In this document: positions 1 through 64,000 of the stretch, piece after piece
How positions within the stretch are numbered: position 1 is the first letter of the stretch
Layout: each line of letters starts with the position of its first letter
Assembly (NCBI GenBank): GCA_965368165.1
Contig: CBDULT010000003.1
Coordinates: 133,474-197,473, forward strand
DNA from: an uncultured Thalassospiraceae bacterium
GTDB taxonomy: Bacteria > Pseudomonadota > Alphaproteobacteria > Rhodospirillales > JAPHRK01
Direction: 5' to 3'
Length of the DNA: 64,000 nt
Notes under the pieces: generated by a model
Seen by the model: the letters and a program-made list of their open reading frames with translations, nothing else
Told to the model about the DNA's origin: nothing
Databases searched by the model: none
Program-made: the position numbers and the translations under genes

Positions 1-1046
1 CCGTTGATTGGTGCCGAGAGGTGTTGCCTAAAGGCAAGGCGAGAGTTTTGGTGGTTAATTCGGGTAATGCCAATGCTTTCACCGGACGGGAAGGGACCAA
101 CTCCGTCACCCGGACGGCTAAAGCGGCCTCAAAAGTGTTCGGCTGTGCTGAGTCAGAGGTTTATCTCGCCTCTACGGGTGTTATCGGTGAAGTGTTGCCT
201 GACAATGTCATTACCAATGTCTTGCCCGCTTTGAAGACGGAACTTGATGGCGACAAGTGGCAGACTGCGGCTGAAGCCATTATGACGACGGATACCTTCC
301 CCAAAGGTGCCACAGCCAAGGCTATGATCGGTGACACTGAGGTCACCCTTTGCGGCATGGTCAAAGGTTCTGGCATGATTGCCCCTAATATGGGAACCAT
401 GCTGGCTTTTTTGTTTACCGATGCCAAGCTTCCGGCCTCTGTATTGCAAAAGCTCCTTGCTCAATCCTGCGACAAATCTTTCAACTGTGTCACTGTTGAT
501 AGCGATACCTCGACCAGCGATACCGCCTTGCTTTTTGCCACGGGAAAAGCTGGAAATAAAAAGATATCTAAGGCCAGTGATCCAAGCTTGAAACCCTTCA
601 AAAAGGCTCTTCGTACCCTTATGGTCGATCTCGCCAAGCAATTGGCAAAAGACGGCGAAGGTGCAGAAAAATTTATCACTATTAAAGTAACGGGCGCGGC
701 GACTTCTAAGGCCGCCAGAGTAATCGCTCTCTCTATCGCCAATTCCCCACTGGTAAAAACCGCCATCGCTGGAGAAGATGCCAACTGGGGCCGGATTGTC
801 ATGGCTGTCGGCAAAGCTGGCGAAAAAGCCAACCGCGACAAAATCGCCATCCAAATCGGCGGTGTCCAGGTTTCAGAATACGGCCAGGCCGTCGAAGGCT
901 ACGACGAAACCCCCATAGCGGAACATATGAAGGGCCGGGATATCTCTGTTGAGGTAGATGTGGGGGTTGGCAAAAGTAAGGCGACAGTCTGGACTTGTGA
1001 CTTGACCCATCGCTATATTGACATCAATGCGGACTATCGGACTTAG
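1..1046 (+). CDS. argJ: Glutamate N-acetyltransferase / amino-acid acetyltransferase ArgJ, 5' end cut by window edge
   Basis: The reading frame of ORF 21..1046 stays open back to nt 3. VVNSGNANAFTG and KGSGMIAPNMGTMLAFLFTDA (autoproteolytic Thr site context) are ArgJ family hallmarks. Confidence 0.9.
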   Translation, partial: VDWCREVLPKGKARVLVVNSGNANAFTGREGTNSVTRTAKAASKVFGCAESEVYLASTGVIGEVLPDNVITNVLPALKTELDGDKWQTAAEAIMTTDTFPKGATAKAMIGDTEVTLCGMVKGSGMIAPNMGTMLAFLFTDAKLPASVLQKLLAQSCDKSFNCVTVDSDTSTSDTALLFATGKAGNKKISKASDPSLKPFKKALRTLMVDLAKQLAKDGEGAEKFITIKVTGAATSKAARVIALSIANSPLVKTAIAGEDANWGRIVMAVGKAGEKANRDKIAIQIGGVQVSEYGQAVEGYDETPIAEHMKGRDISVEVDVGVGKSKATVWTCDLTHRYIDINADYRT

Positions 1047-1165
1047 GAGGATGGCGGTCTTGCTGTCAGTAACCAGTATCCAAAAAGAATTTTTTTCTGG
1101 TATTTCTTTTCCTTTCCCGTCATTTTTGAATGTGAATTCTGCCTAAACCATTTGAGAAGCAGCTT

Positions 1166-1675
1166 TTGATTAGCCTAGAGAAAATTAAAGAACATTCAGA
1201 GCATGTGTCGATCCTTAAATTCTCTGAGTATGTCATCAGTAAATTGGGAGGCAATAAGTACCCCATCATGAAAAACCTCGACCTGATGGATATTCCAGGC
1301 TTGGTTAATTGTATATGGAAGGTTGCCTATAGTGAAGGTTCTGATACGGAATTGAGAATGGTATTTTCTGGGTCTGAAATGGATCGTTTCTGGAAATTTA
1401 ATGCTTCCAAAGTGGGGTCGGTAGAAAATCTTTATAAAGATAAAGACTGTGCTGAGGTTATGCCTAATTTCTATAAGGAATCTCTTCAGAAAGGCAAGGT
1501 CGCTTATTCTAAACGTGTGGCAAATTTGGCCGATGCTCACGGAACGCGAACGGCCTGTATTGAGGCGATTTTCTTTCCTTGTTCTTCTGATGGTGCCAAG
1601 GTCAATTCAGGGATTGGCTATGTGGATTATTTTACAAAAACAAAAATTGAGAAAAACATCTTTTTGCTTTTGTAA
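1166..1675 (+). CDS. Hypothetical protein, resembles short stand-alone PAS-fold proteins of Alphaproteobacteria
   Basis: 169-aa ORF with TTG start and no signal peptide. The pattern LDLMDIPGLV...ELRMVFSGSEMDRFWKFN recalls the PAS_5/DUF1457-type family; this is from memory only. Confidence 0.45.
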   Translation: MISLEKIKEHSEHVSILKFSEYVISKLGGNKYPIMKNLDLMDIPGLVNCIWKVAYSEGSDTELRMVFSGSEMDRFWKFNASKVGSVENLYKDKDCAEVMPNFYKESLQKGKVAYSKRVANLADAHGTRTACIEAIFFPCSSDGAKVNSGIGYVDYFTKTKIEKNIFLLL

Positions 1676-1790
1676 ATCGCATAGCCGGATATACCCTAAA
1701 TAATTTGCACAAGACCCCTCTTATCCTTTAGTTGAAAAACCTCCTACGCCACCCATATAAAAGAGGCAAGTTCTTTTCAGGAGATTATCA

Positions 1791-2189
1791 ATGGCGCGGT
1801 TCATTGTGTCTGTAACCTGTTTGTTGATTGTGGCTTTTTCCAGCCTTGTGTCCGTGCGCGCCCAACCAGTCCCGACCCATGATCACAACAATAATACGCC
1901 GCCCTATGGGCAGGTAGCAATAGTGTCCCCCTCACATTTTGTTGTTGAAGACCCGCCGGGGAAGATGTGGGAACCCGTGGATGTCTTAATTGTTGATCCG
2001 TCGCCCCTTGTTGATAAGGAGCCAGAGTGGGTTGACCCGGCGATCACTGAGGGGGAACCACCTTGGGAGTTGCATAATCTCTCCCTGCTTTATTTGGTCC
2101 ATAAAATATCTTCTGTGGAATATGCTTATGCTGTCGCTAAAATTTTGGATGTTAAGCCAGGATCGGTGGTTACGGTTGGAGGTCAATAG
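1791..2189 (+). CDS. Secreted hypothetical protein
   Basis: Clear signal peptide (MARFIVSVTCLLIVAFSSLVSVRA-QP). The mature part is Pro/Glu-rich with no recognisable domain. Confidence 0.45.
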   Translation: MARFIVSVTCLLIVAFSSLVSVRAQPVPTHDHNNNTPPYGQVAIVSPSHFVVEDPPGKMWEPVDVLIVDPSPLVDKEPEWVDPAITEGEPPWELHNLSLLYLVHKISSVEYAYAVAKILDVKPGSVVTVGGQ

Positions 2190-2249
2190 CGAACGTCGCC
2201 TTTATCAGGATAAATGCATATGGAACGATGGTTGATAAAGGAGTGGGGG

Positions 2250-3083
2250 TCATGGTTTTTCCCAATTGAAGGGTGGTAACGACCCTAAAAGTGATTGTGT
2301 ATATTCGTGGCGGGGGTTAGTGAGGAGCTGGGAGGCTGGGGCATATTCCATAGATTTTCCCTGCTTCATGACCAGAATATGATCCGCAACCTCGGAGACC
2401 ACAGCAAGGTCGTGGCTGATAAAGAGGATTGCTGTCTGACGTTTCTCCTGCATATCTAGTAACAGATCAAGGATTTGGGCTTGGATGGTGACATCAAGGG
2501 CGGTTGTGGGTTCATCGGCGATAAGCAAAGCTGGATTGCAGGCTAAAGCCATGGCGATCATGGCGCGTTGCTTCATGCCACCTGACATTTGATGAGGATA
2601 ATCTTTAGCCCGTTTTTCGGGGTCAGGAATACCAACCACCCCTAAAAGGCTTATGGCTTCTTTCCAGGCTTCGTGACCGAGCATTTCTTCATGGATACGA
2701 AGAGCTTCGGCTATTTGGTCGCCAATTTTAAAAACGGGGTTAAAGGAGGTAGAGGGGTCCTGAAAAATCATTGAGACTTGCTTGCCTCTGATTTTCTGCA
2801 TTTCTTTTTGTGGCAGGGAGAGGGGCTTGATGCCTTGGAGAGTGATTTCTCCTGCAGTTATCCTTCCAGGAGGAGGGATAAGGCGCATGAGGGAAAGAGC
2901 CGTCATGGATTTTCCGCACCCACTTTCTCCAACCAGCCCCAAAGTCTCACCCGGCGCAATGCGAAAAGATAAATCAGTGACGGGGGTAACGTCTCCTTCC
3001 TGTGTTGGGAAAGCGACTGTTAAGTTCTTAACCGAGAGAGTTGGTTCAAGTGATGACAAGTTCCATGCCGTCTTTTGCTGCAA
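2250..3083 (-). CDS. ABC transporter ATP-binding protein, DppD/OppD-like
   Basis: Walker A GESGCGKS, signature MSGGMKQR, Walker [14 protein letters not shown]-loop ISHDL. Confidence 0.85.
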
Positions 3084-3870
3084 TTATACCGTCCCAAGCG
3101 GACTGAGCCTCTTTCACCATCTTATCAACTGTATCGTCGTCATAATCAGGAGAATAGTGGAACATAACCATTTTCTTGGCCCCAGCTTTTTGGCATAACT
3201 TCATGCCTTCCTGCCAAGTTGAATGACCCCACCCTTTTTTTGAGGGCCATTCTTCTTCGGTGAAAGTGGTGTCGTAGATAACCATATCGGCATCTTTGAT
3301 CAGCTCAAGAATTCTTGGGTTATGACTGCCTTCAACATGTTCGGTGTCGGTGACATAACAAAGTGATTTTCCATTATACTCAATGCGGTATCCGGTAGAT
3401 CCTCCGGGATGATTAAGGGGGGTGGTTTGGACACGGATGTCTAGGTTGACGTAAAATTTCTTTCCCGCAATAAAATCTTCACAGACAAAATTAGAGCCCA
3501 ACTGGTCATATTGTATAGGGTGAACCTCTTCTCTCATATGCTCGTAAATAGCCTGTTTCATCCAATCATCTCCCCGGAGGTGCCCGGCGAGCATATTGAT
3601 CGAATGTCCTGGAATATAAATCGGCTTGAAATAGTTAATTCCAGCCAGATGGTCTGTATGAACATGGCTCATGAGGATGTAGATTTCTTTGATCCCTTGA
3701 CGTAGGAATTCATCGCCGAGGTTCCTGAGGCCAGTACCTGCGTCGAGGACAAGGTGAGTATCCCCCATAGTCAATTGAATACAGGAAGTATTCCCCCCAT
3801 ATTTGAAATAAGTAGGATCAGGGCAAGCAATATTCCCCCTTACTCCCCAGAATTTCATTTGGATAGACAT
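3046..3870 (-). CDS. MBL-fold metallo-hydrolase
   Basis: HxHxDH motif (SHVHTDHLAG) plus downstream His/Asp ligands (LNHPGG, VTDTEH, FHYSPD). The 3' end overlaps the start of the ABC ATPase gene by 38 nt. Confidence 0.8.
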   Translation of the reverse strand: MSIQMKFWGVRGNIACPDPTYFKYGGNTSCIQLTMGDTHLVLDAGTGLRNLGDEFLRQGIKEIYILMSHVHTDHLAGINYFKPIYIPGHSINMLAGHLRGDDWMKQAIYEHMREEVHPIQYDQLGSNFVCEDFIAGKKFYVNLDIRVQTTPLNHPGGSTGYRIEYNGKSLCYVTDTEHVEGSHNPRILELIKDADMVIYDTTFTEEEWPSKKGWGHSTWQEGMKLCQKAGAKKMVMFHYSPDYDDDTVDKMVKEAQSAWDGIIAAKDGMELVIT

Positions 3871-4121
3871 TGTTCTTAGTAACTCTCCCCATTAAGTCCG
3901 TCCTGAAATCATTATATTTTTTTAGTTTAAACGCAACAGGATTGGACTTAGACGATCTTGTAGTCTAACTTTAGAGCAAGTAGTTTGGTAAACAAACAAA
4001 AACAACCTTAAACACAAAATAGTCCTTTTGAGGGGAAGCAATGATATCTGGGTATCTTCAAGATATTCATATATTTGTGCGCGAGAATTGATTAACGGGA
4101 ATTAACTTAGGATTTAGCTTC

Positions 4122-4925
4122 GTGGATTTTGGTACTCTCTCAGGGATGATAATCGGTGTAACCGTTGTTACCTTGGCGATCCTTGCCGGATCAGATATTT
4201 CAATTTTTTTCAACCTTCCAGGGCTTTTGATTGTTCTCGGCGGAACCTTTGCCGCTACGCTGATAAAGTTCCCAATTAATGCCGTTTTTGTCGCTATGCC
4301 TGTTGGCTTCAAGGCTGCCTTTGCTAATGAGAAAGAAGAGCCTCGAGACTATATTCGCACCGCTCTTCAACTGAGCAAGCTGGCGCGTAAAAGCGGGTTA
4401 CATGCAGTTGAGAATAACAAAATTAAAAACGCCTTTTTTAAAAAAGGTGTGCAGATGTGTGCCGATGGACGTGACCTGGTCTATATTCGCAAAATTCTGA
4501 CCCAGGACATGGCTCTCTCCATTAAACGCCAAGAAGTTGGCTCTAAAGTATTTGAGGCGGTCGGTGATTCTGCTCCAGCATTTGGCATGTTCGGTACCTT
4601 GGTGGGCTTGGTGCAAATGCTGTCAAATATGAGCGACCCTAAAACGATTGGCCCTGCCATGGCGGTGGCCCTGTTAACCACTCTCTATGGGGTGTTGTTT
4701 GCCAACCTTTTGGCTTTGCCGATTGCGGATAAACTGATGGAAAAAAGTGCTCAAGACAAAAGCTTGCGCTCTTTAATTATTGAGTGTGTTTTCCAAATAC
4801 AGCAAAAACAAAACCCAACAACCATGATTGAAATTCTTGAAGCTCACTTGCCTGAAAAGCAGCGTCGCCAAGGGGCTGATGATTCATATACGGATGGCTC
4901 TGGCAAAAAGAAAAGTAGCCGCTGA
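4122..4925 (+). CDS. motA: Flagellar-type stator protein MotA/PomA family
   Basis: GTG start and four TM helices. C-terminal MotA/TolQ/ExbB channel signature GPAMAVALLTTLYGVLFANLLALPIADKL. Confidence 0.8.
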   Translation: MDFGTLSGMIIGVTVVTLAILAGSDISIFFNLPGLLIVLGGTFAATLIKFPINAVFVAMPVGFKAAFANEKEEPRDYIRTALQLSKLARKSGLHAVENNKIKNAFFKKGVQMCADGRDLVYIRKILTQDMALSIKRQEVGSKVFEAVGDSAPAFGMFGTLVGLVQMLSNMSDPKTIGPAMAVALLTTLYGVLFANLLALPIADKLMEKSAQDKSLRSLIIECVFQIQQKQNPTTMIEILEAHLPEKQRRQGADDSYTDGSGKKKSSR

Positions 4926-4927
4926 TT

Positions 4928-5695
4928 ATGTCAACTGAACTCCAAGAAACCCTTGAAGCACAACTCAGAGCCGCGAAGAGAGGCGGGGCGCCTCGGTGGA
5001 TGGTGACCTTCGCTGATCTGATGTCGTTGCTTTTTGCTCTTTTTGTTTTGCTGGTTTCCTTTGCCAATTTCGACGAACGAAAATTTGCCGAGAGCTCGGG
5101 CCCCATGCGGGAAGCCTTTAATGTGGCTGGTAATGTCAAAGATAAACCAAACATGAAATCCACCAGCATTTTGATTGGCAGGCCAACTCCCATTGATGTG
5201 GCTGCGGAACGTCGTGAAATGGTTTTGGAACGTTTGGATGCCGGGCTAATTGAAGAAATCGCTAAAAAAATGGTGACCATTGAAGAACGTGATAACGGTG
5301 TCCTCATTCGGTTCCCAAATGCCACAGCCTTTGGCTCAGGTGGGGCAGAGCTTTCTGAAGTTGCTTACACCGCACTTGAAAAGGTGATTAATATTCTTGT
5401 TTCAGGAAGTGAAATGATCTTGGTTTCCGGTCATACGGATGACATCCCCATTTCTAATGAGATATATCGTTCCAACTGGGATTTGTCCTCTGCGCGGGCT
5501 TCTTCCGTTGTGCATTACTTCCTTAGTCGCGGTATCGATAAAAAACGCATTACCTCTCAAGGCTTTGCCGACTCACGCCCCCTTGTTGAAAATGATAGCC
5601 GAGATAACAGAGCGACCAATCGCCGGGTTGAGATATTGATAGAAATTCCCGACGTAAAAGAGAAAAAGTACAAATCATTATTAAGTAGACCCTAA
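4928..5695 (+). CDS. motB: Stator protein MotB (OmpA-like C-terminal domain)
   Basis: Starts 3 nt after the motA stop. N-terminal TM helix carries the conserved Asp (WMVTFADLMSLLFALF). C-terminal OmpA-like peptidoglycan-binding domain (SSARASSV...NRRVEI). Confidence 0.85.
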   Translation: MSTELQETLEAQLRAAKRGGAPRWMVTFADLMSLLFALFVLLVSFANFDERKFAESSGPMREAFNVAGNVKDKPNMKSTSILIGRPTPIDVAAERREMVLERLDAGLIEEIAKKMVTIEERDNGVLIRFPNATAFGSGGAELSEVAYTALEKVINILVSGSEMILVSGHTDDIPISNEIYRSNWDLSSARASSVVHYFLSRGIDKKRITSQGFADSRPLVENDSRDNRATNRRVEILIEIPDVKEKKYKSLLSRP

Positions 5696-6553
5696 TTATC
5701 TTCGCAACCCGATCAGCGAATGAATGGTCAAGGTAACCAAGATGATTGTGCCGCCGATCATGGTTTGAGGGCTTGGCACTTCACCAACCCCCAGCCAAAC
5801 CCAAAGAGGGCCAAGGGCCATTTCCAGAATCAGGATTAAGCTGACTTCTGCCGCAGGGAGAAACTTCGGACCATAGGTGATGAGGCCCATGGAGAGGGGC
5901 AAGACAAAGACTCCAAGAAGAAAAATATAGTAAGGGTCATTGCCTGAGATGCTCGACGGGTCACCTAAAAATAAAGCAAAGAGACCAGAACTCATGGAGC
6001 CAATCCCCACCGCTAAGATCGTATTGATACTTTGGTCGTGACGAAAACAAATAAGGGCTGCTGCCATAGAACAGGCCGTAAAAGCCGCCGCTATATCACC
6101 AAATAACCCCACGCCTTGAAGGCTCCCGGCGAAGATAACCATAATCCCGCCAAAACCAATGATGATGGCAATCCAGGTGTTTAAGGGGAGACGTTCTTTG
6201 ATCAGAAAATAGCCAAGGATGGCTGAAAACAGAGGCAGAGCACCCAAGATAACCAGGGTATTAGCGGCTGATGTGTTGGTTATGGAGACCAGGAAAAAGA
6301 CATTGTTGAGGCCAAATAAAAAGGCCGCGAACCATCCTAATTTACTCATGGTCTTTAAATCGTTTAGTCCTTTTTTAAAGTCTGTCCCAAAGACAAAAAG
6401 GACCAAGGCCAGCCCCATTAAAGTGCCCCGCCAAAAAAGCAAACTCCAAACTTCGGCTTCAATAAGTCGGATGAGAAGGGCGTCAGGGGAAAGAATGAAA
6501 ACGCCAATAGCCGTTAAGGTAAGCCCCTTGGCGTGGTCGGAACGAAATGTCAT
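5696..6553 (-). CDS. EamA/DMT family transporter
   Basis: About 10 TM helices in two repeated halves, typical of drug/metabolite transporters. Confidence 0.8.
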   Translation of the reverse strand: MTFRSDHAKGLTLTAIGVFILSPDALLIRLIEAEVWSLLFWRGTLMGLALVLFVFGTDFKKGLNDLKTMSKLGWFAAFLFGLNNVFFLVSITNTSAANTLVILGALPLFSAILGYFLIKERLPLNTWIAIIIGFGGIMVIFAGSLQGVGLFGDIAAAFTACSMAAALICFRHDQSINTILAVGIGSMSSGLFALFLGDPSSISGNDPYYIFLLGVFVLPLSMGLITYGPKFLPAAEVSLILILEMALGPLWVWLGVGEVPSPQTMIGGTIILVTLTIHSLIGLRR

Positions 6554-6571
6554 GGGTGTTTTTGTTCTTTG

Positions 6572-8242
6572 CTATTTATTGCGATGCCAGTTTTCGACCC
6601 ACAGAGTGGTGGGGCCTTGGTGTCCTGTGGGCTTAACTCCCTTTAACCACTTTGGCAAGATGAATGGGTTAGCGCGGAAATAAAGCGGGATGACCGGGAG
6701 CTCTTCCAGATAAATTTCCTGAACCCGCCGCCATAGTTTTTTGCGCTTCTCCCGATTGAGCTCAATCTCAATATCATCAACAAGTTGGTCCATTTCTTCA
6801 TTGACGAAACCGGGATAGTTCTGGCCCGAAAAATTATTGCCCCGATTAGGGATATAGGCTGAATGAAGGGTGGTGCGGGGGGCGTTTTCAGGCGAACTGA
6901 TCCAGGCATACATAGCCAGACCTGAGTATTTTCGTTCCGTCACTGTTTCCCCAAAAAAGACCCGGGCGGGTTGGTTTTTTATGCGGATATCAAAGCCAAT
7001 GTTTTTCAACTGGCTTTGAATGACCTGTTCAACCAGTTCCCGGCTTTTATTGCCCGCTGTGGTCATCAATTCGATGCGCAAAGGCTCTCCCTTAGAATTA
7101 TGGCGAATGCCTTTGCGAACCTTTTTCCAGCCCGCTTCATTAAGGAGTTTTAAAGCTGTTTGGGGATCGTAACTATAAGAGGGTAAATCTTTGGCGATGA
7201 CCCAATCTAAAGGACTTACCATGGTTTGTGCCACCGGCTGGCGTCCGGCAAAGAGGCGGTCACTGATAGCTTGGCGATTAAGACCAAGGATAAGGGCTTT
7301 CCGCACGCGCTTATCGGCCAAGATTGGATTGTCGAGATTAACATCCATATGCTCGTAAATAAGCCCAGCTTTGTAGCTGATATCAAATCTTTTGCTGTGG
7401 CGTTTTTCTAGGGCTACAGCCTGATCTAAGCTTAGGCCTAATTCTCCCGCAATCATATCAATGGAGCCGGAGAGAAGGTTGGCTTCAAGGGCAGCCGTAT
7501 TCTCGACCACCTTGACAACAATGCGTTTAAACGAGGGCTTTTTCCCCCACCATTTGGGGTTTTGCACCAAGATAACATGGGACCCACGAACGACTTTATC
7601 AATCAGATAGGGGCCGAAATAGAGCCCTTCGTTGGTGGTGTCGGTGTCGAAAGTTGTCCGGTTGCGATATTCCTGTGCTCCGGCTTCAAACTTAACCCGA
7701 TCCAAATGGGCTGGGAGCAAATCAAAGTCATTTATAGCATTGTATTCATAGGTTAATTTATCAAAATGCAAGGTGAAAGTTTTGTCGTTTTTGACATCTA
7801 TTTTATAGAGACTACGGTAAAGCTCCATATTGCCGACACCACTTTTCTTATGGCGTCCAACCTCCCAGGTGAATTTTACATCTTCAGTGGTGACCGCTTT
7901 ACCATCCCCCCAAGTGGCTTTGGGATGGATGGAATAGGTGATGGCAATGCCTTGTTTTCCTTTGGGTGTTTTTTCAGGAACAGCTAGTCCGTTTTCGATG
8001 GTGGGGAGCTTGGTACAGAGCAGGCAGATTAGCTTCCAGTTATGATCGTAAGCCGTGAAGGGGCGCCGGGTCATGCCGAGGATATACGATTTAGCCATCA
8101 TTGAATCGATGGTTGGGTGGAAGCTTGAGGGAAACTGGGTGATGCCGATAGTCAATTCATCTTTGGTGGCCTTGGCGGTGTTGGCAAAAAAGGCAGAGAA
8201 TAAAAGGACGAAACAAACACTGAGTTTCCCTATTTTATGCAT
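6572..8242 (-). CDS. ABC transporter substrate-binding protein, family 5 (peptide/nickel type)
   Basis: Signal peptide and a 556-aa length. SBP_bac_5-like sequence throughout (LTIGITQFPSSFHP..., YRANPFILPKWLKGV). Confidence 0.85.
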   Translation of the reverse strand: MHKIGKLSVCFVLLFSAFFANTAKATKDELTIGITQFPSSFHPTIDSMMAKSYILGMTRRPFTAYDHNWKLICLLCTKLPTIENGLAVPEKTPKGKQGIAITYSIHPKATWGDGKAVTTEDVKFTWEVGRHKKSGVGNMELYRSLYKIDVKNDKTFTLHFDKLTYEYNAINDFDLLPAHLDRVKFEAGAQEYRNRTTFDTDTTNEGLYFGPYLIDKVVRGSHVILVQNPKWWGKKPSFKRIVVKVVENTAALEANLLSGSIDMIAGELGLSLDQAVALEKRHSKRFDISYKAGLIYEHMDVNLDNPILADKRVRKALILGLNRQAISDRLFAGRQPVAQTMVSPLDWVIAKDLPSYSYDPQTALKLLNEAGWKKVRKGIRHNSKGEPLRIELMTTAGNKSRELVEQVIQSQLKNIGFDIRIKNQPARVFFGETVTERKYSGLAMYAWISSPENAPRTTLHSAYIPNRGNNFSGQNYPGFVNEEMDQLVDDIEIELNREKRKKLWRRVQEIYLEELPVIPLYFRANPFILPKWLKGVKPTGHQGPTTLWVENWHRNK

Positions 8243-10529
8243 TATCTAAAACCTGTCTTAAGTGAGTTGCTAACTCGATTTTATTGTAGGGTTTGTTGAG
8301 TAAGTTTGCCGCGAGGGTAGATAGAAATCTGTCATTTTGATTGATTTTTTCTTCACGATTGTTTGTGAAACCACTGGTCAATAGAACCCGGATTTCGGGA
8401 TATTTATCATGAACAGCTTTGGCCAGTTGATAGCCGTCGATACCACCAGGCATAATAATATCGCTAAAGATGAGGTCGATGGTTGCGGTTTGTTCGAGAA
8501 TTTGAAGGGCTTCTCTCCCATCATATGCTGTAAGAACCTTATAGCCTAAATCATGCAGATGAGAGAAAGCCACGTCGGCAAGGGCTCTTTCGTCGTCGAC
8601 CACTAAAATTGTTTCATTTCCACGGGGAGGATCAAGTTGGGAGTTGGTTGTTTTTTCCTGCTCAATTTCACGGTTGTTTGCTCTAGGGATATAAAGGCGG
8701 AAAGTTGTCCCTTTTCCAATTTCTGAATATATTTTGATATGCCCGCCGGAGCGTTGAACGAAACCATAGACCATACTAAGGCCTAAGCCTGTGCCTTTAC
8801 TTTCTTCTTTGGTGGTGAAAAAGGGCTCGAAGACTTTTTCTTTTACTTCCTTGGGCATGCCTATGCCGGTATCGCTGACGGATATCATTACAAAGTCACC
8901 GGCTTTCCCAGATTCGTTCCTTATGGCATAGTTAGCATCTAAAGTTTTATTGGCAGTTTCTATGACCAGTGTCCCTCCATCGGGCATGGCGTCGCGTGCG
9001 TTGAGGGATAGATTGAGGATGGCATCTTCTAAATCGCCCGTGTCTATATTCACGGTCCAAAGGTCATTAGCAAGATGGGTGTCTACTTTTATAGAAACCG
9101 TAAGGGACCGTGAAATAAGTTCTTCCATGTTTTGGATGAATTCATTTATAGAGGTAAGTTTACGCCCATGGGCCTCTTGGCGGGAAAACCCAAGGAGTTT
9201 TTCAGTCAGTTTTGCTGCACGTATCGTGCCGTTATGTGCTTTTTCGAGGCGCTCAAGGGCGTCGGCGTTATCGGGTATTTTACGTTTGAGGAGTTCAAGG
9301 TTCCCTTGGACAATCCCAAGAATATTATTGAAGTCGTGGGCAATTCCCCCGGTCAAATGGCCTAGAGCCTCAAGCTTTTGCGACTGCCGCAGCTTGGCAT
9401 CTGTTTTTTCTCTCTCTGTTAGGTCTCTGAACTCAGTGATCCGGAGCACTCTCCCTTTAAACGGAACACTTCGCCCTTGAACTTCCAAGGGGAATTTACG
9501 GCCATCTTTTCGTTGCCCTATGACGCTGTAAACACCGTCAAACCCTCGAGAAATATTGTCGCGAACAATACCTTGAGACTCTTCCGCAATAAGTTCCAGC
9601 CCTTGATGAGCTCTGAGTTCTTCGACTGTGTAACCAAACAGTTGTATGAGGGCATTATTGGCATCGATGAAGTGCCCGTTTTCATGGAACCCTATTGCTG
9701 TCGGGAAAAACTCTTGTAAAGAGCGGAAGCGGTCTTCGCTTTCCGTTAAAGCCCCTGCCGTATCTTTCAGTTGGTTTTCGACATTCTTGTATTCAGTGAT
9801 GTCGAGATCAACGCCACGATAGCCCGCAAAACTGCCTGATGACGTGAAAATGGGGACCCCACTGGAAATCATAATTATTTGACGACCATCTTTATGGATA
9901 TTGGTATTTTCAAGACGACTAAATGGTTGTCTTGCTTCGATGATTGGGGTGATGAGATGTTCTATTCTCGCCGCTTCTTCTGGAGACATGAAGTCAAAGG
10001 GGTTTTTACCGATAATTTCTTCGGCCTTATAGCCCAGCATTTCTCCATAGGCAGAGCTTGTATAGGTATATTGCATGTTTTCATCGACTTCCCACACCCA
10101 CTCCATAGAACAGTCAACAATATCACGAAAACGTTTCTCACTGTGCTTTAGAGCTTCTTCTGTTTTTTTACGCTCGGTTATGTCATGGAAGATGGAGACA
10201 AATTGCCCTTTGCTGGGGCTATAAGCGGTTATACTAAAGTGCTTTTGGACAGAGACAGCATAACTTTCAAATTCAGCCGGCACCCCCTCAAGGGCGACCT
10301 TACCGAATATTTCAATCCAATGAGATTTGATTTCGGGATAAATATCTAAAACGGTTTTCCCAACCATACTTTCTTTTCCAAAACCAAAAATTTTTTCGAA
10401 AGCAGGATTGGTTTCCAGGAAGCGAAAATTAATTGGTGTGCCGGATTCATTGCAAATGATCTCATGCAGCGCAAAGCCGCTGGGCATTTTCTTTAAAAGG
10501 GATTGATATTGTTGTTCTTTCATTGCCAC
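8235..10529 (-). CDS. Hybrid sensor histidine kinase with multiple PAS domains and C-terminal receiver
   Basis: Three PAS-like segments, H-box [14 protein letters not shown], HATPase G-box [12 protein letters not shown] domain (ILVVDDE...FSDIIMPG). The 3' end overlaps the SBP gene start by 8 nt. Confidence 0.9.
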
Positions 10530-10649
10530 CCCATGGTCCCCAAGACATTAGGCCTAGTTTAGCGAGAAATTCTTACTGCGTCATTAAAAAGGGTGCTACC
10601 TGGGGGGGGAAGGCAGCACCCTTTTGCGGGGAGGGAGAGGGGGGGACCT

Positions 10650-10904
10650 TTAGGCTGGAGAGGGAGGAATGCCTTCTAGATCATCTTTTTTCGCCATATA
10701 TTCATCGCGATCAATTTCACCCTGGACATAGCGGGTTTCCAACAGGGTCATTGCTTCTGACTTTCGGATACCACAACGATGCTGCTTCCCTTTTTTGAAA
10801 AACCGAACCAGCATAAAGATAGCCGCGATGGTTAAGAGGACGAATATGACATGCCCAAACCCGTGCATGAAAGAATGAGGCCCCATCCCATATTCGTAGT
10901 ACAT
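10650..10904 (-). CDS. SHOCT-domain membrane protein with His/Met-rich N-terminus
   Basis: N-terminus MGPHSFMHGFGH, one TM helix, C-terminal SHOCT-like LLETRYVQGEIDRDEYMAKKDDL. Confidence 0.6.
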   Translation of the reverse strand: MYYEYGMGPHSFMHGFGHVIFVLLTIAAIFMLVRFFKKGKQHRCGIRKSEAMTLLETRYVQGEIDRDEYMAKKDDLEGIPPSPA

Positions 10905-11329
10905 TAGTTTTTCTCCGTTTTACTGAATTTTTTGCCCTTTTTATTAAATTTTGGACGGCCCGTATCGCGGTCAATTTCAAGCTCTTGGACCAATGATCCG
11001 TCTTTAGTGACGATTTGGGCGTAAACGGTATCGTCGTCGATGGCTTTTACTTCACCAACCTTAAGGTTTTTATTACCCTGCGATGCGAGGCGACCTTCGA
11101 TGATGTCTTTGACTTGTTCAACAGTTAAATCCAAATCGCCTTTGTAAAAGCGGTGTTTGCCGTATCCCCCATACATTCCACCCATTTGGTGGTCGCTTTT
11201 CATGTGTCTGGAATGTTTATTCCAACGGTTGCAATCGTTCTTGCCTTTATCTGCGAAGGCCGGCACGGCGACGGTGGTGCCGATAACAACAGCGGAAACG
11301 GCGAGAATGGTTTTGGTTACTGTCTTCAT
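10904..11329 (-). CDS. Periplasmic His/Met-rich protein, possible metal-stress protein
   Basis: Signal peptide (AVPAFA-DK), a HSRHMKSDHQMGGMYGGYGKH stretch, and a PepSY-like C-terminal half (VGEVKAIDDDTVYAQIVTKDGSLVQELEIDRDTG). Confidence 0.5.
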   Translation of the reverse strand: MKTVTKTILAVSAVVIGTTVAVPAFADKGKNDCNRWNKHSRHMKSDHQMGGMYGGYGKHRFYKGDLDLTVEQVKDIIEGRLASQGNKNLKVGEVKAIDDDTVYAQIVTKDGSLVQELEIDRDTGRPKFNKKGKKFSKTEKN

Positions 11330-11395
11330 TTTGAAATCTCCATCAAGTGATTATAAATTTCTGTTTTCGTTCGATGGAGGGATTAAAACGGTTTG

Positions 11396-11476
11396 TTGTA
11401 ACCAGTTGATGTCGAAAAACAGGGTTTTTTGTAACCAAATATTACTAAGGACATGTCTGTTACAATCTGTTACCAA
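11396..11476. promoter_or_regulatory. Candidate response-regulator binding sites in a divergent promoter (GTTAC repeats)
   Basis: CTGTTACAAT/CTGTTACCAA tandem 10-bp direct repeat at 11457-11476, 42-61 nt upstream of the ompR-like ATG. The opposite orientation has TTGTAACCA twice (11396-11404 and 11429-11437), 33 bp apart. Confidence 0.35.
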
Positions 11477-11517
11477 GTTGTTCCCATCTTGTTGTTATTA
11501 AGAGCTATAGTTTTCTT

Positions 11518-12237
11518 ATGGAACGTACAGCACACATATTGGTCGTCGATGATGACCGCGAGATCAGGGACCTTGTTGGAGGTTTCTTGAATAAGCATGG
11601 CTATCGTACAAGCTTGGCACGAGATGGTCAGGAGATGAAGAAGGTTCTTGGTGACCAATCCATTGACCTAGTGGTTCTTGACCTCATGATGCCTGGTGAA
11701 GATGGTTTGAGTCTTTGCCGTAATTTACGCGCTAAATCCAATATCCCTGTCATAATGCTCACCGCTATGGGAGAGGAAACGGACCGCATTATTGGCCTGG
11801 AAATGGGGGCCGATGATTACCTCCCCAAACCGTTCAACCCTCGAGAACTACTTGCGCGCATAAAAGCCGTCCTCCGACGATTTAGTGAAGGGAGCCAGAC
11901 CTCAGGGGAGGGCAACGCCTTGAAATTTTCTGGATGGAAACTTAACGTCAATGAACGGGAATTGTTATCCGCAGATGATGTGGTTGTTCCCTTAAGTGGG
12001 GGAGAATACGAACTTCTCATTGCGTTTCTTGAGCGTCCTCAACGTGTCCTCAGCCGGGATCAGCTTCTTGACTTTGCAAGAGGGCGAGATGCTCAACCCT
12101 TTGACCGGGCCATTGATGTCCAGGTAAGCAGGCTACGCAAAAAATTAGAACCCGACCCTAAGGAGCCAACACTGATCAAGACAGTAAGGGGCGGTGGCTA
12201 TATCTTTGCGACCAAAGTGGAAAAGGTAGATGGGTAA
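11518..12237 (+). CDS. OmpR/PhoB-family response regulator
   Basis: REC domain (ILVVDDD...LVVLDLMMPGEDG...KPF) and winged-helix output domain (LLIAFLERPQRVLSRDQLL...IKTVRGGGY). Confidence 0.9.
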   Translation: MERTAHILVVDDDREIRDLVGGFLNKHGYRTSLARDGQEMKKVLGDQSIDLVVLDLMMPGEDGLSLCRNLRAKSNIPVIMLTAMGEETDRIIGLEMGADDYLPKPFNPRELLARIKAVLRRFSEGSQTSGEGNALKFSGWKLNVNERELLSADDVVVPLSGGEYELLIAFLERPQRVLSRDQLLDFARGRDAQPFDRAIDVQVSRLRKKLEPDPKEPTLIKTVRGGGYIFATKVEKVDG

Positions 12238-13660
12238 ATTTAGACAACATTTCCGATCCCAAAGTCTCCTGACCAGAACAATTATCCTTATTGTCGCTGC
12301 CGTGGTGGTCTCAAATGTTATTGGCTGGGCAATTTTCCAAAAAGATCGCCATGAATCAGAATGGGCCGTTGGTATTGAACGGCTTGCTGAACGTCTGACG
12401 CTTCCTGTGATCGCTTTGGCTGAAAATCCTAAGTTTGATCGGCCGGACCTTAATCGTTCTCTTGGACTTCGGGGTCAATTCGTATGGATGAGTAAGAGGG
12501 TTGTCGAAGATGATATTCTGCCTTTTCCCATGGGAAGGGCACTTGAAGAGGCTGTCGGAAAAGAACTGGCAGGAACCGGAGTAGATAACTTTAGTCTAGG
12601 GCTTGTCGATGATGACGATATGGAAGAGGTCAGAGGCTTCGAGGAGCACGAAGACCGCATGAAGCATCGTCGCCGCAGCCGAATTGGGCGTGAGGGAGAG
12701 GAGTGGGGGCGTCATTGGAAAAAAAGTAAAGATTTTTTGGTTCTTTCGGCTAAATTAGATGAAAAACAATGGGTTAATGTCGCTGTTCCTTTTAAACCCA
12801 TAAACTTCGGTTGGGCCCCTCGTAATCCCGGCGGATTTTTTTTCCCTCTCATCATTATCATTGTGGTTACCGTTTGGGCCATGCGCCGGGCGACACGCCC
12901 CTTAACGACTTTTGCCCAGGCTGCTGAACGTTTGGGACGAGATGTTAATGCCCCGCCTCTTGAGGTAAAAGGCCCCAAAGAGGTTCGCAAAGCCGCAACT
13001 GCCTTCAATGAAATGCAAGATCGCTTGAGGGTGTTTATTAAAGACCGCACCCAAATGTTAGCGGCTGTCTCCCATGACCTGAGGACCCCAATCACCCGCT
13101 TACGGTTGCGGGCCGAGTTTATGGAAGATGAGGTTCAACGGGAGAAGATGCTCAGCGACCTGGAAGAAATGGAAGCTATGATCGCCGCCACGCTTTCTTT
13201 TGCCCGTGATGATGCCGCCAGTGAAACCACCAAAAAACTGGATATTGCTGCCTTACTCAGTAGTTTATGTTCGGATATGGTTGATGGGGGAGAAACGGCA
13301 ACTTACGAAGGCCCTGAAACCTTAGCCTTTGAGGGCCGTCCTGTCAGTTTGAAAAGAGCCTTTGCCAACCTGCTTGAAAATGCTGTTAAATATGGGCATG
13401 AAGCAACGGTACGGCTCTTGACAACCGATGCAAAAATTTTCGTCACCATAGAAGATAAAGGGCCAGGGATTCCAGCCGATCAATTAGAAAAAGTTTTTGA
13501 TGCTTTTTATCGGGTAGAAACCTCTCGCAGTCGTGAAACGGGTGGTACGGGACTTGGTCTGTCTGTGGTTCGCTCAATCATTCATGCCCATGGGGGTGAA
13601 ATTAAATTGAGTAACCGTCCTGAAGGTGGGCTAAAGGTTGTGGTAAGTTTGCCCATATAG
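12230..13660 (+). CDS. Sensor histidine kinase partner of the OmpR-like regulator
   Basis: Overlaps the regulator gene by 8 nt. It has two TM helices flanking an acidic/His-rich periplasmic loop. HAMP domain, H-box AAVSHDLRTPIT, N-box LLENAVKYG, G-box GTGLGLSVV. Confidence 0.9.
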   Translation: MGKFRQHFRSQSLLTRTIILIVAAVVVSNVIGWAIFQKDRHESEWAVGIERLAERLTLPVIALAENPKFDRPDLNRSLGLRGQFVWMSKRVVEDDILPFPMGRALEEAVGKELAGTGVDNFSLGLVDDDDMEEVRGFEEHEDRMKHRRRSRIGREGEEWGRHWKKSKDFLVLSAKLDEKQWVNVAVPFKPINFGWAPRNPGGFFFPLIIIIVVTVWAMRRATRPLTTFAQAAERLGRDVNAPPLEVKGPKEVRKAATAFNEMQDRLRVFIKDRTQMLAAVSHDLRTPITRLRLRAEFMEDEVQREKMLSDLEEMEAMIAATLSFARDDAASETTKKLDIAALLSSLCSDMVDGGETATYEGPETLAFEGRPVSLKRAFANLLENAVKYGHEATVRLLTTDAKIFVTIEDKGPGIPADQLEKVFDAFYRVETSRSRETGGTGLGLSVVRSIIHAHGGEIKLSNRPEGGLKVVVSLPI

Positions 13661-13680
13661 AACTTGAGAAAGGGACTAAG

Positions 13681-14340
13681 ATGCCAATTGATCGCCGCCG
13701 TTTATTGATTTGGACTTTGAGGGCGAGTGCCTTAGGGCTGGTCGGCCTGTTGCCTCGCCCTTTGGCGGCAATGGTCAAACCTGGAATGCGCTCTATGCGG
13801 GGGGATATTCAAATTAATGGCACCCCTGCCCAAAACGATCAATTGGTGAATCTTGGGGATCATATTCGCACAGGCAAGGGGGCTGAGGCTGTCTTTGTCT
13901 TTGGCTCAGATGCTTATTTACTGCGTGAAGATAGCGAAATTGAGTTCCCTATGAATAACCCGGCGGAACAGGCTTTGACGGTTATTTCCGGGAAAGTTCT
14001 CGCTGTGTTTGGGCAGCGTAAAATAAAGATCAATACCCCATACGTTACGATCGGTATACGGGGTACCGGGGTTTATATGGAAGCCTATCCAGATAGGGAT
14101 TATATCTGCCTATGTTATGGAAAGGCCGTTTTAAGGTCGACAATAAACCGAAACATAGGCGATGTCTTGGATGCCTTCCATCACGATGCACCTAAGAATT
14201 TCTATGCAGATGAAAAACGTTCTGGTGGTTTGATGGAAGCGGCGAAGATGGTTAATCATCAGGATGAAGAGTTGATCATGCTTGAAGCCTTAGTCGGAAG
14301 AATTCCCCTCTTCGGCCCCAACCCGATCAAAATGCCTTAA
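13681..14340 (+). CDS. FecR-domain protein with Tat-type signal
   Basis: Twin-arginine N-terminus (IDRRRLLIWTL). FecR-like pattern GDIQINGTPA...LGDHIRTGKGAEAVFVFGSDAYLLREDSEIEF. Confidence 0.5.
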   Translation: MPIDRRRLLIWTLRASALGLVGLLPRPLAAMVKPGMRSMRGDIQINGTPAQNDQLVNLGDHIRTGKGAEAVFVFGSDAYLLREDSEIEFPMNNPAEQALTVISGKVLAVFGQRKIKINTPYVTIGIRGTGVYMEAYPDRDYICLCYGKAVLRSTINRNIGDVLDAFHHDAPKNFYADEKRSGGLMEAAKMVNHQDEELIMLEALVGRIPLFGPNPIKMP

Positions 14341-14662
14341 AGGGGGTTTCCCCCTAACTTGGAGATGTCGTTCTGAGGCAATCGTTGTGTTGAATAGGGC
14401 GACGACCTGAAGAAAATACCAGCCGTCTGCTTAAGCGTTAAGTTTTTTAAACATATTGCTACCCGATTCCTTTAAACGGGATTTGACTTAGTTATCTGGG
14501 CCAGCCCCTAATATTAAATATGGCACAAAAAAGGACTTGAGGCGGACTTCTTTTTGCTTTGGTTTTTTTTATGCCGCGTAGGGATGAAAATAGGGGCGGC
14601 ATATGGGGTTCGCCGCCATCAAATTTTACCTTCTAAGAGAGACGGGGTGATGCCGCTGTGCC

Positions 14663-15355
14663 TCAGTCCGCCCCTTTGCCGCCATGGGCTTTGGACCAGC
14701 CGATGGGGTCGGCGAGGAATTCTTTTACACCTGCGATGGCTTCTGGGGGGAAAGCCTTTTGCTCTTCCGCTACCTGTAAGACATCGTGCCAATTTGCCAA
14801 ATAGTGCATGGTGACACCTTCGTCTTCGAGGGCTTGTAGAGCACCTGGAAAGACACCGTAGAAGAAAACAACAAAGCAATCGCTGACTTTAGCACCAGCC
14901 TGCCTTAAGGCACGGACAAAATTGAGTTTAGAACCGCCGTCGGTGGCAAGGTCTTCAACCAGGAGAACCCGGTCACCTTCTTTAAGGTCGCCCTCAATTT
15001 GAGCATTTCGTCCAAACCCTTTGGGTTTTTTGCGCACATATTGCATGGGGACGGACATGGCTTCGGCAATCCAGGCGGCATAAGGAATCCCTGCTGTTTC
15101 GCCACCTGCAACGGAATCGATGGCGTTGAAACCTTCTTCCCGCTCAGAATTGGCAACCGCCAACTCAATAATTTTGCGTCTGGCATTCACAAAGGAGATG
15201 ATTTTGCGACAATCAATATATACCGGACTCGCCCAGCCAGCCGTCAGGGTATAAGGCTCTTCAGGCCGAAAGTTAACGGCTTTGATTTCAAGAAGAATAC
15301 GTGCGGTGATTAAACCCGCTTCTTTCTGTTCTGGCGTACGAGCAACTGTTGGCAT
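14663..15355 (-). CDS. pyrE: Orotate phosphoribosyltransferase
   Basis: PRPP-binding motif VLLVEDLATDGGS. Overall PyrE-like sequence of the long alphaproteobacterial type. Confidence 0.85.
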   Translation of the reverse strand: MPTVARTPEQKEAGLITARILLEIKAVNFRPEEPYTLTAGWASPVYIDCRKIISFVNARRKIIELAVANSEREEGFNAIDSVAGGETAGIPYAAWIAEAMSVPMQYVRKKPKGFGRNAQIEGDLKEGDRVLLVEDLATDGGSKLNFVRALRQAGAKVSDCFVVFFYGVFPGALQALEDEGVTMHYLANWHDVLQVAEEQKAFPPEAIAGVKEFLADPIGWSKAHGGKGAD

Positions 15356-15480
15356 GGATGTCCCCTAAGCATAAAGAATGCATTGTCTATGGTGGTCTAT
15401 GGTGAAAGAATTTTTAGCAGGAAGAATGCCCCCTGTCACAGGGGGTTTGCTGGGGAAAACTAGGCAAGTTGGGGATAACT

Positions 15481-15816
15481 TTAATGCCCTCCCTTTCTGA
15501 GTTGGTAGCCATCGTCAGTTAAGTCATCAAAAAAATGGGTGACTTTATCGTGGCGGATGGGTCCGCCTTCCGCATCCGGTTCAAGGTTCCGCTCAGCCAC
15601 GTAGGTTTGAATATCAGAATTATCAACTAATACATGGTACCAGGGGATATCTTTCGGGGGGGTGCTTTTGGCGTTGCTTTTATACCAAACATCGCTGCCT
15701 TTGAATTGAGGGTCCACATCAATAACCACGCCACGGTACTCAAAAAGCTTATGATGTATGATCTGCCCAACATGGAATTTTGCACTGATGGTGGTCATGA
15801 TATTCCTATTTGTCAT
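15481..15816 (-). CDS. hspQ: Heat-shock protein HspQ / YccV (hemimethylated-DNA-binding domain)
   Basis: FHVGQIIHHKLFEYRGVVIDVDP...PWYHVLV is the YccV-like domain signature. Confidence 0.8.
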   Translation of the reverse strand: MTNRNIMTTISAKFHVGQIIHHKLFEYRGVVIDVDPQFKGSDVWYKSNAKSTPPKDIPWYHVLVDNSDIQTYVAERNLEPDAEGGPIRHDKVTHFFDDLTDDGYQLRKGGH

Positions 15817-15887
15817 TTATTAGATAAAACCTTACACCTTACATAAGTTTGATATCTACCAATAACCACATGCTTTTGGAAAAAACT

Positions 15888-16679
15888 ATGCCCGAAACTT
15901 CATCTGCCCCCATTCTTGTTTCTCGTGACGGTGTTGTCGCTACGGTTACTTTGAACAATCCGACCAAGCGTAATGCTTTGAATAAGGCCATGTGGGTTGC
16001 GCTTCGCGAGGCTATGATTGAATTGTCATCTGATGAGTCTTTGCGGTGCGTGATTGTAAAAGGGGCGGGTGAAGAGGCTTTTGCTGCGGGGGCGGATATT
16101 TCGGAGTTTGAGACCGAACGGGATACACCCGAAAAGACGCGCGCATATGATGATTTGTTAAGTTCGGCTCTTGAAGCTCTTTACACCTGTCAGCATCCGA
16201 CCATTGCCATGGTCCGTGGTGCTTGCATGGGCGGTGGATTGCAAATCGCCATTCAATGTGATTTGAGAATTTCTGGTGAGTCTGGGAAATTTGGGGCTCC
16301 GATCAAAGTGTTAGGGTTGGCTATGCCCTCGAAAGAAATTGAAGGTATCATGAATATCATTGGGGCGGCAGCGATGACTGAGGTGCTGCTTGAAGGTAAA
16401 GTCTTGAATGCGCAAGAGGCGTATAGCAAAGGTGCCGTGACCCGTGTGGTTGCCGATGATAAGCTGGAAGAAGAAGTTTTAGCCACCGCCAAGCGGATTT
16501 CACAAGGGGCACCCCTAACGGCCCGCTGGCACAAAAAATTCATCCAAAACCGCCAAGCTATGAGTAACCTCACTGAAGATGAAGTTGATGGCGGCTACTT
16601 TTATTTGGATTCGGAAGATTACAAAGAAGGTGTGAATGCCTTCCTCAATAAACGCCGCCCAGAATTTAAGGGGAAGTGA
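15888..16679 (+). CDS. Enoyl-CoA hydratase/isomerase family protein
   Basis: Crotonase fold with GAGEEAFAAGADISEF and ACMGGGLQIAIQCDLR. The ATG at 15888 is preferred over the TTG at 15849 given in the ORF track. Confidence 0.85.
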   Translation: MPETSSAPILVSRDGVVATVTLNNPTKRNALNKAMWVALREAMIELSSDESLRCVIVKGAGEEAFAAGADISEFETERDTPEKTRAYDDLLSSALEALYTCQHPTIAMVRGACMGGGLQIAIQCDLRISGESGKFGAPIKVLGLAMPSKEIEGIMNIIGAAAMTEVLLEGKVLNAQEAYSKGAVTRVVADDKLEEEVLATAKRISQGAPLTARWHKKFIQNRQAMSNLTEDEVDGGYFYLDSEDYKEGVNAFLNKRRPEFKGK

Positions 16680-16857
16680 TTCTTGGTTTATCTCGGATCA
16701 TTGTGGTGATCCGTTGCCAAACCATCACCCCTAATAAATCATCTTTTGCTTTTAACTCAGCAATTCTTCGGGTTGAGTAATGCAAGGCATCATAATGTCC
16801 ATGTTGTTGGACGAGGATGTTTGCGGATTGGCTTATTTCGTGGTCTGATGTGTTCAT
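16666..16857 (-). CDS. Small conserved hypothetical protein
   Basis: A..LVQQHG..A...S.RRIAEL...DD..G...W..I pattern recalls a small protein family common in Alphaproteobacteria. Start taken at MNTSDHE (the ORF track allows 16872). Confidence 0.4.
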   Translation of the reverse strand: MNTSDHEISQSANILVQQHGHYDALHYSTRRIAELKAKDDLLGVMVWQRITTMIRDKPRITSP

Positions 16858-16908
16858 GGAGACTATAATCAAACAAGAACATTAAGAGAACATTAACGCA
16901 AGTAGGAT

Positions 16909-17526
16909 TTGATTTTGGATCATAAGCTTATTCGGAAAGGCCTCGATGCTCTTGCTGAGATTGACCCGGATGTTGCTGTCGGGTTGAAGCTTGTCGGGTA
17001 TCCTGAACCTCGAATTCGGCCCCATGGTTTTGAAACCATATTGCGCATAATCGTCGGCCAACAAATTTCTACAGAAGCGGCGGCGGGCATTCTTGGTCGG
17101 TTAGATTTTGCTTGGCCCCATAAAACCCCAGAAACCTTTTTAGAGTTTAGTGAAGAGCAAATACGAGGCTTTGGTTTTTCCCGTCGCAAGGTGGAATATA
17201 GCCAAGGGGTCGCCCAGTCTATTGTTGGTGGTAGCCTTGATATTGATGGTTTGCCAAACCTGCCCGATTCAGAAGTAATTGCTGAGTTGGTGAAACTTAA
17301 GGGGATCGGGGTTTGGTCGGCCGAAATATATGCCATGTTCAGCCTGGGGAGGCCTGATATGTTCCCTGCTGATGACCTTGCCTTGCAAGAAGCTTTGCGG
17401 CGCCTTAAGGGGTTAGAAGAGCGACCAAAAGGAAAAGAGGTCAGAGAGTTAACCGTCCATTGGTCTCCCTGGCGTTCGGTTGGGGCATTGTTTTTGTGGA
17501 AATATTATCGAGGGGCTCCTAAATAG
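16909..17526 (+). CDS. alkA: DNA-3-methyladenine glycosylase II family (HhH-GPD)
   Basis: HhH-GPD features: IVGQQISTEAA, LKGIGVWSAEIYAMF, FPADDLALQEAL. Confidence 0.8.
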   Translation: MILDHKLIRKGLDALAEIDPDVAVGLKLVGYPEPRIRPHGFETILRIIVGQQISTEAAAGILGRLDFAWPHKTPETFLEFSEEQIRGFGFSRRKVEYSQGVAQSIVGGSLDIDGLPNLPDSEVIAELVKLKGIGVWSAEIYAMFSLGRPDMFPADDLALQEALRRLKGLEERPKGKEVRELTVHWSPWRSVGALFLWKYYRGAPK

Positions 17527-17594
17527 GGCACCGTCATGGCTTGACAAAAATAGTTCTGTTTACGAACATTGGCGTAAATTAACCGGAGGAAAAT

Positions 17595-17810
17595 ATGGTC
17601 GATGCAGGATTTTGTCGCGATTGTAGCATGTGGGTTTTTGAAGAAAATCGGCAACTACAAAACCCAGATGAGCAAGACGGATACGGGGAATGCCAGCGCA
17701 TTGCCGATATGATGGCGAACCCAAACAAGGCTTTAGCGCGCATTGATGAAGAGTTTGCTAAATTTCAATGTCGGGGTGATTACGGCTGCACTTTATTTTT
17801 GGCTAAGTAA
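17595..17810 (+). CDS. Small Cys-containing hypothetical protein
   Basis: 71 aa with a good SD (GGAGGA 6 nt upstream). CxxC plus three further Cys; no recognisable family. Confidence 0.4.
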   Translation: MVDAGFCRDCSMWVFEENRQLQNPDEQDGYGECQRIADMMANPNKALARIDEEFAKFQCRGDYGCTLFLAK

Positions 17811-17904
17811 TTAAAATTACCTTATATTAGAAAAGGCTTGTCAAGCGACTCTATTATCCATACTATTTGTTTAACATGTAAAATAAATAGTATGGATAAG
17901 ATCA

Positions 17905-19272
17905 ATGGCGACTTCATGGAAAAAGCGTTTAGCCTTCATACCTCCGGTCGTTTTGGGTGTTGTGGTGATGGCCTATGCCGCTTCAAACAAAACAAGCCCA
18001 ATCCAGGCCCCCCCTCAGGAAATTGCAAAATCTGTTAGGGTTATTGAAGTTTCAAAAACCCCCGTTGTCGCCAGAGCGATTGGATATGGAAGCGTTAAGC
18101 CCAGCAATGTTTGGAATGCTATTTCTAGAGTAAAAGGCACGGCGGTTTATGTTCATCCAAATTTTAAAAAGGGAACGGTCTTACCTAAAGGAACGGAGTT
18201 GGTTAGGATTGATCCCACTGACTACCAGCTCACCATTGCCCAGTTTGAAGCCAACATCAGGGCGACAGAAGCCCAGCTTAAAGAATCCATTGTTAATGAA
18301 GAAAACACCCGCGCCTCTTTAGCCATTGAAGAGAACGTTCTTTCAATCAAGAAACGGGACTTAGCCCGTAAGGAAGAATTGAAGAAGAAAGGGGCGGCGT
18401 CGGCGTCCTCAGTTGATCAAGCTCGCAGGGATTCTCTTACTCAAAGTCAGCAAGTGCAAAACCTTAAAAACTCTCTTAATTTGACTCCAACCAAACGAAA
18501 GGTGCTTGAAGAACAAAAGGCGGTTTATGAGGCTCAATTAGAAGCGGCGAAGCTGGATTTAGAAAGAACATCTATCGTTTTGCCTTACGACGCCCGTATT
18601 TCTGAGGCCAATGTCGAAATCAGCCAGTACGTACAGAGTGGGGCGGTTCTAGGCGTTGCGGATTCGATCGAAACCTCTGAAGTTGAAGCTCAGTTACCAC
18701 TTTCACGATTTGGTACGGTCTTAAATGCCTCTGCCAATGGTTCGGGCATCGTCACACAAAGCGACTTGATGAAATTTGCCGATAAGATTGGGGTTGCGGC
18801 TGTTGTCCGCCTGAAGTCGGGGGAGTTTAATATTCAATGGGAAGGGCGGGTGGTGCGAATCAGCGATACGGTAGACCCCCAAACCCGGACCGTTGGCGTC
18901 ATTGTTGCTGTTGATCACCCTTATGAAAATGCCAGACTTGGTACCCGACCACCTTTGGTGAAGGGGATGTTTGTCGAGGTCGAGCTTTTGGCTTCTACTT
19001 CCCAAAATACCATCGTTATTCCCCGCACGGCCCTTAAAGGGACAAATGTTTTTACGGTGAGTGCTGAAAACAGGATGGTCGCCAAACCTGTAAAAATCGC
19101 CTTTTCCCAAGGAAACTTTGTGGCTGTAAGTGAGGGGCTTTCTGTGGGGGATAAAGTTGTCGTTTCTGATGTTATTCCTGCCGTTGAAGGGCTTTTGCTG
19201 GCTCCTGTGATAGATCAGAATTTACAGAAAAATTTAATTCATGAGGCTGGGGCAAAAGGGGCGGCAAAATGA
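17905..19272 (+). CDS. RND efflux periplasmic adaptor (membrane fusion protein)
   Basis: N-terminal anchor, coiled-coil hairpin region and beta-barrel domains typical of the HlyD_D23 family. The stop overlaps the pump gene start (ATGA). Confidence 0.85.
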   Translation: MATSWKKRLAFIPPVVLGVVVMAYAASNKTSPIQAPPQEIAKSVRVIEVSKTPVVARAIGYGSVKPSNVWNAISRVKGTAVYVHPNFKKGTVLPKGTELVRIDPTDYQLTIAQFEANIRATEAQLKESIVNEENTRASLAIEENVLSIKKRDLARKEELKKKGAASASSVDQARRDSLTQSQQVQNLKNSLNLTPTKRKVLEEQKAVYEAQLEAAKLDLERTSIVLPYDARISEANVEISQYVQSGAVLGVADSIETSEVEAQLPLSRFGTVLNASANGSGIVTQSDLMKFADKIGVAAVVRLKSGEFNIQWEGRVVRISDTVDPQTRTVGVIVAVDHPYENARLGTRPPLVKGMFVEVELLASTSQNTIVIPRTALKGTNVFTVSAENRMVAKPVKIAFSQGNFVAVSEGLSVGDKVVVSDVIPAVEGLLLAPVIDQNLQKNLIHEAGAKGAAK

Positions 19273-22200
19273 TTCGTTTTTGCGCGGCTCATCCAACCAT
19301 TTCAAACCTGATGATGATTGGTTTTTTTGTTGTCGGTATTATCGCGGCCCCTCAATTGCTCCGAGAAACCTTTCCTCGGGTCCAGCCCCGTAAGGTAGAA
19401 GTTAAAGTGCTCTATCCAGGGGCTAGTGCTGAAGAGGTGGAAGAGGCTGTTTGCCGTCCCATTGAAGATGCTGTCGATAAGGTCAACAATGTGGATGAGA
19501 TTGCTTGTGAATCTCGTGAAGGAATCGGCAAAGCAACGGTGGAAATGAGTGAAGGGAAAGACTTCGATAAATTTTTCACCGACGTCAAATCAGAAATTGA
19601 AGCGGTTACGACCTTTCCGGATATTTCAGAAACCCCGGTGACCAAACAATTAGGGCGCACCGATTTTGTCGCTTCTGTGGCGATTACAGGCCCTGCTAGT
19701 TTGCCAGCTTTAAAAGCCTACGCTCAAGACGTCAAAGACCGCATGCTCCGGTGGGGAACAATTTCCCAAGTATCTATCACTGGGTTCTCTCAACACCAAA
19801 TTCGTATTGAACTAAATGATGCCACCCTGCGTCAATTTGGCTTGAGTGCCCAAGATATTGCCAGTTCAATTTCAAAACAAAGCATAGACTTACCCCTGGG
19901 AACCATTGAAACCAGTGAAAGAGAAATTTTGGTTCGCTATGCCGATCAGCGTCGTCGTTTGATTGAGTTTGAAGACCTAATTGTTGTTTCAGGAAGCCTG
20001 GGAGGACAAATACGCCTTGGGGATATCGCCCAGATTTCTGATGCGTTTGAATTGGATGAAAGCAAAAGCATATTCAACGGCCAGCGAGCTGCTATTCTCG
20101 ATATTTCCAAAACTGAAACCGAAGACCAACTCAAAGCCATTGAAGCCGTTAACGCCTTTATTGCCAATGAAAATGCGATAATGCCTAAAAGCGTGCGGCT
20201 CACGCTCACGAACGACCTTTCGTCCATCGTTCAAGACCGACTGGATTTATTGCTCTCAAACGGCGTGCAGGGTTTGATTTTAGTCTTTGCTGCTATGTGG
20301 TTGTTCTTCGGACTCCGTTTCTCCTTTTGGGTGGCTATGGGATTGCCGGTCTCCTTTATGGGAGGCATTGGTCTCATGCTTGCTGTGGGCTATTCCATTA
20401 ATATGTTGACCATGGTTGGTCTTTTGATTGCGATCGGCGTGCTGATGGATGATGCCATCGTCATCTCAGAAAACGTTGCCGCCCACCGTCAGAAGGGGAA
20501 GTCTCCCTTAGAATCTGCGGTGGACGGTGCCAAAGAAGTCCTTCCTGGTGTTTTGTCATCCTTTGCGACAACGGCTTGCATTTTTGGCTCTCTGGTTTTC
20601 CTGCAAGGGAACATGGGGGAGATTCTAAAAGTTGTCCCTGTTGTAATGCTCTTTGTCCTGACAGTAAGTCTAATTGAAGCCTTTCTTATCCTGCCGAGTC
20701 ACCTCCACCATACCTTAGAGCATTTGACGATAGAACGCCCCACAGGCATTAGGGGCAAGATGGAAGATTTAATAGATTTTCTGCGTCGGAATATCATTGG
20801 CAAATACTCCCAGCTTGCCATTCGCTGGCGTTATATGACTATTGGTATTGCCCTTGGTGTTTTGATCCTTTCTGCGGCTATGCCTGCTAGTGGACTTCTT
20901 AAATTTGTCGCCTTCCCTGATTTGGAAGGGGATGTGATCGAGGCGCGAATTCTCTTGCCTCAAGGCACGCCACTTGCCAGGACTGAAGCGATTGTTGACA
21001 AAATGGTTAAGGCTGTTGCGGCCGTTGACAAAAAACTTACCCCCGACCAGCCTGGTCAGCAACAGTATGTCCGCAATGTTATGGTGACCTACAATAAAAA
21101 CAAAGATGCTTTTGAGGAAGGCCCTCATGTTGCGACAGTGACGGTTGATCTTCTCAGTGCGGAGATAAGGAATAACTCCATTGATGAAATGGTTGCTATT
21201 TTGCGTCAAGAGGTTGGGGCCGTTCCGGATGTATTGAACATTAAGTATGCGGAACCAGCCATAGGTCCTGCCGGGTTACCCATCGATATTCGGATTATTG
21301 GTGATGATTTGAATGATCTCAAGGCGGCCTCCACCGAACTGGTGGAATGGTTACGCCGTTATGAAGGAACGTTGGACATCAATGATGATCTTCGCCCTGG
21401 TAAGCCTGAATTACGTATCCGCTTGCGTGAAGGGGCCTTGAGCCTTGGTGTTGATTCTAAAATGCTTGCCGATCAGCTTCGTTCCGCATTCTATGGCGCG
21501 ACGGCAAATGAGGTCCAGGTCGGCCCTGAATCCCTTGATGTTGATATCCAGTTAAAGGCCGAAGATCGCGATAGCCTGGCTGATTTAGACTATTTTGTTG
21601 TGACTGGAAAAGGAGGAGCCCAAATTCCTCTGTCTGTGGTTGCCCATGTTGAAGAAGGGCGGGGGGTGGCACGGATCAACCGGGTTGATCACCGTCGGGT
21701 GGTAACGATCCAGGGTGAGATTGATATGGCGATTGCCAATGCCGATGCCATTGTCAAAGATACGACGGCGAAGTTTGTTCCCGGCTTACTTAAGCGTTAT
21801 CCTGGAATTGAGTTTTCAGTCCAAGGGCAGAATAAAGAAGTCGGCAAGACACAAAAATCCATGCTCCGTGGCTTTGTGGTTGGCCTTATTGGGGTGTTCA
21901 TCCTGCTCAGTTTCCAGTTTAGAAGCTATGTGGAACCTCTTGTGGTTATGGTGGCGATTCCCTTTGCATTTGTCGGTGTGGTGTGGGGGCATGTGATTAT
22001 GGGCTTAGACATTTCAATGCCCAGCATGATGGGTTTTGTCTCATTGGCGGGAATTGTGGTGAATAACTCGATCTTATTGGTGGCTTTTACCAAGATACGC
22101 CATGGTGAAGGAATGTCTATTGCAGATGCTGCTGGGGCGGCAAGTAAAGGCCGTTTCAGGGCTATCTTCCTGACATCTATCACCACGATTGCAGGGTTGT

Positions 22201-22400
22201 TACCAATTTTGTTTGAGACCAGCCTTCAGGCTCAGGTTCTCATCCCGTTGGTTACCAGTATTGCCTTCGGTCTCATCGCTTCCGCCCTCTTAGTGCTCTT
22301 TGTCATCCCCGCCCTCTATGTCATTTTAGACGATTTAGGGCTGAGTACTTTATCAAAGGATGACGAAAGAGCGGAAGAAGTTGAAGGGGTAATTAGTTAG
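19269..22400 (+). CDS. RND family efflux permease (AcrB/CzcA superfamily)
   Basis: 1043 aa with 12 TM helices in two halves and large periplasmic loops; ACR_tran-like throughout. Confidence 0.9.
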   Translation: MIRFCAAHPTISNLMMIGFFVVGIIAAPQLLRETFPRVQPRKVEVKVLYPGASAEEVEEAVCRPIEDAVDKVNNVDEIACESREGIGKATVEMSEGKDFDKFFTDVKSEIEAVTTFPDISETPVTKQLGRTDFVASVAITGPASLPALKAYAQDVKDRMLRWGTISQVSITGFSQHQIRIELNDATLRQFGLSAQDIASSISKQSIDLPLGTIETSEREILVRYADQRRRLIEFEDLIVVSGSLGGQIRLGDIAQISDAFELDESKSIFNGQRAAILDISKTETEDQLKAIEAVNAFIANENAIMPKSVRLTLTNDLSSIVQDRLDLLLSNGVQGLILVFAAMWLFFGLRFSFWVAMGLPVSFMGGIGLMLAVGYSINMLTMVGLLIAIGVLMDDAIVISENVAAHRQKGKSPLESAVDGAKEVLPGVLSSFATTACIFGSLVFLQGNMGEILKVVPVVMLFVLTVSLIEAFLILPSHLHHTLEHLTIERPTGIRGKMEDLIDFLRRNIIGKYSQLAIRWRYMTIGIALGVLILSAAMPASGLLKFVAFPDLEGDVIEARILLPQGTPLARTEAIVDKMVKAVAAVDKKLTPDQPGQQQYVRNVMVTYNKNKDAFEEGPHVATVTVDLLSAEIRNNSIDEMVAILRQEVGAVPDVLNIKYAEPAIGPAGLPIDIRIIGDDLNDLKAASTELVEWLRRYEGTLDINDDLRPGKPELRIRLREGALSLGVDSKMLADQLRSAFYGATANEVQVGPESLDVDIQLKAEDRDSLADLDYFVVTGKGGAQIPLSVVAHVEEGRGVARINRVDHRRVVTIQGEIDMAIANADAIVKDTTAKFVPGLLKRYPGIEFSVQGQNKEVGKTQKSMLRGFVVGLIGVFILLSFQFRSYVEPLVVMVAIPFAFVGVVWGHVIMGLDISMPSMMGFVSLAGIVVNNSILLVAFTKIRHGEGMSIADAAGAASKGRFRAIFLTSITTIAGLLPILFETSLQAQVLIPLVTSIAFGLIASALLVLFVIPALYVILDDLGLSTLSKDDERAEEVEGVIS

Positions 22401-23016
22401 GGTTTTTATGCATTTCCTTGATCAAGTAAGCAAAGGCACGGGAAACCCTTTGGGCTCTGGACAGTTCAATAAAGCTTATTGACCATTCATTTGCTTTGCT
22501 CATCTCACGGGGAGAATTGTTTTCGAGTTTTTCTTCAAACTCGTTTTTCACCTGCCGAAATGAAGTGAATGAACTGTCAGCATCTGTTTCTTCAACTTTG
22601 ATTGTGGCGACAGACATGCAGTCTTTTACTTTGCAGCGGATAATGAGCCGTGCGCCGTAATCTTCAGTCACAATTTCATTTTCAGGATCTAAGCCGGCGA
22701 AGGGCATTGAGGTAATGTAGTTTGCTTTTAGGGCTTTGTATTTGTCTTTGCCTTCAAGCATGCCGCGCTCATCAATAGTTTCGTTGAGAATAAAATGGTT
22801 TTTTTCGACTTTAGCGCGGGTCCGATTGCTCCTTGAGACTTTATATCCCTTTTCATCGACCCGGTCTAAGTGGTTGTAGCCCCCATAGTGGGGGATTTGT
22901 TCAAGCAAAAACTTAATGGCCATGCGAGGGGTTGGCAAATTGGGGTTGGGTTCTTCGGCTTGGGCATTAAAGACCAATCCGAGGGAGAGCAAAGCTGATA
23001 CTGAAAGAAGGCGCAT
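22393..23016 (-). CDS. Secreted hypothetical protein
   Basis: Signal peptide (LGLVFNAQA-EE) and no recognisable domain. The 3' end overlaps the RND gene end by 8 nt (convergent). Confidence 0.5.
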   Translation of the reverse strand: MRLLSVSALLSLGLVFNAQAEEPNPNLPTPRMAIKFLLEQIPHYGGYNHLDRVDEKGYKVSRSNRTRAKVEKNHFILNETIDERGMLEGKDKYKALKANYITSMPFAGLDPENEIVTEDYGARLIIRCKVKDCMSVATIKVEETDADSSFTSFRQVKNEFEEKLENNSPREMSKANEWSISFIELSRAQRVSRAFAYLIKEMHKNPN

Positions 23017-23185
23017 GATAAATTGAGCTACATAGTTATTTCTAAAAGGTGGCGAAACCTATCACAGGTGGATGGTTAGGCAAAGGGTCGTAAAACCCTA
23101 TATTTTTTCTGGATATTCAGGCTGGAATACCTATCTGTAATCATAAGCACTCCTTTGGGGAGGGCGTCGAGCTGAATAGCAAAAG

Positions 23186-23473
23186 GTGAAAGCAATGAGG
23201 TATTCGAGAGAGGAGTTAAATCGCCATATGGATGGAGGTGAAAGCTCCAGTGAAGAACGGCGATTGGAAGAAGAAAGGCGACTGGAAAATGGGCGTCGGC
23301 AAAATATGGAACGCCGTTATGGAAAACCGGCGCAATGGAATAAGGTGAATCTCTCTCTAGAAGACCAGCAAGACGTGACGAAAAGAGGTGATTATTTTGT
23401 CCCCCGGACTGAAGAAGAACGTCGCCATGCGGAAGACCGTCGTAGTGAATACGCTCGGCGTGATGGGGATTAG
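23186..23473 (+). CDS. Small Arg/Glu-rich protein with repeated E-R-R motifs
   Basis: EERRLEEERRLENGRRQNMERRYG ... EEERRHAEDRRSEYARRDGD. Coding status rests only on ORF length and position. Confidence 0.35.
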   Translation: MKAMRYSREELNRHMDGGESSSEERRLEEERRLENGRRQNMERRYGKPAQWNKVNLSLEDQQDVTKRGDYFVPRTEEERRHAEDRRSEYARRDGD

Positions 23474-23479
23474 TTTTAC

Positions 23480-23764
23480 TTGATGAACATTGCTATAGCC
23501 CTGGAAAGTCTTGAGGGCTGGAAACAAGAAGAAGGGCGGCAAGCTATCCGTCGAACGTTTGTTTTTGATAATTTCGCCCAGGCCTTTGGCTTTATGACCC
23601 GGTGCGCCGAGCAAGCCGAGGTGATGAACCATCATCCAGAATGGTCCAATATTTACAATCGTGTTGATGTCACCTTAACTACCCATGACTCCGGTGGGGT
23701 GACAGAAAAAGACATTGCTCTGGCACAGTTTATGAACCTGACCGCTGGGCACGACGTTCAATAA
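23480..23764 (+). CDS. phhB: Pterin-4-alpha-carbinolamine dehydratase
   Basis: [25 protein letters not shown] is the PCD/DCoH signature. Confidence 0.85.
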
Positions 23765-24629
23765 AACCTCTTAAGTGTTCTGGTGTTTCCGCCATATGAG
23801 TGTACTTGTCAAATTGACTGGTGATGAGGGTCAGGCGGTCGGTGAATGGCGGTGGGTTGGAGGTGTCGAGTAAAGGCTCTGCCATGGCAGCAAAGCTTGC
23901 GCTTTGAAATTCCAAAGAGAGGCTGATACGGGGTTCTGTTGCCATAGCCGAACTCCGTCCGCTCCAATGCCAGAGGTCTTGGGGCCATCCAAGGACAGAG
24001 CCAGTTTTGGCTGGCAAGGCCCGGACATCTTGCAGTTTTATCTGCTTCGCATCGGTGATTGGCGGTTCATATTGGGCCTCGAAGGGACGGGGGAGAACAT
24101 GCATGCAGCCGTTTTCTGGTGTGGTATCGGTCAGGGGAACCCATAAAGACAGGCTCATCAGTATATCGTCAAAACGTGTTTCTCCCACACAATCCACATG
24201 GGGCGGCCAGCCCGCACTGTCTTTGTCAATTGTAATATGCCAAGCCCAAAGATGGGGCAGGAGGGCGGGTTGGTCTCCCAGGAAATGAGAGATGAGATTT
24301 TTTAAACGGTGAAAAACCTGCCAGGGCGCATCGTAGAGATAGATAAAGACGGGCGGGAAGTCTTCTGCGGTCAAAGTTTTAATGCCCTGCCTGAGGGCTG
24401 TTAGCTCGTCGCCCTCAAATACAGGCGGCAGGTGCAAATAACCCTCACGCCAGAAAATATCAGATATTTCGCTTAGTTGCTCCTTACTAAAGGTGAGAGG
24501 CACTGGGAAGGGACTGGTTGATTCAATCTCTAAAGCCGGGTTGAGCCGCTGCCAAAACGAGATATCTTCTATATGATTCACAATTTCTACTCTTGCAGAT
24601 GAAAAGATAATCTTCGATAAGGGACTCAT
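23730..24629 (-). CDS. Hypothetical protein, possibly PhyH-like Fe(II)/2OG dioxygenase
   Basis: HxD-like WPPHVDC plus a later His (LWHWSG). Only a weak family impression. Confidence 0.4.
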
Positions 24630-25206
24630 GGATAAAAAACAAGCACCAGGTTGGCTCAGACCAACCGTTGATTACGGCCCAATCTTTGTATTCTTTGCAG
24701 CCTACTACGTAGGTGGCCTGTTTACAGCAACTGCCGCAATCATGATTACGACAGCCATCTCCCTGGTTTTATCGTTCATTTTTGAGCGGCGTATTCCAAT
24801 GATGCCCTTGATCACAGCTTTGGTTGTTGGCGTTTTTGGGGGGTTAACCTTGTGGCTTAAAGACGATACTTTTATCAAAATGAAGCCGACAATTGTGCAG
24901 GGAATGTTCTCTGTGATTTTGTTTGGTGGAATGGCCTTTGGTAAAAATTTCCTCAAATCTCTTATGGGAACATCCTGGCAAATGGAAGATGAGGGATGGC
25001 GAAAATTAACCTTTCGTTTTGCGTTGTTTTTCGCCGTTATGGCTGTTGTTAACGAAGCCGTCTGGCGGACTCAAACAACGGATTTTTGGGTTAATTATAA
25101 GGTTTTCGGGATAATGGGTTTAACCATGGTTTTTGTCATGACCCAACTCCCCTTGCTTAATCGCTACAACACTGCCGAAGAGGATGATACCGATGCCTCA
25201 ACTTGA
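24628..25206 (+). CDS. yciB: Intracellular septation protein A family (YciB/IspZ)
   Basis: Five TM helices; YciB-like N-terminus (DYGPIFVFFAAYY) and length. Confidence 0.75.
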   Translation: MDKKQAPGWLRPTVDYGPIFVFFAAYYVGGLFTATAAIMITTAISLVLSFIFERRIPMMPLITALVVGVFGGLTLWLKDDTFIKMKPTIVQGMFSVILFGGMAFGKNFLKSLMGTSWQMEDEGWRKLTFRFALFFAVMAVVNEAVWRTQTTDFWVNYKVFGIMGLTMVFVMTQLPLLNRYNTAEEDDTDAST

Positions 25207-25558
25207 GTTGGATACATGGCAATTGGTTCGGGTAATGGTTTACCTTGAAGAACAAGACAGCCAAAACTCGTTGCTTAAACGGTGGGGCGATATCTGGCAG
25301 GACCTGGATAAAAAACTGGCTGAACTTAGCGAAAACGACTTTGAAGCTTATTCAGACCTGATGATGAATCAAAATGTAGTTTTTGAACATACCTCAAAGG
25401 ATGATGTGACCCAGGTTTTAAAGGCCTTGGATGGCGTGATCGTGCAAATGAAAGGGATGGTTAAAACTCAAAAGCTTGATGAAATGCAAAAAGATAACCT
25501 GGATTTTGAGATTGCTGAGTTGCAATCACTCCGTCGCCGTTTCAAGTTGCTTGCGTAA
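25184..25558 (+). CDS. Hypothetical protein
   Basis: 124-aa acidic helical ORF overlapping the yciB end by 23 nt; no domain recognised. Confidence 0.4.
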   Translation: MIPMPQLELDTWQLVRVMVYLEEQDSQNSLLKRWGDIWQDLDKKLAELSENDFEAYSDLMMNQNVVFEHTSKDDVTQVLKALDGVIVQMKGMVKTQKLDEMQKDNLDFEIAELQSLRRRFKLLA

Positions 25559-26116
25559 GGTGCCAACCTGAGCGGTGAGTTGATTGCGCAACTCGGTTCC
25601 TTCGTCCCGTTTGGCCTTTTGTTTGACCATTTCTTTTGCTGCCCCTTCCATCTCTTTAACCCGATCAGCCAATAACTTATCCAGTTTTTTCAATTTCCAA
25701 TCCAGGCTCTTGATGTTGGCGAGACGGTCTTCGCGGCGATTGGCTTTGTAACGGCGATAAGCTTTCCAGACAAAGTAGGAACTAAGTGCCCCCATCAACA
25801 ACATTCCTCCGGCAAAGAAGGCCATACCTTCTAAAGTTTTGTTGGGGGAATTTGAGAAAGCTAAAACCGTCCCCCACATGCCGATGGTGATGACGCCTGC
25901 TACCGCCATGGCGAGAACTTTTGTGACAAAGTTATCATTTTCTCGCCAGGTTTTTTCGTCTTCAAGGATCGCATGGGTGATTTCAACCCGGGCCATATCT
26001 TGCCACTTGCGAAAATTCATCCCGCCTCTTTCTGTTCGTCCTTCACGGATGAACATCTCAAGCTGATGAATGATGACTTGCGCCCGCTCGTCGGGGGTTG
26101 GGTTGTGTACGTCCAC
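25526..26116 (-). CDS. Hypothetical membrane protein with C-terminal coiled coil
   Basis: Two central TM helices and a Lys/Glu-rich helical tail. Confidence 0.45.
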   Translation of the reverse strand: MDVHNPTPDERAQVIIHQLEMFIREGRTERGGMNFRKWQDMARVEITHAILEDEKTWRENDNFVTKVLAMAVAGVITIGMWGTVLAFSNSPNKTLEGMAFFAGGMLLMGALSSYFVWKAYRRYKANRREDRLANIKSLDWKLKKLDKLLADRVKEMEGAAKEMVKQKAKRDEGTELRNQLTAQVGTLRKQLETATE

Positions 26117-26269
26117 TGTGGTTAACCTGTTATCGCTTCAATAGATAAGGAAAGTTGTTAAGTATATCCCAGGTTGGTTAAGAAAACTTTTCAATCAAAA
26201 ACGTTTGTTCCCAAACTAATTTTAGATTAGGAAAGGGGGTAACAGACAGTTTTTAATGAGGTAATAGAT

Positions 26270-27697
26270 ATGTTTATTAATGGTCAGTGGAAGCAATCAG
26301 CCGACGGAACAACCTTCGACGTTTTAAATCCAGCAAATGGTGAAAAAATTCAAGAAGTGCCCAATGGGGGCGTTGCAGAAGCGCGTGAAGCTATAGACGC
26401 GGCTGAGGCAGCCTTTAAGGATTGGTCTAAAACCACAGCCTACAAACGCTCTGATTACCTTTATAAAGCTTATCAGTTGATGGTTGAGCAGAAAGAAGAC
26501 TTGGCTCGGATTATGACTGAGGAGCAAGGAAAGTCTTTGAAAGCAGCCCGTAATGAAGTGCAATATGGGGCCGATTTCCTGCTTTGGTATGCGGAAGAAG
26601 CGAAACGGGTCAATGGGGAAATACTGCCTTCTGCCCGTGCTGACCAACGGCTCATGGTGTTGCGCCAGCCTGTTGGTGTTGTTGCGGCTATCACCCCCTG
26701 GAATTACCCGATCTCCATGGTTACTCGTAAGATTGCTCCCGCTTTGGCTGCCGGCTGTACAGTTGTTTTAAAACCTGCCGAAGCCACCCCCTTATGTGCC
26801 ATTGCTATGTTCAAAATTTTTGAAGCGGCTGGTATTCCTGCTGGGGTGGTTAATCTGGTGACGGCCGAAGATCCAAAACTCATTGGGGCTGAATTCACCT
26901 CAAACCCCGCCGTTCGCAAATTAACTTTCACGGGTTCTACAGGTGTCGGCAAAATGCTTGCCGGAGAAGCCGGGAAGCATGTGAAACGTATTTCCCTAGA
27001 GCTCGGCGGGCATGCTCCCTTTGTGGTTTTTGATGATGCGGACCCAGAGTATGCGGCAAAAGGTGGTTTGCTGGCTAAATTCCTTAATTCAGGACAGGCC
27101 TGTATCAGCCCGAATCGCTTTTTTGTCCATCGCTCAGTCCATGATCGCTTTGTGGCGACCTTTAAGGAGCGAGTCGCCAAAATGAAGGCGGGAAGTGGTT
27201 TTGAAGAGGGGGTCACCATTGGCCCATTGGTTAATCAGGTTGCGATCGACAAGGTTGACCGTCAAGTAAAAGACGCCGTTGCCAAAGGGGCTGAGTTAAT
27301 CGCGGGAGGACAAGTTTTAACCAACGATGGTTTGGATAAAGGCTTCTTCTATGCGCCAACAATTTTGGCGAACGTCACCCCCGATATGGCGATCTTTCGT
27401 GAGGAAACCTTTGGTCCTGTGGCCCCAATTATTGTTTTTGATGATGAGGCACAAGTCCTTGAAATGGCTAACGATACCAACTATGGCCTCGCGGCATATG
27501 TCTTTACCAGAGATATTTCTCGTGCCATGCGCATGTTTGAAGGGCTTCAGTACGGCATCATTGGTATCAATGATATTAACCCAACCTCTGCTGCGGCTCC
27601 GTTTGGGGGCATGAAAGAAAGTGGCCTGGGTCGCGAAGGAGCACATGAAGGGATTCTTGAATATCTGGAAACGAAGCTCGGTGGTTTTTCAGTATAA
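26270..27697 (+). CDS. gabD: NAD(P)-dependent succinate-semialdehyde dehydrogenase
   Basis: Aldehyde dehydrogenase glutamate site ELGGHAP and Cys site FLNSGQACISPNR. High overall GabD likeness. Confidence 0.9.
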   Translation: MFINGQWKQSADGTTFDVLNPANGEKIQEVPNGGVAEAREAIDAAEAAFKDWSKTTAYKRSDYLYKAYQLMVEQKEDLARIMTEEQGKSLKAARNEVQYGADFLLWYAEEAKRVNGEILPSARADQRLMVLRQPVGVVAAITPWNYPISMVTRKIAPALAAGCTVVLKPAEATPLCAIAMFKIFEAAGIPAGVVNLVTAEDPKLIGAEFTSNPAVRKLTFTGSTGVGKMLAGEAGKHVKRISLELGGHAPFVVFDDADPEYAAKGGLLAKFLNSGQACISPNRFFVHRSVHDRFVATFKERVAKMKAGSGFEEGVTIGPLVNQVAIDKVDRQVKDAVAKGAELIAGGQVLTNDGLDKGFFYAPTILANVTPDMAIFREETFGPVAPIIVFDDEAQVLEMANDTNYGLAAYVFTRDISRAMRMFEGLQYGIIGINDINPTSAAAPFGGMKESGLGREGAHEGILEYLETKLGGFSV

Positions 27698-27833
27698 TTT
27701 TAGTAAAATTAGGTTGTTTCTACGGAGAAGCTCAAACTATTGAACGAAGGGAATAAGTTTCTGGATTGAGCTGTGAATCCTGTGCTAAAGTTTTTGATAT
27801 TGATAATCGCCGATCTATATAAGAGTCGAAAAA

Positions 27834-28901
27834 ATGGGTCTCCTATTGGGGCAAGATTTAGAAAAAATACTCGACGAAGTGTCACACGGTGAACGTGCGG
27901 CTGTCGCCAAGAAAGTTGCATCTGAATATAATGCCAATGCCCTTTCTGATAGCGACCGTGAACTTGCTCATTCCATTTTCAAGATTCTTTCAGAAGACCT
28001 TACTGTAAAAGTAAGGTCTTCTCTTTCTGAGAGCCTTAAAGATAGCAAAGATATCCCCCATGAACTTGCCCTCAAGCTCGCCAATGATGTGGTGGATGTT
28101 TCCCTCCCGCTATTAGAATTCTCAGATATCCTGACCGATAGTGATTTGACGCAAATTATCCGAACCAGAGCCTCTGTCGAACAAACCGCAATTGCAAAGC
28201 GTAAAAAAGTTTCAAGCTTTCTTTCAGAAGAACTTGTCACCCATGGGGACGAAGAAGTTGTCACAGCCCTTGTTGAAAATAAAGGCGCTGAAATCGAAGA
28301 AGAGACCTTAGACAAGGTTATTGATAACTATAGTAACGTTGAAGCCATAAACGTTGGAATGGTATTTAGGGATTCTCTCCCCATCAATATTGCAGAACGC
28401 CTGGTGGCTATTGTTACTGATGAAATTCGTATGTATCTGGTTTCAACCCATGAAGTGCGCGATAGCATCCTTGAAGACGCGGTTTTACAAGGGCGTGAAA
28501 ATACCGTTGCCAACCTTCTTCAACAAACCAACAAACCCGTTAGGGATGTGGCCGCTCTGGTAACACAAATGGAAGAAACCGGACGGTTAACGGCCTCAAT
28601 AATTCTTAAGTCTCTAGAGATTTCCGATCTGGATTTCTTTGAATACGGTATTGCAATTAAAGCAAAAGTTCCTGTCCACAATGCGAGAATTCTCTTACGT
28701 GACCAAGGGCATACTGGTTTTTTAGCCCTCTACAAACAAGCTTGCCTGCCTATGGAAGAGTTCGATTGGTGCCATGGGCGGATCGAAGTTCTTTATGGGG
28801 CTAGTGGCGGAAAAACCGTCTATGTTGGCATGTCCCAAAGTACCTTCGATGAAACGGGCGGTGAAGGATTTGTCGATGATTCCTGGATCGATGTTACTTA
28901 A
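27834..28901 (+). CDS. DUF2336-like helical repeat protein
   Basis: Repeated HEAT-like helices (ELALKLANDVVDVSLPLLEFSDILTDSDL) as in alphaproteobacterial DUF2336 proteins; from memory. Confidence 0.55.
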   Translation: MGLLLGQDLEKILDEVSHGERAAVAKKVASEYNANALSDSDRELAHSIFKILSEDLTVKVRSSLSESLKDSKDIPHELALKLANDVVDVSLPLLEFSDILTDSDLTQIIRTRASVEQTAIAKRKKVSSFLSEELVTHGDEEVVTALVENKGAEIEEETLDKVIDNYSNVEAINVGMVFRDSLPINIAERLVAIVTDEIRMYLVSTHEVRDSILEDAVLQGRENTVANLLQQTNKPVRDVAALVTQMEETGRLTASIILKSLEISDLDFFEYGIAIKAKVPVHNARILLRDQGHTGFLALYKQACLPMEEFDWCHGRIEVLYGASGGKTVYVGMSQSTFDETGGEGFVDDSWIDVT

Positions 28902-28916
28902 GACTCTTAAATGGGT

Positions 28917-29462
28917 TTAAACCAATCCGTATAAGTGAGCCATTTCCTGAACATAATCAGGCCAGTTTCCATTTTCAAAGCCCTGCCAAGTTGGGTGTCC
29001 TCCTCGCCAAACATAGGATACGAGTTCGAGGAAGTGTCCTTCACTAAAGGTATAATCCCCTATTGTAACTTCACCTGTTTCTATATGCCCGACCTTTATA
29101 TCCCGAGGCTGGGCATATTTCTTCAAAAGGGTGAGGGTTTCCTCCTGATGAAGATAGCCATCAAGCTTTTGCCTAAAGTTGTCAGGTTTTTCTGGAAATG
29201 GCCATTTACTGTAGAGTTCCCCTAAATAACCGTCATGGCTAACCCCATGGATAGCTCCCATTAGGTCCCCCATTTTTCCATGAGTTTCAATGGCGTGCCC
29301 CGGAATTGTAACAAAAGGCTGGTTGTTTTTGACAGCCATGGCCGCCGGGCAAAAATCGGTGGCAAAAAAGAAGATGTCGTTGAGTAGGAGGGAGTCGGTT
29401 TCGATATTGTAGAACCCAAAAGCGACTTCACCATGACTGTTCGAATTAAAAGCTAACGGCAT
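28917..29462 (-). CDS. Hypothetical protein
   Basis: 181-aa His-rich ORF; no domain recognised. Confidence 0.45.
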   Translation of the reverse strand: MPLAFNSNSHGEVAFGFYNIETDSLLLNDIFFFATDFCPAAMAVKNNQPFVTIPGHAIETHGKMGDLMGAIHGVSHDGYLGELYSKWPFPEKPDNFRQKLDGYLHQEETLTLLKKYAQPRDIKVGHIETGEVTIGDYTFSEGHFLELVSYVWRGGHPTWQGFENGNWPDYVQEMAHLYGLV

Positions 29463-29562
29463 AGCAAGGACTCCTTTGAACAGTTAGAAAGTTTGTGGCA
29501 GTTTAGGGTGTGTTGCTAGAACACACTATATATTCCAATAGGTATTACTAAAGGATTGAACT

Positions 29563-30036
29563 ATGTCCAAGTGGCACGTGCGTTTCTTGAGGTTGGCCCA
29601 TGAGGTTGCGAGTTGGTCTAAAGACCGCTCAACCCAAGTCGGGGCCGTTGTTATTCGCCCAGATAGAACGCCGGGCCCCTACGGCTACAATGGTTTCCCT
29701 CGTTCGGTTGATGATGACCGAGATGATCGCCATGAACGCCCAAATAAGTATGACTGGACCGAACACGCTGAGCGCAATGCCATTTTTAATGCGGCTCGAA
29801 TCGGTGTGCCATTGGAAGATTGTACCATATATGTGACTCATTTTCCATGTACCGATTGCACCAGAGCCATAATCCAGGTGGGAATGAAGAAAGTTGTGGT
29901 TGATGAAGCCAGCCTAGGGGGGGATTTTGGTGAACGCTGGGGCGAAGGTCGGCAAATTTCCCGAGAAATGTTTATGGAGGCCGGGGTTGAAATTGAAATT
30001 GTCCCCATGCCAAAAGATGATGAGAGTACCGACTAA
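29563..30036 (+). CDS. dCMP deaminase family zinc deaminase
   Basis: HAERNA and PCTDCTRAI zinc-binding motifs. Confidence 0.85.
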   Translation: MSKWHVRFLRLAHEVASWSKDRSTQVGAVVIRPDRTPGPYGYNGFPRSVDDDRDDRHERPNKYDWTEHAERNAIFNAARIGVPLEDCTIYVTHFPCTDCTRAIIQVGMKKVVVDEASLGGDFGERWGEGRQISREMFMEAGVEIEIVPMPKDDESTD

Positions 30037-30038
30037 GA

Positions 30039-30809
30039 ATGTGTGAGTTACTTGGGCTTAACGCCAATGTTCCAACGGATATTTGTTTTAGTTTCTCAGG
30101 ACTTATGGAGCGGGGCGGGCGAACCGGACCTCATAAAGATGGCTGGGGAGTCGCCTTTTATGAAGGCAAAGGCTGCCGCACATTCCACGACCCTCTTGCC
30201 AGCGCGAACTCTGAAGTGGCAAAGCTGGTTAAAAGTTACCCCATCAAGAGCCTCAATGTGGTTTGTCATATTCGCCAGGCCACTCATGGGCGCGTTTGCT
30301 TGGAAAATACCCACCCCTTTACCCGCGAGCTTTGGGGACGCAACTGGGCTTTCGCTCACAATGGTAAACTGAAAGGGATTAAGCGGTGGCCTTTGACCTT
30401 TTATAAGCCCATTGGGGGAACCGATAGCGAATATGCCTTCTGCTGGATTCTGGACCAACTTCGCCAAAAATACCCTAAACCGCCAGCCAAACCTGAAACC
30501 TTGTGGCGGACCCTCAAAAAGTTGTTTGCCAAGGTCAATGAACTCGGGGTGTTCAACGGCTTGCTAAGCGATTCTAAGTACCTTTATGCCTATTGTAGCA
30601 CAAACTTAGCCTGGGTGACTCGACGCGCTCCCTTTGGGGAAGCAAGCCTGATTGATGCGGAAGTAAACGTTGATTTTGCCCAGGAAACCACCCCCAACGA
30701 TGTGGTGACGGTGGTTGCGACCCGGCCTTTAACCGACAATGAAACCTGGACTGTTCTTACGCCGGGGGCCTTCTTGGTTTTCCATGAAGGCCTTTCTGTC
30801 TTTAATTAA
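30039..30809 (+). CDS. Class II glutamine amidotransferase (YafJ-like)
   Basis: N-terminal nucleophile MCELLG and GATase_4-like sequence (HIRQATHG...NTHPF...FAHNG). Confidence 0.85.
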   Translation: MCELLGLNANVPTDICFSFSGLMERGGRTGPHKDGWGVAFYEGKGCRTFHDPLASANSEVAKLVKSYPIKSLNVVCHIRQATHGRVCLENTHPFTRELWGRNWAFAHNGKLKGIKRWPLTFYKPIGGTDSEYAFCWILDQLRQKYPKPPAKPETLWRTLKKLFAKVNELGVFNGLLSDSKYLYAYCSTNLAWVTRRAPFGEASLIDAEVNVDFAQETTPNDVVTVVATRPLTDNETWTVLTPGAFLVFHEGLSVFN

Positions 30810-30822
30810 TGAAGGAAGAGTA

Positions 30823-31605
30823 ATGGATTCATCTACTGAACGGTTGGTATTGCCAGATGAAGAACTTGAGTATCGTTGGGTTGGTGATGAAAATGCTGCT
30901 GGTCCTGTTCTGGTGTTCCTTCATGAAGGTTTAGGCTGTGCAGCTCTTTGGAAGGATTTTCCTGATAGGGTTTGTACAAAAACAGAAAGACGGGGATTGG
31001 TCTTTAGTCGCTCTTGTTATGGTCATTCTTCTTATGCGCGCTTGCCCCGTGCCGTAGAGTTTATGCATATCGAAGGTCTAGAAATACTACCAAAAGTTCT
31101 TGATGCTGCGGGCATTGAAAAAGCTATTCTGGTTGGTCATAGCGATGGGGCTTCTATTTCCTTGATCAATGCTGGTGGGGTGCAAGACCCACGGGTTGAA
31201 GGATTAATCGTGGAGGCCCCCCATGTCTTTGTTGAAGAATTCTCCATTAAGGCTATTAGCCAAACCCGAGAAACATACCTCAATACCGACCTCAGAAAGA
31301 AATTACGCAAGTATCATGGCCTCAATGTGGATAACGCCTTCTGGGGCTGGAATGATATCTGGCTTGACCCGGATTTCCTGGAGTGGAATATCGAAGAATA
31401 CCTGTCGAAAATCACCATTCCAACCTTGGTTATTCAAGGGGAAGATGATGAATATGGCACCATGGAACAGGTGGACCGGATCGAAGCACAAATTGGTGGA
31501 AAACTGGAAACCTGTAAAATTCCAGACTGCGGTCACTCGCCCCACAATGCGAAACCAGATGAAACACTCAATGCAATGGTTGGGTTTATTAAAGAGTTTA
31601 CCTAA
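30823..31605 (+). CDS. Alpha/beta hydrolase
   Basis: Nucleophile elbow GHSDGAS and C-terminal His (CGHSPH). The ATG at 30823 has an SD and is preferred over the track start at 30739. Confidence 0.8.
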   Translation: MDSSTERLVLPDEELEYRWVGDENAAGPVLVFLHEGLGCAALWKDFPDRVCTKTERRGLVFSRSCYGHSSYARLPRAVEFMHIEGLEILPKVLDAAGIEKAILVGHSDGASISLINAGGVQDPRVEGLIVEAPHVFVEEFSIKAISQTRETYLNTDLRKKLRKYHGLNVDNAFWGWNDIWLDPDFLEWNIEEYLSKITIPTLVIQGEDDEYGTMEQVDRIEAQIGGKLETCKIPDCGHSPHNAKPDETLNAMVGFIKEFT

Positions 31606-32399
31606 GTCTTCTCTGCCAGTCGGTCCAAGCGCAGTCTGTGTCTTGGGTCCGTTAACCTAAAAACAGCCCCGTAGACGGCGGAAACGGCTCCAAGGGCTGT
31701 GCCCCCCGCGATAACGAACATAACTAAGATTTGATATTTTACCGCTTCTAAAGGGTCCGCTCCGGCGAGTATTTGCCCGGTCATCATGCCAGGAATGAGG
31801 ACCAAGCCTGCCGCTGACATGGAATTTATAATAGGCATAAAAGCACTATGAAGAGACTTACGGATGATCGGGCGGGTTGAGATCCAGATTGTCCGTCCTA
31901 AACACAACTGGGCTTCGACGGCTGATTTCTCTCGGGTTAACCCCTCTATCAAATTATGTAGCCCTAGGCTAATCCCCGTCATGGTGTTGCCAATAATGAT
32001 TCCCAGCATAGGCAGGGCAAATCGAGGCGCATACCAGGGGTCTGGTGAGATGGCGGTGAGGGCGGCGGCAGCAACTACCACTGAGGCCATAGACATGCTG
32101 ATTGTTCCAAGCCCATAAGACCACCACCCCTTAAAGCGTCGTTCTTGCCGAGACATAATTTCCCGCCCGGCAAAGGCTATCATGAAGACTGCCGCAAGGC
32201 CTGTCAGAAGGGGCGAGGTGAGGGTGAAGAGGGTTTTAAGCACAAAGCCCATAAGGGTGAGTTGGACCGCAGTTCGAATGGCAGCAACGATCAGTTTTTT
32301 TGCGACACCCAATTGTAAATAAAGGGATATTCCCGCATTAACCAAAACCAATAAAGAGAGAAAAGCTAAATCCCAATAGGATAAGGAGAGGTAACTCAT
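31602..32399 (-). CDS. fetB: FetB/YbbM-like ABC exporter permease (UPF0014)
   Basis: About 7 TM helices and 265 aa. The start overlaps the upstream ATPase gene end by 4 nt. Confidence 0.7.
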   Translation of the reverse strand: MSYLSLSYWDLAFLSLLVLVNAGISLYLQLGVAKKLIVAAIRTAVQLTLMGFVLKTLFTLTSPLLTGLAAVFMIAFAGREIMSRQERRFKGWWSYGLGTISMSMASVVVAAAALTAISPDPWYAPRFALPMLGIIIGNTMTGISLGLHNLIEGLTREKSAVEAQLCLGRTIWISTRPIIRKSLHSAFMPIINSMSAAGLVLIPGMMTGQILAGADPLEAVKYQILVMFVIAGGTALGAVSAVYGAVFRLTDPRHRLRLDRLAEKT

Positions 32400-33010
32400 A
32401 GGGGGCCTTCCGTTGCCTGACCATTGTCCAGGCTAAGAAGCCGTTTTGCCATACGCGTGGCTTGTGACCGATCATGGCTTACCCAAATAACTAGCCCCCC
32501 CGCCGCCATAAACTCACGTACTAAGTTTTCAACAGCCGTGGTTGTTTCTGGGTCCAGGGCTGCTGTTGGTTCGTCAAGGAGAAGAACTTTGGGAGTGGTT
32601 TCTAAGGCCCGGAGTAGGGCGAGGCGTTGCTTCTCTCCGGTGGAAAGCCGTTGAATTGTCCATTCCCCGGCCTCGTCAGGCATGAGCACTGAAGAGAGTT
32701 GTTTTTTGACTTTACCCCAATCAACAAAGTGGTCCTGGACCTTATCGTCCCACCAACCACTCTCCGCCGGGAGGTAGGCAACTTGATTGCGCCACTGATA
32801 ACCTGTCATCTGGTCGCGGTTATGCCCATTAAGGGTGATCGTACCCTCATTGGGGTCTAGGTCTGCAATGGCGCGGAGGAGAAGGGACTTTCCTGCCCCA
32901 GATGGTCCCTGGACAGCCAAGCACTCGCCCCTTGAGAGTTGTAAGGACAGAGGTGACAAACCAGGGCGATGGAGGCCTGTAATTTCCAATGCCCCCAGTT
33001 GGTCTGTCAT
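32396..33010 (-). CDS. fetA: FetA/YbbL-like ABC ATP-binding protein
   Basis: Walker A GPSGAGKS, signature LSTGEKQR, Walker B LLLDEPTAALD. Start taken at MTDQLG (the track allows 33046). Confidence 0.8.
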   Translation of the reverse strand: MTDQLGALEITGLHRPGLSPLSLQLSRGECLAVQGPSGAGKSLLLRAIADLDPNEGTITLNGHNRDQMTGYQWRNQVAYLPAESGWWDDKVQDHFVDWGKVKKQLSSVLMPDEAGEWTIQRLSTGEKQRLALLRALETTPKVLLLDEPTAALDPETTTAVENLVREFMAAGGLVIWVSHDRSQATRMAKRLLSLDNGQATEGPL

Positions 33011-33023
33011 GGCTAAATTGTTC

Positions 33024-33263
33024 CTAGGAGAAGGCCTTAAACGCAACCATGGTAAAGGTGTCTTTTATGCCGGGAAGTTTTTGAATGTTCTCGGTAACGA
33101 AATGACCAATATCGTCATTGTCACCGAGATAGCACTTTACCATCAGGTCATACTTGCCAGAGATGGAGTGGACCTCAGAGACTTGCTCCACTTCCACAGC
33201 TTCGTCGGCAACTTCATAAACCTGACCGAGCTCGCACTTAATTTGAACAAAGATGGTTTGCAT
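33024..33263 (-). CDS. Lrp/AsnC ligand-binding-domain-only protein
   Basis: 79 aa; AsnC_trans_reg pattern (VQIKCELGQVYEVADEAVEVEQVSEVHSISGKYDLMVK). Confidence 0.7.
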   Translation of the reverse strand: MQTIFVQIKCELGQVYEVADEAVEVEQVSEVHSISGKYDLMVKCYLGDNDDIGHFVTENIQKLPGIKDTFTMVAFKAFS

Positions 33264-33271
33264 TGACCGAC

Positions 33272-35350
33272 CTATTCTTGCTTCAACTGTTCAGAAGTTT
33301 TCTCTAATCCCGGAGCGACTTCAACAACTTTCGAGCTATCTTCTTTTGAAGCATTTTCAAGGATAGCAGAGGCCGCCGCTGCCGCAGCTTCAACGGATTC
33401 TGAGGAAGGTGTTTCTTCAACAGGCTCTTTTTCAGCTTTTGATCCAGAAGAGAACACGGATTGGAGAATAGCTTTCGCCGCTTCTACAGTGCCAAGAGCC
33501 CCAGAAGATTTTTTCGTTGCCGGGGCTTTTACCGGGGCTGGAGCTTCCACTGTTTCAGTAACGGATTCAGCTTTAGGCTGTTCGTCAGCTACAGGAGCTT
33601 CCGCAGCTTGTTCTGTAGCGGCGGGAGCTTCGGGTGTTTCTGTTTTAGGCGTCGACGCCTCAAGGTCAACAATAGGGACCTCAACGATTCCAGTTGTTTC
33701 TGGAACCGCTTCCTCCACGGGTTCCGCTTTTTTACGGCGGGGGGTGGTTTTGCGTGGTTTGCGTTTTGGCTTTTCTTCCGCAGCTTTAGACTCAGGCACG
33801 ATGATTGCCGCTTGCAAAATAAATGCCGGAGGATTATCGCCAAACCCTTTTACCGAAATATCGGGTTCGTCGTCGTAGTTGTCCCGATAACGTCCGCGTG
33901 GACGACGTCTGTTGTCGTTGCGATCATTATTATTGTTCCGGGTGTTGCGATTGTTCCGGGTGTTGCGAGTATTGCGCTCCTCATTAGCAACAGGGGTTGC
34001 CTGAGCTTCTGGTGCTGTCTCTTGAGTTGTCTTGTCTTCGCTTGCCGGGGTTGCCGGAACGGCTTTTTGCTCTTCAACAGGTTTTGCCTCGCGCTGATTG
34101 CGGCCTCTGGGACCACGGCGGCTATTGCCTCTTGTGTTATCGCGAGGTCCCCGGCTGTTATCACTATTCCCTGATGAGGTGAAAACTTCGTCGTAATCAG
34201 GCCCCATAAGTTCTTTGAGGTCTAGCTCTGGAATATCGATCCCGATGAGTTTGTTGATAAAGCCCAAGTATTTGCTGTCGTCCCCTGTTGCAATGGTGAA
34301 AGCGTGGCCTTCATTTCCGGCTCTGCCTGTACGACCGATTCGGTGGACGTAATCTTCTGAGTGAGTTGGCACGTCAAAGTTAAAGACATGGCTCATGTTT
34401 TTGATGTCAATGCCACGCGCCGCAACATCACTACAGACCAGCATGGTGAATTCACCAGCTTTAAATTGTTCCAAAGTTTCCATACGCGCAGATTGCACCA
34501 TGTCACCGTGAAGCTGCCCGGCATTAAAGCCGTGGCGCGTCAAAGAGCGGTGGAGGATGCCCACATCTCTTTTGCGGTTACAAAAGATGATGGCATTTTT
34601 AACGTTGTCGTTATGGAGTAATTTACGCAAAACAGCGCGCTTGCGCCATTGGGTTTGCCCGCCTTGTCCACGTCCGCTTAAACGGTAGAGTCCTTGAATG
34701 ATCGTCTTGGAAGCACTCGAAGGAGCGGCAACGGTAATTTCTTTGGGGTTCATTAAGAACACGTCTGCCAACTTACGAATAGCAGGGGGCATCGTGGCCG
34801 AGAAGAACAAGGTTTGGCGAATTTTAGGGAGCAGAGAAACGATTTTCTCGACATCCGGGACAAAACCCATGTCCAACATGCGGTCGGCTTCATCAATGAC
34901 CAATATTTTGGTGTCATTGAGCAGCAAGCCTCCCCGTTCAAACAGGTCGAGTAAGCGACCCGGTGTGGCGATCAGCACGTCAACGCCACGGTCGAGCTTA
35001 GCTTTTTGCTCTTCCATGGAAACGCCGCCGATCAGCAGGGCCATGTTGAGTTTGTTATATTTACCGTAAGTGTCGAAGTTCTCAGCAACTTGGGCAGCAA
35101 GCTCACGGGTTGGTTCAAGAATCAACGTGCGAGGCATGCGGGCTTTGGCCCGGCCTGAAGCAAGAATATCAATCAGTGGTAAAGTAAAGGAAGCTGTTTT
35201 CCCTGTTCCAGTTTGGGCACAGCCCAAAACATCACGTCCCATAAGAACGACGGGGATTGCTTGTTTCTGTATAGGCGTCGGCTCCGTATATCCGGTATCT
35301 TCGACGGCTTTGAGGACATCATCTGTGAGTCCTAGCTCGGAAAAGCTCAT
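33272..35350 (-). CDS. DEAD-box ATP-dependent RNA helicase with about 300-aa low-complexity C-terminal tail
   Basis: Q-motif, AQTGTGKT, PTRELA, DEAD (VIDEADRML), SAT, HRIGRTGRAG. The tail is rich in R/N/T then A/E/P/K. Confidence 0.95.
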   Translation of the reverse strand: MSFSELGLTDDVLKAVEDTGYTEPTPIQKQAIPVVLMGRDVLGCAQTGTGKTASFTLPLIDILASGRAKARMPRTLILEPTRELAAQVAENFDTYGKYNKLNMALLIGGVSMEEQKAKLDRGVDVLIATPGRLLDLFERGGLLLNDTKILVIDEADRMLDMGFVPDVEKIVSLLPKIRQTLFFSATMPPAIRKLADVFLMNPKEITVAAPSSASKTIIQGLYRLSGRGQGGQTQWRKRAVLRKLLHNDNVKNAIIFCNRKRDVGILHRSLTRHGFNAGQLHGDMVQSARMETLEQFKAGEFTMLVCSDVAARGIDIKNMSHVFNFDVPTHSEDYVHRIGRTGRAGNEGHAFTIATGDDSKYLGFINKLIGIDIPELDLKELMGPDYDEVFTSSGNSDNSRGPRDNTRGNSRRGPRGRNQREAKPVEEQKAVPATPASEDKTTQETAPEAQATPVANEERNTRNTRNNRNTRNNNNDRNDNRRRPRGRYRDNYDDEPDISVKGFGDNPPAFILQAAIIVPESKAAEEKPKRKPRKTTPRRKKAEPVEEAVPETTGIVEVPIVDLEASTPKTETPEAPAATEQAAEAPVADEQPKAESVTETVEAPAPVKAPATKKSSGALGTVEAAKAILQSVFSSGSKAEKEPVEETPSSESVEAAAAAASAILENASKEDSSKVVEVAPGLEKTSEQLKQE

Positions 35351-35583
35351 ATGGTTAAGGCTTTAATCCTGTATCTTTGGCGCAGTAGGCGCTCTAAAGT
35401 GAAGGTGTGACTCTAAAAAACTTTTTTTAGAGCCGAGTAATTGCGAGACCGGATACTAGACTTTCCCCCGCCCCTGTCAATCTTTCCGTCTAATAAGGGC
35501 TTAGAAAAGGGTGTTTTGTTGCTTGGCGCGGCATTTTTGTTCGGTTAGGCTATTTTTCACCTGTTTTTATGTGAGGAATAGTT

Positions 35584-36126
35584 ATGCTGCTTGCTGCCAA
35601 CCAAAGCTGTCTCATTGTCATCGATATGCAGGAACGACTGATGCCTGCTATACATGAAGGAGACAAAGCTATTGCCAATGCGGTTATCCTCCTTAAAGCA
35701 GCCAACCGTTTGAAAATTCCTCAAATTATGACTCGTCAGTACCCAAAAGGTTTAGGAAATACTGTACCTGAGTTGGCCGAACTTTCTCCCGTAGAGTCTG
35801 TTTTCGACAAAATGCATTTTGCTTGCACCAAAGAGCCCGGTTTTATGGCTCGGGTGAATGGGTTAGGGCGTGAGAGGATTGTTGTCGTCGGGGCGGAAGC
35901 TCATGTTTGTGTCTTGCAAACGGTTTTGGGGCTTCGCAGTGAAGGTAAAGATGTCTACGTTGTTGCCGATAGTGTATCGTCTCGAACCTCCGCCAATAAA
36001 GAGGCCGCGTTGCTGAGGATGCGCGATGCTGGTGCGCAACTGGTCACAACTGAAATGGTGGTTTTTGAGTGGCTCGACAAAGCCGGAACCCCTGAATTTA
36101 AAGAACTTAGCTCCCTTATCAAATAG
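35584..36126 (+). CDS. Isochorismatase-family hydrolase
   Basis: CLIVIDMQ and VVVGAEAHVCVLQT (catalytic Cys context). Confidence 0.8.
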   Translation: MLLAANQSCLIVIDMQERLMPAIHEGDKAIANAVILLKAANRLKIPQIMTRQYPKGLGNTVPELAELSPVESVFDKMHFACTKEPGFMARVNGLGRERIVVVGAEAHVCVLQTVLGLRSEGKDVYVVADSVSSRTSANKEAALLRMRDAGAQLVTTEMVVFEWLDKAGTPEFKELSSLIK

Positions 36127-36203
36127 GGAAGTCGATCAGAGCGTGCCTGTTTTGACTGACATATCTTGCCCGTCTTTGGTACTTTAAGGGGCGGCAAGAT
36201 TAA

Positions 36204-36347
36204 CTCACTCCCTTGTCGGCATATGAAGAAAAGGGCGATAAAATTCCAAATGCAAAGCTTGTGGTGATCGAAAATTGCGGGCATATGTCCCCTATGGAAC
36301 GCCCCGTAGAGGTCAATTTGGATATTCTTGAAGGGCGTGCAAGATAA
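36204..36347 (+). pseudogene. Remnant: C-terminal ~47 codons of an alpha/beta hydrolase
   Basis: The frame opening after the TAA at 36201 reads ...GDKIPNAKLVVIENCGHMSPMERPVEVNLDILEGRAR*. This is the catalytic-His end of an alpha/beta hydrolase, but there is no start codon and no upstream body. Confidence 0.5.
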
Positions 36348-36361
36348 ATTAAGGACAACTG

Positions 36362-36901
36362 ATGTCGAAGATTATTATGCCCTGGAAGGGTATCTCTCCT
36401 ACAATCGCTGAGGATTCATTTATTGCGCCTAACGCAGCGATTATCGGCGATGTGGTTATTGGCTCCGGGGCCAGCATTTGGTTTGGCTGTACTTTACGGG
36501 GTGATGTTCATGAAATTCGAGTTGGTGACAATACCAATATCCAAGATGGAACCGTGCTTCATGTGACGGGCGGAAAGTTCGGCTGCTACGTTGGGTCAAA
36601 TGTGTTGATCGGTCACTCTGCCTTGATCCACGGCTGCACCATCGAAGACAATGCCTTTATTGGCATGAGTTCGACCGTTCTTGATGGCGCGGTTGTTGAA
36701 GGGGGTGCCATGGTGGCTGCCGGAGCTTTGGTTGCACCGGGAAAAGTGGTTCGTAAAGGAGAGCTTTGGGCTGGAAATCCCGCAAAAAAAATGCGCGATC
36801 TACGTCCCGAAGAAATAGCTTCCTTCGCTGTCGCCGTTGGTGACTACAAAAACCTGGGCCAGGAATACAACGGCCTTCTCGCTGAATTAGGAATGGCTTA
36901 A
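36362..36901 (+). CDS. Gamma-carbonic-anhydrase-like hexapeptide-repeat protein (YrdA/PaaY type)
   Basis: Left-handed beta-helix repeats and His ligands (LRGDVHEIRVG, VLHV, IGHSALIHGC). Confidence 0.85.
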   Translation: MSKIIMPWKGISPTIAEDSFIAPNAAIIGDVVIGSGASIWFGCTLRGDVHEIRVGDNTNIQDGTVLHVTGGKFGCYVGSNVLIGHSALIHGCTIEDNAFIGMSSTVLDGAVVEGGAMVAAGALVAPGKVVRKGELWAGNPAKKMRDLRPEEIASFAVAVGDYKNLGQEYNGLLAELGMA

Positions 36902-36902
36902 A

Positions 36903-37481
36903 ATGAGTACTGAACAGATCCTTAAAGACCGTAGCGACTCTAAATGTGAACTCTGTGGTGCCACCGACTCCTTAGGTGTTTACGAAATTCCGCCGTCTTC
37001 TGATGGCAGCGCGGACCAGTCTGTGTTGGTTTGTGAAACCTGCCAGGACCAGATTGAAAACCCTGAAAAAGTTAACGTTAACCATTGGCGTTGCCTCAAC
37101 GACAGCATGTGGAGCCAGGTCCCGGCGGTGCAGGTGATGGCCTGGCGCATGCTTAATCGCTTAAGCACTGAAACATGGGCCCGTGATCAATTGGATATGC
37201 TTTATCTTGAAGATGATGTCTTAGCCTGGGCTCAATCTGGGAACACGGTCGAGCCTGACGAAGAGATGGTCAAGCATCTTGACAGCAATGGTGCGGTTCT
37301 CGAAGCGGGTGACACGGTAACTTTGATCAAAGACCTAAACGTCAAAGGCGCCAACTTCACCGCCAAACGTGGCACGGCTGTTCGTGGCATTTCTCTTGTC
37401 CCTGACAATGCCAAACAAATTGAAGGCCGCATCAGTGGTCAGCAAATTGTCATCTTGACCGAGTTTGTGAAGAAATCTTAG
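36903..37481 (+). CDS. phnA: PhnA-family zinc-ribbon protein
   Basis: N-terminal CELCG...CETC zinc ribbon. C-terminal PhnA domain (DSNGAVLEAGDTVTLIKDLNVKG...VILTEFVKK). Confidence 0.85.
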   Translation: MSTEQILKDRSDSKCELCGATDSLGVYEIPPSSDGSADQSVLVCETCQDQIENPEKVNVNHWRCLNDSMWSQVPAVQVMAWRMLNRLSTETWARDQLDMLYLEDDVLAWAQSGNTVEPDEEMVKHLDSNGAVLEAGDTVTLIKDLNVKGANFTAKRGTAVRGISLVPDNAKQIEGRISGQQIVILTEFVKKS

Positions 37482-37482
37482 T

Positions 37483-37632
37483 AAACTTGCTCGCGTCGTT
37501 CTTGATGAGGCCAAACGACTTGCGATTCAAGAAGGCGTTGCCGATGCGAATGCCAAACGTGTTATTCCTCATAATCAAGTTAAGGCTTGGTTAGAGAGTT
37601 GGGGAACTGATAACGAACTGTTGCCGCATTAA
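37483..37632 (+). pseudogene. Remnant: C-terminal part of a ribbon-helix-helix (CopG-type) antitoxin-like protein
   Basis: Reads KLARVVLDEAKRLAIQEGVADANAKRVIPHNQVKAWLESWGTDNELLPH*. The ...AGRV..H.EVKAWL.SWGT... tail is typical of CopG/RHH antitoxins (from memory). No in-frame start codon follows the upstream TGA at 37468, and no toxin partner is present. Confidence 0.45.
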
Positions 37633-38363
37633 CGAGAAATCTTAGCGACCTGATCTAAGATCAAATCGGTGATGAAGGGTTCGCAGCCGGTGGGGCGGGC
37701 ATACCAGACTTGTTTGTTACCGCTGGCGTAGGGGCCGATGAGGTTTTGGCTATCTTCCAGACTCTCGATATCTTTTAAGTTTTCCAAAATGCCGAGGGCT
37801 TCGGGGATATCGTGAGAGGCGTGAAGGCCGCCGGAAATCATGAAGGGTATGGCAACCACTATGGGGTTGGAAATGACGGTTTGCCAATTTGTGGCATAAG
37901 GCTCTTGGTCCAGATAGGCTGTTTTTACCTGAGCTAAAGGGGTGTTCTGTCGAATATTTTCGGCAATCTTTTCAGTCTGCTGGGCCGAAGCCGGGTTGGC
38001 GGCATTCCCATGCCCAAGCAACAGCAAAGAGGTTTTTCTTGGGTCTAAGCCGGCAACAGATAAAGCATTTTCACAAGCTGCTGACATGGCGTCAGGGAGT
38101 AAAGGGTGTGCTCCCACAGGGTCGCAAATGCAGGTGTGCTTATCCCCGGACATACCTTTTAAGCCGAGTTCTTTGGGAAGGATTTCATTGGTTATATGGC
38201 CCCGACTGGCAAGCACGGGGACGATAAATGTTTTAGCCGCCGTGATACCGTCGAGTGCTATTGAAAGCCTGGGCTCTTGTTTCCAAAAAGCTGTGCGTAC
38301 TTCCTTGAAATATCCGGCTTTTTCTATGGCTGTGGCATGGATATTTACAGCTCTAGCCCCCAT
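37629..38363 (-). CDS. cbiX: CbiX-type (two-domain) sirohydrochlorin chelatase; conserved N-terminus lies upstream of the first canonical start
   Basis: Second half has LLLLGHG...PFMISGGLHASHDIPEALG; first half has FIVPVLASRGHITNEILP. The 35 codons upstream (38364-38468) are open and encode ...EATLVLAAHGSS, the expected first strand plus catalytic His, but contain no ATG/GTG/TTG. Confidence 0.7.
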   Translation of the reverse strand: MGARAVNIHATAIEKAGYFKEVRTAFWKQEPRLSIALDGITAAKTFIVPVLASRGHITNEILPKELGLKGMSGDKHTCICDPVGAHPLLPDAMSAACENALSVAGLDPRKTSLLLLGHGNAANPASAQQTEKIAENIRQNTPLAQVKTAYLDQEPYATNWQTVISNPIVVAIPFMISGGLHASHDIPEALGILENLKDIESLEDSQNLIGPYASGNKQVWYARPTGCEPFITDLILDQVAKISR

Positions 38364-38468
38364 GGGATGTCGGCTTGATCCATGAGCGGCAAGAACAAGA
38401 GTTGCCTCTTTCCATGCCGGGGGCGGGTTGTTTTTCCAGGAGAAGGAAGAAGGGTCGGTTAAAATGAC

Positions 38469-39467
38469 TTAGGCTCCTAAGAAACTCTTGTTGCGCTGAT
38501 CCCAAAGAGTTTTGGCTTTTGCCTCGGCTTCGTCAATAGAAGATGCTTTGCCCATGAGTTTTAAAACAACCGCCGTGGTGCCGATTACAGCAGCCTCGCC
38601 ATAAATTTCGGTACTTTCTCCGCGCCACAAAGTTGTCAGCCTGGAAGTATCCATAACTTCATCATGGGCCGCATCAGCCCCATCCATCATAGGCGGCCAT
38701 TCTTCATCAGTCATTTCGCCATTATGCAAAGATTGGATCATCACGGACTTATGGGGACGACGTTCAGCTTCACCACCTTCGCCTTTAAAAACGGCAAGGT
38801 GCGGTTGTCCGGTCATGTCTGCGCCGACGCGATGGACATCTTTGTAATTGGGGTGAAAAATCCCCTGAATTTCGTGTGTCGCCCCAAAGGGGTTGAGCAT
38901 ACGGGCGAAGGTATTAATCGGAGACCGCAAGCCAAGAATAGCCTTAAGGTCCATCAGTTCAGACAGGCGAGGGCTAAGCTGCTCTAAAGCCATAAAGGCA
39001 AAGTTATCTTTTGCTAAATAGGAAGCCGCATCAGCAATACTTTTTGCGGGCAGAATTCCAAACCCTTCGAGAATCTGTTTGGCGTAAACCCGTCCATCTG
39101 TATGACCATCTGCCCCATGCATGAAGACCCGTGTGCCATTTTGAGAAAGCAAAAGGGCTGAAAGGATATACCAAGGAAGTTGTCGCTTTTTCCCGGCATA
39201 AGTCGGCCAATCTAAATCTACTTGTGGGGCATTATCTGGCAGGATAAAGGTTTTGCGAACGGCATCCAGAAAGCCAGCAGCTTCTTCGGGTTCTTCGGTT
39301 CTTACCCGCAATAAACAAAGGAACGCCCCGAGTTGAACGGGCTCTACATTGCCTTCCATGATAAGGTCGAAAGCCTCAGCGGTTTCTTCTCGGGTGAGAG
39401 GACGTGAGAGGCGGGGGCCCTTACCGATGATACGAATAAATTGAGCAAAAGGGTGTTCTGTTGACAT
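38469..39467 (-). CDS. Glycosyl transferase family 3 protein (TrpD2/YbiB-like)
   Basis: N-terminal helical domain (LTREETAEAFDLIMEGNVEPVQLGAFLCLLRV) and a TrpD-like core (RSPINTFARMLNP). The phosphoribosyl-anthranilate motifs look incomplete. Confidence 0.7.
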   Translation of the reverse strand: MSTEHPFAQFIRIIGKGPRLSRPLTREETAEAFDLIMEGNVEPVQLGAFLCLLRVRTEEPEEAAGFLDAVRKTFILPDNAPQVDLDWPTYAGKKRQLPWYILSALLLSQNGTRVFMHGADGHTDGRVYAKQILEGFGILPAKSIADAASYLAKDNFAFMALEQLSPRLSELMDLKAILGLRSPINTFARMLNPFGATHEIQGIFHPNYKDVHRVGADMTGQPHLAVFKGEGGEAERRPHKSVMIQSLHNGEMTDEEWPPMMDGADAAHDEVMDTSRLTTLWRGESTEIYGEAAVIGTTAVVLKLMGKASSIDEAEAKAKTLWDQRNKSFLGA

Positions 39468-39553
39468 GCCGTTGAAGTCCTTATTGGAAATATTACAATG
39501 GTTCTAAATCAAGCCAATGGGCATTTCAAAGACCCAATTCTATTTGAGGTGAA

Positions 39554-41674
39554 TTACTTGAAGCCACGCTTTGCGAGAGCAGCAAAGCAATCATCGATAT
39601 GTTGGTCGATTTCTAGGGCTAATGCCAGAGCTTCCCCCCCCTTATCCGTGCGGCAGAGGGCTACAATATTACGGGCAAAGTTAGAGACACCTATAACTCC
39701 CATATTTCCCGCAGCCCCTTGTAAACTATGGCACTCCTTTTCTAAAAGAGGAATGTCATTGGCTTCAACAGCCCGTTTAATCTCTCTTTGCCTGAGCTGC
39801 GAATCTTCAACAAATGATGTCATCAAATCTGAAAGAACGGTATTGCCTAGTGCTTGTCTTAATTCATCCAAAGTTTGATTGTTAATTTGAGCCCCAACGG
39901 GAATATCTGCTTTTTTTGTTAAGCGAGGTGGTTCAGCCGATGCGGAGTTTGGACCGCTGGAAGTCCATTGCTTCAGGATGCTATCCAGGGTTTCGCGCTT
40001 TATGGGCTTGGCAAGGCAATCGGTTGCCCCTTGCTCTTTGAATTTTTTAAAATCTTCAGGAGAAGCATGTCCTGTGACAGCAATGATAACAATGTCTTTT
40101 TCGTTCCCTTGGAGGGCGCGAATTGATTTGGTTGCTTCGATGCCATCCATTCTAGGCATCTCAACATCCATAAGGACGGCTGCATAAGCTTTGTTTTGGA
40201 CAGCATTGAGAGCTTCTAGACCGTCAGCAACGGTTTCTGAATCGTAGCCTATTGAACTCAAAAGACCCTGGGCGACCTTGCGATTGATGTCGTTGTCATC
40301 AGCAACAAGAATGAGCTTTTCTGATGATAGCGGCATTTCTTTTGAGGTTGGGACCGCTTTTGGTTTTTGAGCGGCTTCTTCGGGAACCGTGAAGGGAATC
40401 GTTACCCAGAATGAGCTTCCTTTGCCAAGTTCACTTGTAAATCCAATTTCACCTTTGAGAAGCTCAACAAGCTTTTGGCACAAAGTAAGGCCTATTCCCA
40501 TGCCGCCATACTGCCGAGACACGGATGAATCCCCTTGGGTGAAAGCGGAAAATAGGTTGTTGGCTATTTCCGGCTTAATCCCAATGCCCGTATCAGTGAC
40601 TTCAAGTTTTAAGGTAATAAGGTTCCGTGTTCTGAGCATCTGAGAAATACGGATATCTACATGACCTTTCTCGGTAAATTTAAGGGCATTACTGAGTAGG
40701 TTTTTCAGAATTTTACGAAAACTTTCGCTATCACCAATGAATGTACTAGGGAGTTGTGGGTCAATGTTATAGTTAAGAGGGAGGTTCTTTTGCGTTGCAC
40801 GATCTCGCAGGAAAAGAAGTGTAGCCTCAATGACATCGGTAAGTTCGAATTTTTCTGACTGAACCTTCACTTTGCCGAATTCTAAATCAGAAAAAGTAAG
40901 AATTTCATTGATCTCAATCTGAAGAGCCAGAGCTGATTCCTGGATGGATTTGGCAAAGTTTTTCTGAGATTGGTCTAATTCACTTTGCAAGAGGAGCTCG
41001 GTCATACCAATCACCCCGTTCATTGGGGTGCGCAACTCGTGGCTAACAGCAGACATAAACTCAGATTTAGCTTGGTTTGCATGCTCGGCTATTTGTAAAG
41101 CTTTCGTCAGCTCCGCTTCTTTGTTTTTAATTTCAGAAATGTCACGAATGGAAAGGGTGAAGCCGATTTCCCCGATAGAGTCACAGCGAATCTCAACGAC
41201 TTGCCCGTTTGGGCGAAAATGATCTAACTGAACGGGATAATCTATCGCAGAACGAATTGAAGTGAGAAGTTTTTCTGAATAATCGTCTGTGTCAAACTCA
41301 CCTGCTTGGCCGAGATAAGTAAGCTGCTCATTTAAGGAAACACCAGGTTCGACTAACTCTGAGGGGAGGTTCAGGCTTTCCTGAAGTGCTTTGTTGCAGA
41401 GTATAAGGTTTTCATTTTGATCGAAAAGGGCGAAGCCGGGGTTAAGGGCATTGAAGGCAGTTTTGAGAGTTTGAGAGTTGATTTCGTTTTCTAAAGCAGT
41501 CGAAAGTTGCTTGGAGTGGTTGCTGAAAAGGCTGTCAATAGCCTCCATTATTTCCATAATGGTTTCAGTCGCAGGACCAGAGCTGCCTTCGATAAGTTTC
41601 GAAAGCCCTTCAAAAATAACGAGTTTGGAGGTATCGAGCTCCTCTGCGATTTCTTTTAGAGTCTTAGTACTCAC
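39554..41674 (-). CDS. Hybrid sensor histidine kinase (PAS-HisKA-HATPase-REC-HPt)
   Basis: H-box MSAVSHELRTPMNG, G-box GGMGIGLTLC, REC (ILVADDNDINR...LMDVEMPRMDG), and a C-terminal HPt with HSLQGAAGNMG. Confidence 0.9.
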   Translation of the reverse strand: MSTKTLKEIAEELDTSKLVIFEGLSKLIEGSSGPATETIMEIMEAIDSLFSNHSKQLSTALENEINSQTLKTAFNALNPGFALFDQNENLILCNKALQESLNLPSELVEPGVSLNEQLTYLGQAGEFDTDDYSEKLLTSIRSAIDYPVQLDHFRPNGQVVEIRCDSIGEIGFTLSIRDISEIKNKEAELTKALQIAEHANQAKSEFMSAVSHELRTPMNGVIGMTELLLQSELDQSQKNFAKSIQESALALQIEINEILTFSDLEFGKVKVQSEKFELTDVIEATLLFLRDRATQKNLPLNYNIDPQLPSTFIGDSESFRKILKNLLSNALKFTEKGHVDIRISQMLRTRNLITLKLEVTDTGIGIKPEIANNLFSAFTQGDSSVSRQYGGMGIGLTLCQKLVELLKGEIGFTSELGKGSSFWVTIPFTVPEEAAQKPKAVPTSKEMPLSSEKLILVADDNDINRKVAQGLLSSIGYDSETVADGLEALNAVQNKAYAAVLMDVEMPRMDGIEATKSIRALQGNEKDIVIIAVTGHASPEDFKKFKEQGATDCLAKPIKRETLDSILKQWTSSGPNSASAEPPRLTKKADIPVGAQINNQTLDELRQALGNTVLSDLMTSFVEDSQLRQREIKRAVEANDIPLLEKECHSLQGAAGNMGVIGVSNFARNIVALCRTDKGGEALALALEIDQHIDDCFAALAKRGFK

Positions 41675-41847
41675 TAATTTTTCCCACTATCGTCACCCCT
41701 ACCCATCCCGCTAGGGATAAAGTTATGTAACATCTTGTACCATAACAGTAATTGGAAATATACATTCTAAAAATATAGAAAAGGTTACCTGCTTGAGCGA
41801 TGGTTCCTTGACCAACCTCATATTTCCTCCTAAAGGCGAGTGATAGT

Positions 41848-42939
41848 TTGCCCAGCCTTATTAAAAACGAGTGTTTTGTTAGAATGTCTGCAAGTTCCGC
41901 TTTAAATGTGATGCAACGCCGACACAACATAATAGCCTTATGGCTTTTGTTGGTTTGCCTAATGGTCTTTGCCATGATTGTCCTCGGAGGTGTGACTCGG
42001 TTGACCCAGTCTGGGTTGTCTATGGTCAATTGGCATCCGGTCACGGGGTGGTTCCCTCCTTTAAATGAAGCCGATTGGCAATCAGAATTTGCAAATTATC
42101 AACAATACCCTGAATTCCATAAAAAGAATTTTGATATGGATTTGCAAGGGTTCAAGTCAATTTTTTGGTTTGAATTCCTTCACCGTTTGTGGGGTCGAAC
42201 AATTGGGATCGCCTATTTTGTCCCGATGGTTTTTTTCTTCACGATGGGATGGGTTCAGGGTGGTTTAAGGTTAAAGCTTGTGATTGGATTCGTCCTTGGG
42301 GGACTTCAGGGCGTTTTGGGTTGGTACATGGTAAAGAGTGGGTTGGTTGATAATCCTGATGTTAGCCAATATCGGCTAACGGCTCACTTGGGAGCGGCCT
42401 TGATAATTATAAGCTATCTCCTTTGGTTGGCACTTGGTCTTTTGCATCCCAAACGAAATCAACCTAAAAAATCTTTTGGAAAATTATCAAGGCATGCGTT
42501 TTTTGCCACTTCGTGGGCTTTTATTACCCTTTTGTCAGGTGGTTTTGTCGCTGGGTTGGATGCGGGGTTAACCTATAACACTTTCCCTTTGATGGATGGG
42601 CAGTTGGTTCCCGATGGGCTCTTTCAAATGGAGCCAGTATTTATTAATTTTTTTGAAAATATAACAACAGTACAATTTGATCACCGTCTGCTTGCCGAGT
42701 CCTTGTTTGTTATCATTGTTTATCTTTGGTGGCGGGCGAGGGAGCTGGATATTCCTCAGCGGGGACGGTTGGCACTTAATTTACTTTTTGCCATGATTTG
42801 GATTCAGGTTGGGTTAGGTATTACCACCCTGCTGTTGGTGGTTCCGGTTTCTATCGCCGCCATTCACCAGGCTGGGGCAGTGATTGTCCTCAGTTTGGCT
42901 ATTTGGGTTACTCATGAAGCCAAGAACGCCAACTCCTAA
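41848..42939 (+). CDS. ctaA: Heme A synthase (COX15/CtaA)
   Basis: Eight TM helices with conserved His in LHR and DHR motifs (FEFLHRLWGR, QFDHRLLA). TTG start in the track; the ATG at 41884 (MSASSAL) is an alternative. Confidence 0.85.
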   Translation: MPSLIKNECFVRMSASSALNVMQRRHNIIALWLLLVCLMVFAMIVLGGVTRLTQSGLSMVNWHPVTGWFPPLNEADWQSEFANYQQYPEFHKKNFDMDLQGFKSIFWFEFLHRLWGRTIGIAYFVPMVFFFTMGWVQGGLRLKLVIGFVLGGLQGVLGWYMVKSGLVDNPDVSQYRLTAHLGAALIIISYLLWLALGLLHPKRNQPKKSFGKLSRHAFFATSWAFITLLSGGFVAGLDAGLTYNTFPLMDGQLVPDGLFQMEPVFINFFENITTVQFDHRLLAESLFVIIVYLWWRARELDIPQRGRLALNLLFAMIWIQVGLGITTLLLVVPVSIAAIHQAGAVIVLSLAIWVTHEAKNANS

Positions 42940-42971
42940 TAATTAAAGATGTTTGGAAATAAGGTTTAACT

Positions 42972-43160
42972 ATGGATTTATTTTATTTTACCGCTGCAGG
43001 AATCGTCTCCTGGGTTGTTGCTGATGCCCTGTTAGACCGAATCGAAACCATGAGGGGGAAGCGTTTTACCCATCGAAGCGTCATTTTCTTCGGATTGATC
43101 CTGGTAACACTGCTTATTGTCTTCGAAGGAAGTAAATACATCCTTGGGGCAAAAACCTAA
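42972..43160 (+). CDS. Small two-TM hypothetical membrane protein
   Basis: 62 aa with two hydrophobic helices, lying 32 nt downstream of ctaA. Confidence 0.4.
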   Translation: MDLFYFTAAGIVSWVVADALLDRIETMRGKRFTHRSVIFFGLILVTLLIVFEGSKYILGAKT

Positions 43161-43177
43161 GCGTTTACTTTATTAAG

Positions 43178-43191
43178 TTGATTTAACTCAA
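43178..43191. promoter_or_regulatory. FNR/Dnr-type box, one mismatch (TTGATttaaCTCAA)
   Basis: Matches TTGAT-N4-ATCAA except for one base. It lies upstream of the HCO operon, but about 360 nt from the first ORF. Confidence 0.4.
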
Positions 43192-43552
43192 GGGTATGAA
43201 ATTAAACCAATTTTACCTGAGAGGTTACCCGAAAAAATAAGTGAAACTTTGGTTCGATGATGGCTAATTCTTGACGAAGGTTAAGGCTATTTTTGGACCA
43301 AAATGGTCTTTTGTGTTAAATCACGCAGTCGAATGCGTCTTTTTTCGTGGAAATATGGCGAAAAAAAGGCCATGGTGTGCGAGGATTGAATTAATCCGGC
43401 GGTAGGATTGTTGAGGGACCATTTTGCGGTTGCGCCCTAGGGGGGGCAATTTCCGCGCAACCCGAAGCATAATTTCCGCTTTAGTTTTTTTTGTTGGTGA
43501 GTCTCCCCCGTGAGATGAGCCAATTCATTTTGGGATTTGAGGGAGGTTCTTT

Positions 43553-43711
43553 ATGACCGAACCCAATAACACTGAGGACGGCCCTGTTCCGTTCATGCAA
43601 CAGCTTTTGGATAATCCATTTTTGCTGCTGTTCGTAGGCGTCGCATTACCGTCGGTTCTTTACACAATCTGGGGAATCGTGGACGTAATGTCGATTCCTG
43701 TTGGTCAATAA
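43553..43711 (+). CDS. Unlisted 52-aa single-TM ORF preceding HCO subunit II
   Basis: ATG preceded by GGGAGG at -12 to -7. Reads MTEPNNTEDGPVPFMQQLLDNPFLLLFVGVALPSVLYTIWGIVDVMSIPVGQ*. It ends 18 nt before subunit II and is below the ORF-track size cutoff. Confidence 0.45.
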   Translation: MTEPNNTEDGPVPFMQQLLDNPFLLLFVGVALPSVLYTIWGIVDVMSIPVGQ

Positions 43712-43729
43712 GGGATAGGAGATCGCACT

Positions 43730-44266
43730 ATGGCTATTTTCCCCCCACCACAAAAAATTTGGTGGAATGAGCCGGTAGAGAGAACTGAAGCTCTCTGGAT
43801 CGGTATCGCCCTTATTTGGGCGATGATCTTGTTCTTCATGATGCCTTATTGGCACATTGTTGGGCAACAAAACCTTTCAAATGAAGCTTACAAGGTTAGC
43901 CCTGAAGCTTTTGTTGAAAAAGTTGATGCTTATGTTGCTGCGAATACTATTCGCGAAGAAGGTGACACTGGCATTCCTGTTGTAAAAGCAACTGACAGCG
44001 GCGACGTTTATATGCTTGGTCGTCTATGGGAATGGTTCCCGATTCTTGAGCTTGAAAAAGGCAAAAGCTATCGTTTCCATCTTTCCTCTGCTGACTGGCT
44101 GCATGGTTGGTCACTTCAGCCTACCAACATCAATATTCAGGTTCACCCTGGCTATGAGATGATCTTTAACGTAACGCCAACCGAAACCGGTGAATTCGGC
44201 GTTGTTTGTAATGAATTTTGTGGAGTTGGTCACCATACCATGCTCGGCAAAATTTATGTGAAATAA
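43730..44266 (+). CDS. Heme-copper oxidase subunit II with intact CuA site
   Basis: One N-terminal TM helix and a cupredoxin domain. CuA ligands are H125 (DWLHGW) and C160-NEF-C164-GVG-H168-HT-M171. Confidence 0.85.
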   Translation: MAIFPPPQKIWWNEPVERTEALWIGIALIWAMILFFMMPYWHIVGQQNLSNEAYKVSPEAFVEKVDAYVAANTIREEGDTGIPVVKATDSGDVYMLGRLWEWFPILELEKGKSYRFHLSSADWLHGWSLQPTNINIQVHPGYEMIFNVTPTETGEFGVVCNEFCGVGHHTMLGKIYVK

Positions 44267-44279
44267 GGGGGCATTAACA

Positions 44280-45962
44280 ATGGCTGCGACTCACGAATAT
44301 CGCACATGTCCTGACACTGGATTCAAAATTGATCTTAATGCTGATAAGCTGATCAAATGGAATGCCGTGTCAGCTGTAGTGTTCTTGCTCGTTGGTGGTC
44401 TTTTTGGCCTCCTGGTAGCTCTAACACGCTGGCCTACAGTACACTTACTGGACGCTGAACTTTTCTATCTGGCTCTGACTGCACACGGTGTGGACATCCT
44501 TTTGGTATGGCTGATCTTCTTTGAAATGGCCCTGCTTTACTTCTGCTCTAGCGTTCTCCTGCAATGCCGTGTAGCCACACCAAAACTCGGTTGGCTTGCT
44601 TACTGGCTGATGCTTGGTGGTGCTGTAATGGGTAACGTTGCCGTTCTGATGGGCGAATCCAGCGTTATGTTCACCTCTTACGTGCCGATGAAGGCTTCTC
44701 CCTTGTTCTACTTGGGTCTGATCCTTTTCGCCGTTGGTGCACTTATCGTTTGTTTCATCTTCTTCGGCACTTTGGTTATTGCTAAGAAAGAAAAAACCTT
44801 CGAGGGTTCAATTCCTCTGGTGACCTATGGTGCCATGGTTGCAGCTATTATCGCTGTTTACACCATCGTATCTGGTGCTGTGATCCTGATCCCGACCCTT
44901 GCTTGGTCATTAGGTTTTATTCCTTACATTGATACCCTGCTCTATAAGGTTATCTGGTGGGGACTTGGTCACTCTTCTCAACAGGTTAATGTTTCCGCTC
45001 AAATCTCTTGCTGGTACGCTGTTGCCGCAGTCGTTTTTGGTGCGAAGCCAATTTCCGAGAAGGTTTGCCGTACGGCCTTCCTCATGTACATCTTGTTCCT
45101 GCAGTTAGCTTCTGCTCACCACCTTCTGGTGGATCCAGGCCTGACTTCAGAATACAAGATCTTCAACACCTCTTACGCTTTCTACCTCGCTGTATTCGGT
45201 TCCATGATGCATGGTTTGACCGTTCCTGGCGCGATGGAATTGGCGCAGCGCCGCAAGGGCTACACCAAAGGGCTGTTTGAGTGGCTGAGGAAAGCTCCTT
45301 GGGGTAATCCTGCATTCTCAGGTACTTTCCTGTCGATCGTTATCTTTGGCTTCCTCGGTGGTATCACCGGCGTTGTTATGGGTACCGAGCAGTTGAACCT
45401 GATCATGCACAACACCATCTATGTACCGGGTCACTTCCACGCTACGACAGCTGGTGGTACCACATTGGCATTCATGGCTCTGTCTTACTGGTTGGTTCCA
45501 ACCTTATGGCAACGTGAGCTTTGGGCACCGGGTCTGGCTAAACTTCAGCCTTACCTGTTCGGTATCGGTGTTTCCGGTATTGCTCTGTTCCAAATGGGTG
45601 CTGGTACCTTGGGTGTTTCCCGTCGTCACTGGGATATGACCTTTGCTGATGCTGCTTTGACCTATGACTATCCAGCTGCGGCTCACCTTATGATGGCTCT
45701 TAATGGCGTGTTCGCTATTATCGCTGCTATCGGTGGTGGTCTCTTCTGTATCCAAATGGTCCTTACCATTCTTGGTAAGAAAAAACCAGCTCCTGCAGAA
45801 GCTCCTGCTGCACCAGCTGCCGAAGCTCTGACTGGTCACGGTCATGGCGCAGGTCTTGCTGTACCAGGAACCTTTGTTTTGGCTCTGATCTTCTTGACCA
45901 CTTTCGTTCTCTACTATTTCGTGAACTGGAAGTATCTGTCAGAAGTCTGGATCCTCAGCTAA
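44280..45962 (+). CDS. Heme-copper oxidase superfamily subunit I, B-family-like, lacking the cross-linked Tyr (candidate NO reductase)
   Basis: Six canonical His: H69, H231, H280/H281, H385/H387. The motif is GH231-SSQ-Q235 where A/B oxidases have H-x3-Y. An extra C-terminal helix follows a Pro/Ala linker. Confidence 0.9.
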   Translation: MAATHEYRTCPDTGFKIDLNADKLIKWNAVSAVVFLLVGGLFGLLVALTRWPTVHLLDAELFYLALTAHGVDILLVWLIFFEMALLYFCSSVLLQCRVATPKLGWLAYWLMLGGAVMGNVAVLMGESSVMFTSYVPMKASPLFYLGLILFAVGALIVCFIFFGTLVIAKKEKTFEGSIPLVTYGAMVAAIIAVYTIVSGAVILIPTLAWSLGFIPYIDTLLYKVIWWGLGHSSQQVNVSAQISCWYAVAAVVFGAKPISEKVCRTAFLMYILFLQLASAHHLLVDPGLTSEYKIFNTSYAFYLAVFGSMMHGLTVPGAMELAQRRKGYTKGLFEWLRKAPWGNPAFSGTFLSIVIFGFLGGITGVVMGTEQLNLIMHNTIYVPGHFHATTAGGTTLAFMALSYWLVPTLWQRELWAPGLAKLQPYLFGIGVSGIALFQMGAGTLGVSRRHWDMTFADAALTYDYPAAAHLMMALNGVFAIIAAIGGGLFCIQMVLTILGKKKPAPAEAPAAPAAEALTGHGHGAGLAVPGTFVLALIFLTTFVLYYFVNWKYLSEVWILS

Positions 45963-46016
45963 AGGCTGCGGTGAAGGTAATCTGTTAAAACGATTGCCGA
46001 GTTAACTTTTTAGGGG

Positions 46017-46057
46017 GGGCGCCTTTCCGGTCACGGAAGGGCGCCCTTCTTTTTTTC
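46017..46057 (+). terminator. Rho-independent terminator after HCO subunit I
   Basis: 13-bp GC-rich stem (46017-46029 / 46034-46046, one G-U pair), 4-nt loop, then TTCTTTTTTT. Confidence 0.7.
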
Positions 46058-46094
46058 TATAAGGGAAAATTTATTCCACGTGGGTTTGTTTTAG

Positions 46095-46108
46095 TTGACC
46101 TAGAACAA
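46095..46108. promoter_or_regulatory. FNR/Dnr-type box, one mismatch (TTGACctagAACAA)
   Basis: Lies just upstream of the SCO1 gene. The spacing implies a very short leader or use of the internal Met (MTKT, 46159). Confidence 0.35.
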
Positions 46109-46134
46109 TCCAAAGTGAGATTTGAAAACCTAAG

Positions 46135-47022
46135 ATGCTGAGCATGTTGATATCAAAAATGACCAAAACTTTGTTGAGTTTTTTTACGGCTCTTTTCGCC
46201 CTTGTGGTAATGATGGGGAACCTGTCTTTAGCGGCTCCAAGTGCTGTTATTGATGCTTGGCCTCCTAACGCCAAAGATATGGATCAAAAGGCCGCGTTTA
46301 AATATAGCCAAAGCGCGCTGAAGCACGTGATCAGAGACGCAAAATTTACGGATCAAAATGGCAACCCGGTTTCATTGGCTGATTTCAGGGGGAAACCCTT
46401 GGTCGTAAGCTTTATCTATACAAGCTGTGTTTCCGTTTGTGTCACCATTACTGATAGCCTGTTACATTCTCTAGATGTGGCGAACGAAACCTTTGGTGAA
46501 GATCAATTTAATATTCTAACCATTGGCTTTGATACCAGTTTTGACACGCCTGAAAGTATGAAAAAGTTTGCCGAAAGGCAGGATGCGGGAGCAAAAAACT
46601 GGATGTTTTTGAGCGGTGATATCCTCAATGTTTCCCAGCTTTCCGATGACTTGGGGTTCTTCTTCTATCGGACCCCAGAGGGGTTTGACCACCTGGCTCA
46701 AGTTACCGTGATTAATAAAGTTGGTAAGGTTTATAAACAGGTTTACGGTGAATCCTTTGATACGCCTCACCTTATTGAGCCCCTCAAGGATATTATTTAT
46801 CATACGGAAAAGTCGATTTTTACGGCCGAAGGGCTCTACAAGAAACTGCAGTTCTACTGCACTGTGTATGACCCGGAGACCGATAGATATAAGTTTGACT
46901 ATTCCTATTTTATCAGCTTATTTGCGGGAGTTACCGTGATGATAGTTCCTGCTTGGGTGCTGTTCAGAACCGTGCGAAGAACTCGAAGTGAGCGGAACGC
47001 ACGAAAAGCAAAATTAGTTTGA
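46135..47022 (+). CDS. SCO1/SenC copper chaperone with extra C-terminal segment and second TM helix
   Basis: N-terminal anchor and thioredoxin-fold CxxxC (SFIYTSCVSVCVT) with a downstream His (FDHLAQV). The C-terminal YCTVYDPETDRYKFDYS is followed by a TM helix. Confidence 0.8.
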   Translation: MLSMLISKMTKTLLSFFTALFALVVMMGNLSLAAPSAVIDAWPPNAKDMDQKAAFKYSQSALKHVIRDAKFTDQNGNPVSLADFRGKPLVVSFIYTSCVSVCVTITDSLLHSLDVANETFGEDQFNILTIGFDTSFDTPESMKKFAERQDAGAKNWMFLSGDILNVSQLSDDLGFFFYRTPEGFDHLAQVTVINKVGKVYKQVYGESFDTPHLIEPLKDIIYHTEKSIFTAEGLYKKLQFYCTVYDPETDRYKFDYSYFISLFAGVTVMIVPAWVLFRTVRRTRSERNARKAKLV

Positions 47023-47128
47023 CGATGGTCAAGGCGTCAAAGCCGCTCTAAACATATAGAACTGCTAATATTCAATACGAGTTTAAGGCCATTGGTCTTA
47101 TTGAAAATAATTCGAAAGGTTTCGTAAA

Positions 47129-48712
47129 TTGTTGGATGCATTTAAGACTGCACTCAGGGTGCCATTCCTCTATTTCGAAGGACTTCTGGATGCTATTTTT
47201 GGGCAGCGGTTTAATCCGGTGTACCATCTTGGCGCACTCTGCTGGTTTTTCTATTGGATCGTTGCAATTACGGGTCTTTACCTGTTCATGGTTTTTGATA
47301 CAGGCGTACATGTCGTATACGAATCAATTGAATGGTTAACCAATGAGCAGTGGTGGTTTGGCGGCATCGCCCGGAGCCTCCACCGTTATGCTTCTGATGG
47401 TATGGTTTTTGCCATGCTTATTCATATGCTGCGGGAATTTGCCTTAGATCGTTATCATGGTGTGCGGTGGTTTGCATGGTTTACAGGCGTGCCGCTGATC
47501 TGGCTTCTTTTGACTTCAGGGATTACAGGCTATTGGTTGGTCTGGGATGAATTAGCCCAGTACATGGCTGTCGCCTCTTTTGAATGGCTTGATTGGCTTT
47601 CAATCTTTAGTGAACCTATTGCCAACAACTTCTTGCGTGAAGGCAGCCTTGGGGATCGTTTCTTCACCTTGCTGATCTTCATCCACATTTTTGTGCCGCT
47701 ATTTATGTTGTTTATCATGTGGATTCATCTGCTGCGTATGGCGCGAGCTGAAATCAATCCACCGAAAGCGATTGCCTTGGGGGCCTTTGCTCTATTGCTT
47801 GTCCTCTCTTTGGTCTATCCAGCAACAAGCCACCCGCCTGCTGACCTGAGTAAAATTCCGGTCGTTCTTAATCTCGATTGGTGGTTCTTGTTCGGCTATC
47901 CCTTCTTGGATATGACAGGACCAGGAACTCTATGGGCTGTCGCGGTTATTGGCTCTATAATTATTGCTGTACTGCCTTTTGTTATTCCTCATCGTATACC
48001 GACCCCAGCAGTCGTTAACCTTGATAATTGTAATGGCTGTGGACGTTGTTTTGAGGACTGTCCCTTTGGTGCAGTAACAATTCAACCCCGGACGGATGGT
48101 CATCCTAAGTATGAATTTGAGGCTATTGTTAAGGATAGCTTCTGTACCGCATGTGGAACTTGTTCGGGGGCCTGTCCATCCTCAAGCCCTTATCGTCGTG
48201 GCGAAGAACTGGTCACGGGTATTGATCTTCCAGACGTCCCGCTGACGGCTATTCGGGCAAGGCTTAATGCTGAGGCTAAGCGCTTAAAAGGCGATGTTAA
48301 GATTGTTGTCTTTGGATGTGAATTCGGAGGGGCTTTGAAGGAACTCGAAAGCGATGTGGTCGGAACGGTGCAAATGTCTTGTATAGCCCAGGTTCCTCCC
48401 GCATTTATTGAATATGCTTTGTCTCGTGCTGGGTTCGACGGTCTCGTCCTTTCAGCTTGTCGCCCAGGGGATTGTTATCACCGATTGGGTGTCCATTGGA
48501 CTGAAGAACGTTTGACTGGTTATCGGGACCCCTACCTTCGTCCAAAAATTTCTCGTGACGCCATCCGTGTTACCTGGGCGCGTCCAACCGAAATGGGGAA
48601 AATTAAACGTGAACTTGGTGAGTTTGTTGAGACTGTTACCAACAGAAAGACGGCTCCTGTAATTGATTCTGCTGAAGTTACCGATGCTAACGAAACGACA
48701 ACAGGCGAGTAG
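47129..48712 (+). CDS. Fusion protein: di-heme cytochrome b core + 2x[4Fe-4S] ferredoxin domain + MvhD/FlpD-like domain
   Basis: H85/H99 and H186/H200 sit at the 14-residue register. Cluster motifs CNGCGRCFEDCP and CTACGTCSGACP. MvhD-like VVFGCEFGG...MSCIAQV...GFDGLVLSACRPGDCYH. TTG start. Confidence 0.8.
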   Translation: MLDAFKTALRVPFLYFEGLLDAIFGQRFNPVYHLGALCWFFYWIVAITGLYLFMVFDTGVHVVYESIEWLTNEQWWFGGIARSLHRYASDGMVFAMLIHMLREFALDRYHGVRWFAWFTGVPLIWLLLTSGITGYWLVWDELAQYMAVASFEWLDWLSIFSEPIANNFLREGSLGDRFFTLLIFIHIFVPLFMLFIMWIHLLRMARAEINPPKAIALGAFALLLVLSLVYPATSHPPADLSKIPVVLNLDWWFLFGYPFLDMTGPGTLWAVAVIGSIIIAVLPFVIPHRIPTPAVVNLDNCNGCGRCFEDCPFGAVTIQPRTDGHPKYEFEAIVKDSFCTACGTCSGACPSSSPYRRGEELVTGIDLPDVPLTAIRARLNAEAKRLKGDVKIVVFGCEFGGALKELESDVVGTVQMSCIAQVPPAFIEYALSRAGFDGLVLSACRPGDCYHRLGVHWTEERLTGYRDPYLRPKISRDAIRVTWARPTEMGKIKRELGEFVETVTNRKTAPVIDSAEVTDANETTTGE

Positions 48713-48721
48713 GGAAAAGAG

Positions 48722-49288
48722 ATGAAAACGAACATTGTTCCAGATAAATATTTCCCAGAAGGTATTGCCGAAAAAGTAACGCCTGCGGTGTTGGTTCGTC
48801 GCATAATAGGCTTGTCAGCTTTTGCTCTTCTGACCATGTTTATTATTGGATACTTTTCAGCGTCTCCGGCTTATCATCACTTGGCTGAAAACGAAGCCGT
48901 TATTAAAGTTAGTATTACCCATAACGGGAAACGCCTTCAGGCATGTGTGAAAAAGACACGGGCCGAGTTGGCAAAATTGCCTCCAAATATGCGGGCAAAG
49001 ATGACTTGCGGACGTGAAAGAACACCTGTTCTATTGGTTGTGGCTATTGATGGGAAAGAAATTTATCGTCATGTTTCAAAGCCTAACGGTCTTTCCAGTG
49101 ATGGAGCTTCTATTTTTTATCAAAAACTGATTGTTCCTACGGGGACTCACGAAGTAAGTGTCTTGATGCGTGACAGCGTGCGCGATGAAGGTTTTGATTT
49201 TGAATATAGAGATAAGGTTGATTTGACCAGTGGTCGCAACTTTGTTGTGACCTTTGATGAGCAAAATCGCAAATTTAAAATCTATTGA
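48722..49288 (+). CDS. Single-TM hypothetical protein co-transcribed with the cytochrome b fusion
   Basis: Starts 9 nt after the upstream stop. One TM helix (IIGLSAFALLTMFIIGYF), then a beta-rich domain with two Cys. Confidence 0.5.
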   Translation: MKTNIVPDKYFPEGIAEKVTPAVLVRRIIGLSAFALLTMFIIGYFSASPAYHHLAENEAVIKVSITHNGKRLQACVKKTRAELAKLPPNMRAKMTCGRERTPVLLVVAIDGKEIYRHVSKPNGLSSDGASIFYQKLIVPTGTHEVSVLMRDSVRDEGFDFEYRDKVDLTSGRNFVVTFDEQNRKFKIY

Positions 49289-49316
49289 TAAAAGGTTCTT
49301 GAGAGGGCTGGATTAC

Positions 49317-49330
49317 TTGACTTTTGTCAA
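49317..49330. promoter_or_regulatory. Perfect palindromic FNR/Dnr/NnrR box TTGACttttGTCAA
   Basis: Exact TTGAC-N4-GTCAA, 52 nt upstream of the first Crp/Fnr gene start. Confidence 0.7.
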
Positions 49331-49337
49331 GTATAAC

Positions 49338-49376
49338 GAATAGGTGTCGGCATTCGGCACCTATTCTTCTTATTTT
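49338..49376 (+). terminator. Rho-independent terminator after the cytochrome b operon
   Basis: 12-bp stem (49338-49349 / 49555-style pairing at 49355-49366, one G-U pair), 5-nt loop, then TTCTTATTTT. Confidence 0.6.
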
Positions 49377-49381
49377 AAACT

Positions 49382-50110
49382 GTGAGCCACGTGACAGAAA
49401 CCAGTTCCCAATTTTTACCGGATAACGCTCTTGGAGCTTTAAAAGCGACAGCTCTTTTTAAGCGGTTGCCGAAGGATCAAATCGCTACTCTTTTTAGCGG
49501 TGGGGCTGTTGAAGAAATGTCTCTTAATGAGGTCCTCTTTAAACAAGACGAAGATGCTGATCGCTTTTATTTAATTCTGAGTGGTCGCGTCGAATTGTTT
49601 GTTGAGTCGGCGAAACACAAAGAAAGCATTATCGATATTATTGGTCCGGGTGAATATTTTGGAATTGCGTCTATCTTTGAAAAAGGGGCTTTCCAAAACG
49701 GCGCTAAAGTCGTTGAAGACGCAACTTTCGTGGTCATGCCAGCGATTCCTTTCCTTGAGCACTTAGAGGGCAACTTCCCCCTTATTAAAGATATGATGGC
49801 CAGCATGTCTTTTCATCTTCGCTCCCTGGTCCGTCAGGTGAGTGAGCTAAAGCTCAAAACAACGGGGCAACGGTTGGGGAGTTTTCTTCTTGGGCTTACC
49901 GATGTTGAAACCGGCAAGGCTCAGGTAAAACTTCCCTATGACAAAAAATTACTGGCGAATCGTTTAGGGATGAAACCTGAAAGCCTCTCAAGAGCTTTAG
50001 GGAAATTAAGAGATGTGGGAGTTGTTGGGGACCATGACTCATTGATTTTAGAAGATGTGGAAACTTTAAGAATATTTTGTCAGGATTCTGACTTGATGCA
50101 GTCATCATAA
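49382..50110 (+). CDS. Crp/Fnr-family regulator, Dnr/NnrR type (no N-terminal Cys cluster)
   Basis: cNMP-binding-like beta-roll, dimerisation helix, and an HTH with the FNR-family E-x-x-S-R motif (MKPESLSRALGKL). GTG start. Confidence 0.85.
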   Translation: MSHVTETSSQFLPDNALGALKATALFKRLPKDQIATLFSGGAVEEMSLNEVLFKQDEDADRFYLILSGRVELFVESAKHKESIIDIIGPGEYFGIASIFEKGAFQNGAKVVEDATFVVMPAIPFLEHLEGNFPLIKDMMASMSFHLRSLVRQVSELKLKTTGQRLGSFLLGLTDVETGKAQVKLPYDKKLLANRLGMKPESLSRALGKLRDVGVVGDHDSLILEDVETLRIFCQDSDLMQSS

Positions 50111-50147
50111 TGCGAACCTGCGTTGGGGATTTAAAGGAAATAGGGAT

Positions 50148-50846
50148 TTGAAGTCAGTATCACGGTTATTAAGCGATGAAGACCTCGAACTGGTCTGTAA
50201 AGCACCAACCTTTATTGAACTCCCAGAAGAAGACGTTGAGCGATTGATGTCCAGTGCTTCAGCCCGGAGCATGCCCCGTCATACCTTATTGTTTAGTCAA
50301 GGCGACCCTGCTGATCGATTCTATGTGGTCCTTGGGGGGAAAGTTAAACTTTTCACTGCCATGGAAAGTGGTGATGAGGGGGTCGTCGAAATAGTTGAAC
50401 CCATCCACACTTTTGCCGAAGCGGCGATGTTTGCTTCTGGCAAATTTCCTGTAAATGCTGAAGTTGTCGAAAACTCAGTATTGGTCCAGGTAAGTGCCGA
50501 GCCTTTTTTTAGAGAGCTTTCGCAAAACACAGCCTTGGCTTTTAAAATCATGGCGGCAATGTCACGTCGTCATCGTCGCCTGCTTAGGCAAATCTCCGAC
50601 CTTAAATTAAAGTCCCCAGGTCAACGCTTAGGGTCGTTCTTGCTCTCTTTGACGGAGAAGCTAGAGGGAAAGGCTCATGTCAAACTTCCCTTCGATAAAA
50701 CCCTTATTGCCAGCCATGTGGGCATGAAACCAGAAAGCCTTTCTCGGGCTATGGCGCGCCTTAGAGATATTGGTGTGATATGTGAGAGGCGCGATGTCGA
50801 GATTAATGATATCAACGCCCTCAGGGTCTTCTGCGGCGAAGAGTAG
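50148..50846 (+). CDS. Second Crp/Fnr-family regulator, Dnr/NnrR type, tandem paralogue
   Basis: Same architecture and HTH (MKPESLSRAMARL). Strong similarity to the upstream copy (GQRLGSFLL.LT...GKA.VKLP.DK.L). TTG start. Confidence 0.85.
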   Translation: MKSVSRLLSDEDLELVCKAPTFIELPEEDVERLMSSASARSMPRHTLLFSQGDPADRFYVVLGGKVKLFTAMESGDEGVVEIVEPIHTFAEAAMFASGKFPVNAEVVENSVLVQVSAEPFFRELSQNTALAFKIMAAMSRRHRRLLRQISDLKLKSPGQRLGSFLLSLTEKLEGKAHVKLPFDKTLIASHVGMKPESLSRAMARLRDIGVICERRDVEINDINALRVFCGEE

Positions 50847-51269
50847 TTACTTCGTAACGGTAACTTCCCCTGTCATCCCTTCCTGATCCCAATGGGGGCC
50901 GCAGAGGTAAGGGTAATTACCCTCATCCTCAAATTTGATTTCAAAGGCCTCATCAGGGAAAAACCTTTCTGATTCGGGCATTTTGGCCTCTTTTGGCCAA
51001 ACACTATGGCTGGTCCGCTTATCAACATTTACCCACCGAACGGTCATTCCTGGCTTGATGGTAATTTTCATCGGGCAGAAATTATATTTGTAAGTTGTCA
51101 CCACGACCGTGTTCGCAGGTAACTTCTCACTGCCAAATAATTCCTGATAGCGTGCGTCGGCTTTTTTACAGATTGCTGCGCGCTCAGCATCTGTGCTTCC
51201 TGCTTGTGCTGAGGCAGGAAAGGTAAAGGCTGAAATTATGGCTAATGTGAGAAGTGCTTTCTGAAACAT
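50847..51269 (-). CDS. Periplasmic type-1 copper protein (cupredoxin; pseudoazurin/plastocyanin-like)
   Basis: Signal peptide (FPASAQA). Ligand set is His (RTSHSVW) plus C-GP-H-WDQEG-M at the C-terminus. Confidence 0.8.
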   Translation of the reverse strand: MFQKALLTLAIISAFTFPASAQAGSTDAERAAICKKADARYQELFGSEKLPANTVVVTTYKYNFCPMKITIKPGMTVRWVNVDKRTSHSVWPKEAKMPESERFFPDEAFEIKFEDEGNYPYLCGPHWDQEGMTGEVTVTK

Positions 51270-51350
51270 CCTTTTTCCCCGGCTTTAGGTTCAGTCTTAT
51301 AAGATGATATAGCCCGTTAGTACCGAATGCCAAGAGGGATGTTTTGTTGT

Positions 51351-51391
51351 CAAAAAAAAGATGGCGGGGATAAATTCACCCCCGCCATCTT
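51351..51391 (-). terminator. Rho-independent terminator downstream of the NirT fusion gene
   Basis: 12-bp stem (51358-51369 / 51380-51391). On the minus strand it is followed by a T-run (plus-strand A-run 51352-51357). Confidence 0.7.
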
Positions 51392-51440
51392 TCCTGGTCT
51401 AATACTCAAGTCACATAAATTAGGTTGTGACTTAAGAAGA

Positions 51441-54119
51441 TTAGTTTTTGATTGCGTTTATTTCAGCGTCACCATTATCGATGCCGAGCTTGTATTCCAG
51501 TGATACGTGGTGGAAACGAGCTGTTGTGTAGTCATCGTGAATGGCAAAACCAACGGTGTAGAGTTTACCAGGTTCAAGAGAAACCAAACCGTTGGCAGCC
51601 TTTAAAGGCCGTTTCATGGTTACGGTCCAAACGCCATCGGCGAGGGTGCCCGTATATTCTACCGATTGCCCCCCCGTCATATCACGTTTGTCGAGAACAA
51701 CACCTGATTCAGAAACGCCACCATTCCCACTGAGGAAGCGGGTGAGGTCCATGAACTGGCCGGCGCTTTTCAGGCCATCAATATCGCCTTGTGGTTTGGC
51801 TTTGTCCCAGGCACCGCGTGGTTTGCCATCGTTGCCGTTGACTTCCCATTCGGTTTTGGTTTCCAGCAAATATTTAGTAACACCTGCTTTTGCCGCGTCC
51901 TGGTCTTTAGGGTGGTCAGGCATGTAGCGTGAGTCATGGTGACAGGTTGCCCAACAGCCAGCATGTGTGGCTTTTTCAACCTTGTCATCATCAATCATCA
52001 TGGCGAACTTGATTTGGTTCGCAGGGTCCATTTTACCGCCGTCGACGAAAGGTACAGGGGCGTGGGCTACGTCAGGCCACTGGAACTGCATGTGAAGGTT
52101 TTCACCATCATTAACAGCTTTAACGCTGACTTTAATATGGCCGCGTTTGCCAGGAATTGGGGTCGGCTCGGCTTTTTCACCAGAGACGATCTTGGCACCC
52201 ATTTGCTCTTGTTCACCTTCGTGACATTCGGTGCAGCGATCATCTAATTTCTTGATCGCACGCGCCCCACCATGATCAGAGCCTTTGTAGACCCACTCAA
52301 GGGAAGCCTGCCCAGGGTATAAGAAAGTGATTTCCTTTGCAGTTGCTTTGCTAAAGTCGATGCTTCCACCACCACTAGAAGAAGCGGCGGCAGGCGTGGC
52401 AGCATCAGCAGCAGGAGCGGCAGAAACCGTCCCCCCCGCTGGGGCAGCAATGGTTGCGGCATTTACATCAGCTTCCGCATTGTCGATGCCAACCTTGTAT
52501 TCCAAGGAAACATGGTGGAACCGAGCATTGGTGAAGTCATCGTGAATGGCAAAGCCCATGGTGTAGAGCTTGTCTTTCTCGAAGGATACAAAACCATCTG
52601 AGGCTTTCAGCGGACGGGTTAAGAAAGCAACCCATTTTCCATCAACCAAATTGGCTGTGATAGTAGATTTAGCACCACCTTCCATAACGCGTTTGTCGAG
52701 GACATAACCCGTTTCGGTTTTCTTGTCGCCGCTTTTGTAGCGAACCAAGTCAAGGAAGACGCCGTCTTTCTTGTAGCCATCGATTTCAGCTTGAGGACGA
52801 GCTTTGTCCCAGGCTCCGCGAGGAACGCCATCGTTGCCGTTGACCTCCCACTCGGTTTTAGTTTCCAGCAAATATTTTGTGATACCCGCTTTAGCCGCAT
52901 CCTGGTCTTTAGGGTGATCAGGCATGTAGCGTGAATCGTGGTGACAGGTTGCCCAGCACCCGGCATGGTCAGCTTTTTCAACTTTGCCATCGTCAAACAT
53001 GACAGCAAGTTTGATTTGGTTGGCTGGATCCATTTTCCCGCCGTCAACAAAAGGAACAGGGGTGTGGCCTGCATCGTCCCATTCAAAGCGCATGTAAAGG
53101 TTTGTGCCGTCATTGGCAGCCTTTACGTTTGCTTTAATGTGACCTCGTTTGCCTGGGATGGGAGTCGGTTCGGCTTTCTCACCAGAAACGATCTTGGCAC
53201 CCATTTGCTCTTGTTCACCTTCGTGGCACTCGGTGCAACGATCGTCTAGTTTTTTGATCGCGCGTGCGCCACCATGGTCGGAGCCTTTATAGACCCACTC
53301 AAGGGAAGCTATGCCAGGGTAGAGGAGAGTAATGTCCTTCCCTTCTACACCGTCCCAAGCAATCGCTTCGGCACTTCCACCACCTGAGGCAGCGGCGGCT
53401 TTTGGTGCCGGAGCTGCTGCGGCAGCTTTTTTAGCTTCTTCAGCTTTTTGGGCATCAGCAGCGGCCTTGAGTTCACCTTTGGTTGGTTTCTTTTCTTTTG
53501 GTGGCAAGTGACGATCATCGCCTGCTTTACCATCATAAGCGTCTTCACCTTCGCGAAGCAGGCCGCTAACATCTCTGTGAGCGATGCCTTTATGACAATC
53601 GATGCAGGTCATGTTGTCGGCTTGTGCCAATTGGTGATTTTTCCAAGCACGTTTTTTCTGTTTGTCTTGCTTCATGCTATCCCAGGAGTGACAGTTACGA
53701 CATTCTCTGGAATCAGTTTCCTTCATCGCCTTCCAAACATTTTTGGCGAGCTGGAAACGCTTCGCTTCAAATTTTTCAGGCGTATCAATTGTTCCAAGAA
53801 CCTTATGAAGAACCTCGTTCGAGGCTTGGATCTTCCGGATCATTTTATAGATCCAAGGCTTAGGGACGTGACAGTCTGAACAGGTTGCACGAACACCAGT
53901 TCGGTTCTGGAAGTGAACCGTTTCTTTGTATTCCTGATAGACGTTGTCTTCCATTTCATGACATGAAATACAGAAAGGCAATGTCTGGGTAGCTTCCATA
54001 ACCGTATTGAAAGCACCCCAAAAAACGATACCGACAACAAAAAATACTGCTGCGGCGAATAATGATGCCCCTAAAGGGCGCCAGGAAAGGATACGTGTAA
54101 TCATATCACCAATGGCCAT
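51441..54119 (-). CDS. nirT: NapC/NirT tetraheme quinol dehydrogenase fused to two tandem heme-c + beta-sandwich (NirB / cytochrome c-552-like, EB_dh-type) modules
   Basis: N-terminal TM helix plus CISCH, CSDCH, CRNCH and TCIDCHKGIAH, then a Lys/Ala/Pro linker. Two ~300-aa repeats follow, each with CTECH and CWATCH. Strong SD (GGGGGGAAG). Confidence 0.85.
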   Translation of the reverse strand: MAIGDMITRILSWRPLGASLFAAAVFFVVGIVFWGAFNTVMEATQTLPFCISCHEMEDNVYQEYKETVHFQNRTGVRATCSDCHVPKPWIYKMIRKIQASNEVLHKVLGTIDTPEKFEAKRFQLAKNVWKAMKETDSRECRNCHSWDSMKQDKQKKRAWKNHQLAQADNMTCIDCHKGIAHRDVSGLLREGEDAYDGKAGDDRHLPPKEKKPTKGELKAAADAQKAEEAKKAAAAAPAPKAAAASGGGSAEAIAWDGVEGKDITLLYPGIASLEWVYKGSDHGGARAIKKLDDRCTECHEGEQEQMGAKIVSGEKAEPTPIPGKRGHIKANVKAANDGTNLYMRFEWDDAGHTPVPFVDGGKMDPANQIKLAVMFDDGKVEKADHAGCWATCHHDSRYMPDHPKDQDAAKAGITKYLLETKTEWEVNGNDGVPRGAWDKARPQAEIDGYKKDGVFLDLVRYKSGDKKTETGYVLDKRVMEGGAKSTITANLVDGKWVAFLTRPLKASDGFVSFEKDKLYTMGFAIHDDFTNARFHHVSLEYKVGIDNAEADVNAATIAAPAGGTVSAAPAADAATPAAASSSGGGSIDFSKATAKEITFLYPGQASLEWVYKGSDHGGARAIKKLDDRCTECHEGEQEQMGAKIVSGEKAEPTPIPGKRGHIKVSVKAVNDGENLHMQFQWPDVAHAPVPFVDGGKMDPANQIKFAMMIDDDKVEKATHAGCWATCHHDSRYMPDHPKDQDAAKAGVTKYLLETKTEWEVNGNDGKPRGAWDKAKPQGDIDGLKSAGQFMDLTRFLSGNGGVSESGVVLDKRDMTGGQSVEYTGTLADGVWTVTMKRPLKAANGLVSLEPGKLYTVGFAIHDDYTTARFHHVSLEYKLGIDNGDAEINAIKN
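51462..52373 (-). repeat. Internal coding repeat 2 of the NirT fusion (aa 583-886)
   Basis: See repeat 1. Shared blocks include PVPFVDGGKMDPANQIK, HAGCWATCHHDSRYMPDHPKDQDAAKAG, KYLLETKTEWEVNGNDG and ARFHHVSLEYK. Confidence 0.9.
52476..53384 (-). repeat. Internal coding repeat 1 of the NirT fusion (aa 246-548)
   Basis: Aligns along its whole length with aa 583-886 at an offset of 334 aa (1002 nt). The first 57 aligned residues from LEWVYKGS are identical. Confidence 0.9.
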
Positions 54120-54195
54120 TTTTTACTTCCCCCCGGAAGGTTTTGACGGACTGAACTAATAATAACAAAACAAATGAATTGTAACTTAAAAATAT

Positions 54196-54233
54196 TTGAG
54201 AAAAAGGCGGGTATGAAGTTTTCCATACCCGCC
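54196..54233 (-). terminator. Hairpin plus T-run between nirS and the NirT fusion gene
   Basis: Perfect 10-bp stem (54206-54215 / 54224-54233), 8-nt loop, and TTTTTCTC on the minus strand. It lies 27 nt after the nirS stop. Confidence 0.6.
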
Positions 54234-54259
54234 TGATCCTTATTTTATGTGACGCTTAC

Positions 54260-55870
54260 TTAGGTTACGTGGTGTACCCGGTTGTAAACGTTGAACTTAC
54301 CAGTAGGTGTTTCGAGGTTTTTGATGCGTTTGATCTCTTTAAGAGTTTTCACATCATAGACAACGATTTCACCATTGAGCCAATCTTTCTTGCCGCCACG
54401 AGCCCAGATAGAGAACCAGATTTCGGTTCCATCTTTGTTAAACTCTTGGTGAACAGCAACAGATTTCTCACGTTCGGTGAGTCTCAGAGTCTTAACAACT
54501 TTACCGGTTTTCTTATCGATAACTTTCATAGACTGCTGAATTTCTGGCTCAGGGTGTTTGGTTTGATCAGCAAACACATATGGGCTGTTTGGGTGTGTCC
54601 GGATGAACAAGCCTGCACCATCTGTAGCGATTTTTTTACAGATTTTCCAAGCGTTATCAGGATGACCTTTAGGATCGTTACCCCATGTGGTGACTTTACC
54701 TTCGCCGAGGTGAGTCGTACCAGCAACAGGACCACAATCAGGATCTACCCAGTTAGCACCTGGTCCTGGGTGAGGTTTCTTGCCCGTTTCGATAGAAGCA
54801 ACAAACTTACGGTTGGTTGCGTCCATAACTTCGATACGGTTAGAAGCGTTCGCAGCAATTTGGAAGTACTGCTGTGTTGGGTCAAAGAAGCCATCGTGAA
54901 GGAACTTGTGGCTGTCGATTTGTTCGATACGCAGGTTAGCGATATCGGAGTAATCAACCTGCCAAAGTTGGCCGAGTTCTTTAACGGCAACGATCCAGGA
55001 AGGAGCTGTTGGTGTGTTGTAGATAGCTGCAACACGAGCTTCGTTTACATATTCGCCATCAACGTTAACACCGCGGGTGGAGATAACTTTAAGAGGCTCC
55101 ATGGTGATTGCGTCAAGGATAACGAAGTGAGGAGGCCAGTAGCCGCCACCGATTACGTATTTGTCTTTCCATTTACCATAATGGGAAACGGCAACATCAC
55201 GTGCATCGTATGCAACTTGCGTCGAGGCGACAACTTTTGGAGGGTTCATGAATAAGTCGATTTTAGACAAAAGACCATCACGACCAATTGCATACCAGAA
55301 ACGACCATCGGATGATTCTTTCATCACGTGGATAGCGTAACCAGTGTCGACTTTAGCAACAACTTTCTTGGTGTCGCCATCGATGATGCCAACTTTACCA
55401 GCGTCACGCAGAATGACCAGGAAGAAGTTTTCCCAGTTAAGACCGTGCATAGGCTTGGTTGGATACTCAGAAGGATCAACAAAAACCTGACGAGTTTTTT
55501 TCATGTCGTCAATAGACATTTCGCGAGGTTGAGGAGGTGTCATTTGGATGTAGGTGGCCAAATCTTTGATTTGTTGCTTAGAGAATATATCATCAAAGTT
55601 GTTCATGCCGCCTTCGGTGCCGAGCGTAATGATCTTTTCAAGACGCTTCTGACCGAGTTTTTGAGTTGCTTCTGGCAACAGGCTCTTACCTGTAGCGCCT
55701 TTACGCAGAGCACCGTGACAACCAGCACAACGCTGGAAGTAGAGCTCTTTAGAAGCTTCGAATGCTTCTTTAGAAAGGGTTGGTTCTGCAGCAAGTGCTG
55801 CGGCCCCGGTTCCCAGTGTTAGGCCGGCAGCCAAGGCAAACAAGGCGCCGGTAAGTGCTACTTTTTTCAT
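54260..55870 (-). CDS. nirS: Cytochrome cd1 nitrite reductase
   Basis: Signal peptide and heme-c site CAGCHG in FQRCAGCHGALRKGATGKSL. An eight-bladed d1 beta-propeller sequence runs throughout. Start taken at MKKVALTG (the track's GTG at 55924 is less likely). Confidence 0.95.
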   Translation of the reverse strand: MKKVALTGALFALAAGLTLGTGAAALAAEPTLSKEAFEASKELYFQRCAGCHGALRKGATGKSLLPEATQKLGQKRLEKIITLGTEGGMNNFDDIFSKQQIKDLATYIQMTPPQPREMSIDDMKKTRQVFVDPSEYPTKPMHGLNWENFFLVILRDAGKVGIIDGDTKKVVAKVDTGYAIHVMKESSDGRFWYAIGRDGLLSKIDLFMNPPKVVASTQVAYDARDVAVSHYGKWKDKYVIGGGYWPPHFVILDAITMEPLKVISTRGVNVDGEYVNEARVAAIYNTPTAPSWIVAVKELGQLWQVDYSDIANLRIEQIDSHKFLHDGFFDPTQQYFQIAANASNRIEVMDATNRKFVASIETGKKPHPGPGANWVDPDCGPVAGTTHLGEGKVTTWGNDPKGHPDNAWKICKKIATDGAGLFIRTHPNSPYVFADQTKHPEPEIQQSMKVIDKKTGKVVKTLRLTEREKSVAVHQEFNKDGTEIWFSIWARGGKKDWLNGEIVVYDVKTLKEIKRIKNLETPTGKFNVYNRVHHVT

Positions 55871-56036
55871 AAAGTATGCCCCCACAAAATTAAAACAGGT
55901 CGTTAATCGAATAACCGCTCTCACATGAGAACAAAAAAGCTGCTAAATCTGAGATGTTAAACCAAAGACTCAGCAAAATCATTGCGCCCAAGACGCGGTA
56001 TGCACAAATTACTACGCGCCACCCTCTAGGTCCACC

Positions 56037-56050
56037 TTAACTTTGGTCAA
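56037..56050. promoter_or_regulatory. FNR/Dnr-type box, one mismatch (TTAACtttgGTCAA), on the nirS side of the divergent region
   Basis: Near-palindrome about 170 nt upstream of the preferred nirS ATG. Confidence 0.5.
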
Positions 56051-56316
56051 ACATCCCCTATGCATCTAGTGGAAAACCCTAAGTTAGGCGAAACTGTTGT
56101 AAATATGCTCATTCTGGTGGAGTTTTTCTTGGTAGATATATTTCCTTAAGAAGGGAGCTGAGCCTAAAATGCGTACCATTCCTTAGAAAATCATGAGAAT
56201 CGATTTTTGAAAGATTGGCCTCGAAACTAAAATATAATCTGGTATATATAATAAGAGTAAGGCTTTATTTTTTCAGATTTTGTTTAGGGAATACCCTAAT
56301 ATAGCTGGGAAGGATA

Positions 56317-56330
56317 TTGACCAACATCAA
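56317..56330. promoter_or_regulatory. Consensus FNR/Dnr box TTGACcaacATCAA upstream of the nirE operon
   Basis: Both half-sites match the consensus. The centre is about 105 nt upstream of the nirE GTG. Confidence 0.7.
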
Positions 56331-56428
56331 TGTGCCATAATCGGTGGTGATGGTATGCGGGTTTATATTGTTTTAGACTCTTTGTCGGTCGAATATCGGC
56401 GAGGTGTTTTGACTTAAGGGGAGTTGTT

Positions 56429-57208
56429 GTGAGTAAGGATGTCAAAGTACATTTGGTCGGAGGGGGTCCAGGGGACCCTGAGCTGCTAACCGTAAAGGCT
56501 GTCCGTCTTCTGCAAGAAGCAGAGGTGGTTATTCTTGATCGCTTGATTTCCGAAGATATCCTCAAGCTCATCCCTAAGGGTACAAGCTGTATCTATGCGG
56601 GCAAGGCCCCTGGTCGGCACTATGTATCTCAAGATGAAATTAATGAAATGTTGGTTAAGGTCGCCCAATCTGGGCGCAAAGTAGTCCGTCTTAAAGGCGG
56701 CGACCCTTTTGTTTTTGGTCGCGGCGGCGAAGAGGCTTTGTTCCTTGCTGAGCATGGCATTCAATTTGAAATTGTTCCCGGTATTACGGCTGGTATGGGC
56801 TGCGGAAGCTCTTTAGGTATTCCGCTTACACACCGTGGTTTGGCTAAAAGTGTTCGTTTTGTTACGGGCCATAGTCGCAATAATGGGGAACTGGACCTTA
56901 ACTGGAAAAGCCTTGCAGACCCGGATACCACACTGGTCATCTACATGGGGCTAGGCACCATAGGTGAGGTGACATCAAATCTTATTTCGGCAGGACTGCC
57001 CGCAAGTACCCCTGTAGCAGCCGTTGAAAAAGGCTCAACCGAAGACGAGCGATGCTGTATAACCACCTTATCTGACCTTGAAGGTAAGGTGCGGGTTGAA
57101 GGCTTTATGCCTCCGACTTTGTTTATCGTTGGTAAGGTTGTTACGCTTGCCAAGCAGTTGAACCCAACTCTTGAAGATGTTGATGCTGGTTTGAGAATCG
57201 TTGGTTAA
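56429..57208 (+). CDS. nirE: Uroporphyrinogen-III C-methyltransferase (SUMT) of the heme d1 pathway
   Basis: VHLVGGGPGDPELLTVKA and GGDPFVFGRGGEE motifs. GTG start with an SD, positioned first in the nir biogenesis operon. Confidence 0.9.
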   Translation: MSKDVKVHLVGGGPGDPELLTVKAVRLLQEAEVVILDRLISEDILKLIPKGTSCIYAGKAPGRHYVSQDEINEMLVKVAQSGRKVVRLKGGDPFVFGRGGEEALFLAEHGIQFEIVPGITAGMGCGSSLGIPLTHRGLAKSVRFVTGHSRNNGELDLNWKSLADPDTTLVIYMGLGTIGEVTSNLISAGLPASTPVAAVEKGSTEDERCCITTLSDLEGKVRVEGFMPPTLFIVGKVVTLAKQLNPTLEDVDAGLRIVG

Positions 57209-57226
57209 TACTGGGTATTACTTAAA

Positions 57227-57577
57227 ATGAAATTTTTCCGCCTGTCCCAAGGGGCATGGCTTTGCGCCGCCATTCTGTCTCTTCCGTTTTTTGTACCTTC
57301 TGCCGCAGGTGCAGAGCCTTCTGCGGAGCGTAAAGCTGAACTGGCTTATTTTCTTGAGCAGGACTGTGGCTCTTGCCATGGCTTGACCCGCAAGGGGGGG
57401 CTTGGGACTCCGCTTACGCCAGAAAGTGTCGCTAAAACAGATGACGAAACCCTGTTTGATGTCATCATGAATGGTATCCCTGGAACGCCTATGCCGCCCT
57501 GGAAGGCGTTGCTAAGTTCCGATGAAGTCCATTATTTGATCCAGCTCATAAGAAAAGGGAAAAACCACGATGGTTAA
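57227..57577 (+). CDS. nirC: Monoheme cytochrome c (c55X-type)
   Basis: Signal peptide and CGSCHG. Small class-I cytochrome located between nirE and nirF. Confidence 0.8.
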   Translation: MKFFRLSQGAWLCAAILSLPFFVPSAAGAEPSAERKAELAYFLEQDCGSCHGLTRKGGLGTPLTPESVAKTDDETLFDVIMNGIPGTPMPPWKALLSSDEVHYLIQLIRKGKNHDG

Positions 57578-58748
57578 GTTTTTACGCCCGTTTGCTTTGG
57601 TCCTGTTTGCCCTAACCCTGAGTGGGTGCGTGACTTCCTTGCGTGGTACAGGTGACATGGGCCTTATTATTGAGCGTACTGACGGTTCTGTTCTTATTGT
57701 CGACCATTCGGTAGGCAAACCATTAGGACGGGTTGAAGGCTTGGGAGACTTAAGCCATGCCTCTGCTGTTTATTCCCGAGATGAGCGCTATGCCTATATT
57801 TTTGGCCGCGATGGGGGGCTGACCAAAGTTGATATCCTGACCCAAAAAATTGTGGGTCGGGTTATTCAGGGGGGCAACTCTATTGGAGGGGCGATCTCTC
57901 AGGATGGCAGCTTGATCGCCGTTTCCAATTACAAACCGGGGGGAGTTAAAGTCTTTGACTCCAAAACATTGGAACTTGTTGCTGACGTTCCCGCCATGGA
58001 AGAGGGCGAAACGAAAGGGTCTAAGACGGTTGGTCTTGTTGATGTGCCGGGGCAAAAATTTGTTTACGGCCTTTATGATGCGGGCGAGATATGGTCTCTC
58101 GATTTCTCTAAAGGTCGAACACCAAAGGTTACGAAATACAGAGATACGGGCACTCAGCCTTATGACGGTCTCGTTACTCCAGACGGACGTTACTATATTT
58201 CTGGCCTGTTTGGGGAAGATGGGCTTTCCTTGCTTGATCTGTGGCATACCGAAAAAGGCGTAAAACGTATCCTGGCGGGGTATGGCAAAGGTGAAAAATC
58301 TTTGCCTGTCTACAAAATGCCTCACCTCGAAGGTTGGGCCGTTGCAGATGATCTTGCTTTCCTCCCTGCTGTTGGTCGGCATGAACTTTTGGTGGTCAAT
58401 CGCAAAACCTGGAAAGAGGTGGGTCGGGTTCCTGTTCATGGGCAACCTGTTTTTGCCATGGGCCAACCAGATGGTCGCCAGATTTGGGTGAATTTTGCTT
58501 TGCCTCACAATGACACCATTCAGGTAATTGATGTCGAGACCTTAAAAGTCATTAAAACCATGAAACCCGGCAAAGGCGTTCTCCACATGGAGTTCACCCC
58601 CAGAGGGGATAAAGTTTGGATGTCGGTTCGCGATGCAAACCGGGTTGATATCTATGATACGGTGACTTTTGAGCGTCTTGGGAATTTTGAAGCTAAACGC
58701 CCAAGCGGTATCTTTTTCACCAATCGTGCCCATAAAATTGGTTTGTAG
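57570..58748 (+). CDS. nirF: Heme d1 biosynthesis protein NirF (cd1-like beta-propeller, no heme-c domain), lipoprotein
   Basis: Lipobox LTLSGC. Sequence is homologous to the NirS/NirN propeller. It overlaps nirC by 8 nt. Confidence 0.85.
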   Translation: MVKFLRPFALVLFALTLSGCVTSLRGTGDMGLIIERTDGSVLIVDHSVGKPLGRVEGLGDLSHASAVYSRDERYAYIFGRDGGLTKVDILTQKIVGRVIQGGNSIGGAISQDGSLIAVSNYKPGGVKVFDSKTLELVADVPAMEEGETKGSKTVGLVDVPGQKFVYGLYDAGEIWSLDFSKGRTPKVTKYRDTGTQPYDGLVTPDGRYYISGLFGEDGLSLLDLWHTEKGVKRILAGYGKGEKSLPVYKMPHLEGWAVADDLAFLPAVGRHELLVVNRKTWKEVGRVPVHGQPVFAMGQPDGRQIWVNFALPHNDTIQVIDVETLKVIKTMKPGKGVLHMEFTPRGDKVWMSVRDANRVDIYDTVTFERLGNFEAKRPSGIFFTNRAHKIGL

Positions 58749-58790
58749 TAGTATAATAATTACCTAAACAGGCCACGCCGCTACTAAAAT

Positions 58791-58902
58791 ACGTCACTCC
58801 CGCGAAGGCGGGAGTCCAGAAATGAAGGTATAGATATTTAATGATGATCGACCGCACAGTTCATGCAACCCTGGATTTCCGCCTTCGCGGGAATGATGAC
58901 GT
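58791..58902. repeat. 112-bp MITE/REP-like palindromic element between nirF and nirD
   Basis: Left end is ACGTCACTCCCGCGAAGGCGGGAGTCCAG. The reverse complement of the right end is ACGTCATCATTCCCGCGAAGGCGGAAATCCAG. Each end also contains its own GCGGGA/TCCCGC mini-hairpin. Confidence 0.6.
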
Positions 58903-58917
58903 TTGAGCTAAGTATTT

Positions 58918-59370
58918 ATGGATCAAGAGTTAAAACAACGGCTTTTGGAAGAGTATCAGCGGGACTTTCCTTTCAGTGCCACCCCCTATGCCGATATTGC
59001 TGAGGATTTGGGGGTGAGTGAAGAAGAAGTTCTCGAGACTTTCCAGGCCCTTTGTGAGGGTGGGACGATCAGCCGTATTGGGGCGGTCTTTAAGCCTCAT
59101 AGCGTTGGGGCCAGTACTTTAGCCGCTCTTTCTGCACCAGAAAATGATTTAGAAAAAATTGCCAAAATAGTTAGTGATTTCAAAGAAGTGAACCATAACT
59201 ATGAGCGTGAACATGCTTTTAATCTGTGGTTCGTGGTCACAGCAGATGATCAAGACGGTGTTGACCGCACTCTTGCAGAGATCGAAAAAAAAACCGGCTG
59301 TCAGGTGCTTAATCTGCCCATGCTGAAAGGCTATCATCTCGACTTAGGATTCAAAATCAAATGGAACTAA
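58918..59370 (+). CDS. nirD: Siroheme decarboxylase subunit (Lrp/AsnC-like NirD)
   Basis: LEEYQRDFPFSATPYADIAEDLGVSEEEVL and VNHNYEREHAFNLWFV are typical NirD/L/G/H (AhbA/B) motifs. Confidence 0.8.
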   Translation: MDQELKQRLLEEYQRDFPFSATPYADIAEDLGVSEEEVLETFQALCEGGTISRIGAVFKPHSVGASTLAALSAPENDLEKIAKIVSDFKEVNHNYEREHAFNLWFVVTADDQDGVDRTLAEIEKKTGCQVLNLPMLKGYHLDLGFKIKWN

Positions 59371-59852
59371 GTGAAACAGATAAGCTATTGGTCGGAGTCG
59401 TTGCTAAGGGTCTTCCGATTATCTCTCGTCCCTACGAAGAAATCGGTCGCCAAATAGGCTTGAGCGAGGAAGAGGTTATTCTCCGTCTTGCTGATCTATG
59501 CACAGCGGGTACCATCAAACGCTTTGGTGTGGTCGTGCGCCACCATGAACTTGGCTATAAGGCCAATGCCATGTGCGTTTGGGATATTCCGGATGGGCGT
59601 ATGGAAGAGATTGCCGAAAAATTCAGCTCATATGATTTTGTTACCCTTTGTTATCAACGCCCCCGACGTCTTCCGCAGTGGCCTTATAGCTTGTTTTGTA
59701 TGATCCATGGCAAAGAGCGCGCGGAAGTGTTGAAGCAGGCAGAGCAATTGGTCAAAGATTGCGGGCTGGAAGATGTCCAGCGTGATGTGCTATTCAGCGG
59801 GCGACGTTTTAAACAAAGAGGGGCGCGCTACGGCATGGTCGCATCGCAATAG
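59361..59852 (+). CDS. nirL: Siroheme decarboxylase subunit NirL
   Basis: Paralogue with IKRFGVVVRHHELGYKANAM...VTLCYQRPRRLPQWPYSLFCMIHG. It overlaps nirD by 10 nt. Confidence 0.8.
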   Translation: MELSETDKLLVGVVAKGLPIISRPYEEIGRQIGLSEEEVILRLADLCTAGTIKRFGVVVRHHELGYKANAMCVWDIPDGRMEEIAEKFSSYDFVTLCYQRPRRLPQWPYSLFCMIHGKERAEVLKQAEQLVKDCGLEDVQRDVLFSGRRFKQRGARYGMVASQ

Positions 59853-59856
59853 ATTT

Positions 59857-60324
59857 ATGAGAGAAGATAAAACCCACTTGCTCGATGACAAAGACCGGGC
59901 TTTGATCAATCACTATCAAGGGGATTTCCCCTTGTGCGAAAACCCCTTTGCTGTGGTTGGTAAAGCCGTTGGTTTAACCGAAGATGAAGCTATTCAACGC
60001 ATTCAAAGGCTTTTGGATGAAGGCGTCCTTACCCGTTTTGGTCCTTTATATCATGCCGAGCGCATGGGCGGGGGATTGACCCTGGCGGCGATGAAAATTC
60101 CTCCTGAAGATTTCGATGAAGCTGTTGAGAAAGTTAATCAATTCCCGGAAGTTGCTCATAACTATGCGCGGGAACATGCGTTGAATATGTGGTTTGTTCT
60201 GGCGACGGAAACACCAGAACGCATTGAAGAGGTTGTTGCAGAGATTGAAGAGGCGACAGGCTATAAGGTTTACAATATGCCTAAAGAAGAAGAGTTCTTT
60301 GTTGAACTCAAATTTGAGGCCTGA
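59857..60324 (+). CDS. nirG: Siroheme decarboxylase subunit NirG
   Basis: INHYQGDFPLCENPFAVVGKAVGLTEDEAI and VAHNYAREHALNMWFV. The ATG at 59857 is preferred over the track start at 59773. Confidence 0.8.
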   Translation: MREDKTHLLDDKDRALINHYQGDFPLCENPFAVVGKAVGLTEDEAIQRIQRLLDEGVLTRFGPLYHAERMGGGLTLAAMKIPPEDFDEAVEKVNQFPEVAHNYAREHALNMWFVLATETPERIEEVVAEIEEATGYKVYNMPKEEEFFVELKFEA

Positions 60325-60329
60325 GTATT

Positions 60330-60809
60330 ATGGATGACATAGATCGTCAAATTGTCCTCGCCACTCAAGGGGGCCTTCCTCTTGTCCCTAAACCCTATGA
60401 GGCCGTAGGCGAAACCGTTGGGGTTTCTTCTGCCGAAGTAATAGAGCGCATGGAAATTATGCTGGAAAACGGCATGATTCGCCGTATCGGCCTGGTGCCG
60501 AATCATTATGCTTTGGGGTATAAGTTTAACGGCATGACCACCTGGAATGTCCCAGACGAAAAAGCCCGCGAACTTGGAAAAAAGATTGGTGCTTTGGCTT
60601 GCGTTACCCATAGTTACTTAAGGCCCCGCCACTTGCCGGACTGGCCCTACAATATTTTTGCCATGGTTCACGGTAAGGATAGGGCGACGGCTGAAGCTGG
60701 GGTTGAGCAAATTGCGCAAGTATTAGGGGAGCATAACCAAGGTCATATGGTTTTGTTCAGTACTAAGATACTTAAGAAAACAGGCCTGCGATTAGGCGGG
60801 AAGAAGTAA
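60330..60809 (+). CDS. nirH: Siroheme decarboxylase subunit NirH
   Basis: IRRIGLVPNHYALGYKFNGM...VTHSYLRPRHLPDWPYNIFAMVHG. Confidence 0.8.
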   Translation: MDDIDRQIVLATQGGLPLVPKPYEAVGETVGVSSAEVIERMEIMLENGMIRRIGLVPNHYALGYKFNGMTTWNVPDEKARELGKKIGALACVTHSYLRPRHLPDWPYNIFAMVHGKDRATAEAGVEQIAQVLGEHNQGHMVLFSTKILKKTGLRLGGKK

Positions 60810-60822
60810 GGATACTAAGTTT

Positions 60823-61965
60823 ATGTTTCGCCTGTCACAGTTTATTCGTGAGATTGATAACCCAACGCCCGTAAAACCTTTCCGCAACCCTCCGGGACCT
60901 GTTGTCATTTGGAACTTGCTGCGCAAGTGCAACCTGGGCTGTAAACATTGTTATTCCTCCTCGTCCAATAAAGACTTCAGCGGAGAGTTGGAGACCGAAG
61001 AATTATTCACGGTGATGGAAGACCTTAAAGGGTTCCGGGTTCCCGTACTTATTCTTTCCGGGGGAGAACCCCTGCTGCACCCTGATATTTTCAAAATTTC
61101 AAAACGTGGTAAAGAGATGGGCTTCTATGTGGCTCTCTCTTCAAATGGCACCAAAATCACCGAAGATAATATCGGGGATATCGTCGCCATGGATTACAAC
61201 TACGTCGGGATCAGTATTGACGGTATTGGCGCAACGAATGATAAATTCAGAGTGATGGACGGGGCCTATGATGCCGCTGTTAAAGGCGTTAAGTTGTGCC
61301 AGGATGCGGGAATTAAAGTGGGTTTGCGCTTCACCATGACCCAAGATAACGCAACCGAACTTCCCAAGATGCTCGATTTGATGGATGAGTTAGATATTGA
61401 TAAATTCTATCTCTCCCACCTTAATTACGCTGGGCGAGGTAACGCCGCGCGCGAAGATGATGCTTTCTTCTCTATGACCCGTGATGCCATGGAAGTGATG
61501 TTCGAGCGCAGTCTCAAGGCTCAACGGGCTGGAATTGAGCGGGAATATGTCACCGGGAATAATGATGCCGATGGCGTCTTTATGCTGCACTGGATTAAAA
61601 AACATCATCCAGAGCATGCGGAGCATATGGAACAAAAGCTTATCCAGTGGGGTGGCAACGCGACGGGGGTCAATGTGTCTAATATTGATAACCGAGGAAA
61701 TGTGCATCCCGATACCATGTGGAGCCACCATACTCTTGGCAATGTTAAAGAACGCCCCTTTTCAGAAATTTGGTCCGATGTTTCCAATCCTTTGATGGCG
61801 GGCCTTAAGCAACGGCCACGAACTCTAAAAGGACGTTGCGGAGACTGTAAATATCAAGCTATTTGTAACGGTAATACCCGCGTTCGTGCTGAACGGACAA
61901 CAGGGGATGCCTGGGCCGAAGACCCCGGATGTTATTTAACCGATGCCGAAATTGGTTTGGCTTAG
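60823..61965 (+). CDS. nirJ: Radical SAM heme d1 biosynthesis protein NirJ
   Basis: CNLGCKHCY radical-SAM cluster motif and a C-terminal auxiliary Cys cluster (CGDCKYQAICNG). Confidence 0.9.
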   Translation: MFRLSQFIREIDNPTPVKPFRNPPGPVVIWNLLRKCNLGCKHCYSSSSNKDFSGELETEELFTVMEDLKGFRVPVLILSGGEPLLHPDIFKISKRGKEMGFYVALSSNGTKITEDNIGDIVAMDYNYVGISIDGIGATNDKFRVMDGAYDAAVKGVKLCQDAGIKVGLRFTMTQDNATELPKMLDLMDELDIDKFYLSHLNYAGRGNAAREDDAFFSMTRDAMEVMFERSLKAQRAGIEREYVTGNNDADGVFMLHWIKKHHPEHAEHMEQKLIQWGGNATGVNVSNIDNRGNVHPDTMWSHHTLGNVKERPFSEIWSDVSNPLMAGLKQRPRTLKGRCGDCKYQAICNGNTRVRAERTTGDAWAEDPGCYLTDAEIGLA

Positions 61966-61977
61966 GAACTGGAAATC

Positions 61978-63537
61978 ATGAAGCTGGTCAAATCTCTTTT
62001 CGTCGCCGCGTTGTTTTTCCCTTTCGCGGCCCAGGCTGCAGAAATGGATGCGGGCAAGCTCTATGAAGAGCATTGCCAATCTTGTCATGGTGTCGGTCGT
62101 TTGGGCGGGCAGGGACCGGCTTTGTTGCCCAGCGTGATGAAACGTTTACGCAAGCAAAGTGCCGTTAAAGTGATTATGGATGGGCGCGCCGCCACGCAAA
62201 TGGAAGGCTTCAAAGAGAAACTAAATCAAGCCCAAGTAGATGTGCTGATTGAATATATCTACAAGCCATTGCCGCAGGTGCCGACCTGGAACATGGGGCA
62301 AATTAAAGAAACTCATGATGTGATGATTGATCCGGCGACCTTGCCGAAAACCCCGCAACATAAAGCCGACCCCATGAACCTATTCACGGTGGTTGAGGGC
62401 GGGGATCACCACGTCACGATCTTGGATGGCGATAAGTTCGAACCCCTCTGGCGATTTGCTACCCGGTTTACCCTTCATGGGGGGGCAAAGTATTCTCCCG
62501 ATGGACGCTTTGTTTACCTCGCTACCCGTGATGGCTGGGTGTCTATGCATGACCTGCATAACTTTAAGACGATTGCTGAGGTGCGTGTCGGGATTAACAC
62601 CCGCAATATTGCCGTTTCTGCCGATGGTAAATACGTTATGGCAGGGAACTATCTGCCTCATTCCTTAGTGGTTCTTGATGCTAAAGATTTGAGCCCCGTT
62701 AAGTATATTCCCGTTGCCGATAAAAAGGGTAATACATCAAGAGTTTCAGCCGTTTATGCCGCCCCGCCACGGGATAGCTTTATTGTTGCCCTAAAAGATA
62801 TCAAAGAGATTTGGGAGCTTTCCTGGGACCCTAATGCAGAGCCCATCTACGGAAGTTTCGTCCATAGCTACCGTAAAGGTCAGTTGGAAGCGATCGTCGA
62901 GTATGAACAGCCCTTTGGCATTCGCCGCATTAAAGTGCCGGATTATATGGAAGATTTCTTCTTTGACCCGTCTTACTCTGAAGTGATTGGTGCCGCACGA
63001 AATGCCAAAAAAGGTGTCGTCTTTAATCTGGATGCGCGCCGTAAGGCCGGAGATTTAGAACTCGCCAGTATGCCCCACCTAGGCTCAGGTATTTATTGGA
63101 AGCGTGGTGAGCAGCTTTTGATGGCAACGCCTCACCTCAAAGGGGGGGAGGTCAGTGTGATTGATATGGATACTTGGAAGACAGTCAAGAAGATCAAGAC
63201 GAAAGGCCCAGGTTTCTTTATGCGCAGTCACAAGAACAGTCCTTATGCTTGGGTAGATGTCTTCTTTGGTCCCCATAAAGACCTGCTTCATGTCATTGAT
63301 AAAAACACTCTTGAAATTGTCAAAACCATTAATCCGGCTCCGGGTAAAACCAATGCCCATGTCGAATTTACCAAAAATGGTAGCCATGTTCTTGTATCCG
63401 TTTGGGAACAAGATGGCGCGTTGGTGGTTTACGATGCCAAAACTTTTGAAGAGGTGAAGCGCATTCCCATGAAGAAACCCGTGGGAAAGTATAACGTCTA
63501 TAATAAAATCACCTATGAAGAAGGTACCAGCCACTGA
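61978..63537 (+). CDS. nirN: NirN (cd1-like dihydro-heme d1 dehydrogenase)
   Basis: Signal peptide, heme-c site CQSCHG, and a NirS-like propeller. It is the last gene of the nir biogenesis operon. Confidence 0.85.
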   Translation: MKLVKSLFVAALFFPFAAQAAEMDAGKLYEEHCQSCHGVGRLGGQGPALLPSVMKRLRKQSAVKVIMDGRAATQMEGFKEKLNQAQVDVLIEYIYKPLPQVPTWNMGQIKETHDVMIDPATLPKTPQHKADPMNLFTVVEGGDHHVTILDGDKFEPLWRFATRFTLHGGAKYSPDGRFVYLATRDGWVSMHDLHNFKTIAEVRVGINTRNIAVSADGKYVMAGNYLPHSLVVLDAKDLSPVKYIPVADKKGNTSRVSAVYAAPPRDSFIVALKDIKEIWELSWDPNAEPIYGSFVHSYRKGQLEAIVEYEQPFGIRRIKVPDYMEDFFFDPSYSEVIGAARNAKKGVVFNLDARRKAGDLELASMPHLGSGIYWKRGEQLLMATPHLKGGEVSVIDMDTWKTVKKIKTKGPGFFMRSHKNSPYAWVDVFFGPHKDLLHVIDKNTLEIVKTINPAPGKTNAHVEFTKNGSHVLVSVWEQDGALVVYDAKTFEEVKRIPMKKPVGKYNVYNKITYEEGTSH

Positions 63538-63549
63538 AGCGGCTTGTGC

Positions 63550-63864
63550 TTATTCTGAGCCTCTTTTTCCTCGCGCATAGTCGAGGGCCTCACGGATGAA
63601 ATTTTCATAGTCATCTTGAAATTCCAGCGGAATAAGCACCCATTCTTTGAAACGTTTTTTGGTGAAGTTGAATTCATTCCCGCCGCCATTTTCGATGAGT
63701 TCGTTGACGCGCTCAGGGCTGACTTTAATAATTAAGGCGTCTGCTTTATCAAACATCATGGCGATAAAGTCGCCTTTGTACCTAAGGCAGGGGGATTTCA
63801 TCATCGTGGAGTGTTCGACTCCTGGTTCTTGGGCAATTTTGTTGACAGCATCTTCATAGCTCAT
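63550..63864 (-). CDS. Hypothetical protein, TfoX/Sxy N-terminal-domain-like
   Basis: MMKSPCLRYKGDFIAMMFDKADALIIKVSPE resembles the TfoX_N pattern; from memory. Confidence 0.45.
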   Translation of the reverse strand: MSYEDAVNKIAQEPGVEHSTMMKSPCLRYKGDFIAMMFDKADALIIKVSPERVNELIENGGGNEFNFTKKRFKEWVLIPLEFQDDYENFIREALDYARGKRGSE

Positions 63865-64000
63865 GACAAAACCCCTTGTATATATTCAAGCAATGCCGGG
63901 TTGTTTTCCAATTTCCGTGGACCCATCAGCATGCCCGTCAAGCCATTGGCTTTAAGATGGGTATAGCCAAGTAAGCTGTCAGATGTAAGCTCCAAGGTTT
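63861..64000 (-). CDS. 3' end of an unidentified CDS running off the window
   Basis: The open frame reads ...GYTHLKANGLTGMLMGPRKLENNPALLEYIQGVLS*. Its TGA overlaps the downstream ATG (ATGA). Confidence 0.3.
   Translation of the reverse strand, partial: TLELTSDSLLGYTHLKANGLTGMLMGPRKLENNPALLEYIQGVLS

Follow-up and report, generated by a model that had tools for sequence, protein, structure and literature searches.

A probable eNOR-family nitric oxide reductase gene cluster in the nirS island of an uncultured Thalassospiraceae bacterium

Gene content of the cluster

We analyzed a 64,000-nt stretch of DNA (the window) from an uncultured Thalassospiraceae bacterium (GTDB lineage Bacteria; Pseudomonadota; Alphaproteobacteria; Rhodospirillales; JAPHRK01), which corresponds to positions 133,474-197,473 of the forward strand of contig CBDULT010000003.1 in assembly GCA_965368165.1. 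It carries a gene for a 560-aa heme-copper oxidase (HCO) subunit I (44280-45962, + strand), which we assign to eNOR from the Gln signature of PMC8756737 Table A4, alignments and a tree. Upstream lies the gene for a 178-aa subunit II (43730-44266, +; Pfam COX2), with one transmembrane helix and a cupredoxin domain. The full CuA site that had been proposed for it was found (H125, C160, C164, H168 and M171), the spacing is that of ba3 subunit II, and the ligands are invariant in 81 of 81 sequences. E20 of subunit II is present in 80 of 81 aligned sequences, the remaining one having a gap. The top PDB matches of subunit II were ba3 subunit II and its CuA domain (E 1e-16).

Further upstream, orf52 (43553-43711, +) encodes a 52-aa single-helix membrane protein, with a GGGAGG ribosome-binding site before its ATG. 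Among 80 related genomic loci, 78 have a homologue immediately 5' of subunit II (median identity 53%), and a 36-aa ORF occupies its place in a 53%-identity relative. The position of orf52 is like that of ba3 subunit IIa, and it probably encodes a small third eNOR subunit. This gene upstream of subunit II is part of the operon and is an addition to the original prediction.

Heme A synthase upstream and a SCO1 copper chaperone downstream had been named as the flanks, and Pfam matches bear out both. The heme A synthase gene ctaA (41884-42939, +; Cox15/CtaA family, Pfam COX15-CtaA, E 1.9e-107) lies in an ORF that is open from a TTG at 41848; the gene callers' start is the ATG at 41884, and the protein is 351 aa on identical metagenome contigs. 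Many eNOR operons include ctaA (Murali et al. 2024, PMC11214002). Among close relatives its adjacency is the exception, found in only 6 of the 80 related loci; ctaB is a common neighbor (51/80) and is absent from the eNOR cluster and the window analyzed here. A small membrane protein, orf62 (42972-43160, +), had no match in Pfam or NCBIfam, and tblastn detected homologues in 44 of 80 related loci, usually just 5' of orf52. The Sco1/SenC-type chaperone (46135-47022, +; Pfam SCO1-SenC, E 4e-16) has an additional C-terminal membrane anchor, and sco is found in 79 of the 80 loci.

Two conserved genes downstream of sco were absent from the original prediction. The first (47129-48712, +) encodes a fusion of three parts, a membrane-bound di-heme cytochrome b, a 2x[4Fe-4S] ferredoxin domain and an FlpD/MvhD-like domain (Pfam Cytochrome_B, Fer4_7 and FlpD), with histidines at 85, 99, 186 and 200, two CX2CX2CX3C motifs and four more cysteines. 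It follows sco in 76 of 80 loci and is also present at the 53% relative; at least 4560 homologues exist, all under generic names only. The second, orf188 (48722-49288, +), encodes an N-terminal membrane helix and a beta-sandwich domain (AF2 model, pLDDT 90) with invariant C75, C96, R98 and R100. It occurs in 73 of 80 loci, yielded no match in Pfam or NCBIfam and no informative fold match in the PDB, and every homologue is annotated "hypothetical". The core cluster, which runs 52-aa membrane protein, subunit II, subunit I, Sco, cytochrome b-2[4Fe-4S]-MvhD fusion and membrane-anchored beta-sandwich protein, is strictly colinear in ~95% of the 80 related loci. The eNOR family itself was described earlier, and assigning the cluster to it is a correct reading and not a novel one; what is added here is the conserved colinear core, of which the cytochrome b fusion and the beta-sandwich protein have been little discussed.

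A glutamine at the site of the cross-linked tyrosine

Subunit I keeps all six canonical HCO histidines, at 69, 231, 280, 281, 385 and 387, and a multiple alignment maps the six to ba3 as had been proposed. H69 and H387 correspond to the ligands of the low-spin heme, H385 to that of the high-spin heme, and H231, H280 and H281 to those of metal B. In a phmmer search against the PDB, the top match was Thermus thermophilus ba3 subunit I (E about 1e-47). The phmmer alignment is ungapped around the site and pairs H231 with ba3 H233 and Q235 with ba3 Y237, and the multiple alignment agrees. Nucleotides 44970-44984 read CAC TCT TCT CAA CAG, encoding H231-S-S-Q-Q235, and Q235 (codon 44982-44984) stands for the cross-linked Tyr. 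To obtain CAG from a Tyr codon, two base changes are required. Because the Gln is invariant at all 80 related loci, in the pattern GH[SA][SA]QQ[IV]N, we conclude that Q235 reflects selection, not an error. The GHxxQQ motif occurs in at least 594 species genomes. Every sequence detail of the original prediction that we checked proved correct.

Table A4 of Schwartz et al. 2022 (PMC8756737), which follows Hemp & Gennis 2008, gives the active-site residue at this position as Y in O2 reductases, E in cNOR and qNOR, N in sNOR and Q in eNOR. The original prediction had tentatively named Gln as the eNOR signature, and PMC8756737 indeed defines eNOR by that Gln. S308 is the equivalent of ba3 S309 in the multiple alignment, a residue retained in eNOR and lost in sNOR (PMC11214002).

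We placed subunit I in a neighbor-joining tree with 50 bootstraps. At 98% bootstrap it joined sequences from Paramagnetospirillum and other proteobacteria, and at 94% a GHxxQQ protein from a haloarchaeon. The sister group (88% support) consisted of archaeal sequences that bear the Tyr (GHxxQY), and ba3-like oxidases were far off. The protein is thus inside the Gln-bearing clade and outside the Tyr-bearing B-type oxidases, in line with the original prediction. Its link to the Rhodothermus marinus eNOR is indirect, made through the Gln signature and the grouping with Paramagnetospirillum and the haloarchaeal protein. The Paramagnetospirillum orthologue is 68% identical to subunit I, and strains MS-1 and AMB-1 of this genus have been named as eNOR holders (PMC11214002). 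Both ctaA and ctaB are present at the Paramagnetospirillum locus, and the AMB-1 locus was published with both genes (bioRxiv 10.1101/2021.10.15.464467).

Subunit I also has a tyrosine, Y270, near the active-site histidines of the HH pair. We considered this residue as a migrated tyrosine, which is unlikely: it sits 10 residues ahead of the HH pair, whereas the tyrosine of cbb3 sits 6 residues ahead, and the multiple alignment shows Y270 conserved in the Tyr-keeping sister clade too. Because it is already present in that clade, Y270 provides no compensation for the lost Tyr. The residue matters to a different reading of the locus, namely a B/K-lineage oxygen reductase that has no need of the canonical His-Tyr cofactor, or that draws the fourth electron from another residue, for example Y270, and serves microaerobic respiration and not NO reduction. 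Such a reading draws on the ba3 oxidase as the closest solved structure, on Q234, H311 and Y270 being common to the nearest Tyr-bearing relatives (only 37-46% identity), on the O2 that CtaA needs, and on the microoxic conditions needed for expression of R. marinus eNOR (PMC11214002). However, purified R. marinus eNOR reduced no O2 with several donors, and a migrated Tyr is found in none of these families (PMC11214002). With Gln235 invariant across at least 594 genomes, Y270 placed as above, and denitrification-type boxes and nirS linkage (see below) favoring NO, we regard oxygen reduction as very unlikely. In our view the genes likely specify a nitric oxide reductase of the eNOR family. Such an enzyme would sit in the membrane, consist of two or three subunits and descend from heme-copper oxygen reductases of the B/K type.

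Linkage to nirS and candidate regulatory elements

The eNOR genes lie in the same island as nirS, the d1-heme genes and two Crp/Fnr regulators, confirming the original prediction, and nirS and the d1-heme genes are within 10 kb of them. Cytochrome cd1 nitrite reductase is encoded by nirS (54260-55870, - strand; Pfam Cytochrom_D1, E 1.5e-117, plus a cytochrome c domain). The heme d1 biosynthesis and accessory genes nirE, nirC, nirF, nirD/L/G/H, nirJ and nirN (56429-63537, +) have the precomputed Pfam matches TP_methylase, Cytochrome_CBB3, Cytochrom_D1, four NirdL-like_HTH, Radical_SAM and Cytochrom_D1. A periplasmic type-1 copper protein of the plastocyanin/azurin family (50847-51269, -; Pfam Copper-bind, E 8.5e-10) is a candidate electron donor. 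Next to it, an 892-aa protein (51441-54119, -) fuses a NapC/NirT tetraheme quinol dehydrogenase (Cytochrom_NNT, E 3e-71) to two EB_dh heme-b domains (E 2.5e-65, two stretches).

The two tandem Crp/Fnr-family regulators (49391-50110 and 50148-50846, both +; Pfam cNMP_binding and HTH_Crp_2) adjoin the eNOR cluster in 19 of 80 loci. They had been called Dnr/NnrR-type: the family stands, and the subtype was read from sequence traits (no FNR Cys cluster, an E-S-L-S-R recognition helix) and genomic context and not from a model specific to that family. Using the FNR/Dnr-type consensus TTGAY-N4-RTCAA, we found that the window contains three exact boxes where 0.38 would be expected; all three are in the eNOR-nirS island, and boxes lie ahead of each unit. 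The first exact box, TTGACGATGGTCAA (47019-47032, +), is upstream of the cytochrome b-FeS gene. The second (49317-49330, +) lies between orf188 and the first regulator gene, with a terminator-like hairpin (49338-49366) after it. The third (56317-56330) shares the nirS-nirE divergent promoter region (56037-56330, +) with a one-mismatch box at 56037-56050. Another box with one mismatch (46095-46108, +) is 27 nt 5' of the sco start codon. Upstream of orf52, the candidate box TTGACGAAGGTTAA (43271-43284, +) lies inside a sequence island conserved in 96% and 86% relatives, and 59 of 77 related loci have a box in the 300 nt preceding orf52, compared with 0 of 385 coding controls. At one mismatch and 275 nt from orf52, this best box is unusually distant. 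A strong intrinsic-terminator-like hairpin 3' of subunit I (46012-46051, +; 18 pairs, 11 of them GC, with a T-run) sets the structural genes apart from the accessory genes that follow.

As originally noted, the window lacks norB and norZ: no second PF00115 (COX1/NorB) gene was called within the 64 kb, and tblastn with subunit I over the same 64 kb found no paralogue. The window is one part of the genome, and norBC or norZ may lie beyond it. A genuine eNOR could then detoxify or scavenge NO while the cell grows under microoxic conditions, with a canonical cNOR or qNOR elsewhere as the partner of NirS. Several NOR families are common within one organism (PMC11214002), and a full-length NirS gene is within 10 kb at 13 of 80 related eNOR loci and any cd1-family gene at 26, leaving most (about 54-67 of 80) with no cd1 gene at that distance. 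Against this, the cluster here occupies one island with nirS and the d1-heme genes, with Dnr-like regulators and box types in common, and eNOR is the sole NOR on which R. marinus and Ferrigenium straubiae rely (PMC11214002; bioRxiv 10.64898/2026.01.22.701106). We therefore find a detoxification role unlikely; the genomic context fits a role of the eNOR in denitrification.

A model for NO reduction

The present analysis documents sequence features, membership in the clade, synteny and regulatory boxes. From these we infer that the enzyme reduces NO, and likewise its heme type, which metal occupies site B, how protons are taken up, what donates the electrons and how the genes are regulated. Electrons would pass from periplasmic carriers to CuA of subunit II; candidate carriers are the neighboring cupredoxin and c-type cytochromes, which bc1 or the NirT-like quinol dehydrogenase could supply. 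From CuA they would reach the low-spin heme (His69/His387) and then the binuclear center, formed by the high-spin heme on His385 and the metal on His231/His280/His281. There, two NO would be converted to N2O, with Gln235 in place of the His-Tyr cofactor, a radical cofactor that could be dispensed with because NO reduction is a two-electron reaction. Protons would probably come from the cytoplasm via a K-channel analogue (subunit II E20, T314, H311, S308, Y246 and S259), and such uptake would make the NO step electrogenic. Both hemes are probably heme A-type, made by the adjacent CtaA, and the adjacent Sco protein would load CuA. The two Dnr-like regulators probably drive expression through the boxes, jointly with nirS, and the enzyme would therefore clear NirS-made NO during low-oxygen denitrification.

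A Gln site might instead be used with another substrate or reaction (NO dismutation, N2O reduction or nitrite-linked chemistry) and not be dedicated to 2NO -> N2O. Further Tyr-less HCO families have been proposed as NO dismutases or N2O reductases, and a Magnetospirillum homologue was purified decades ago with no function assigned (PMC11214002); the cluster also encodes conserved, uncharacterized redox partners. Yet N2O from NO has been measured for one family member, and the proposed NO dismutase and N2O-reductase families are kin to qNOR and cNOR and not to the B family (PMC11214002), leaving such chemistry extremely improbable at this locus.

Comparison with known systems

The member with measured activity is the eNOR of R. 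marinus DSM 4252 (Rmar_0161). That it reduces NO, as the original prediction held, is stated in PMC11214002; it does not reduce O2 and has heme As at both heme sites (Murali et al. 2024, PMC11214002). Like it, the enzyme here is Tyr-less and B-family-derived, with the Gln signature and a CuA subunit II, the latter belonging to eNORs (PMC11214002). Both also have K-channel-like residues, a link to heme A synthase and nirS in the genome. The two differ in phylum (Alphaproteobacteria here, Bacteroidota there), and activity and heme As have been shown for R. marinus only. With Paramagnetospirillum, also in the Rhodospirillales, the gene order ctaA-orf52-II-I-...-sco-cyt b/FeS-orf188 is shared, as seen in the P. 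caucaseum orthologue (68% identity), in which ctaB (UbiA family), absent from our window, lies between subunit I and sco. Comparison with the AMB-1 eNOR cluster and the MS-1 protein was made through this congeneric species; the latter is the "cytochrome a1-like hemoprotein" of Magnetospirillum (now Paramagnetospirillum) magnetotacticum MS-1.

The best structural template is B-family T. thermophilus ba3 (PDB 1EHK, 1XME), which has the six His and a one-helix CuA subunit II; equivalents of its Y248, S261, S309 and T315 are present in subunit I. At about 30% identity, the differences from ba3, which reduces O2 and pumps protons, are Tyr237 to Gln235, V236 to Q234, T312 to H311 and Y244 to Ile. 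A small one-helix gene precedes subunit II here, as cbaD does in ba3. The sNOR of ammonia oxidizers (norSY-senC-orf1) is likewise a B-related HCO that lacks the Tyr and has a CuA subunit, and its next genes are senC and an uncharacterized ORF. However, its Tyr site holds Asn (PMC8756737 Table A4) and it has no S309 equivalent (PMC11214002), whereas here these are Gln and Ser308. With cNOR and qNOR (NorBC, NorZ), the presumed reaction and the genomic partners nirS and Dnr/NnrR regulators are the same. The nearest non-eNOR relatives are the archaeal GHxxQY heme-copper oxidases (37-46% identity), known from Hodarchaeales and Thermoproteota MAGs, which share Q234, Y246, Y270, S308 and H311 but retain Tyr at the cross-link position. 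They probably correspond to the "K family" of O2 reductases, which is reported to group with eNOR (bioRxiv 10.1101/592808). In public databases, eNOR genes of this kind are still labeled cytochrome oxidase.

A glutamine in place of the cross-linked tyrosine in subunit I

Subunit I (44280-45962, + strand; Pfam COX1, E = 2.7e-65) has as its top PDB match subunit I of ba3, the B-family oxidase of Thermus thermophilus (phmmer, E ~1e-47). All six canonical histidines that had been claimed for it were found, at residues 69, 231, 280, 281, 385, and 387, and they paired with ba3 H72, H233, H282, H283, H384, and H386 in both pairwise and multiple alignments. The central claim of the original prediction was that a glutamine occupies the position of the cross-linked tyrosine. 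Nucleotides 44970-44984 translate to H-S-S-Q-Q, and the alignment, which is ungapped around the site, placed His231 on ba3 His233 and Gln235 on ba3 Tyr237, in agreement with that claim. The tyrosine four residues after the first CuB histidine, which marks B-family O2 reductases of the ba3 type, is absent, and Gln235 stands there. We read the motif GH[SA][SA]QQ[IV]N in 80/80 related loci (the best matches to subunit I from a genome scan), and Gln235 was invariant among them. Because the CAG codon is two base changes away from any Tyr codon, and because the motif is constant in all of these loci, we conclude that Gln235 is not a sequence error.

The low-spin heme ligands of subunit I are His69 and His387, not the His/Lys pair described in some eNORs. 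The K-path of ba3 includes Y248, S261, S309, T315, T312, and Y244. In the alignment, the first four are kept in subunit I as Y246, S259, S308, and T314, and the last two are replaced by H311 and Ile242. The K-channel-like polar residues expected of an eNOR, the S309 equivalent included, are present.

Subunit II (43730-44266, + strand) matched Pfam COX2 and the ba3 CuA domain (E = 1e-16). A full CuA site had been predicted, and its ligands H125, C160, C164, H168, and M171 are present with ba3-like spacing; all five were invariant in 81/81 subunit II sequences. Glu20, directly before the membrane helix, is also invariant and may correspond to Glu15 of ba3 subunit II.

Placement among the tyrosine-less NO reductases

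The diagnostic active-site residue is Tyr in O2 reductases, Glu in cNOR and qNOR, Asn in sNOR, and Gln in eNOR (Schwartz et al. 2022, PMC8756737 Table A4, after Hemp & Gennis 2008), which bears out the original prediction in its view of Gln as the eNOR signature. Besides eNOR, the tyrosine-less families related to B-type oxidases include sNOR, gNOR, and nNOR (Murali et al. 2024, PMC11214002). The order of the senC gene and an ORF of unknown function had suggested an sNOR. That reading is ruled out by two residues: sNOR and bNOR carry Asn at the Tyr position, whereas the window protein carries Gln235 (PMC8756737 Table A4), and the K-channel-like path with the ba3 S309 equivalent is kept in eNOR but missing from sNOR (PMC11214002), whereas the window protein has Ser308. 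In gNOR, Asp replaces one active-site His and subunit II lacks CuA ligands, whereas the window proteins retain all three metal-B histidines and the CuA ligands. The families nNOR, cNOR, and qNOR use an active-site Glu as fourth FeB ligand, in contrast to Gln235 here, and nNOR has a His/Met low-spin heme rather than His69/His387. In NCBIfam, no nor model matched the window proteins, and there was no family-level model for subunits I and II or for the small ORFs orf52, orf62, and orf188, all matches being far under the cut-offs.

More than 8000 database homologues of subunit I were found. The nearest named one (96% identical) comes from a Rhodospirillales MAG (GCA_026196105.1), and the identical protein occurs on several metagenome contigs. 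Full-length relatives among 50%-identity cluster representatives fell into three motif classes. The GHxxQQ class holds the query and two relatives, one at 53% identity and one at 40% from the haloarchaeon Natrarchaeobius; the GHxxQY class (37-46% identical) comes from Hodarchaeales and Thermoproteota MAGs; and the GHPxVYFW class is ba3-like (~30-35% identical). We built a neighbour-joining tree of 41 sequences (524 columns, 50 bootstraps), in which window subunit I shared a group with 12 proteobacterial sequences (98% support), Paramagnetospirillum caucaseum among them, and one with the haloarchaeal GHxxQQ protein (94%); the QY group was sister at 88%. Phylogenetic placement had been proposed as a check, and this tree sets the window protein apart from the Tyr-bearing clades; its link to the named eNORs (R. 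marinus, MS-1/AMB-1, and Natronomonas) is indirect, through Paramagnetospirillum and the haloarchaeal protein. Strains MS-1 and AMB-1 now belong to Paramagnetospirillum, and Magnetospirillum magnetotacticum MS-1 has a "cytochrome a1-like" protein that is an eNOR (PMC11214002). The motif W[GAI][MLV]GH[SMG][ST]QQ occurred in at least 594 genomes in a scan of 185,579 species genomes; eNOR has been reported from 547 GTDB genomes (PMC11214002).

A tyrosine that had migrated from the usual position could still serve as cross-link partner, and the conserved Y270 was the one candidate for this role. Y270 lies ten residues before the HH pair and is equally kept in the QY clade, which retains the usual tyrosine (a comparison made by alignment). 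This location and this conservation make a relocated partner unlikely and suggest that Y270 is an ancestral feature, perhaps part of a proton path. A migrated Tyr has been reported in no member of the eNOR family (PMC11214002).

The GHxxQY relatives (P0126, P0132, P0133, and P0143) are the nearest proteins that keep the tyrosine. They have Q234, H311, and Y270 in common with eNOR, and among the binuclear-site residues compared they differ from it only by Tyr-to-Gln. A "K family" of O2 reductases has been described as clustering with eNOR (2019 preprint, 10.1101/592808), and the QY group is probably that family.

Taken together, the signature residue, the clade, the CuA site, the channel residues, and the synteny with Paramagnetospirillum strongly support, at the level of sequence, membership in the eNOR family. 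We infer on good grounds that the enzyme is the NO reductase partnering NirS. Conversion of NO to N2O without O2 reduction has been shown only for the R. marinus enzyme, which when purified reduced NO but not O2 and contained heme As at both heme sites (PMC11214002). This kind of enzyme is already known and widespread, and its novelty is low; the residual interest lies in mis-annotation and in the conserved accessory module.

The denitrification island

The predicted ORF map of ctaA, subunit II, subunit I, and Sco was borne out. Pfam identified heme A synthase upstream (ctaA, ORF from 41848, with the gene callers' start at 41884; COX15-CtaA, E = 1.9e-107) and a Sco protein downstream of subunit I (46135-47022; SCO1-SenC), the two flanking genes that had been named. 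Many eNOR operons contain ctaA (PMC11214002). The same island was said to hold nirS, the d1-heme genes, and two regulators, and Pfam found them all: nirS at 54260-55870 (- strand), nirE, C, F, D, L, G, H, J, and N at 56429-63537 (+ strand), and two Crp/Fnr regulators at 49391-50846 (+ strand), in which the recognition helix reads E-S-L-S-R and the FNR cysteine cluster is missing. The gene listing also has a 41-aa ORF, a type-1 copper protein (50847-51269, - strand), and an 892-aa NapC/NirT-2xEB_dh fusion (51441-54119, - strand). This fusion, which lies between nirS and the type-1 copper protein, joins a tetraheme quinol dehydrogenase to two heme b domains and was found in 3/80 loci.

In line with the predicted absence of norC, norB, and norZ from the window, no other COX1/NorB-family gene is called in the 64 kb, and tblastn with subunit I revealed no second subunit I-like gene there. 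Genome-based surveys would count this nirS organism among those with no NO reductase and would overlook a source of N2O; the same error has been described for Ferrigenium (2026 preprint, bioRxiv 10.64898/2026.01.22.701106). If eNOR draws cytoplasmic protons, NO reduction would conserve energy, and the energy balance of denitrification would change in these marine and sediment Rhodospirillales, which are widespread.

After nirN, on the same contig but just past the window's right end, are DUF2249 and hemerythrin-domain genes (16967-19610 of record L007), which are often tied to NO stress. A hybrid histidine kinase (PAS-HisKA-HATPase-REC-Hpt; 39554-41674, - strand) is divergent from ctaA; it is kept in the 96% relative and is near only 8/80 eNOR loci. 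Rfam and tRNA scans of the window returned nothing.

A colinear gene cluster in related loci

We searched the window proteins by tblastn against the 80 related loci, the best of the genome scan, which comprise Proteobacteria-like MAGs (labelled Alpha-, Beta-, or Gammaproteobacteria) and P. caucaseum, with subunit I identities of 63-86%. The order orf52 (78/80), subunit II (80/80), subunit I (80/80), Sco (79/80), cytochrome b-FeS (76/80), and orf188 (73/80) is strictly colinear on one strand. The core-gene absences that we checked lay at or near the ends of contigs, and most of them probably have this cause. The other genes of the island recurred less often: orf62 was found in 44/80 loci, two tandem Crp/Fnr regulators in 19/80, any cd1-family gene in 26/80, full-length NirS (at least 43% identity) in 13/80, and an adjacent ctaA in only 6/80.

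The usual neighbour in relatives is ctaB, a UbiA-family heme O synthase gene that lies between subunit I and Sco in 51/80 loci; the window has none, either at 45963-46134 or elsewhere. The adjacent ctaA of the window, like the ctaB and ctaA of related clusters, bears only indirectly on heme A as the putative cofactor at both heme sites. A cluster-specific ctaB could have to do with the geranylgeranyl side chain that heme As carries. In P. caucaseum the order is ctaA-orf52-II-I-ctaB-sco-cyt b/FeS-orf188, in keeping with a published mention of ctaA and ctaB in the AMB-1 neighbourhood (10.1101/2021.10.15.464467). In the 53% relative, II-I-sco-cyt b/FeS-ctaB is kept beside nirS and napA, and the haloarchaeal locus is missing sco and the cytochrome b-FeS fusion. 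The 53% relative (L089) also has an extra 497-aa gene with a weak COX1 match (5844-7337), directly 5' of the small ORF and subunit II and beside nirS and napA/napD.

Accessory proteins

Directly 5' of subunit II, orf52 (43553-43711, + strand) encodes a 52-aa single-helix protein with a good ribosome-binding site and 53% median identity in relatives. It is probably an unannotated small third subunit of the eNOR, in a position that presumably resembles that of ba3 subunit IIa.

Following sco is a gene for a 527-aa protein (47129-48712, + strand; Pfam) that fuses a di-heme cytochrome b to two [4Fe-4S] motifs and an FlpD/MvhD-like domain. Its heme ligands, His85/99 and His186/200, have bc1-type spacing; there are two CX2CX2CX3C motifs, with four further cysteines in the FlpD/MvhD-like domain, and helix counting suggests that the Fe-S part faces the cytoplasm. 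At least 4560 homologues bear generic names only, such as "hydrogenase iron-sulfur subunit"; those among the matches listed are close relatives. The next gene, orf188 (48722-49288, + strand), is without family assignment and has invariant Cys75, Cys96, Arg98, and Arg100. An AlphaFold model of orf188 (pLDDT 90) has a membrane helix and a beta-sandwich, and a PDB fold search with it gave no informative match.

In the literature searched, eNOR accessory genes were discussed only in the preprint on Ferrigenium straubiae, where eNOR II and I, heme O synthase, sco1, and a "scaffold protein of unknown function" are given as common members and cytochrome b-FeS genes in an eNOR operon are called "rather unusual" (10.64898/2026.01.22.701106). 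In contrast, cytochrome b-FeS genes are the rule, not the exception, in the 80 loci examined here.

We offer tentatively, as an improbable but specific proposal, that Sco, the cytochrome b-2[4Fe-4S]-MvhD fusion, and orf188 make up a redox module that is dedicated to eNOR and so far undescribed. Such a module might open a second path for electrons to enter or leave eNOR, linked to quinone or to the cytoplasm and forming a respiratory supercomplex. Alternatively, it might be an electron-handling maturation system, for example the electron partner of heme A synthase, or might even afford an oxygen-independent path to heme A; this last variant, if true, would explain how cells can make a heme A enzyme while denitrifying. 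Together with orf52 and the FNR/Dnr boxes, the fusion and orf188 are targets for work on eNOR wiring and maturation, and they bear on the assembly of a heme A enzyme at low oxygen.

A further small ORF, orf62 (42972-43160, + strand), encodes a 62-aa hydrophobic protein between ctaA and the eNOR promoter region. Its homologues mostly lie just 5' of orf52.

FNR/Dnr-type boxes and the leader of the cluster

The window has three exact FNR/Dnr-type boxes (TTGAY-N4-RTCAA), where 0.38 would be expected, and all are within the island: 5' of the cytochrome b-FeS gene (47019), 5' of the first regulator gene (49317), and in the nirS-nirE region (56317). With boxes of one mismatch before orf52 (43271), before sco (46095), and nearer nirS (56037), FNR/Dnr-type boxes precede each transcription unit of the island. 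The box at 43271 is inside a sequence island common to the 96% and 86% relatives. We dropped a near-consensus box at 43178 in its favour: it looks better, yet it is not kept in these two relatives. A box lies within 300 nt 5' of orf52 in 59/77 related loci (49 exact; median distance 125 nt), compared with 0/385 coding-region controls. Such a pattern of putative sites is what one would expect if the cluster is regulated as a denitrification enzyme. Matches in a sigma-70 promoter scan were no commoner than in shuffles. There are terminator-like hairpins after subunit I (a strong one) and after orf188, and for this reason the structural and accessory genes may be separate units.

The long leader before orf52 also contains a GC-rich inverted repeat, GGTTGCGC ... 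GCGCAACC (~43425-43470, + strand), which had no Rfam match. Both the 96% and the 86% relative keep it; of the changes there, one is compensatory and one disruptive.

Follow-up and report, generated by a model that had tools for sequence, protein, structure and literature searches.

A probable nitrite-to-N2O locus of an uncultured marine Rhodospirillales-like bacterium: an eNOR cassette with a conserved cytochrome b/FeS/MvhD protein beside nirS and heme d1 genes

Does a compact block of denitrification genes constitute one respiratory system with its own wiring, or a set of modules that lie side by side? This question is raised by a 21.7 kb region (positions 41848-63537) in the stretch of 64,000 nucleotides analysed here (the window). 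Profile searches with Pfam and NCBIfam and matches to PDB structures showed that the gene inventory of this region is real. Neither tRNA nor transposase or integrase genes were detected in the flanks that were scanned, in line with the statement that no mobile-element genes flank the region, and the window is uniform in G+C. The coherent route from nitrite to N2O that the first-pass annotation had described, together with its cofactor supply and NO-type regulators, is supported, and the genes that it had listed were confirmed by the profile searches. We consider it likely that the region, which comes from an uncultured marine bacterium (Rhodospirillales/Thalassospiraceae-like), holds a true denitrification locus for the conversion of nitrite to N2O, composed of three modules that are separately inherited elsewhere. 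The first would be the proteobacterial eNOR cassette, in which s52, eNOR subunit II (CuA) and eNOR subunit I form one unit closed by a strong terminator, the next unit comprises Sco, a cytochrome b/FeS/MvhD protein and hyp188, and ctaA and s62 lie upstream. The second module would consist of nirS, then a fused NirT-NirB-NirB cytochrome, then a cupredoxin, and the third of the heme d1 genes nirECFDLGHJN; two Dnr-type regulators would separate the first module from the second.

The catalytic heme-copper-type subunit I (44280-45962, forward strand) was identified by PDB matches and the eNOR motif. It retains all three CuB/FeB histidines (H231, H280 and H281), the heme histidines and four of the six K-channel residues, and carries Gln235 at the position of the cross-linked tyrosine (Tyr237 of ba3). 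Gln in place of Tyr is the published diagnostic of eNOR (PMC8756737), which was biochemically characterised in 2024 (PMC11214002). Its motif GHSSQQVN (GHxxQQVN) is shared, across phyla, with the eNORs of Defluviimonas, Thermomicrobium and Thermus. Subunit II (43730-44266, forward strand; Pfam COX2), with one transmembrane helix and a CuA cupredoxin domain, aligns with subunit II of T. thermophilus ba3 at 1e-16; its CuA motif is complete (H..CNEFCGVGHHTM), and LHGW and CNEFCGVGHHTM match the ba3 CuA ligands. By its sequence, the enzyme that had been described as a CuA-containing, Tyr-less oxidase clearly belongs to the eNOR family of NO reductases. The earlier proposal of an NO reductase other than NorCB is upheld by the Tyr-to-Gln exchange, the retained metal ligands and the GHxxQQVN motif. 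It could be argued that the enzyme is instead a B-family oxygen reductase for microaerobic respiration and that the nir genes are merely adjacent, since its best solved relatives are B-family ba3 oxidases (4e-48), PGAP labels its relatives 'cbb3-type cytochrome c oxidase subunit I' and ctaA requires O2. However, Gln stands where the cross-linked Tyr would be and no substitute for that Tyr was noted, the eNOR of R. marinus does not reduce O2 (PMC11214002), and FNR/Dnr boxes, nir genes, NnrS and hemerythrin are found nearby in relatives. An oxygen reductase is therefore very improbable.

Several small or accessory genes accompany this enzyme. Directly 5' of subunit II lies s52 (43553-43711, forward strand), a 52-aa single-pass membrane ORF that was found in 78 of the 80 related loci; a small ORF is also annotated at this place in the eNOR loci of Defluviimonas, Thermomicrobium and Thermus. 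It is probably a small eNOR subunit, placed like subunit IIa of ba3 oxidase. Further upstream, s62 (42972-43160, forward strand), a 62-aa ORF with two predicted membrane spans, is conserved in tblastn searches, which placed it upstream of s52 in 41/80 loci, and is called as a gene in public assemblies. The heme A synthase gene ctaA (41848-42939, forward strand; Pfam COX15-CtaA, 1.9e-107) is started by gene callers at ATG 41884, giving 351 aa, the length also found in independent assemblies. The link between ctaA and eNOR has already been published (PMC11214002); ctaA adjoins eNOR in only seven of the 80 related loci.

Downstream of subunit I, the locus encodes a Sco-type copper chaperone (46135-47022, forward strand; Pfam SCO1-SenC, 4e-16), which contains CVSVC and has a membrane anchor at each end. 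It is followed by a fusion of cytochrome b, a 2x[4Fe-4S] ferredoxin and an MvhD-type domain (47129-48712, forward strand; Pfam, NCBIfam) and by hyp188 (48722-49288, forward strand), a membrane-anchored beta-sandwich protein of 188 aa recognised from its AF2 model, an alignment and locus conservation. The first-pass annotation had missed this conserved gene at 48722-49288 and the two conserved small membrane ORFs, s62 and s52. Sco, the fusion and hyp188 were each present in all of the 60 alpha- and gammaproteobacterial loci that, among the 80 related eNOR loci, had enough downstream sequence, and the fusion had the MvhD form in 60/60. The same context was recovered when the search was started from the cytochrome b side (3/3), and the full cassette is carried on a plasmid of a cultured Defluviimonas. 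The occurrence of the cytochrome b/FeS/MvhD protein and hyp188 behind Sco in 60/60 related eNOR loci is the new result of this study. All three genes are absent from the eNOR loci of Thermus and Thermomicrobium. In 38 of 74 loci a heme O synthase gene lies between eNOR subunit I and sco, immediately 5' of sco; the window has none in this place.

The fusion had been flagged earlier as an open question, and rightly so. Its membrane part is a bc1-type cytochrome b with helices A-F and two b hemes, and the Fe-S/MvhD part is cytoplasmic. The AF2 model (pLDDT 82) gave bc1 cytochrome b as the top Foldseek matches over ~290 residues. In an alignment of relatives, H85, H99, H186, H200 and the eight ferredoxin Cys are invariant, as are C397, C418 and C444 of the MvhD domain, with C449 near-invariant. 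An invariant D250-W251 occupies the PEWY position and the Qo-type pocket (helices C to F) is whole. The cytochrome b is as conserved as the catalytic subunit (mean column identity 61%). The hyp188 model (pLDDT 92) shows an N-terminal transmembrane helix and a beta-sandwich domain with two invariant cysteines, C75 and C96; searches of Pfam and NCBIfam gave no match and comparison with the PDB no significant fold match. It may correspond to what the Ferrigenium preprint calls an 'eNOR scaffold protein of unknown function'.

With low confidence, we assign the fusion and hyp188 a maturation or redox-supply role tied to Sco, and rank this role, at the same low confidence, above that of a catalytic respiratory partner. 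The quinol-linked diheme b wire would join the membrane/periplasmic side to the cytoplasmic Fe-S clusters, like the cupric reductase CcoG, a membrane 2x[4Fe-4S] protein with an Ig-like domain that is encoded downstream of oxidase genes (PMC7558416). The position of heme O synthase in the 38/74 loci and the joint absence of Sco, the fusion and hyp188 from Thermus and Thermomicrobium are consistent with this role, as is the grouping of the fusion gene and hyp188 in the Sco unit behind a strong terminator. On the other hand, the whole Qo-type pocket and the conservation at the level of the catalytic subunit also fit a catalytic quinol oxidase, and no resemblance of hyp188 to the Ig-like domain of CcoG, or to any Pfam or PDB entry, could be detected. 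It is also possible, though rather unlikely in our judgment, that the two proteins are a respiratory partner of eNOR, either as a Rieske-less quinol oxidase feeding it or by linking NO reduction to the delivery of electrons to a low-potential carrier in the cytoplasm. A quinol:NAD+ oxidoreductase supercomplex has been proposed for Ferrigenium, where a variant with FAD/NADH domains exists and the proteins were seen in the proteome (bioRxiv 10.64898/2026.01.22.701106). The two b hemes, the retained Qo-type pocket, the strict co-occurrence with eNOR in proteobacteria and the resemblance of the C-terminal part to the ferredoxin and MvhD module of HdrA2 point the same way. However, neither the window nor the 80 loci encode a Rieske protein or cytochrome c1, the fusion gene is grouped transcriptionally with Sco, Thermus and Thermomicrobium eNORs manage without the fusion, the isolated R. 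marinus eNOR was assayed for NO reduction with TMPD/ascorbate as donor, and electron flow from quinol to [4Fe-4S] would be uphill.

The nitrite reductase module lies on the reverse strand. The cytochrome cd1 gene nirS (54260-55870; Pfam Cytochrom_D1, 1.7e-117, and a c-type heme domain) is called as 536 aa, with the longest ORF reaching GTG 55924. Beside it, a membrane-anchored protein of 892 aa (51441-54119; Pfam Cytochrom_NNT, 3e-71, and EB_dh twice) joins a tetraheme NapC/NirT quinol dehydrogenase to two NirB-like diheme modules of the EB_dh fold by Ala/Pro/Lys-rich linkers. It carries four CXXCH motifs and two repeats, each with CTECH and CWATCH, that are 74% identical in protein and 73-80% in DNA. 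This protein is the NirT and NirB pair of P. stutzeri in one chain; fused NirTB has already been reported (PMC13086519), and the sole unusual feature is the doubling of the NirB module. The third gene encodes a periplasmic type-1 cupredoxin (amicyanin/plastocyanin-like) with a signal peptide (50847-51269; Pfam Copper-bind) whose His, Cys and His line up with amicyanin (2e-9); the gene that follows nirTB in Ruegeria and Azospirillum is annotated 'plastocyanin/azurin family'. The placement of a NapC/NirT quinol dehydrogenase to feed NirS, claimed in the first reading, agrees with the tetraheme fusion encoded beside nirS, and NirT is required for nitrite reduction in strain ZoBell (PMC13086519). 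The heme d1 biosynthesis and insertion genes nirE-nirC-nirF-nirD-nirL-nirG-nirH-nirJ-nirN (56429-63537, forward strand) gave the Pfam matches TP_methylase, cytochrome c, Cytochrom_D1, four NirDL-like HTH/AsnC, Radical_SAM and Cytochrom_D1, and are colinear with the annotated Ruegeria cluster.

Two Crp/Fnr-family regulators are encoded on the forward strand: dnr1 (49382-50110, started by gene callers at 49391; Pfam cNMP_binding and HTH_Crp_2) and the Dnr-type dnr2 (50148-50846), which matches P. aeruginosa DNR (3dkw) at 1e-29. The N-terminal Cys cluster is absent from both, and dnr1 has no FNR Cys cluster or other Cys motifs. Boxes were scored as matches out of 10 to TTGAT-N4-ATCAA. Two reached 9/10, TTGATTTAACTCAA at 43178-43191, 375 nt upstream of s52, and TTGACCAACATCAA at 56317-56330, 112 nt upstream of nirE. 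Those at 46095 and 49317 are weaker (8/10), and none precedes nirS, ctaA or nirT/cupredoxin. Two 9/10 boxes in 2.2 kb of intergenic DNA compare with 0.17 expected; the box count over the whole window is not above chance. Among related loci, 28 of 73 carry a box scoring 9/10 or better in the 450 nt that precede s52, against 3% expected. Boxes had been said to precede most units; this is not the case, with two good and two weak boxes for about seven units. Three of four terminators described as strong were confirmed (z about -6.3 to -6.8): one after eNOR subunit I (46012-46051, forward strand; 18-bp stem and U tract, -34.5 kcal/mol, z -6.3), one after hyp188 (49338-49366, forward strand; -19 kcal/mol, z -6.75) and one after nirS (54205-54234, reverse strand; -25.6 kcal/mol, z -6.7). 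The fourth, at 58796-58815, has no coding-strand U tract.

How these parts would work together can be outlined. The membrane-anchored NirT tetraheme domain would oxidise quinol, and the electrons, handed on by the tethered diheme modules of NirB and by the soluble cupredoxin, would reach NirS, which reduces nitrite to NO, and probably also the CuA site of eNOR (2 NO to N2O), whose hemes would be of the heme A type. NO-sensing Dnr proteins may activate at least the eNOR and nirE units via their TTGAT-N4-ATCAA boxes. Independence of nitrite reduction from bc1 is plausible, and norCB, nosZ, nar/nap and petABC may be present elsewhere in the genome. One could go further and regard the 21.7 kb as a single co-regulated, self-contained respiratory system with its own quinol oxidation and new wiring, replacing bc1, cytochrome c and NorCB. 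All functions are adjacent, the NirT quinol dehydrogenase and cupredoxin lie between nirS and the eNOR cassette, and Dnr-type boxes precede two units. The genes norB, norC and nosZ are missing from the window and, in the 80 relatives, from the 10 kb to either side of eNOR. In the closest relative (L001), whose contig then ends, the genes from ctaA to cupredoxin stand in the same order. We nevertheless find a single system doubtful. A good box stands at only two of about seven units, and every part is of a described kind: the supposedly non-canonical components belong to known types (eNOR, PMC11214002; fused NirTB, PMC13086519). Moreover, the modules assort independently. Conservation of the block as a unit, the check that the first-pass annotation had proposed, was examined and did not hold: the eNOR cassette occurs without the nirS-nirTB-cupredoxin triad in 75/80 related loci (with it in only 5/80), and the triad is paired with canonical norCBQD and nosZ in Ruegeria and occurs also in A. 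brasilense. Independently distributed modules thus lie side by side in the island, which is not one indivisible novel system.

Each module has known counterparts. The eNOR family (Rhodothermus marinus eNOR; the Magnetospirillum 'cytochrome a1-like hemoprotein') likewise has a B-family-derived subunit I with Gln for Tyr, a CuA subunit II, ctaA alongside and a denitrification context. Compared with the Thermus/Thermomicrobium loci, this proteobacterial clade always adds Sco, the cytochrome b/FeS/MvhD protein and the beta-sandwich protein. The Ferrigenium straubiae operon similarly contains eNOR II, eNOR I, sco1, a protein of unknown function and cytochrome b/[Fe-S] proteins, genes that its authors called 'rather unusual', but one of its proteins has FAD and NADH domains instead of MvhD (bioRxiv 10.64898/2026.01.22.701106). 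CcoG, which serves cbb3 oxidase assembly, is also a membrane protein with two cytoplasmic [4Fe-4S] clusters and an Ig-like domain, and its gene lies among those of other assembly factors, downstream of the oxidase structural genes (PMC7558416). The likeness is one of analogy only. Comparison of sequences and folds revealed no similarity, and our fusion has a diheme cytochrome b as its membrane portion and an additional MvhD domain, while the beta-sandwich resides in a second protein. The fusion shares with bc1/b6f cytochrome b helices A-F, four heme-ligand His at bc1 spacing and the ef-loop (LDWWFLFGYP, corresponding to PEWYFLFAYA), whereas helices G and H are replaced by the cytoplasmic Fe-S/MvhD domain, the Qi-site His (bovine H201) is lost and no Rieske/c1 partner gene is nearby. 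In Stutzerimonas (Pseudomonas) stutzeri nirSTBM, nirS is likewise followed by a NapC/NirT tetraheme protein, diheme NirB and a small soluble carrier; our locus has NirT and NirB joined in a single polypeptide, two copies of the NirB module (74% identity) and, as the carrier, a cupredoxin, not cytochrome c551 (NirM). Plasmids of Ruegeria sp. THAF33 and Azospirillum brasilense Sp7 carry nirS, fused nirTB and cupredoxin in identical order, with NirTB 50-56% identical to the present fusion but with a single NirB module. After the triad only a nirN homologue was detected in A. brasilense, whereas the cultured Ruegeria has the full nirECFDLGHJN set, and there the triad stands beside canonical norCBQD and nosRZD rather than eNOR.

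The gene content described in the first-pass annotation was reproduced almost gene for gene by ORF listing and profile searches of the window. The forward strand carries ctaA (COX15-CtaA profile, 1.9e-107), heme-copper oxidase subunits II (43730-44266, 178 aa) and I (44280-45962, 560 aa), a Sco protein with a CVSVC motif, and a 527-aa cytochrome b fusion (47129-48712) consisting of an N-terminal cytochrome b, two [4Fe-4S] motifs and an MvhD/FlpD domain. Two Crp/Fnr regulator genes, dnr1 and dnr2, and the genes nirECFDLGHJN lie on the same strand. A cupredoxin with a signal peptide, an 892-aa NapC/NirT protein with two EB_dh-fold domains (51441-54119) and nirS are encoded on the reverse strand. 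NirS has the features of a cytochrome cd1: an N-terminal c-heme domain (CAGCH), a d1 beta-propeller (Pfam Cytochrom_D1, 1.7e-117) and adjoining heme d1 genes. Three conserved genes had been missed: the small membrane ORFs s62 (42972-43160) and s52 (43553-43711, directly before subunit II), and the gene of a 188-aa protein, hyp188 (48722-49288), after the cytochrome b fusion. Independent public assemblies with an identical subunit I contain the same gene calls, which indicates that the uncultured source organism has been sampled several times. A protein with 100% identity to hyp188 is also encoded on a 236-kb NCBI contig. Its closest named relatives are Rhodospirillales/Thalassospiraceae MAGs.

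The 42 kb upstream of the island contain genes of an ordinary kind, for housekeeping, transport and signalling. They showed no tRNA, transposase or integrase, in agreement with the earlier statement that no mobile-element genes flank the island, and the G+C content is even throughout the window. Directly upstream of ctaA (37629-41674), the reverse strand encodes a CbiX-family chelatase (37629-38363), a glycosyltransferase-family-3/anthranilate-PRT-like protein (38469-39467) and a hybrid PAS histidine kinase with receiver and Hpt domains (39554-41674). This trio is not conserved beside eNOR in other loci. CbiX could provide the sirohydrochlorin ferrochelatase activity required for making heme d1. 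The window was found to hold no nor, nos, nar/nap or bc1 genes, and searches with the Ruegeria proteins detected no norB, norC or nosZ in the window or in 80 related loci. The proposed reading of the locus as a nitrite-to-N2O system is judged sound.

The sequence of the oxidase identifies it as an eNOR, a predicted NO reductase by family membership. The comparison used alignment to the Thermus ba3 oxidase and a motif shared across phyla, in place of the R. marinus eNOR. Among solved structures, subunit I is closest to the Thermus ba3 (B-family) oxidases (4e-48). In this alignment, HSSQQ of subunit I corresponds to HPIVY of ba3, so that Gln235 occupies the position of the cross-linked Tyr237. 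All three CuB/FeB histidines are kept (H231, H280 and H281, aligned to ba3 H233, H282 and H283), and the TAHG and HFH motifs can be read off the sequence, with the His ligands of both hemes present. All CuA ligands of subunit II are likewise kept (LHGW...CNEFCGVGHHTM, aligned to the ligands of ba3 subunit II). The predicted K-channel retains four of the six ba3 residues (Y248, S261, S309 and T315), while Y244 is replaced by Ile and T312 by His. The motif GH(S/G)(S/A)QQ(V/I)N (GHxxQQVN) is common to subunit I and the plasmid homologues of Defluviimonas, Thermomicrobium roseum and Thermus thermophilus and is not found in ba3. Gln at the site of the cross-linked Tyr is diagnostic of the eNOR family (PMC8756737), and a B-family O2 reductase was rejected because of the Tyr to Gln replacement. 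The purified R. marinus eNOR reduces NO but not O2 and contains heme A-type hemes, and ctaA is present in many eNOR operons (Murali et al. 2024, PMC11214002); for the window enzyme, the adjacent ctaA is the only indicator of heme A. The earlier description of a heme A-dependent, CuA-containing oxidase that lacks the Tyr and stands in for NorCB thus appears correct, and such enzymes were already known.

PGAP gives the name 'cbb3-type cytochrome c oxidase subunit I' to NorB of Ruegeria as well as to eNOR subunit I of Defluviimonas, Thermomicrobium and Thermus (L085 8409-9776, L090 8962-10692, L091 and L092). The eNOR subunit II gene is annotated as 'hypothetical protein', 'cytochrome' or 'cytochrome C oxidase subunit II'. 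The annotation gap that hides these NO reductases is systematic. Since eNORs are routinely labelled as cbb3 subunit I, organisms like the present one are scored as having nirS without an NO reductase, and their contribution as sources of N2O in marine sediments and in waters deficient in oxygen is overlooked.

To place the island among its relatives, one genome per species was scanned for subunit I relatives and all window proteins were mapped on the 80 best loci, which belong to Thalassospiraceae/Rhodospirillales, Hyphomicrobiales, Woeseiaceae and Chromatiales MAGs. Subunit II was found in 79 of the 80 loci and s52 in 78. Sco, the cytochrome b fusion and hyp188 occurred together in all 60 loci whose sequence extends 5.5 kb or more past subunit I, and a UbiA-type heme O synthase lay between subunit I and Sco in 38/74. 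The other genes were far less regular: a Dnr-like gene was present in 29/80 loci, any nir gene in 24/80, an adjacent ctaA in 7/80, and the triad of nirS, nirTB and cupredoxin in 5/80. The block from ctaA to nirS does not stay together as a unit. This uneven co-occurrence, together with the presence of the triad in Ruegeria and Azospirillum brasilense, indicates that in the island an eNOR cassette, a module of NirS, NirTB and cupredoxin, and the genes for heme d1 have been placed side by side. The wiring regarded as novel mostly reduces to known families (eNOR, NirT/NirB, cupredoxin donors and Dnr), and the particular combination of modules is a modest novelty.

The eNOR cassette is defined and strictly conserved; its seven genes (s52, II, I, heme O synthase, which is optional, Sco, cytochrome b/FeS/MvhD and hyp188, the beta-sandwich protein) can serve as a marker. 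The whole of it is carried by a plasmid of the cultured Defluviimonas sp. SAOS-178_SWC, where a hemerythrin gene follows, and a Phaeospirillum MAG also has it. When the search was started from the cytochrome b fusion, the order Sco, fusion, hyp188 was found in 3/3 cases, one of them with a truncated subunit I relic. In this locus (L087 5733-10483, CP070821.1, a gammaproteobacterial MAG), subunit I is reduced to its last 137 residues, while heme O synthase, Sco, the fusion, the hyp188 homologue and hemerythrin are all intact. Here the accessory half has survived the decay of the catalytic genes. In several loci (L087 10088-10483, L088 10135-10530 and L090 14529-14933), including the Defluviimonas plasmid, the gene next after the hyp188 homologue encodes a hemerythrin-family protein; in the window this position is taken by the two dnr genes. 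Just downstream of its cassette, the Phaeospirillum MAG (L074 9453-11300) encodes another, distantly related pair of heme-copper oxidase subunits (24% and 36% identity to eNOR I and II). The eNOR loci of Thermus and Thermomicrobium consist only of the small ORF, II and I, with heme O synthase added in Thermomicrobium, and have no Sco, cytochrome b fusion or hyp188.

A further modest new point is that the cytochrome b/FeS/MvhD protein and a beta-sandwich protein without known family are fixed members of the proteobacterial eNOR cassette. The first ~290 residues of the fusion (AF2 model, pLDDT 82) superpose on helices A-F of bc1 cytochrome b. Across 43 homologues there is no variation in the heme ligands His 85, 99, 186 and 200 (spaced as in bc1), in the eight ferredoxin Cys, in C397, C418 and C444 of the MvhD domain (C449 is nearly invariant) or in D250-W251 of LDWWFLFGYP, the counterpart of the PEWY loop of the Qo site. 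The Qi-site His, as read from the sequence, is not kept. Unlike in the bc1 complex, helices G and H are replaced by the Fe-S/MvhD domain, which from bc1 topology is probably cytoplasmic and which resembles the ferredoxin and MvhD module of HdrA2. A Rieske motif was found neither in the window nor in the 80 related loci, and with helices G and H replaced the protein was not assigned to a bc1 complex. The model of hyp188 (AF2, pLDDT 92) comprises a transmembrane helix and a beta-sandwich, with two invariant Cys and an invariant ELxxLPPNMR...CxRER stretch. No relatives of this family were found in Pfam, NCBIfam or PDB; a Pfam scan of all 41 members with E up to 1 gave nothing consistent, and Foldseek against PDB returned only generic beta-sandwich matches (E > 0.001). 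In a 2026 preprint on Ferrigenium (bioRxiv 10.64898/2026.01.22.701106), the common genes are given as eNOR II, eNOR I, heme O synthase, sco1 and a 'scaffold protein of unknown function'. Two genes for cytochrome b/[Fe-S] proteins are termed 'rather unusual' there, and a supercomplex that acts as a quinol:NAD+ oxidoreductase is proposed. It is the only mention of such genes that we found in the literature. However, the MvhD form is not unusual, being universal in the surveyed proteobacterial eNOR clade.

Two roles can be considered for this pair, and both are predictions. The fusion and hyp188 may serve in maturation of eNOR or in its redox supply: the two genes are predicted to share a transcript with sco that is set off by a strong terminator from the genes before it; in half of the loci the gene directly ahead of sco, after eNOR I, is that of heme O synthase; and the pair is missing together with Sco in Thermus and Thermomicrobium. 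Such a pair would recall CcoG, a membrane cupric reductase with 2x[4Fe-4S] and an Ig-like domain that is encoded after the cbb3 structural genes (PMC7558416). Membership in the CcoG type itself was rejected, since neither protein gave a FixG-family Pfam match (including the Ig-like FixG_C) and hyp188 had no fold match in PDB. Alternatively, the pair could be a respiratory partner that feeds eNOR or a cytoplasmic acceptor; a catalytic quinol oxidase would fit the complete Qo-type pocket of the fusion, its two b hemes and its high conservation. We place maturation or redox supply slightly above the respiratory role. It seems improbable that the pair and eNOR form a Rieske-less quinol:NO oxidoreductase supercomplex, in which the very high potential of NO reduction would pull one quinol electron through CuA and the second would pass via the two b hemes to the cytoplasmic Fe-S/MvhD part and on to a low-potential carrier. 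Such quinone-based electron bifurcation would make NO respiration energy-conserving in a new way. Should the pair belong to the catalytic machinery, current views on the bioenergetics of NO respiration would have to be revised; should the two be assembly factors, they would represent a new route for metallating a heme-copper enzyme. What had been listed as one unexplained protein is now a defined, experimentally testable question about two proteins.

Strong intrinsic terminators are predicted to divide the transcription of the island. Of the four claimed by the first-pass annotation, three stand, each with a U tract and a z of about -6.3 to -6.8: after subunit I (46012-46051, -34.5 kcal/mol), after hyp188 (49338-49366) and, on the reverse strand, after nirS (54234-54205). 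For the fourth, a hairpin at 58796-58815, the coding strand shows no U tract, and nothing convincing was found after nirN. The genes of dnr2 (forward) and the cupredoxin (reverse) converge at 50846/50847 with zero intergenic bases between their stop codons, and no terminator was detectable at this point. FNR boxes had been described before most units. Predicted TTGAT-N4-ATCAA boxes with 9/10 matches occur only before s52 (43178) and nirE (56317), those before sco (46095) and dnr1 (49317) match at 8/10, and none precedes nirS, ctaA or the nirT-cupredoxin unit. The number of boxes over the whole window is at chance, but the 2.2 kb of intergenic DNA contain two 9/10 boxes against 0.17 expected. 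In 28 of 73 related loci, the 450 nt upstream of s52 contain a box with 9/10 matches or better, where 3% would be expected; judging from these predicted boxes, control of the eNOR cassette by FNR/Dnr is both real and general. The box lies at the 5' end of a 392-nt non-coding gap between s62 and s52 (43161-43552), and a leader of ~330 nt before the eNOR genes is implied. An Rfam scan of 41-64 kb, including this gap, gave no match. Both regulators have no Cys motifs and hence no FNR-type [4Fe-4S] Cys cluster, and dnr2 matches P. aeruginosa DNR (3dkw, 1e-29). They fit the Dnr/NnrR type of the Crp/Fnr family, with a predicted response to NO.

The 892-aa NirT fusion begins with an N-terminal anchor and a NirT domain (Pfam Cytochrom_NNT, 3e-71, residues 21-183) with CXXCH at residues 50, 80, 140 and 172, as in the NapC/NirT family; the TIGR02161 score of the whole protein (255 bits) is below the full-length cutoff of 310.6. 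Two NirB-like repeats of ~320 residues follow, joined by linkers rich in Ala, Pro and Lys, each with CTECH and CWATCH, and they share 74% protein and 73-80% DNA identity. CWATCH (residues 388 and 722) is an unusual CX3CH motif. The diheme c-type modules come directly after nirT, downstream of nirS, which is the placement of NirB. A PDB sequence search with one repeat gave no match. In a survey of 1.8 billion cluster representatives, NirT with one NirB-like module formed several clusters (523-599 aa) and standalone modules of ~320 aa were many, while the doubled form occurred in only one other cluster (924 aa). The EB_dh Pfam fold is otherwise known from heme b-binding subunits of type II DMSO-reductase-family enzymes. 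An assembly artefact was rejected because the repeats differ at 20-27% of their DNA; the 892-aa gene is also called in an independent assembly, and the 924-aa relative has three matched stretches. The doubled module is another of the modest new points. That the repeats are probably NirB rests on these standalone homologues of 320 aa and on the mention of a fused NirTB in Halomonas (PMC13086519).

NirT, a tetraheme protein that strain ZoBell needs for nitrite reduction, and the diheme protein NirB are described as encoded downstream of nirS (PMC13086519). By analogy with NirT of Stutzerimonas, it is a reasonable inference that electron supply to NirS may be independent of bc1. The cultured Ruegeria sp. 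THAF33 and A. brasilense Sp7 have the same triad of nirS, fused nirTB and a plastocyanin/azurin-family cupredoxin, followed in Ruegeria by the full nirECFDLGHJN and in A. brasilense by a detected nirN homologue only. The Ruegeria triad adjoins canonical norCBQD-E, nnrS and nosRZD, which, with its occurrence in A. brasilense, indicates that the nitrite module is not tied to eNOR. The nitrite module thus follows the nirSTBM scheme of P. stutzeri, except that T and B are fused and the cupredoxin replaces cytochrome c551.

Follow-up and report, generated by a model that had tools for sequence, protein, structure and literature searches.

A Rieske-less cytochrome b6/subunit IV-like protein joined to iron-sulfur and MvhD-type domains accompanies eNOR-type operons

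Results

The window, the whole stretch of 64,000 nucleotides analysed here, carries a gene for a 527-amino-acid (aa) fusion protein (FUS), which is followed after 9 nt by a gene for a 188-aa protein (P188) (Table 1). The FUS gene starts with a TTG codon in the list of open reading frames (ORFs) of the window, and the identical 527-aa product is called in public assemblies. A first-pass annotation had proposed that FUS combines a cytochrome b, two [4Fe-4S] clusters and an MvhD domain, and this architecture was borne out by Pfam, alignment and structure matches. In the HMM scan that it had suggested as a check, the Cytochrome_B, Fer4 dicluster and FlpD domains all scored above the gathering threshold. 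NCBIfam gave only sub-threshold matches (cytb_ExtP, cytochrome b6 and HdrA2) and no equivalog. The domain, ligand and transmembrane (TM) features of FUS lie far beyond chance expectation.

Upstream of FUS lie genes for two subunits of a heme-copper oxidoreductase (HCO) and a SCO1/SenC protein. In HCO subunit I, Gln235 stands in place of the cross-linked Tyr, with the GH-SSQ-Q motif aligned on GH-PIV-Y237 of Thermus thermophilus ba3 and the HH ligands retained. Gln for Tyr, together with B-family relatedness, is the eNOR criterion, drawn from a published table of diagnostic residues (PMC8756737, Table A4); subunit I agrees with both. In addition, CtaA/COX15 has been reported for many eNOR operons (PMC11214002). 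HCO subunits I and II, with the upstream CtaA, fit an eNOR operon, and their assignment as an NO reductase is predicted from sequence. The SCO1 protein contains a CxxxC motif (C98/C102), H186 and a conserved C-terminal extension (C242-T-x3-P-x4-Y). It is unusually long, is doubly anchored by its second TM helix and has a tail rich in Lys and Arg. The hairpin downstream of P188 agrees with the terminator noted earlier. A search for FNR/Dnr boxes returned a total count not above chance, with none directly 5' of SCO1.

Table 1. Features of the FUS locus, in window coordinates
Feature	Coordinates	Strand	Evidence
CtaA/COX15 heme A synthase	41848..42939	+	Pfam
Conserved 62-aa ORF	42972..43160	+	In 38/80 loci
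FNR/Dnr-like box TTGATTTAACTCAA 5' of eNOR structural genes, weak	43178..43191	+	
Conserved 52-aa ORF 5' of subunit II	43553..43711	+	In 64/80 loci
eNOR subunit II, complete CuA motif H...C-N-E-F-C-GVG-H-H-T-M	43730..44266	+	Motif
eNOR-type heme-copper oxidoreductase subunit I	44280..45962	+	Alignment to T. thermophilus ba3, diagnostic residues
Strong GC-rich hairpin and T-run between eNOR I and SCO1, terminator or attenuator	46012..46051	+	
Long SCO1/SenC protein	46135..47022	+	Pfam, topology, linkage, conservation
FUS, 527 aa, cytochrome b6/subunit IV-like + 2x[4Fe-4S] + MvhD/FlpD fusion	47129..48712	+	ORF, Pfam, family alignment, PDB profile and fold matches
FUS aa 1-210, cytochrome b6-like four-helix core	47129..47758	+	Profile match to b6, invariant His
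FUS aa 211-290, b6f subunit IV-like helices E and F	47759..47998	+	Segment profile match
FUS aa 295-351, two CX2CX2CX3CP [4Fe-4S] motifs	48011..48181	+	Pfam Fer4 families, eight invariant Cys
FUS aa 387-509, MvhD/FlpD-type domain, putative [2Fe-2S]	48287..48655	+	Pfam, MvhD sequence and fold match
P188, 188 aa, one N-terminal TM helix (aa 21-47) and periplasmic beta-sandwich	48722..49288	+	Linkage, fusions, AF2
Terminator-like hairpin closing the SCO1-FUS-P188 unit	49338..49366	+	

The N-terminal half of FUS was matched by Pfam Cytochrome_B (PF00033) over residues 26 to 204 (E = 8.8e-14; 52.2 bits against a cut-off of 27.2), PF13631 being the only other cytochrome b match in Pfam. Against solved structures, residues 17 to 210 of the family profile aligned almost without gaps to residues 19 to 212 of b6 (E = 1e-23). 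Two His pairs lie 13 residues apart on helices B and D, the arrangement that serves as the criterion of the PF00033 superfamily. The haem register read earlier from the sequence, H85/H99 and H186/H200, held in the family, with each His kept in at least 97% of 84 relatives. By the canonical register, H85 and H186 would ligate haem bL, and H99 and H200 haem bH. At the position of b6 Cys35, which serves haem ci, the family profile has Gln and the window FUS has His.

Residues 211 to 290 matched b6f subunit IV at E = 6e-4, as well as helices E and F of mitochondrial cytochrome b. Topology prediction, together with profile and model evidence, supported six TM helices, in agreement with the earlier estimate. 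The periplasmic ef loop, 'PATSHPPADL...LDWWFLFGYP', contains a PEWY-like LDWW in which D250-W251 is invariant; across the family, 'LDWW/LDWFY' aligns on PEWY with D-W over E-W and Leu replacing Pro. The cd loop, 'GYWLVWD' ('GY-x-L-x-WD'), is conserved and is common to b6 and bc1. Helices E and F alone precede the Fe-S domain, the full C-terminal half of bc1/b6f and its Qi/Qn site being absent. A motif search of all window ORFs of at least 80 aa found no Rieske motif (CxH...CxxH), and no Rieske annotation occurred in the related loci inspected; cytochrome c1 is absent too, as the first reading had held for both. Lacking a Rieske protein, FUS was rejected as a member of a bc1/b6f complex. As judged from these matches, the membrane part of FUS is a cytochrome b6 followed by subunit IV helices E and F, with a Qo-like motif kept without Rieske.

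About 15 residues past TM6 begin the two [4Fe-4S] motifs (C301/304/307/311 and C339/342/345/349), which coincide with the Pfam Fer4 dicluster match (residues 295 to 351). This region resembles HdrA and the C terminus of HdrA2, the latter matching residues 292 to 505. Pfam FlpD (PF02662) matched residues 411 to 504 (E = 4.2e-11; 43.4 bits against a cut-off of 22.3), and the family profile matched MvhD among solved structures at E = 5e-13. In the AlphaFold model, the predicted FlpD domain superposed on MvhD (5odc_D; Foldseek, target-normalised TM score 0.72) and the N-terminal half on cytochromes b; the membrane half has pLDDT below 50 over several stretches, and haem-to-cluster distances are not readable from it. 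The domain has four conserved Cys as putative [2Fe-2S] ligands, of which C397, C418 and C444 were kept, like the eight Cys of the [4Fe-4S] motifs, in at least 97% of the 84 relatives, and C449 in at least 90% of 16 sequences. The haem and cluster sites are presumably occupied. No CCG domain was detected by Pfam in FUS or its neighbours, and no hydrogenase or Hdr genes were found in the window region or related loci. A role as a hydrogenase component was rejected; the database name 'hydrogenase iron-sulfur subunit' reflects the FlpD domain alone.

P188, described at first as a small single-TM membrane partner, does have one TM helix, but it is also a periplasmic beta-sandwich domain, which is often fused to FUS. 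Its AF2 model has a pLDDT of 91.8, and it has no Pfam family match, no PDB fold match, no DOMON/EB_dh match and no recognisable cofactor motif. Conserved residues are H67, C75, R91, C96, R98, R100, D127-G128 and Y133. The Cys pair probably forms a structural disulfide; the pair and H67 are both missing in some divergent members. P188 lies directly 3' of FUS in all 80 related loci, and the two are fused in L038, L050 and L063. Among 150 clusters of the family, at least 64 have the fusion. P188 is an obligate partner of FUS. The natural fusions point to a physical partnership and fix the topology of the two proteins independently, supporting the earlier placement of the Fe-S/MvhD half in the cytoplasm.

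FUS had been regarded as a component of a denitrification island. This assignment needs correction in view of a census of 80 loci, which covers the closest relatives alone (45 to 64% identity) and is biased accordingly: FUS was always accompanied by SCO1 and P188 in eNOR-type operons. FUS also occurs where nir genes are lacking. The operon order is CuA subunit, HCO I with Tyr-to-Gln, heme O synthase (optional), long SCO1, FUS, P188 and hemerythrin (optional). SCO1 lies directly 5' of FUS in 78 of the 80 loci, and eNOR I/II lie 5' of FUS wherever the contig extends far enough. The eNOR Gln signature was present in 71 of 72 linked HCOs. Heme O synthase lies within the operon in 44/80 loci, nirS was nearby in 27/80, and CtaA was within 10 kb in just 7/80. 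A hemerythrin gene lies directly 3' of P188 in 68/80 loci and is absent from the clade of the window locus. A plasmid of a Defluviimonas strain carries the same eNOR operon, hemerythrin included, with overlapping SCO, FUS and P188 genes. Linkage of eNOR and FUS extended, at 51 to 56% HCO identity, to Nitrospirota, Nitrospinota and one 3-Mb contig. At one locus (L007), a UbiA-SCO1-FUS-P188-hemerythrin array has no structural eNOR genes adjacent to it, and at another (L090) a fused gene lies among housekeeping genes with no HCO within 8 kb. Rather than a free module of nir islands, FUS with P188 is a fixed accessory of eNOR-type operons.

The cytoplasmic modules of the family are swappable. In P0221 the same membrane module carries a CysJ-type flavodoxin-FAD-NAD(P)H reductase in place of Fer4+FlpD, and in P0227 a BenC-type [2Fe-2S]-FAD-NAD(P)H reductase. 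Modules of both types oxidise NAD(P)H and serve as electron donors. In L091 and L092, FUS-P188 overlaps at its end with a NuoF-like gene. On the other side of the membrane, P0289 bears a C-terminal cytochrome c beyond its periplasmic extension, and a Chloroflexi ORF has been listed with FUS-type domains and a cytochrome c domain (PMC8756737, Table A3). P0281, a single ORF with SCO1, cytochrome b and Fer4, is doubtful, having no obvious TM helix between SCO1 and cytochrome b. In L040 and L049, what looked like SCO1-FUS fusions proved to be artefacts with an internal stop, and the SCO1 profile that they contaminated was disregarded.

Discussion

Relatives of FUS have been noted in one genus, in the eNOR operon of Ferrigenium straubiae, where a 'quinol:NAD+ oxidoreductase coupled to NO reduction' was proposed (bioRxiv 10.64898/2026.01.22.701106). 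That operon, by description, has the same genes for eNOR II, eNOR I, heme o synthase, Sco1 and cytochrome b/Fe-S proteins. Likewise by description, its 'Cytbc1CCC-like protein 2' carries the IMG name used for the FUS family, and 'Cytbc1CCC-like protein 1' is built like P0227, as cytochrome b+[2Fe-2S]+FAD+NAD. The main text of the PNAS paper on eNOR does not mention the accessory gene. By gene order alone, the norSY-senC-orf1 cluster for sNOR of ammonia oxidisers is also comparable, with HCO II, HCO I, senC/SCO1 and an unnamed ORF (PMC4940428), although sNOR has Asn at the Tyr position where eNOR has Gln.

Each half of FUS has relatives in well-known systems. With PetB/PetD of b6f and the cytochrome b of bc1, it shares the four-helix di-haem core with equal His register, helices E and F with the ef loop aligned to subunit IV, and the cd loop. 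It differs in having no Rieske protein, no cytochrome c1/f, no helix G or remaining C-terminal part and no haem ci Cys, and in that Fe-S clusters, not a Qi/Qn site, are connected to its N-side, with P188 as its periplasmic partner. With MvhD and the ferredoxin+MvhD module of HdrA2 in methanogen Mvh/Hdr, it shares a sequence match, the four Cys and an MvhD-like fold, but the FUS module is bacterial, is joined covalently to a membrane cytochrome b and has no hydrogenase/HdrABC genes nearby. In working logic only, FUS resembles the NOX/FRE ferric reductases and cytochrome b561-DOMON (CYBDOM) proteins: a donor in the cytoplasm, a di-haem b that spans the membrane and, beyond the membrane, a beta-sandwich or acceptor. 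By adding NAD(P)H-flavin reductases to a cytochrome b6-type core, P0221 and P0227 reproduce the logic of NOX. The haem folds, however, are unrelated, and FUS has no Ferric_reduct, b561 or FAD/NADPH match in Pfam.

We tentatively favour a reading, at somewhat less than even confidence, in which FUS with P188 would carry electrons across the membrane, from a donor in the cytoplasm to the copper side of eNOR in the periplasm. FUS would be the core of an eNOR-dedicated conduit, working with P188 and the long doubly anchored SCO1. Electrons from a separate cytoplasmic donor would enter the MvhD-type [2Fe-2S] domain, pass to the two [4Fe-4S] clusters, then to the haem b of the N-side (H99/H200) and that of the P-side (H85/H186), and leave at the periplasmic face, in or beside the putatively retained Qo-type pocket (cd loop and ef-loop LDWW), which the beta-sandwich of P188 may cap. 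Outward flow is suggested because relatives carry NAD(P)H-reductase modules for Fer4+FlpD (P0221 and P0227), because two loci have a NuoF-like gene overlapping FUS-P188 at its end, and because cytochrome c-bearing relatives exist (P0289 and the Chloroflexi ORF).

The purpose of such a conduit may be maturation, with SCO1, copper and the CuA cysteines held reduced; alternatively, electrons could pass straight to CuA during NO reduction. Maturation is preferred because the FUS gene has biogenesis genes as neighbours (heme O synthase and SCO1), because the L007 array lacks adjacent structural genes, and because in the Ferrigenium proteome the values for FUS-like proteins lie near that of Sco1 and far below those of the eNOR subunits (bioRxiv 10.64898/2026.01.22.701106). 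Several points weigh against the conduit. The strictly conserved Qo-like residues point to possible quinone chemistry, for which an outward protein-to-protein wire would have no need. P188 lacks a recognisable cofactor motif, no gene of the window codes for a donor to the MvhD end, and the fused gene of L090 has no HCO within 8 kb. Other CuA enzymes, moreover, assemble without a FUS-like module.

Those same residues underlie a second reading, which we consider unlikely: a Rieske-less Qo-type bifurcation, in which quinol would be oxidised in the Qo-like pocket, one electron passing to a periplasmic acceptor of high potential, and from there to eNOR, and the other inward via bL, bH and the Fe-S clusters to NAD(P)+ or ferredoxin. 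It corresponds to the coupling put forward for Ferrigenium. The conserved PEWY-like D250-W251 and the cd loop common to b6 and bc1 are consistent with this, as are modules that bind NAD(H), fused to the protein or encoded next to it, in lineages of chemolithoautotroph type with a need for reverse electron flow, and the place of the MvhD domain in methanogens as connector to bifurcating HdrA. The NO/N2O couple is very oxidising. A parallel proposal exists for the anammox Rieske/cytochrome b complexes, which likewise join a bc-type cytochrome b to cytoplasmic NAD(P)-linked modules in an N-oxide context, but which include Rieske proteins and multihaem cytochromes c, none of which occurs at the FUS locus (PMC12954380). 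Beside the FUS pocket, neither a Rieske protein nor any other one-electron acceptor of high potential is recognisable, and P188 has no cofactor motif. By standard bioenergetics, transfer from P-side quinol to NAD+ would be uphill in redox potential and would also have to work against the membrane potential; no CysJ-type diflavin reductase (the type in P0221) is known to run in the direction of NADPH; and heterotrophic hosts such as the Rhodospirillales-type organism of the window have no obvious need for it. Less probable again is the specific version in which FUS, P188 and SCO1 form a Rieske-less bc-type complex and high-potential NO reduction by eNOR drives the second electron inward to NAD(P)+/ferredoxin.

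The first-pass annotation had likened FUS to DsrMK, HmeCD and HdrDE. What stands of this is the shared logic, in which a di-haem b in the membrane is connected to an Fe-S unit in the cytoplasm; those systems use a NarI/HdrE-type cytochrome b and a CCG catalytic subunit, whereas FUS has a bc1/b6f-type cytochrome b and neither of these was detected for it. Membership was therefore rejected and an analogy remains. The corresponding model, quinol-driven with electrons moving inward to a cytoplasmic acceptor such as bacteriohemerythrin (re-reduction of its di-iron site) or to repair NO-damaged centres, appears quite unlikely. It would accommodate the hemerythrin gene that so often follows P188, on the Defluviimonas plasmid as well, and the NO-generating context of loci near nirS. 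Against it, the window's own clade lacks hemerythrin, P-side quinol would feed low-potential ferredoxin-type clusters unfavourably, the cytochrome b and catalytic domain are of the wrong kind, and the periplasmic domain of P188 and the SCO1 linkage are left unexplained.

A further proposal is that FUS supports haem A(s) synthesis at low oxygen as a ferredoxin/reductase-like electron donor to CtaA, as Yah1/Arh1 do for eukaryotic Cox15, with hemerythrin supplying O2. Both haem sites of eNOR hold haem a(s), and CtaA depends on O2 (PMC11214002); heme O synthase and hemerythrin are frequent in the operons, CtaA is near in the window, and the NAD(P)H-FAD-[2Fe-2S] variants resemble a fused Arh1-Yah1 pair. 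This role is nevertheless improbable: CtaA is rarely close by (7/80 loci), organisms with aa3 oxidases make haem A without a FUS-type module, and P188, the SCO1 adjacency and the cytochrome c-bearing variant would go unexplained. That FUS is a general respiratory quinone-interacting protein, near eNOR genes incidentally or by mere co-regulation, would suit L090 and L007 but is very improbable, given that the gene order is kept across three phyla and in 78 to 80 of 80 loci, and that the genes overlap or are coupled in translation.

Enzymes of the eNOR type reportedly rank with the most widespread NO reductases in nature and are hence a source of N2O, and the purified enzyme has been assayed with artificial donors only (PMC11214002). 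The SCO1-FUS-P188 unit is a direct candidate for the physiological electron donor or maturation link of eNOR. Present in eNOR operons of several phyla, the unit has three parts: a long SCO1, a Rieske-less cytochrome b6/subunit IV protein wired to Fe-S clusters and a periplasmic beta-sandwich. The annotations 'hydrogenase iron-sulfur subunit' and 'cbb3-type oxidase subunit I' mislead for thousands of sequences. FUS makes unusual use of the bc1/b6f cytochrome b scaffold, with a putative Qo-type pocket that has no Rieske partner and an N-side haem coupled to exchangeable Fe-S/MvhD, NAD(P)H-flavin reductase or NuoF-like modules. This architecture bears on the evolution of Rieske/cytochrome b complexes and on the existence of non-canonical bifurcation. 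If Rieske-less bifurcation were true, it would be a new mode of energy coupling, yielding low-potential reductant from quinol in denitrification.

FUS combines a b6-type membrane module with a ferredoxin-FlpD half

The first-pass annotation described a 527-aa fusion protein (FUS), a 188-aa ORF (P188) after 9 nt and then a terminator, and this was correct in every checkable detail; an identical 527-aa product is called in public assemblies. In the HMM scan that it had called for, three Pfam domains exceeded their gathering scores: Cytochrome_B (aa 26-204, E 8.8e-14), Fer4 dicluster (aa 295-351) and FlpD (aa 411-504, E 4.2e-11). NCBIfam yielded only sub-threshold matches: cytochrome b6-like proteins and, for aa 292-505 of FUS, the C-terminal ferredoxin and MvhD part of HdrA2. 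Alignment of 16 relatives of about 50% identity revealed that H85, H99, H186 and H200, all eight ferredoxin Cys residues and C397, C418 and C444 of the FlpD domain were invariant, with C449 kept in at least 90%. The same ligand conservation was found in 84 sequences taken from related loci. By the canonical bc1/b6f register, the P-side haem would be bound by H85/H186 and the N-side one by H99/H200. The FUS family profile aligned almost gap-free with cytochrome b6 (17-210 versus 19-212, E 1e-23) and also matched MvhD (E 5e-13). The AlphaFold model was confident at aa 290-510 (pLDDT ~85) and weak across the membrane-spanning region (mean pLDDT 65.7). The N-terminal half of the model matched cytochromes b, and MvhD from the Hdr/Mvh complex could be superposed on the C-terminal domain (5odc_D; target-normalised TM 0.72). 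Thus, the Pfam domains, the invariant ligands and the MvhD and b6 matches bear out the original domain reading of cytochrome b, Fe-S dicluster and MvhD/FlpD. The bc-type cytochrome b and the MvhD-type connector are known kinds, of which FUS is a variant.

The segment following helix D (aa 204-296; TM5, loop and TM6), run alone as a profile search, matched b6f subunit IV at E 6e-4 and also mitochondrial cytochrome b over its helices E-F. An invariant D250-W251 pair, found as 'LDWW' in the window and as 'LDWFY' in most relatives, aligned on the E-W of PEWY, the Qo-site motif, and 'PA...PAD' on 'PAMVGEPAD' of subunit IV. In the cd-loop, 'GYWLVWD' corresponded to 'GYSLPWD' of b6. Given the segment profile, D-W/PEWY and cd-loop matches, the membrane part of FUS equates to a cytochrome b6 extended by the first two subunit IV helices, and a Qo-type pocket appears, from sequence, to be kept. 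Unlike in cytochrome b6, the haem ci-binding Cys is not conserved. The first [4Fe-4S] motif begins about 15 residues past TM6. As the first-pass annotation had stated, a Rieske protein was missing: its motif was absent from all window ORFs of at least 80 aa.

FUS is encoded beside an eNOR-type NO reductase

Features of the FUS region in the window
Feature	Position	Strand	Remarks
CbiX-type chelatase, glycosyl-transferase-family-3 (anthranilate phosphoribosyltransferase-like) protein and hybrid PAS histidine kinase (receiver + Hpt)	37629-39467, 39554-41674	-	just 5' of CtaA
CtaA	41848-42939
Small conserved ORF	42972-43160	+	62 aa, hydrophobic stretch
Small conserved ORF	43553-43711	+	52 aa, hydrophobic stretch
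CuA-type subunit II	43730-44266		full motif C-N-E-F-C-GVG-H-H-T-M
HCO subunit I	44280-45962
Terminator-like hairpin	46012-46051	+	between eNOR I and SCO1; 18 pairs, 11 G-C, T-run
SCO1 protein	46135-47022	+
FUS	47129-48712	+	527 aa, TTG start
P188	48722-49288	+	188 aa, 9 nt after FUS
Terminator-like hairpin	49338-49366		past P188
Two tandem Crp/Fnr-family regulator genes	49382-50110, 50148-50846	+	directly past SCO1-FUS-P188 unit
NirT-EB_dh fusion	51441-54119	-	892 aa; NapC/NirT tetrahaem domain and two EB_dh (ethylbenzene-dehydrogenase gamma-like) domains

In subunit I of the heme-copper enzyme (HCO), GH-SSQ-Q aligned on GH-PIV-Y237 of Thermus thermophilus ba3. Gln at the position of ba3 Y237 is diagnostic of the NO reductase eNOR, with Asn in sNOR and bNOR and Asp in gNOR (Table A4, PMC8756737), and CtaA within the operon is typical of eNOR (PMC11214002). 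The 52-aa and 62-aa ORFs, which matched no Pfam family and were conserved upstream of eNOR subunit II in 64 and 38 of 80 related loci, respectively, may be small eNOR subunits. The very strong hairpin between eNOR I and SCO1 may act as an attenuator, or as an element for processing or stability, and in this way set how much structural protein is made relative to accessory protein; at other loci these two genes were only 70-160 nt apart or were split by cyoE. FNR-like boxes were present 5' of the eNOR genes (43178-43191) and between nirS and nirE (56317-56330), the total number of boxes being not above chance.

Beyond the Crp/Fnr genes, the window encodes a cupredoxin, the NirT-EB_dh fusion, nirS and nirECFDLGHJN. 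Homologues of the fusion were close to FUS in just 2 of 80 loci. Long identical stretches shared by its two EB_dh halves, one of them 49 residues in length (KKLDDRCTECHEGEQEQMGAKIVSGEKAEPTPIPGKRGHIK), point to a recent duplication within the protein. The chelatase, glycosyl-transferase and kinase group was syntenic in the closest related loci, L001 and L004.

FUS is obligately linked to SCO1, P188 and eNOR

A word-indexed search returned 4560 proteins at E <= 1e-5, the best 120 of which all contained the same three domains. Exhaustive searching of 50%-identity cluster representatives gave 495 clusters at E <= 1e-30, with relatives spread over at least 557 species-level genomes. Within this large and mis-annotated family, FUS is typical.

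The 80 best loci (FUS identity 45-64%; Alpha- and Gammaproteobacteria MAGs) were queried with the window's own proteins. A P188 homologue lay directly 3' of FUS in 80/80 and SCO1 directly 5' in 78/80, the two exceptions being contigs with under 250 nt of sequence 5' of FUS. Wherever the contig reached, subunit II and HCO I (64-86% identity) were also found upstream, and 71 of 72 FUS-linked HCOs carried the GH-x-x-Q-Q signature. In 44/80 loci, a heme O synthase gene separated HCO I from SCO1. By comparison, nirS lay within 10 kb of FUS in only 27/80. The linkage to SCO1, P188 and eNOR is therefore obligate, and FUS, which the first-pass annotation had placed as a component of the denitrification island, is an eNOR accessory unit rather than a free nir-island module.

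A bacteriohemerythrin gene followed P188 in 68/80 loci (among L013-L089; e.g. L007, 10088-10483); the window and its closest relatives had two Crp/Fnr genes there instead. The same arrangement accompanied eNOR-signature HCOs of only 51-56% identity in two MAGs, one from Nitrospirota and one from Nitrospinota, and in an unassigned contig of 3 Mb. Defluviimonas sp. SAOS-178_SWC has it too, on a plasmid of 165 kb (NZ_CP156080.1, genes V5734_RS00055-00090; L094), on which the SCO, FUS and P188 genes overlap and a hemerythrin gene again follows P188 (11113-11517). Both RefSeq names for the plasmid's eNOR-signature HCO subunit I entry (5546-7276) are misleading. Two exceptional loci were observed: L007 has UbiA-SCO1-FUS-P188-hemerythrin with no adjacent HCO genes, and L090 has FUS amid housekeeping genes.

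The linked SCO1 was unusually long and retained CxxxC and the His ligand. Past the SCO domain, 76 linked SCO1 proteins shared a C-terminal extension ('RLFCTxYDPxxxxYRFDYS') with an extra invariant Cys; after it come another TM helix and, on the cytoplasmic side, a tail rich in Lys and Arg.

P188 is a predicted partner of FUS

All 57 matches of P188 at E <= 1e-3 were unnamed or called hypothetical, and none contained a Pfam domain. Conserved residues were H67, C75, R91, C96, R98, R100, D127-G128 and Y133. A confident AF2 model (pLDDT 91.8) showed a beta-sandwich preceded by a single TM helix (aa 21-47), with no significant PDB match. Unbroken FUS-P188 reading frames occurred at loci L038, L063 and L050; L038 and L063 were near-identical at the junction and in the P188 region, and L050 was clearly different. 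A P188-like domain was also present at the C-terminus of at least 64 of the 150 best FUS cluster representatives. These natural fusions argue for FUS and P188 being physical partners. Since the Fe-S/FlpD half of FUS must be cytoplasmic, the fusions also put the P188 N-terminus on the cytoplasmic side of the membrane and its beta-sandwich on the periplasmic side.

The cytoplasmic ends of the family are modular and tied to NAD(P)H

Three relatives, P0221, P0227 and P0289, had the same membrane module as FUS, with the four His and the 'DWF' motif. The Fer4 and FlpD domains were replaced by a flavodoxin-FAD-NAD(P)H (CysJ/CPR-type) module in P0221 and by a [2Fe-2S]-FAD-NAD(P)H (BenC-type) module in P0227, while P0289 carried an extra C-terminal cytochrome c beyond the periplasmic extension. 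In Nitrospirota and Nitrospinota loci, a NuoF-like gene (Complex1_51K, SLBB, NADH_4Fe-4S) overlapped the FUS-P188 end, and past it lay a second FUS paralogue (L091, 10108-12924; L092, 7772-11383). A rhodanese gene was located on the opposite strand at these two loci.

So far, the family has been flagged in one preprint only. This May 2026 study of Ferrigenium straubiae described an eNOR operon with heme o synthase, sco1 and two 'rather unusual' genes 'with partial similarity to bc1 complex chain C', the first encoding cytochrome b, [Fe-S], FAD and NADH domains and proposed to be a quinol:NAD+ oxidoreductase, and the second cytochrome b and [Fe-S]. The eNOR operon products, heme o synthase, Sco1 and the cytochrome b proteins were all in the proteome, the last near the Sco1 value and well under the eNOR subunits (bioRxiv 10.64898/2026.01.22.701106). 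An ORF from Chloroflexi that combines cytochrome b6, DMSOR_beta-like, FlpD and cytochrome c domains has been listed without comment (PMC8756737). The PNAS eNOR paper does not mention a FUS-type gene, and no experimental work on the family was found in the literature.

Possible direction of electron flow through FUS

We tentatively propose, at somewhat less than an even chance, that electrons flow outward through FUS, from a cytoplasmic donor to the periplasmic copper side of eNOR. They would pass from the donor to a [2Fe-2S] cluster, the two [4Fe-4S] clusters, haem bH, haem bL and the periplasmic face. To our knowledge, flavin reductase modules of the P0221 and P0227 kinds are NAD(P)H-oxidising donors in all characterised relatives; outward flow is favoured because such modules are fused to this membrane part and because one variant terminates in a periplasmic cytochrome c.

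The leading alternative is the reading of the preprint, in which quinol-derived electrons move inward to NAD+ by Qo-type bifurcation. The strict conservation of the Qo-like residues favours it, but no high-potential acceptor is recognisable at the Qo-like pocket, and the transfer would be uphill both in redox terms and electrically. Inward delivery of the DsrMK/HdrDE kind, for example to hemerythrin, which extends the analogy drawn in the first-pass annotation, and electron supply for haem A synthesis both rank lower.

With outward flow, electrons could go straight to CuA. We lean towards their use in CuA maturation, where they would reduce copper and thiols via the special SCO1, because of the position of FUS amid biogenesis genes, the arrangement at L007 and the abundance near Sco1 in the Ferrigenium proteome. 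We infer that FUS works as an electron wire across the membrane and is dedicated to eNOR.
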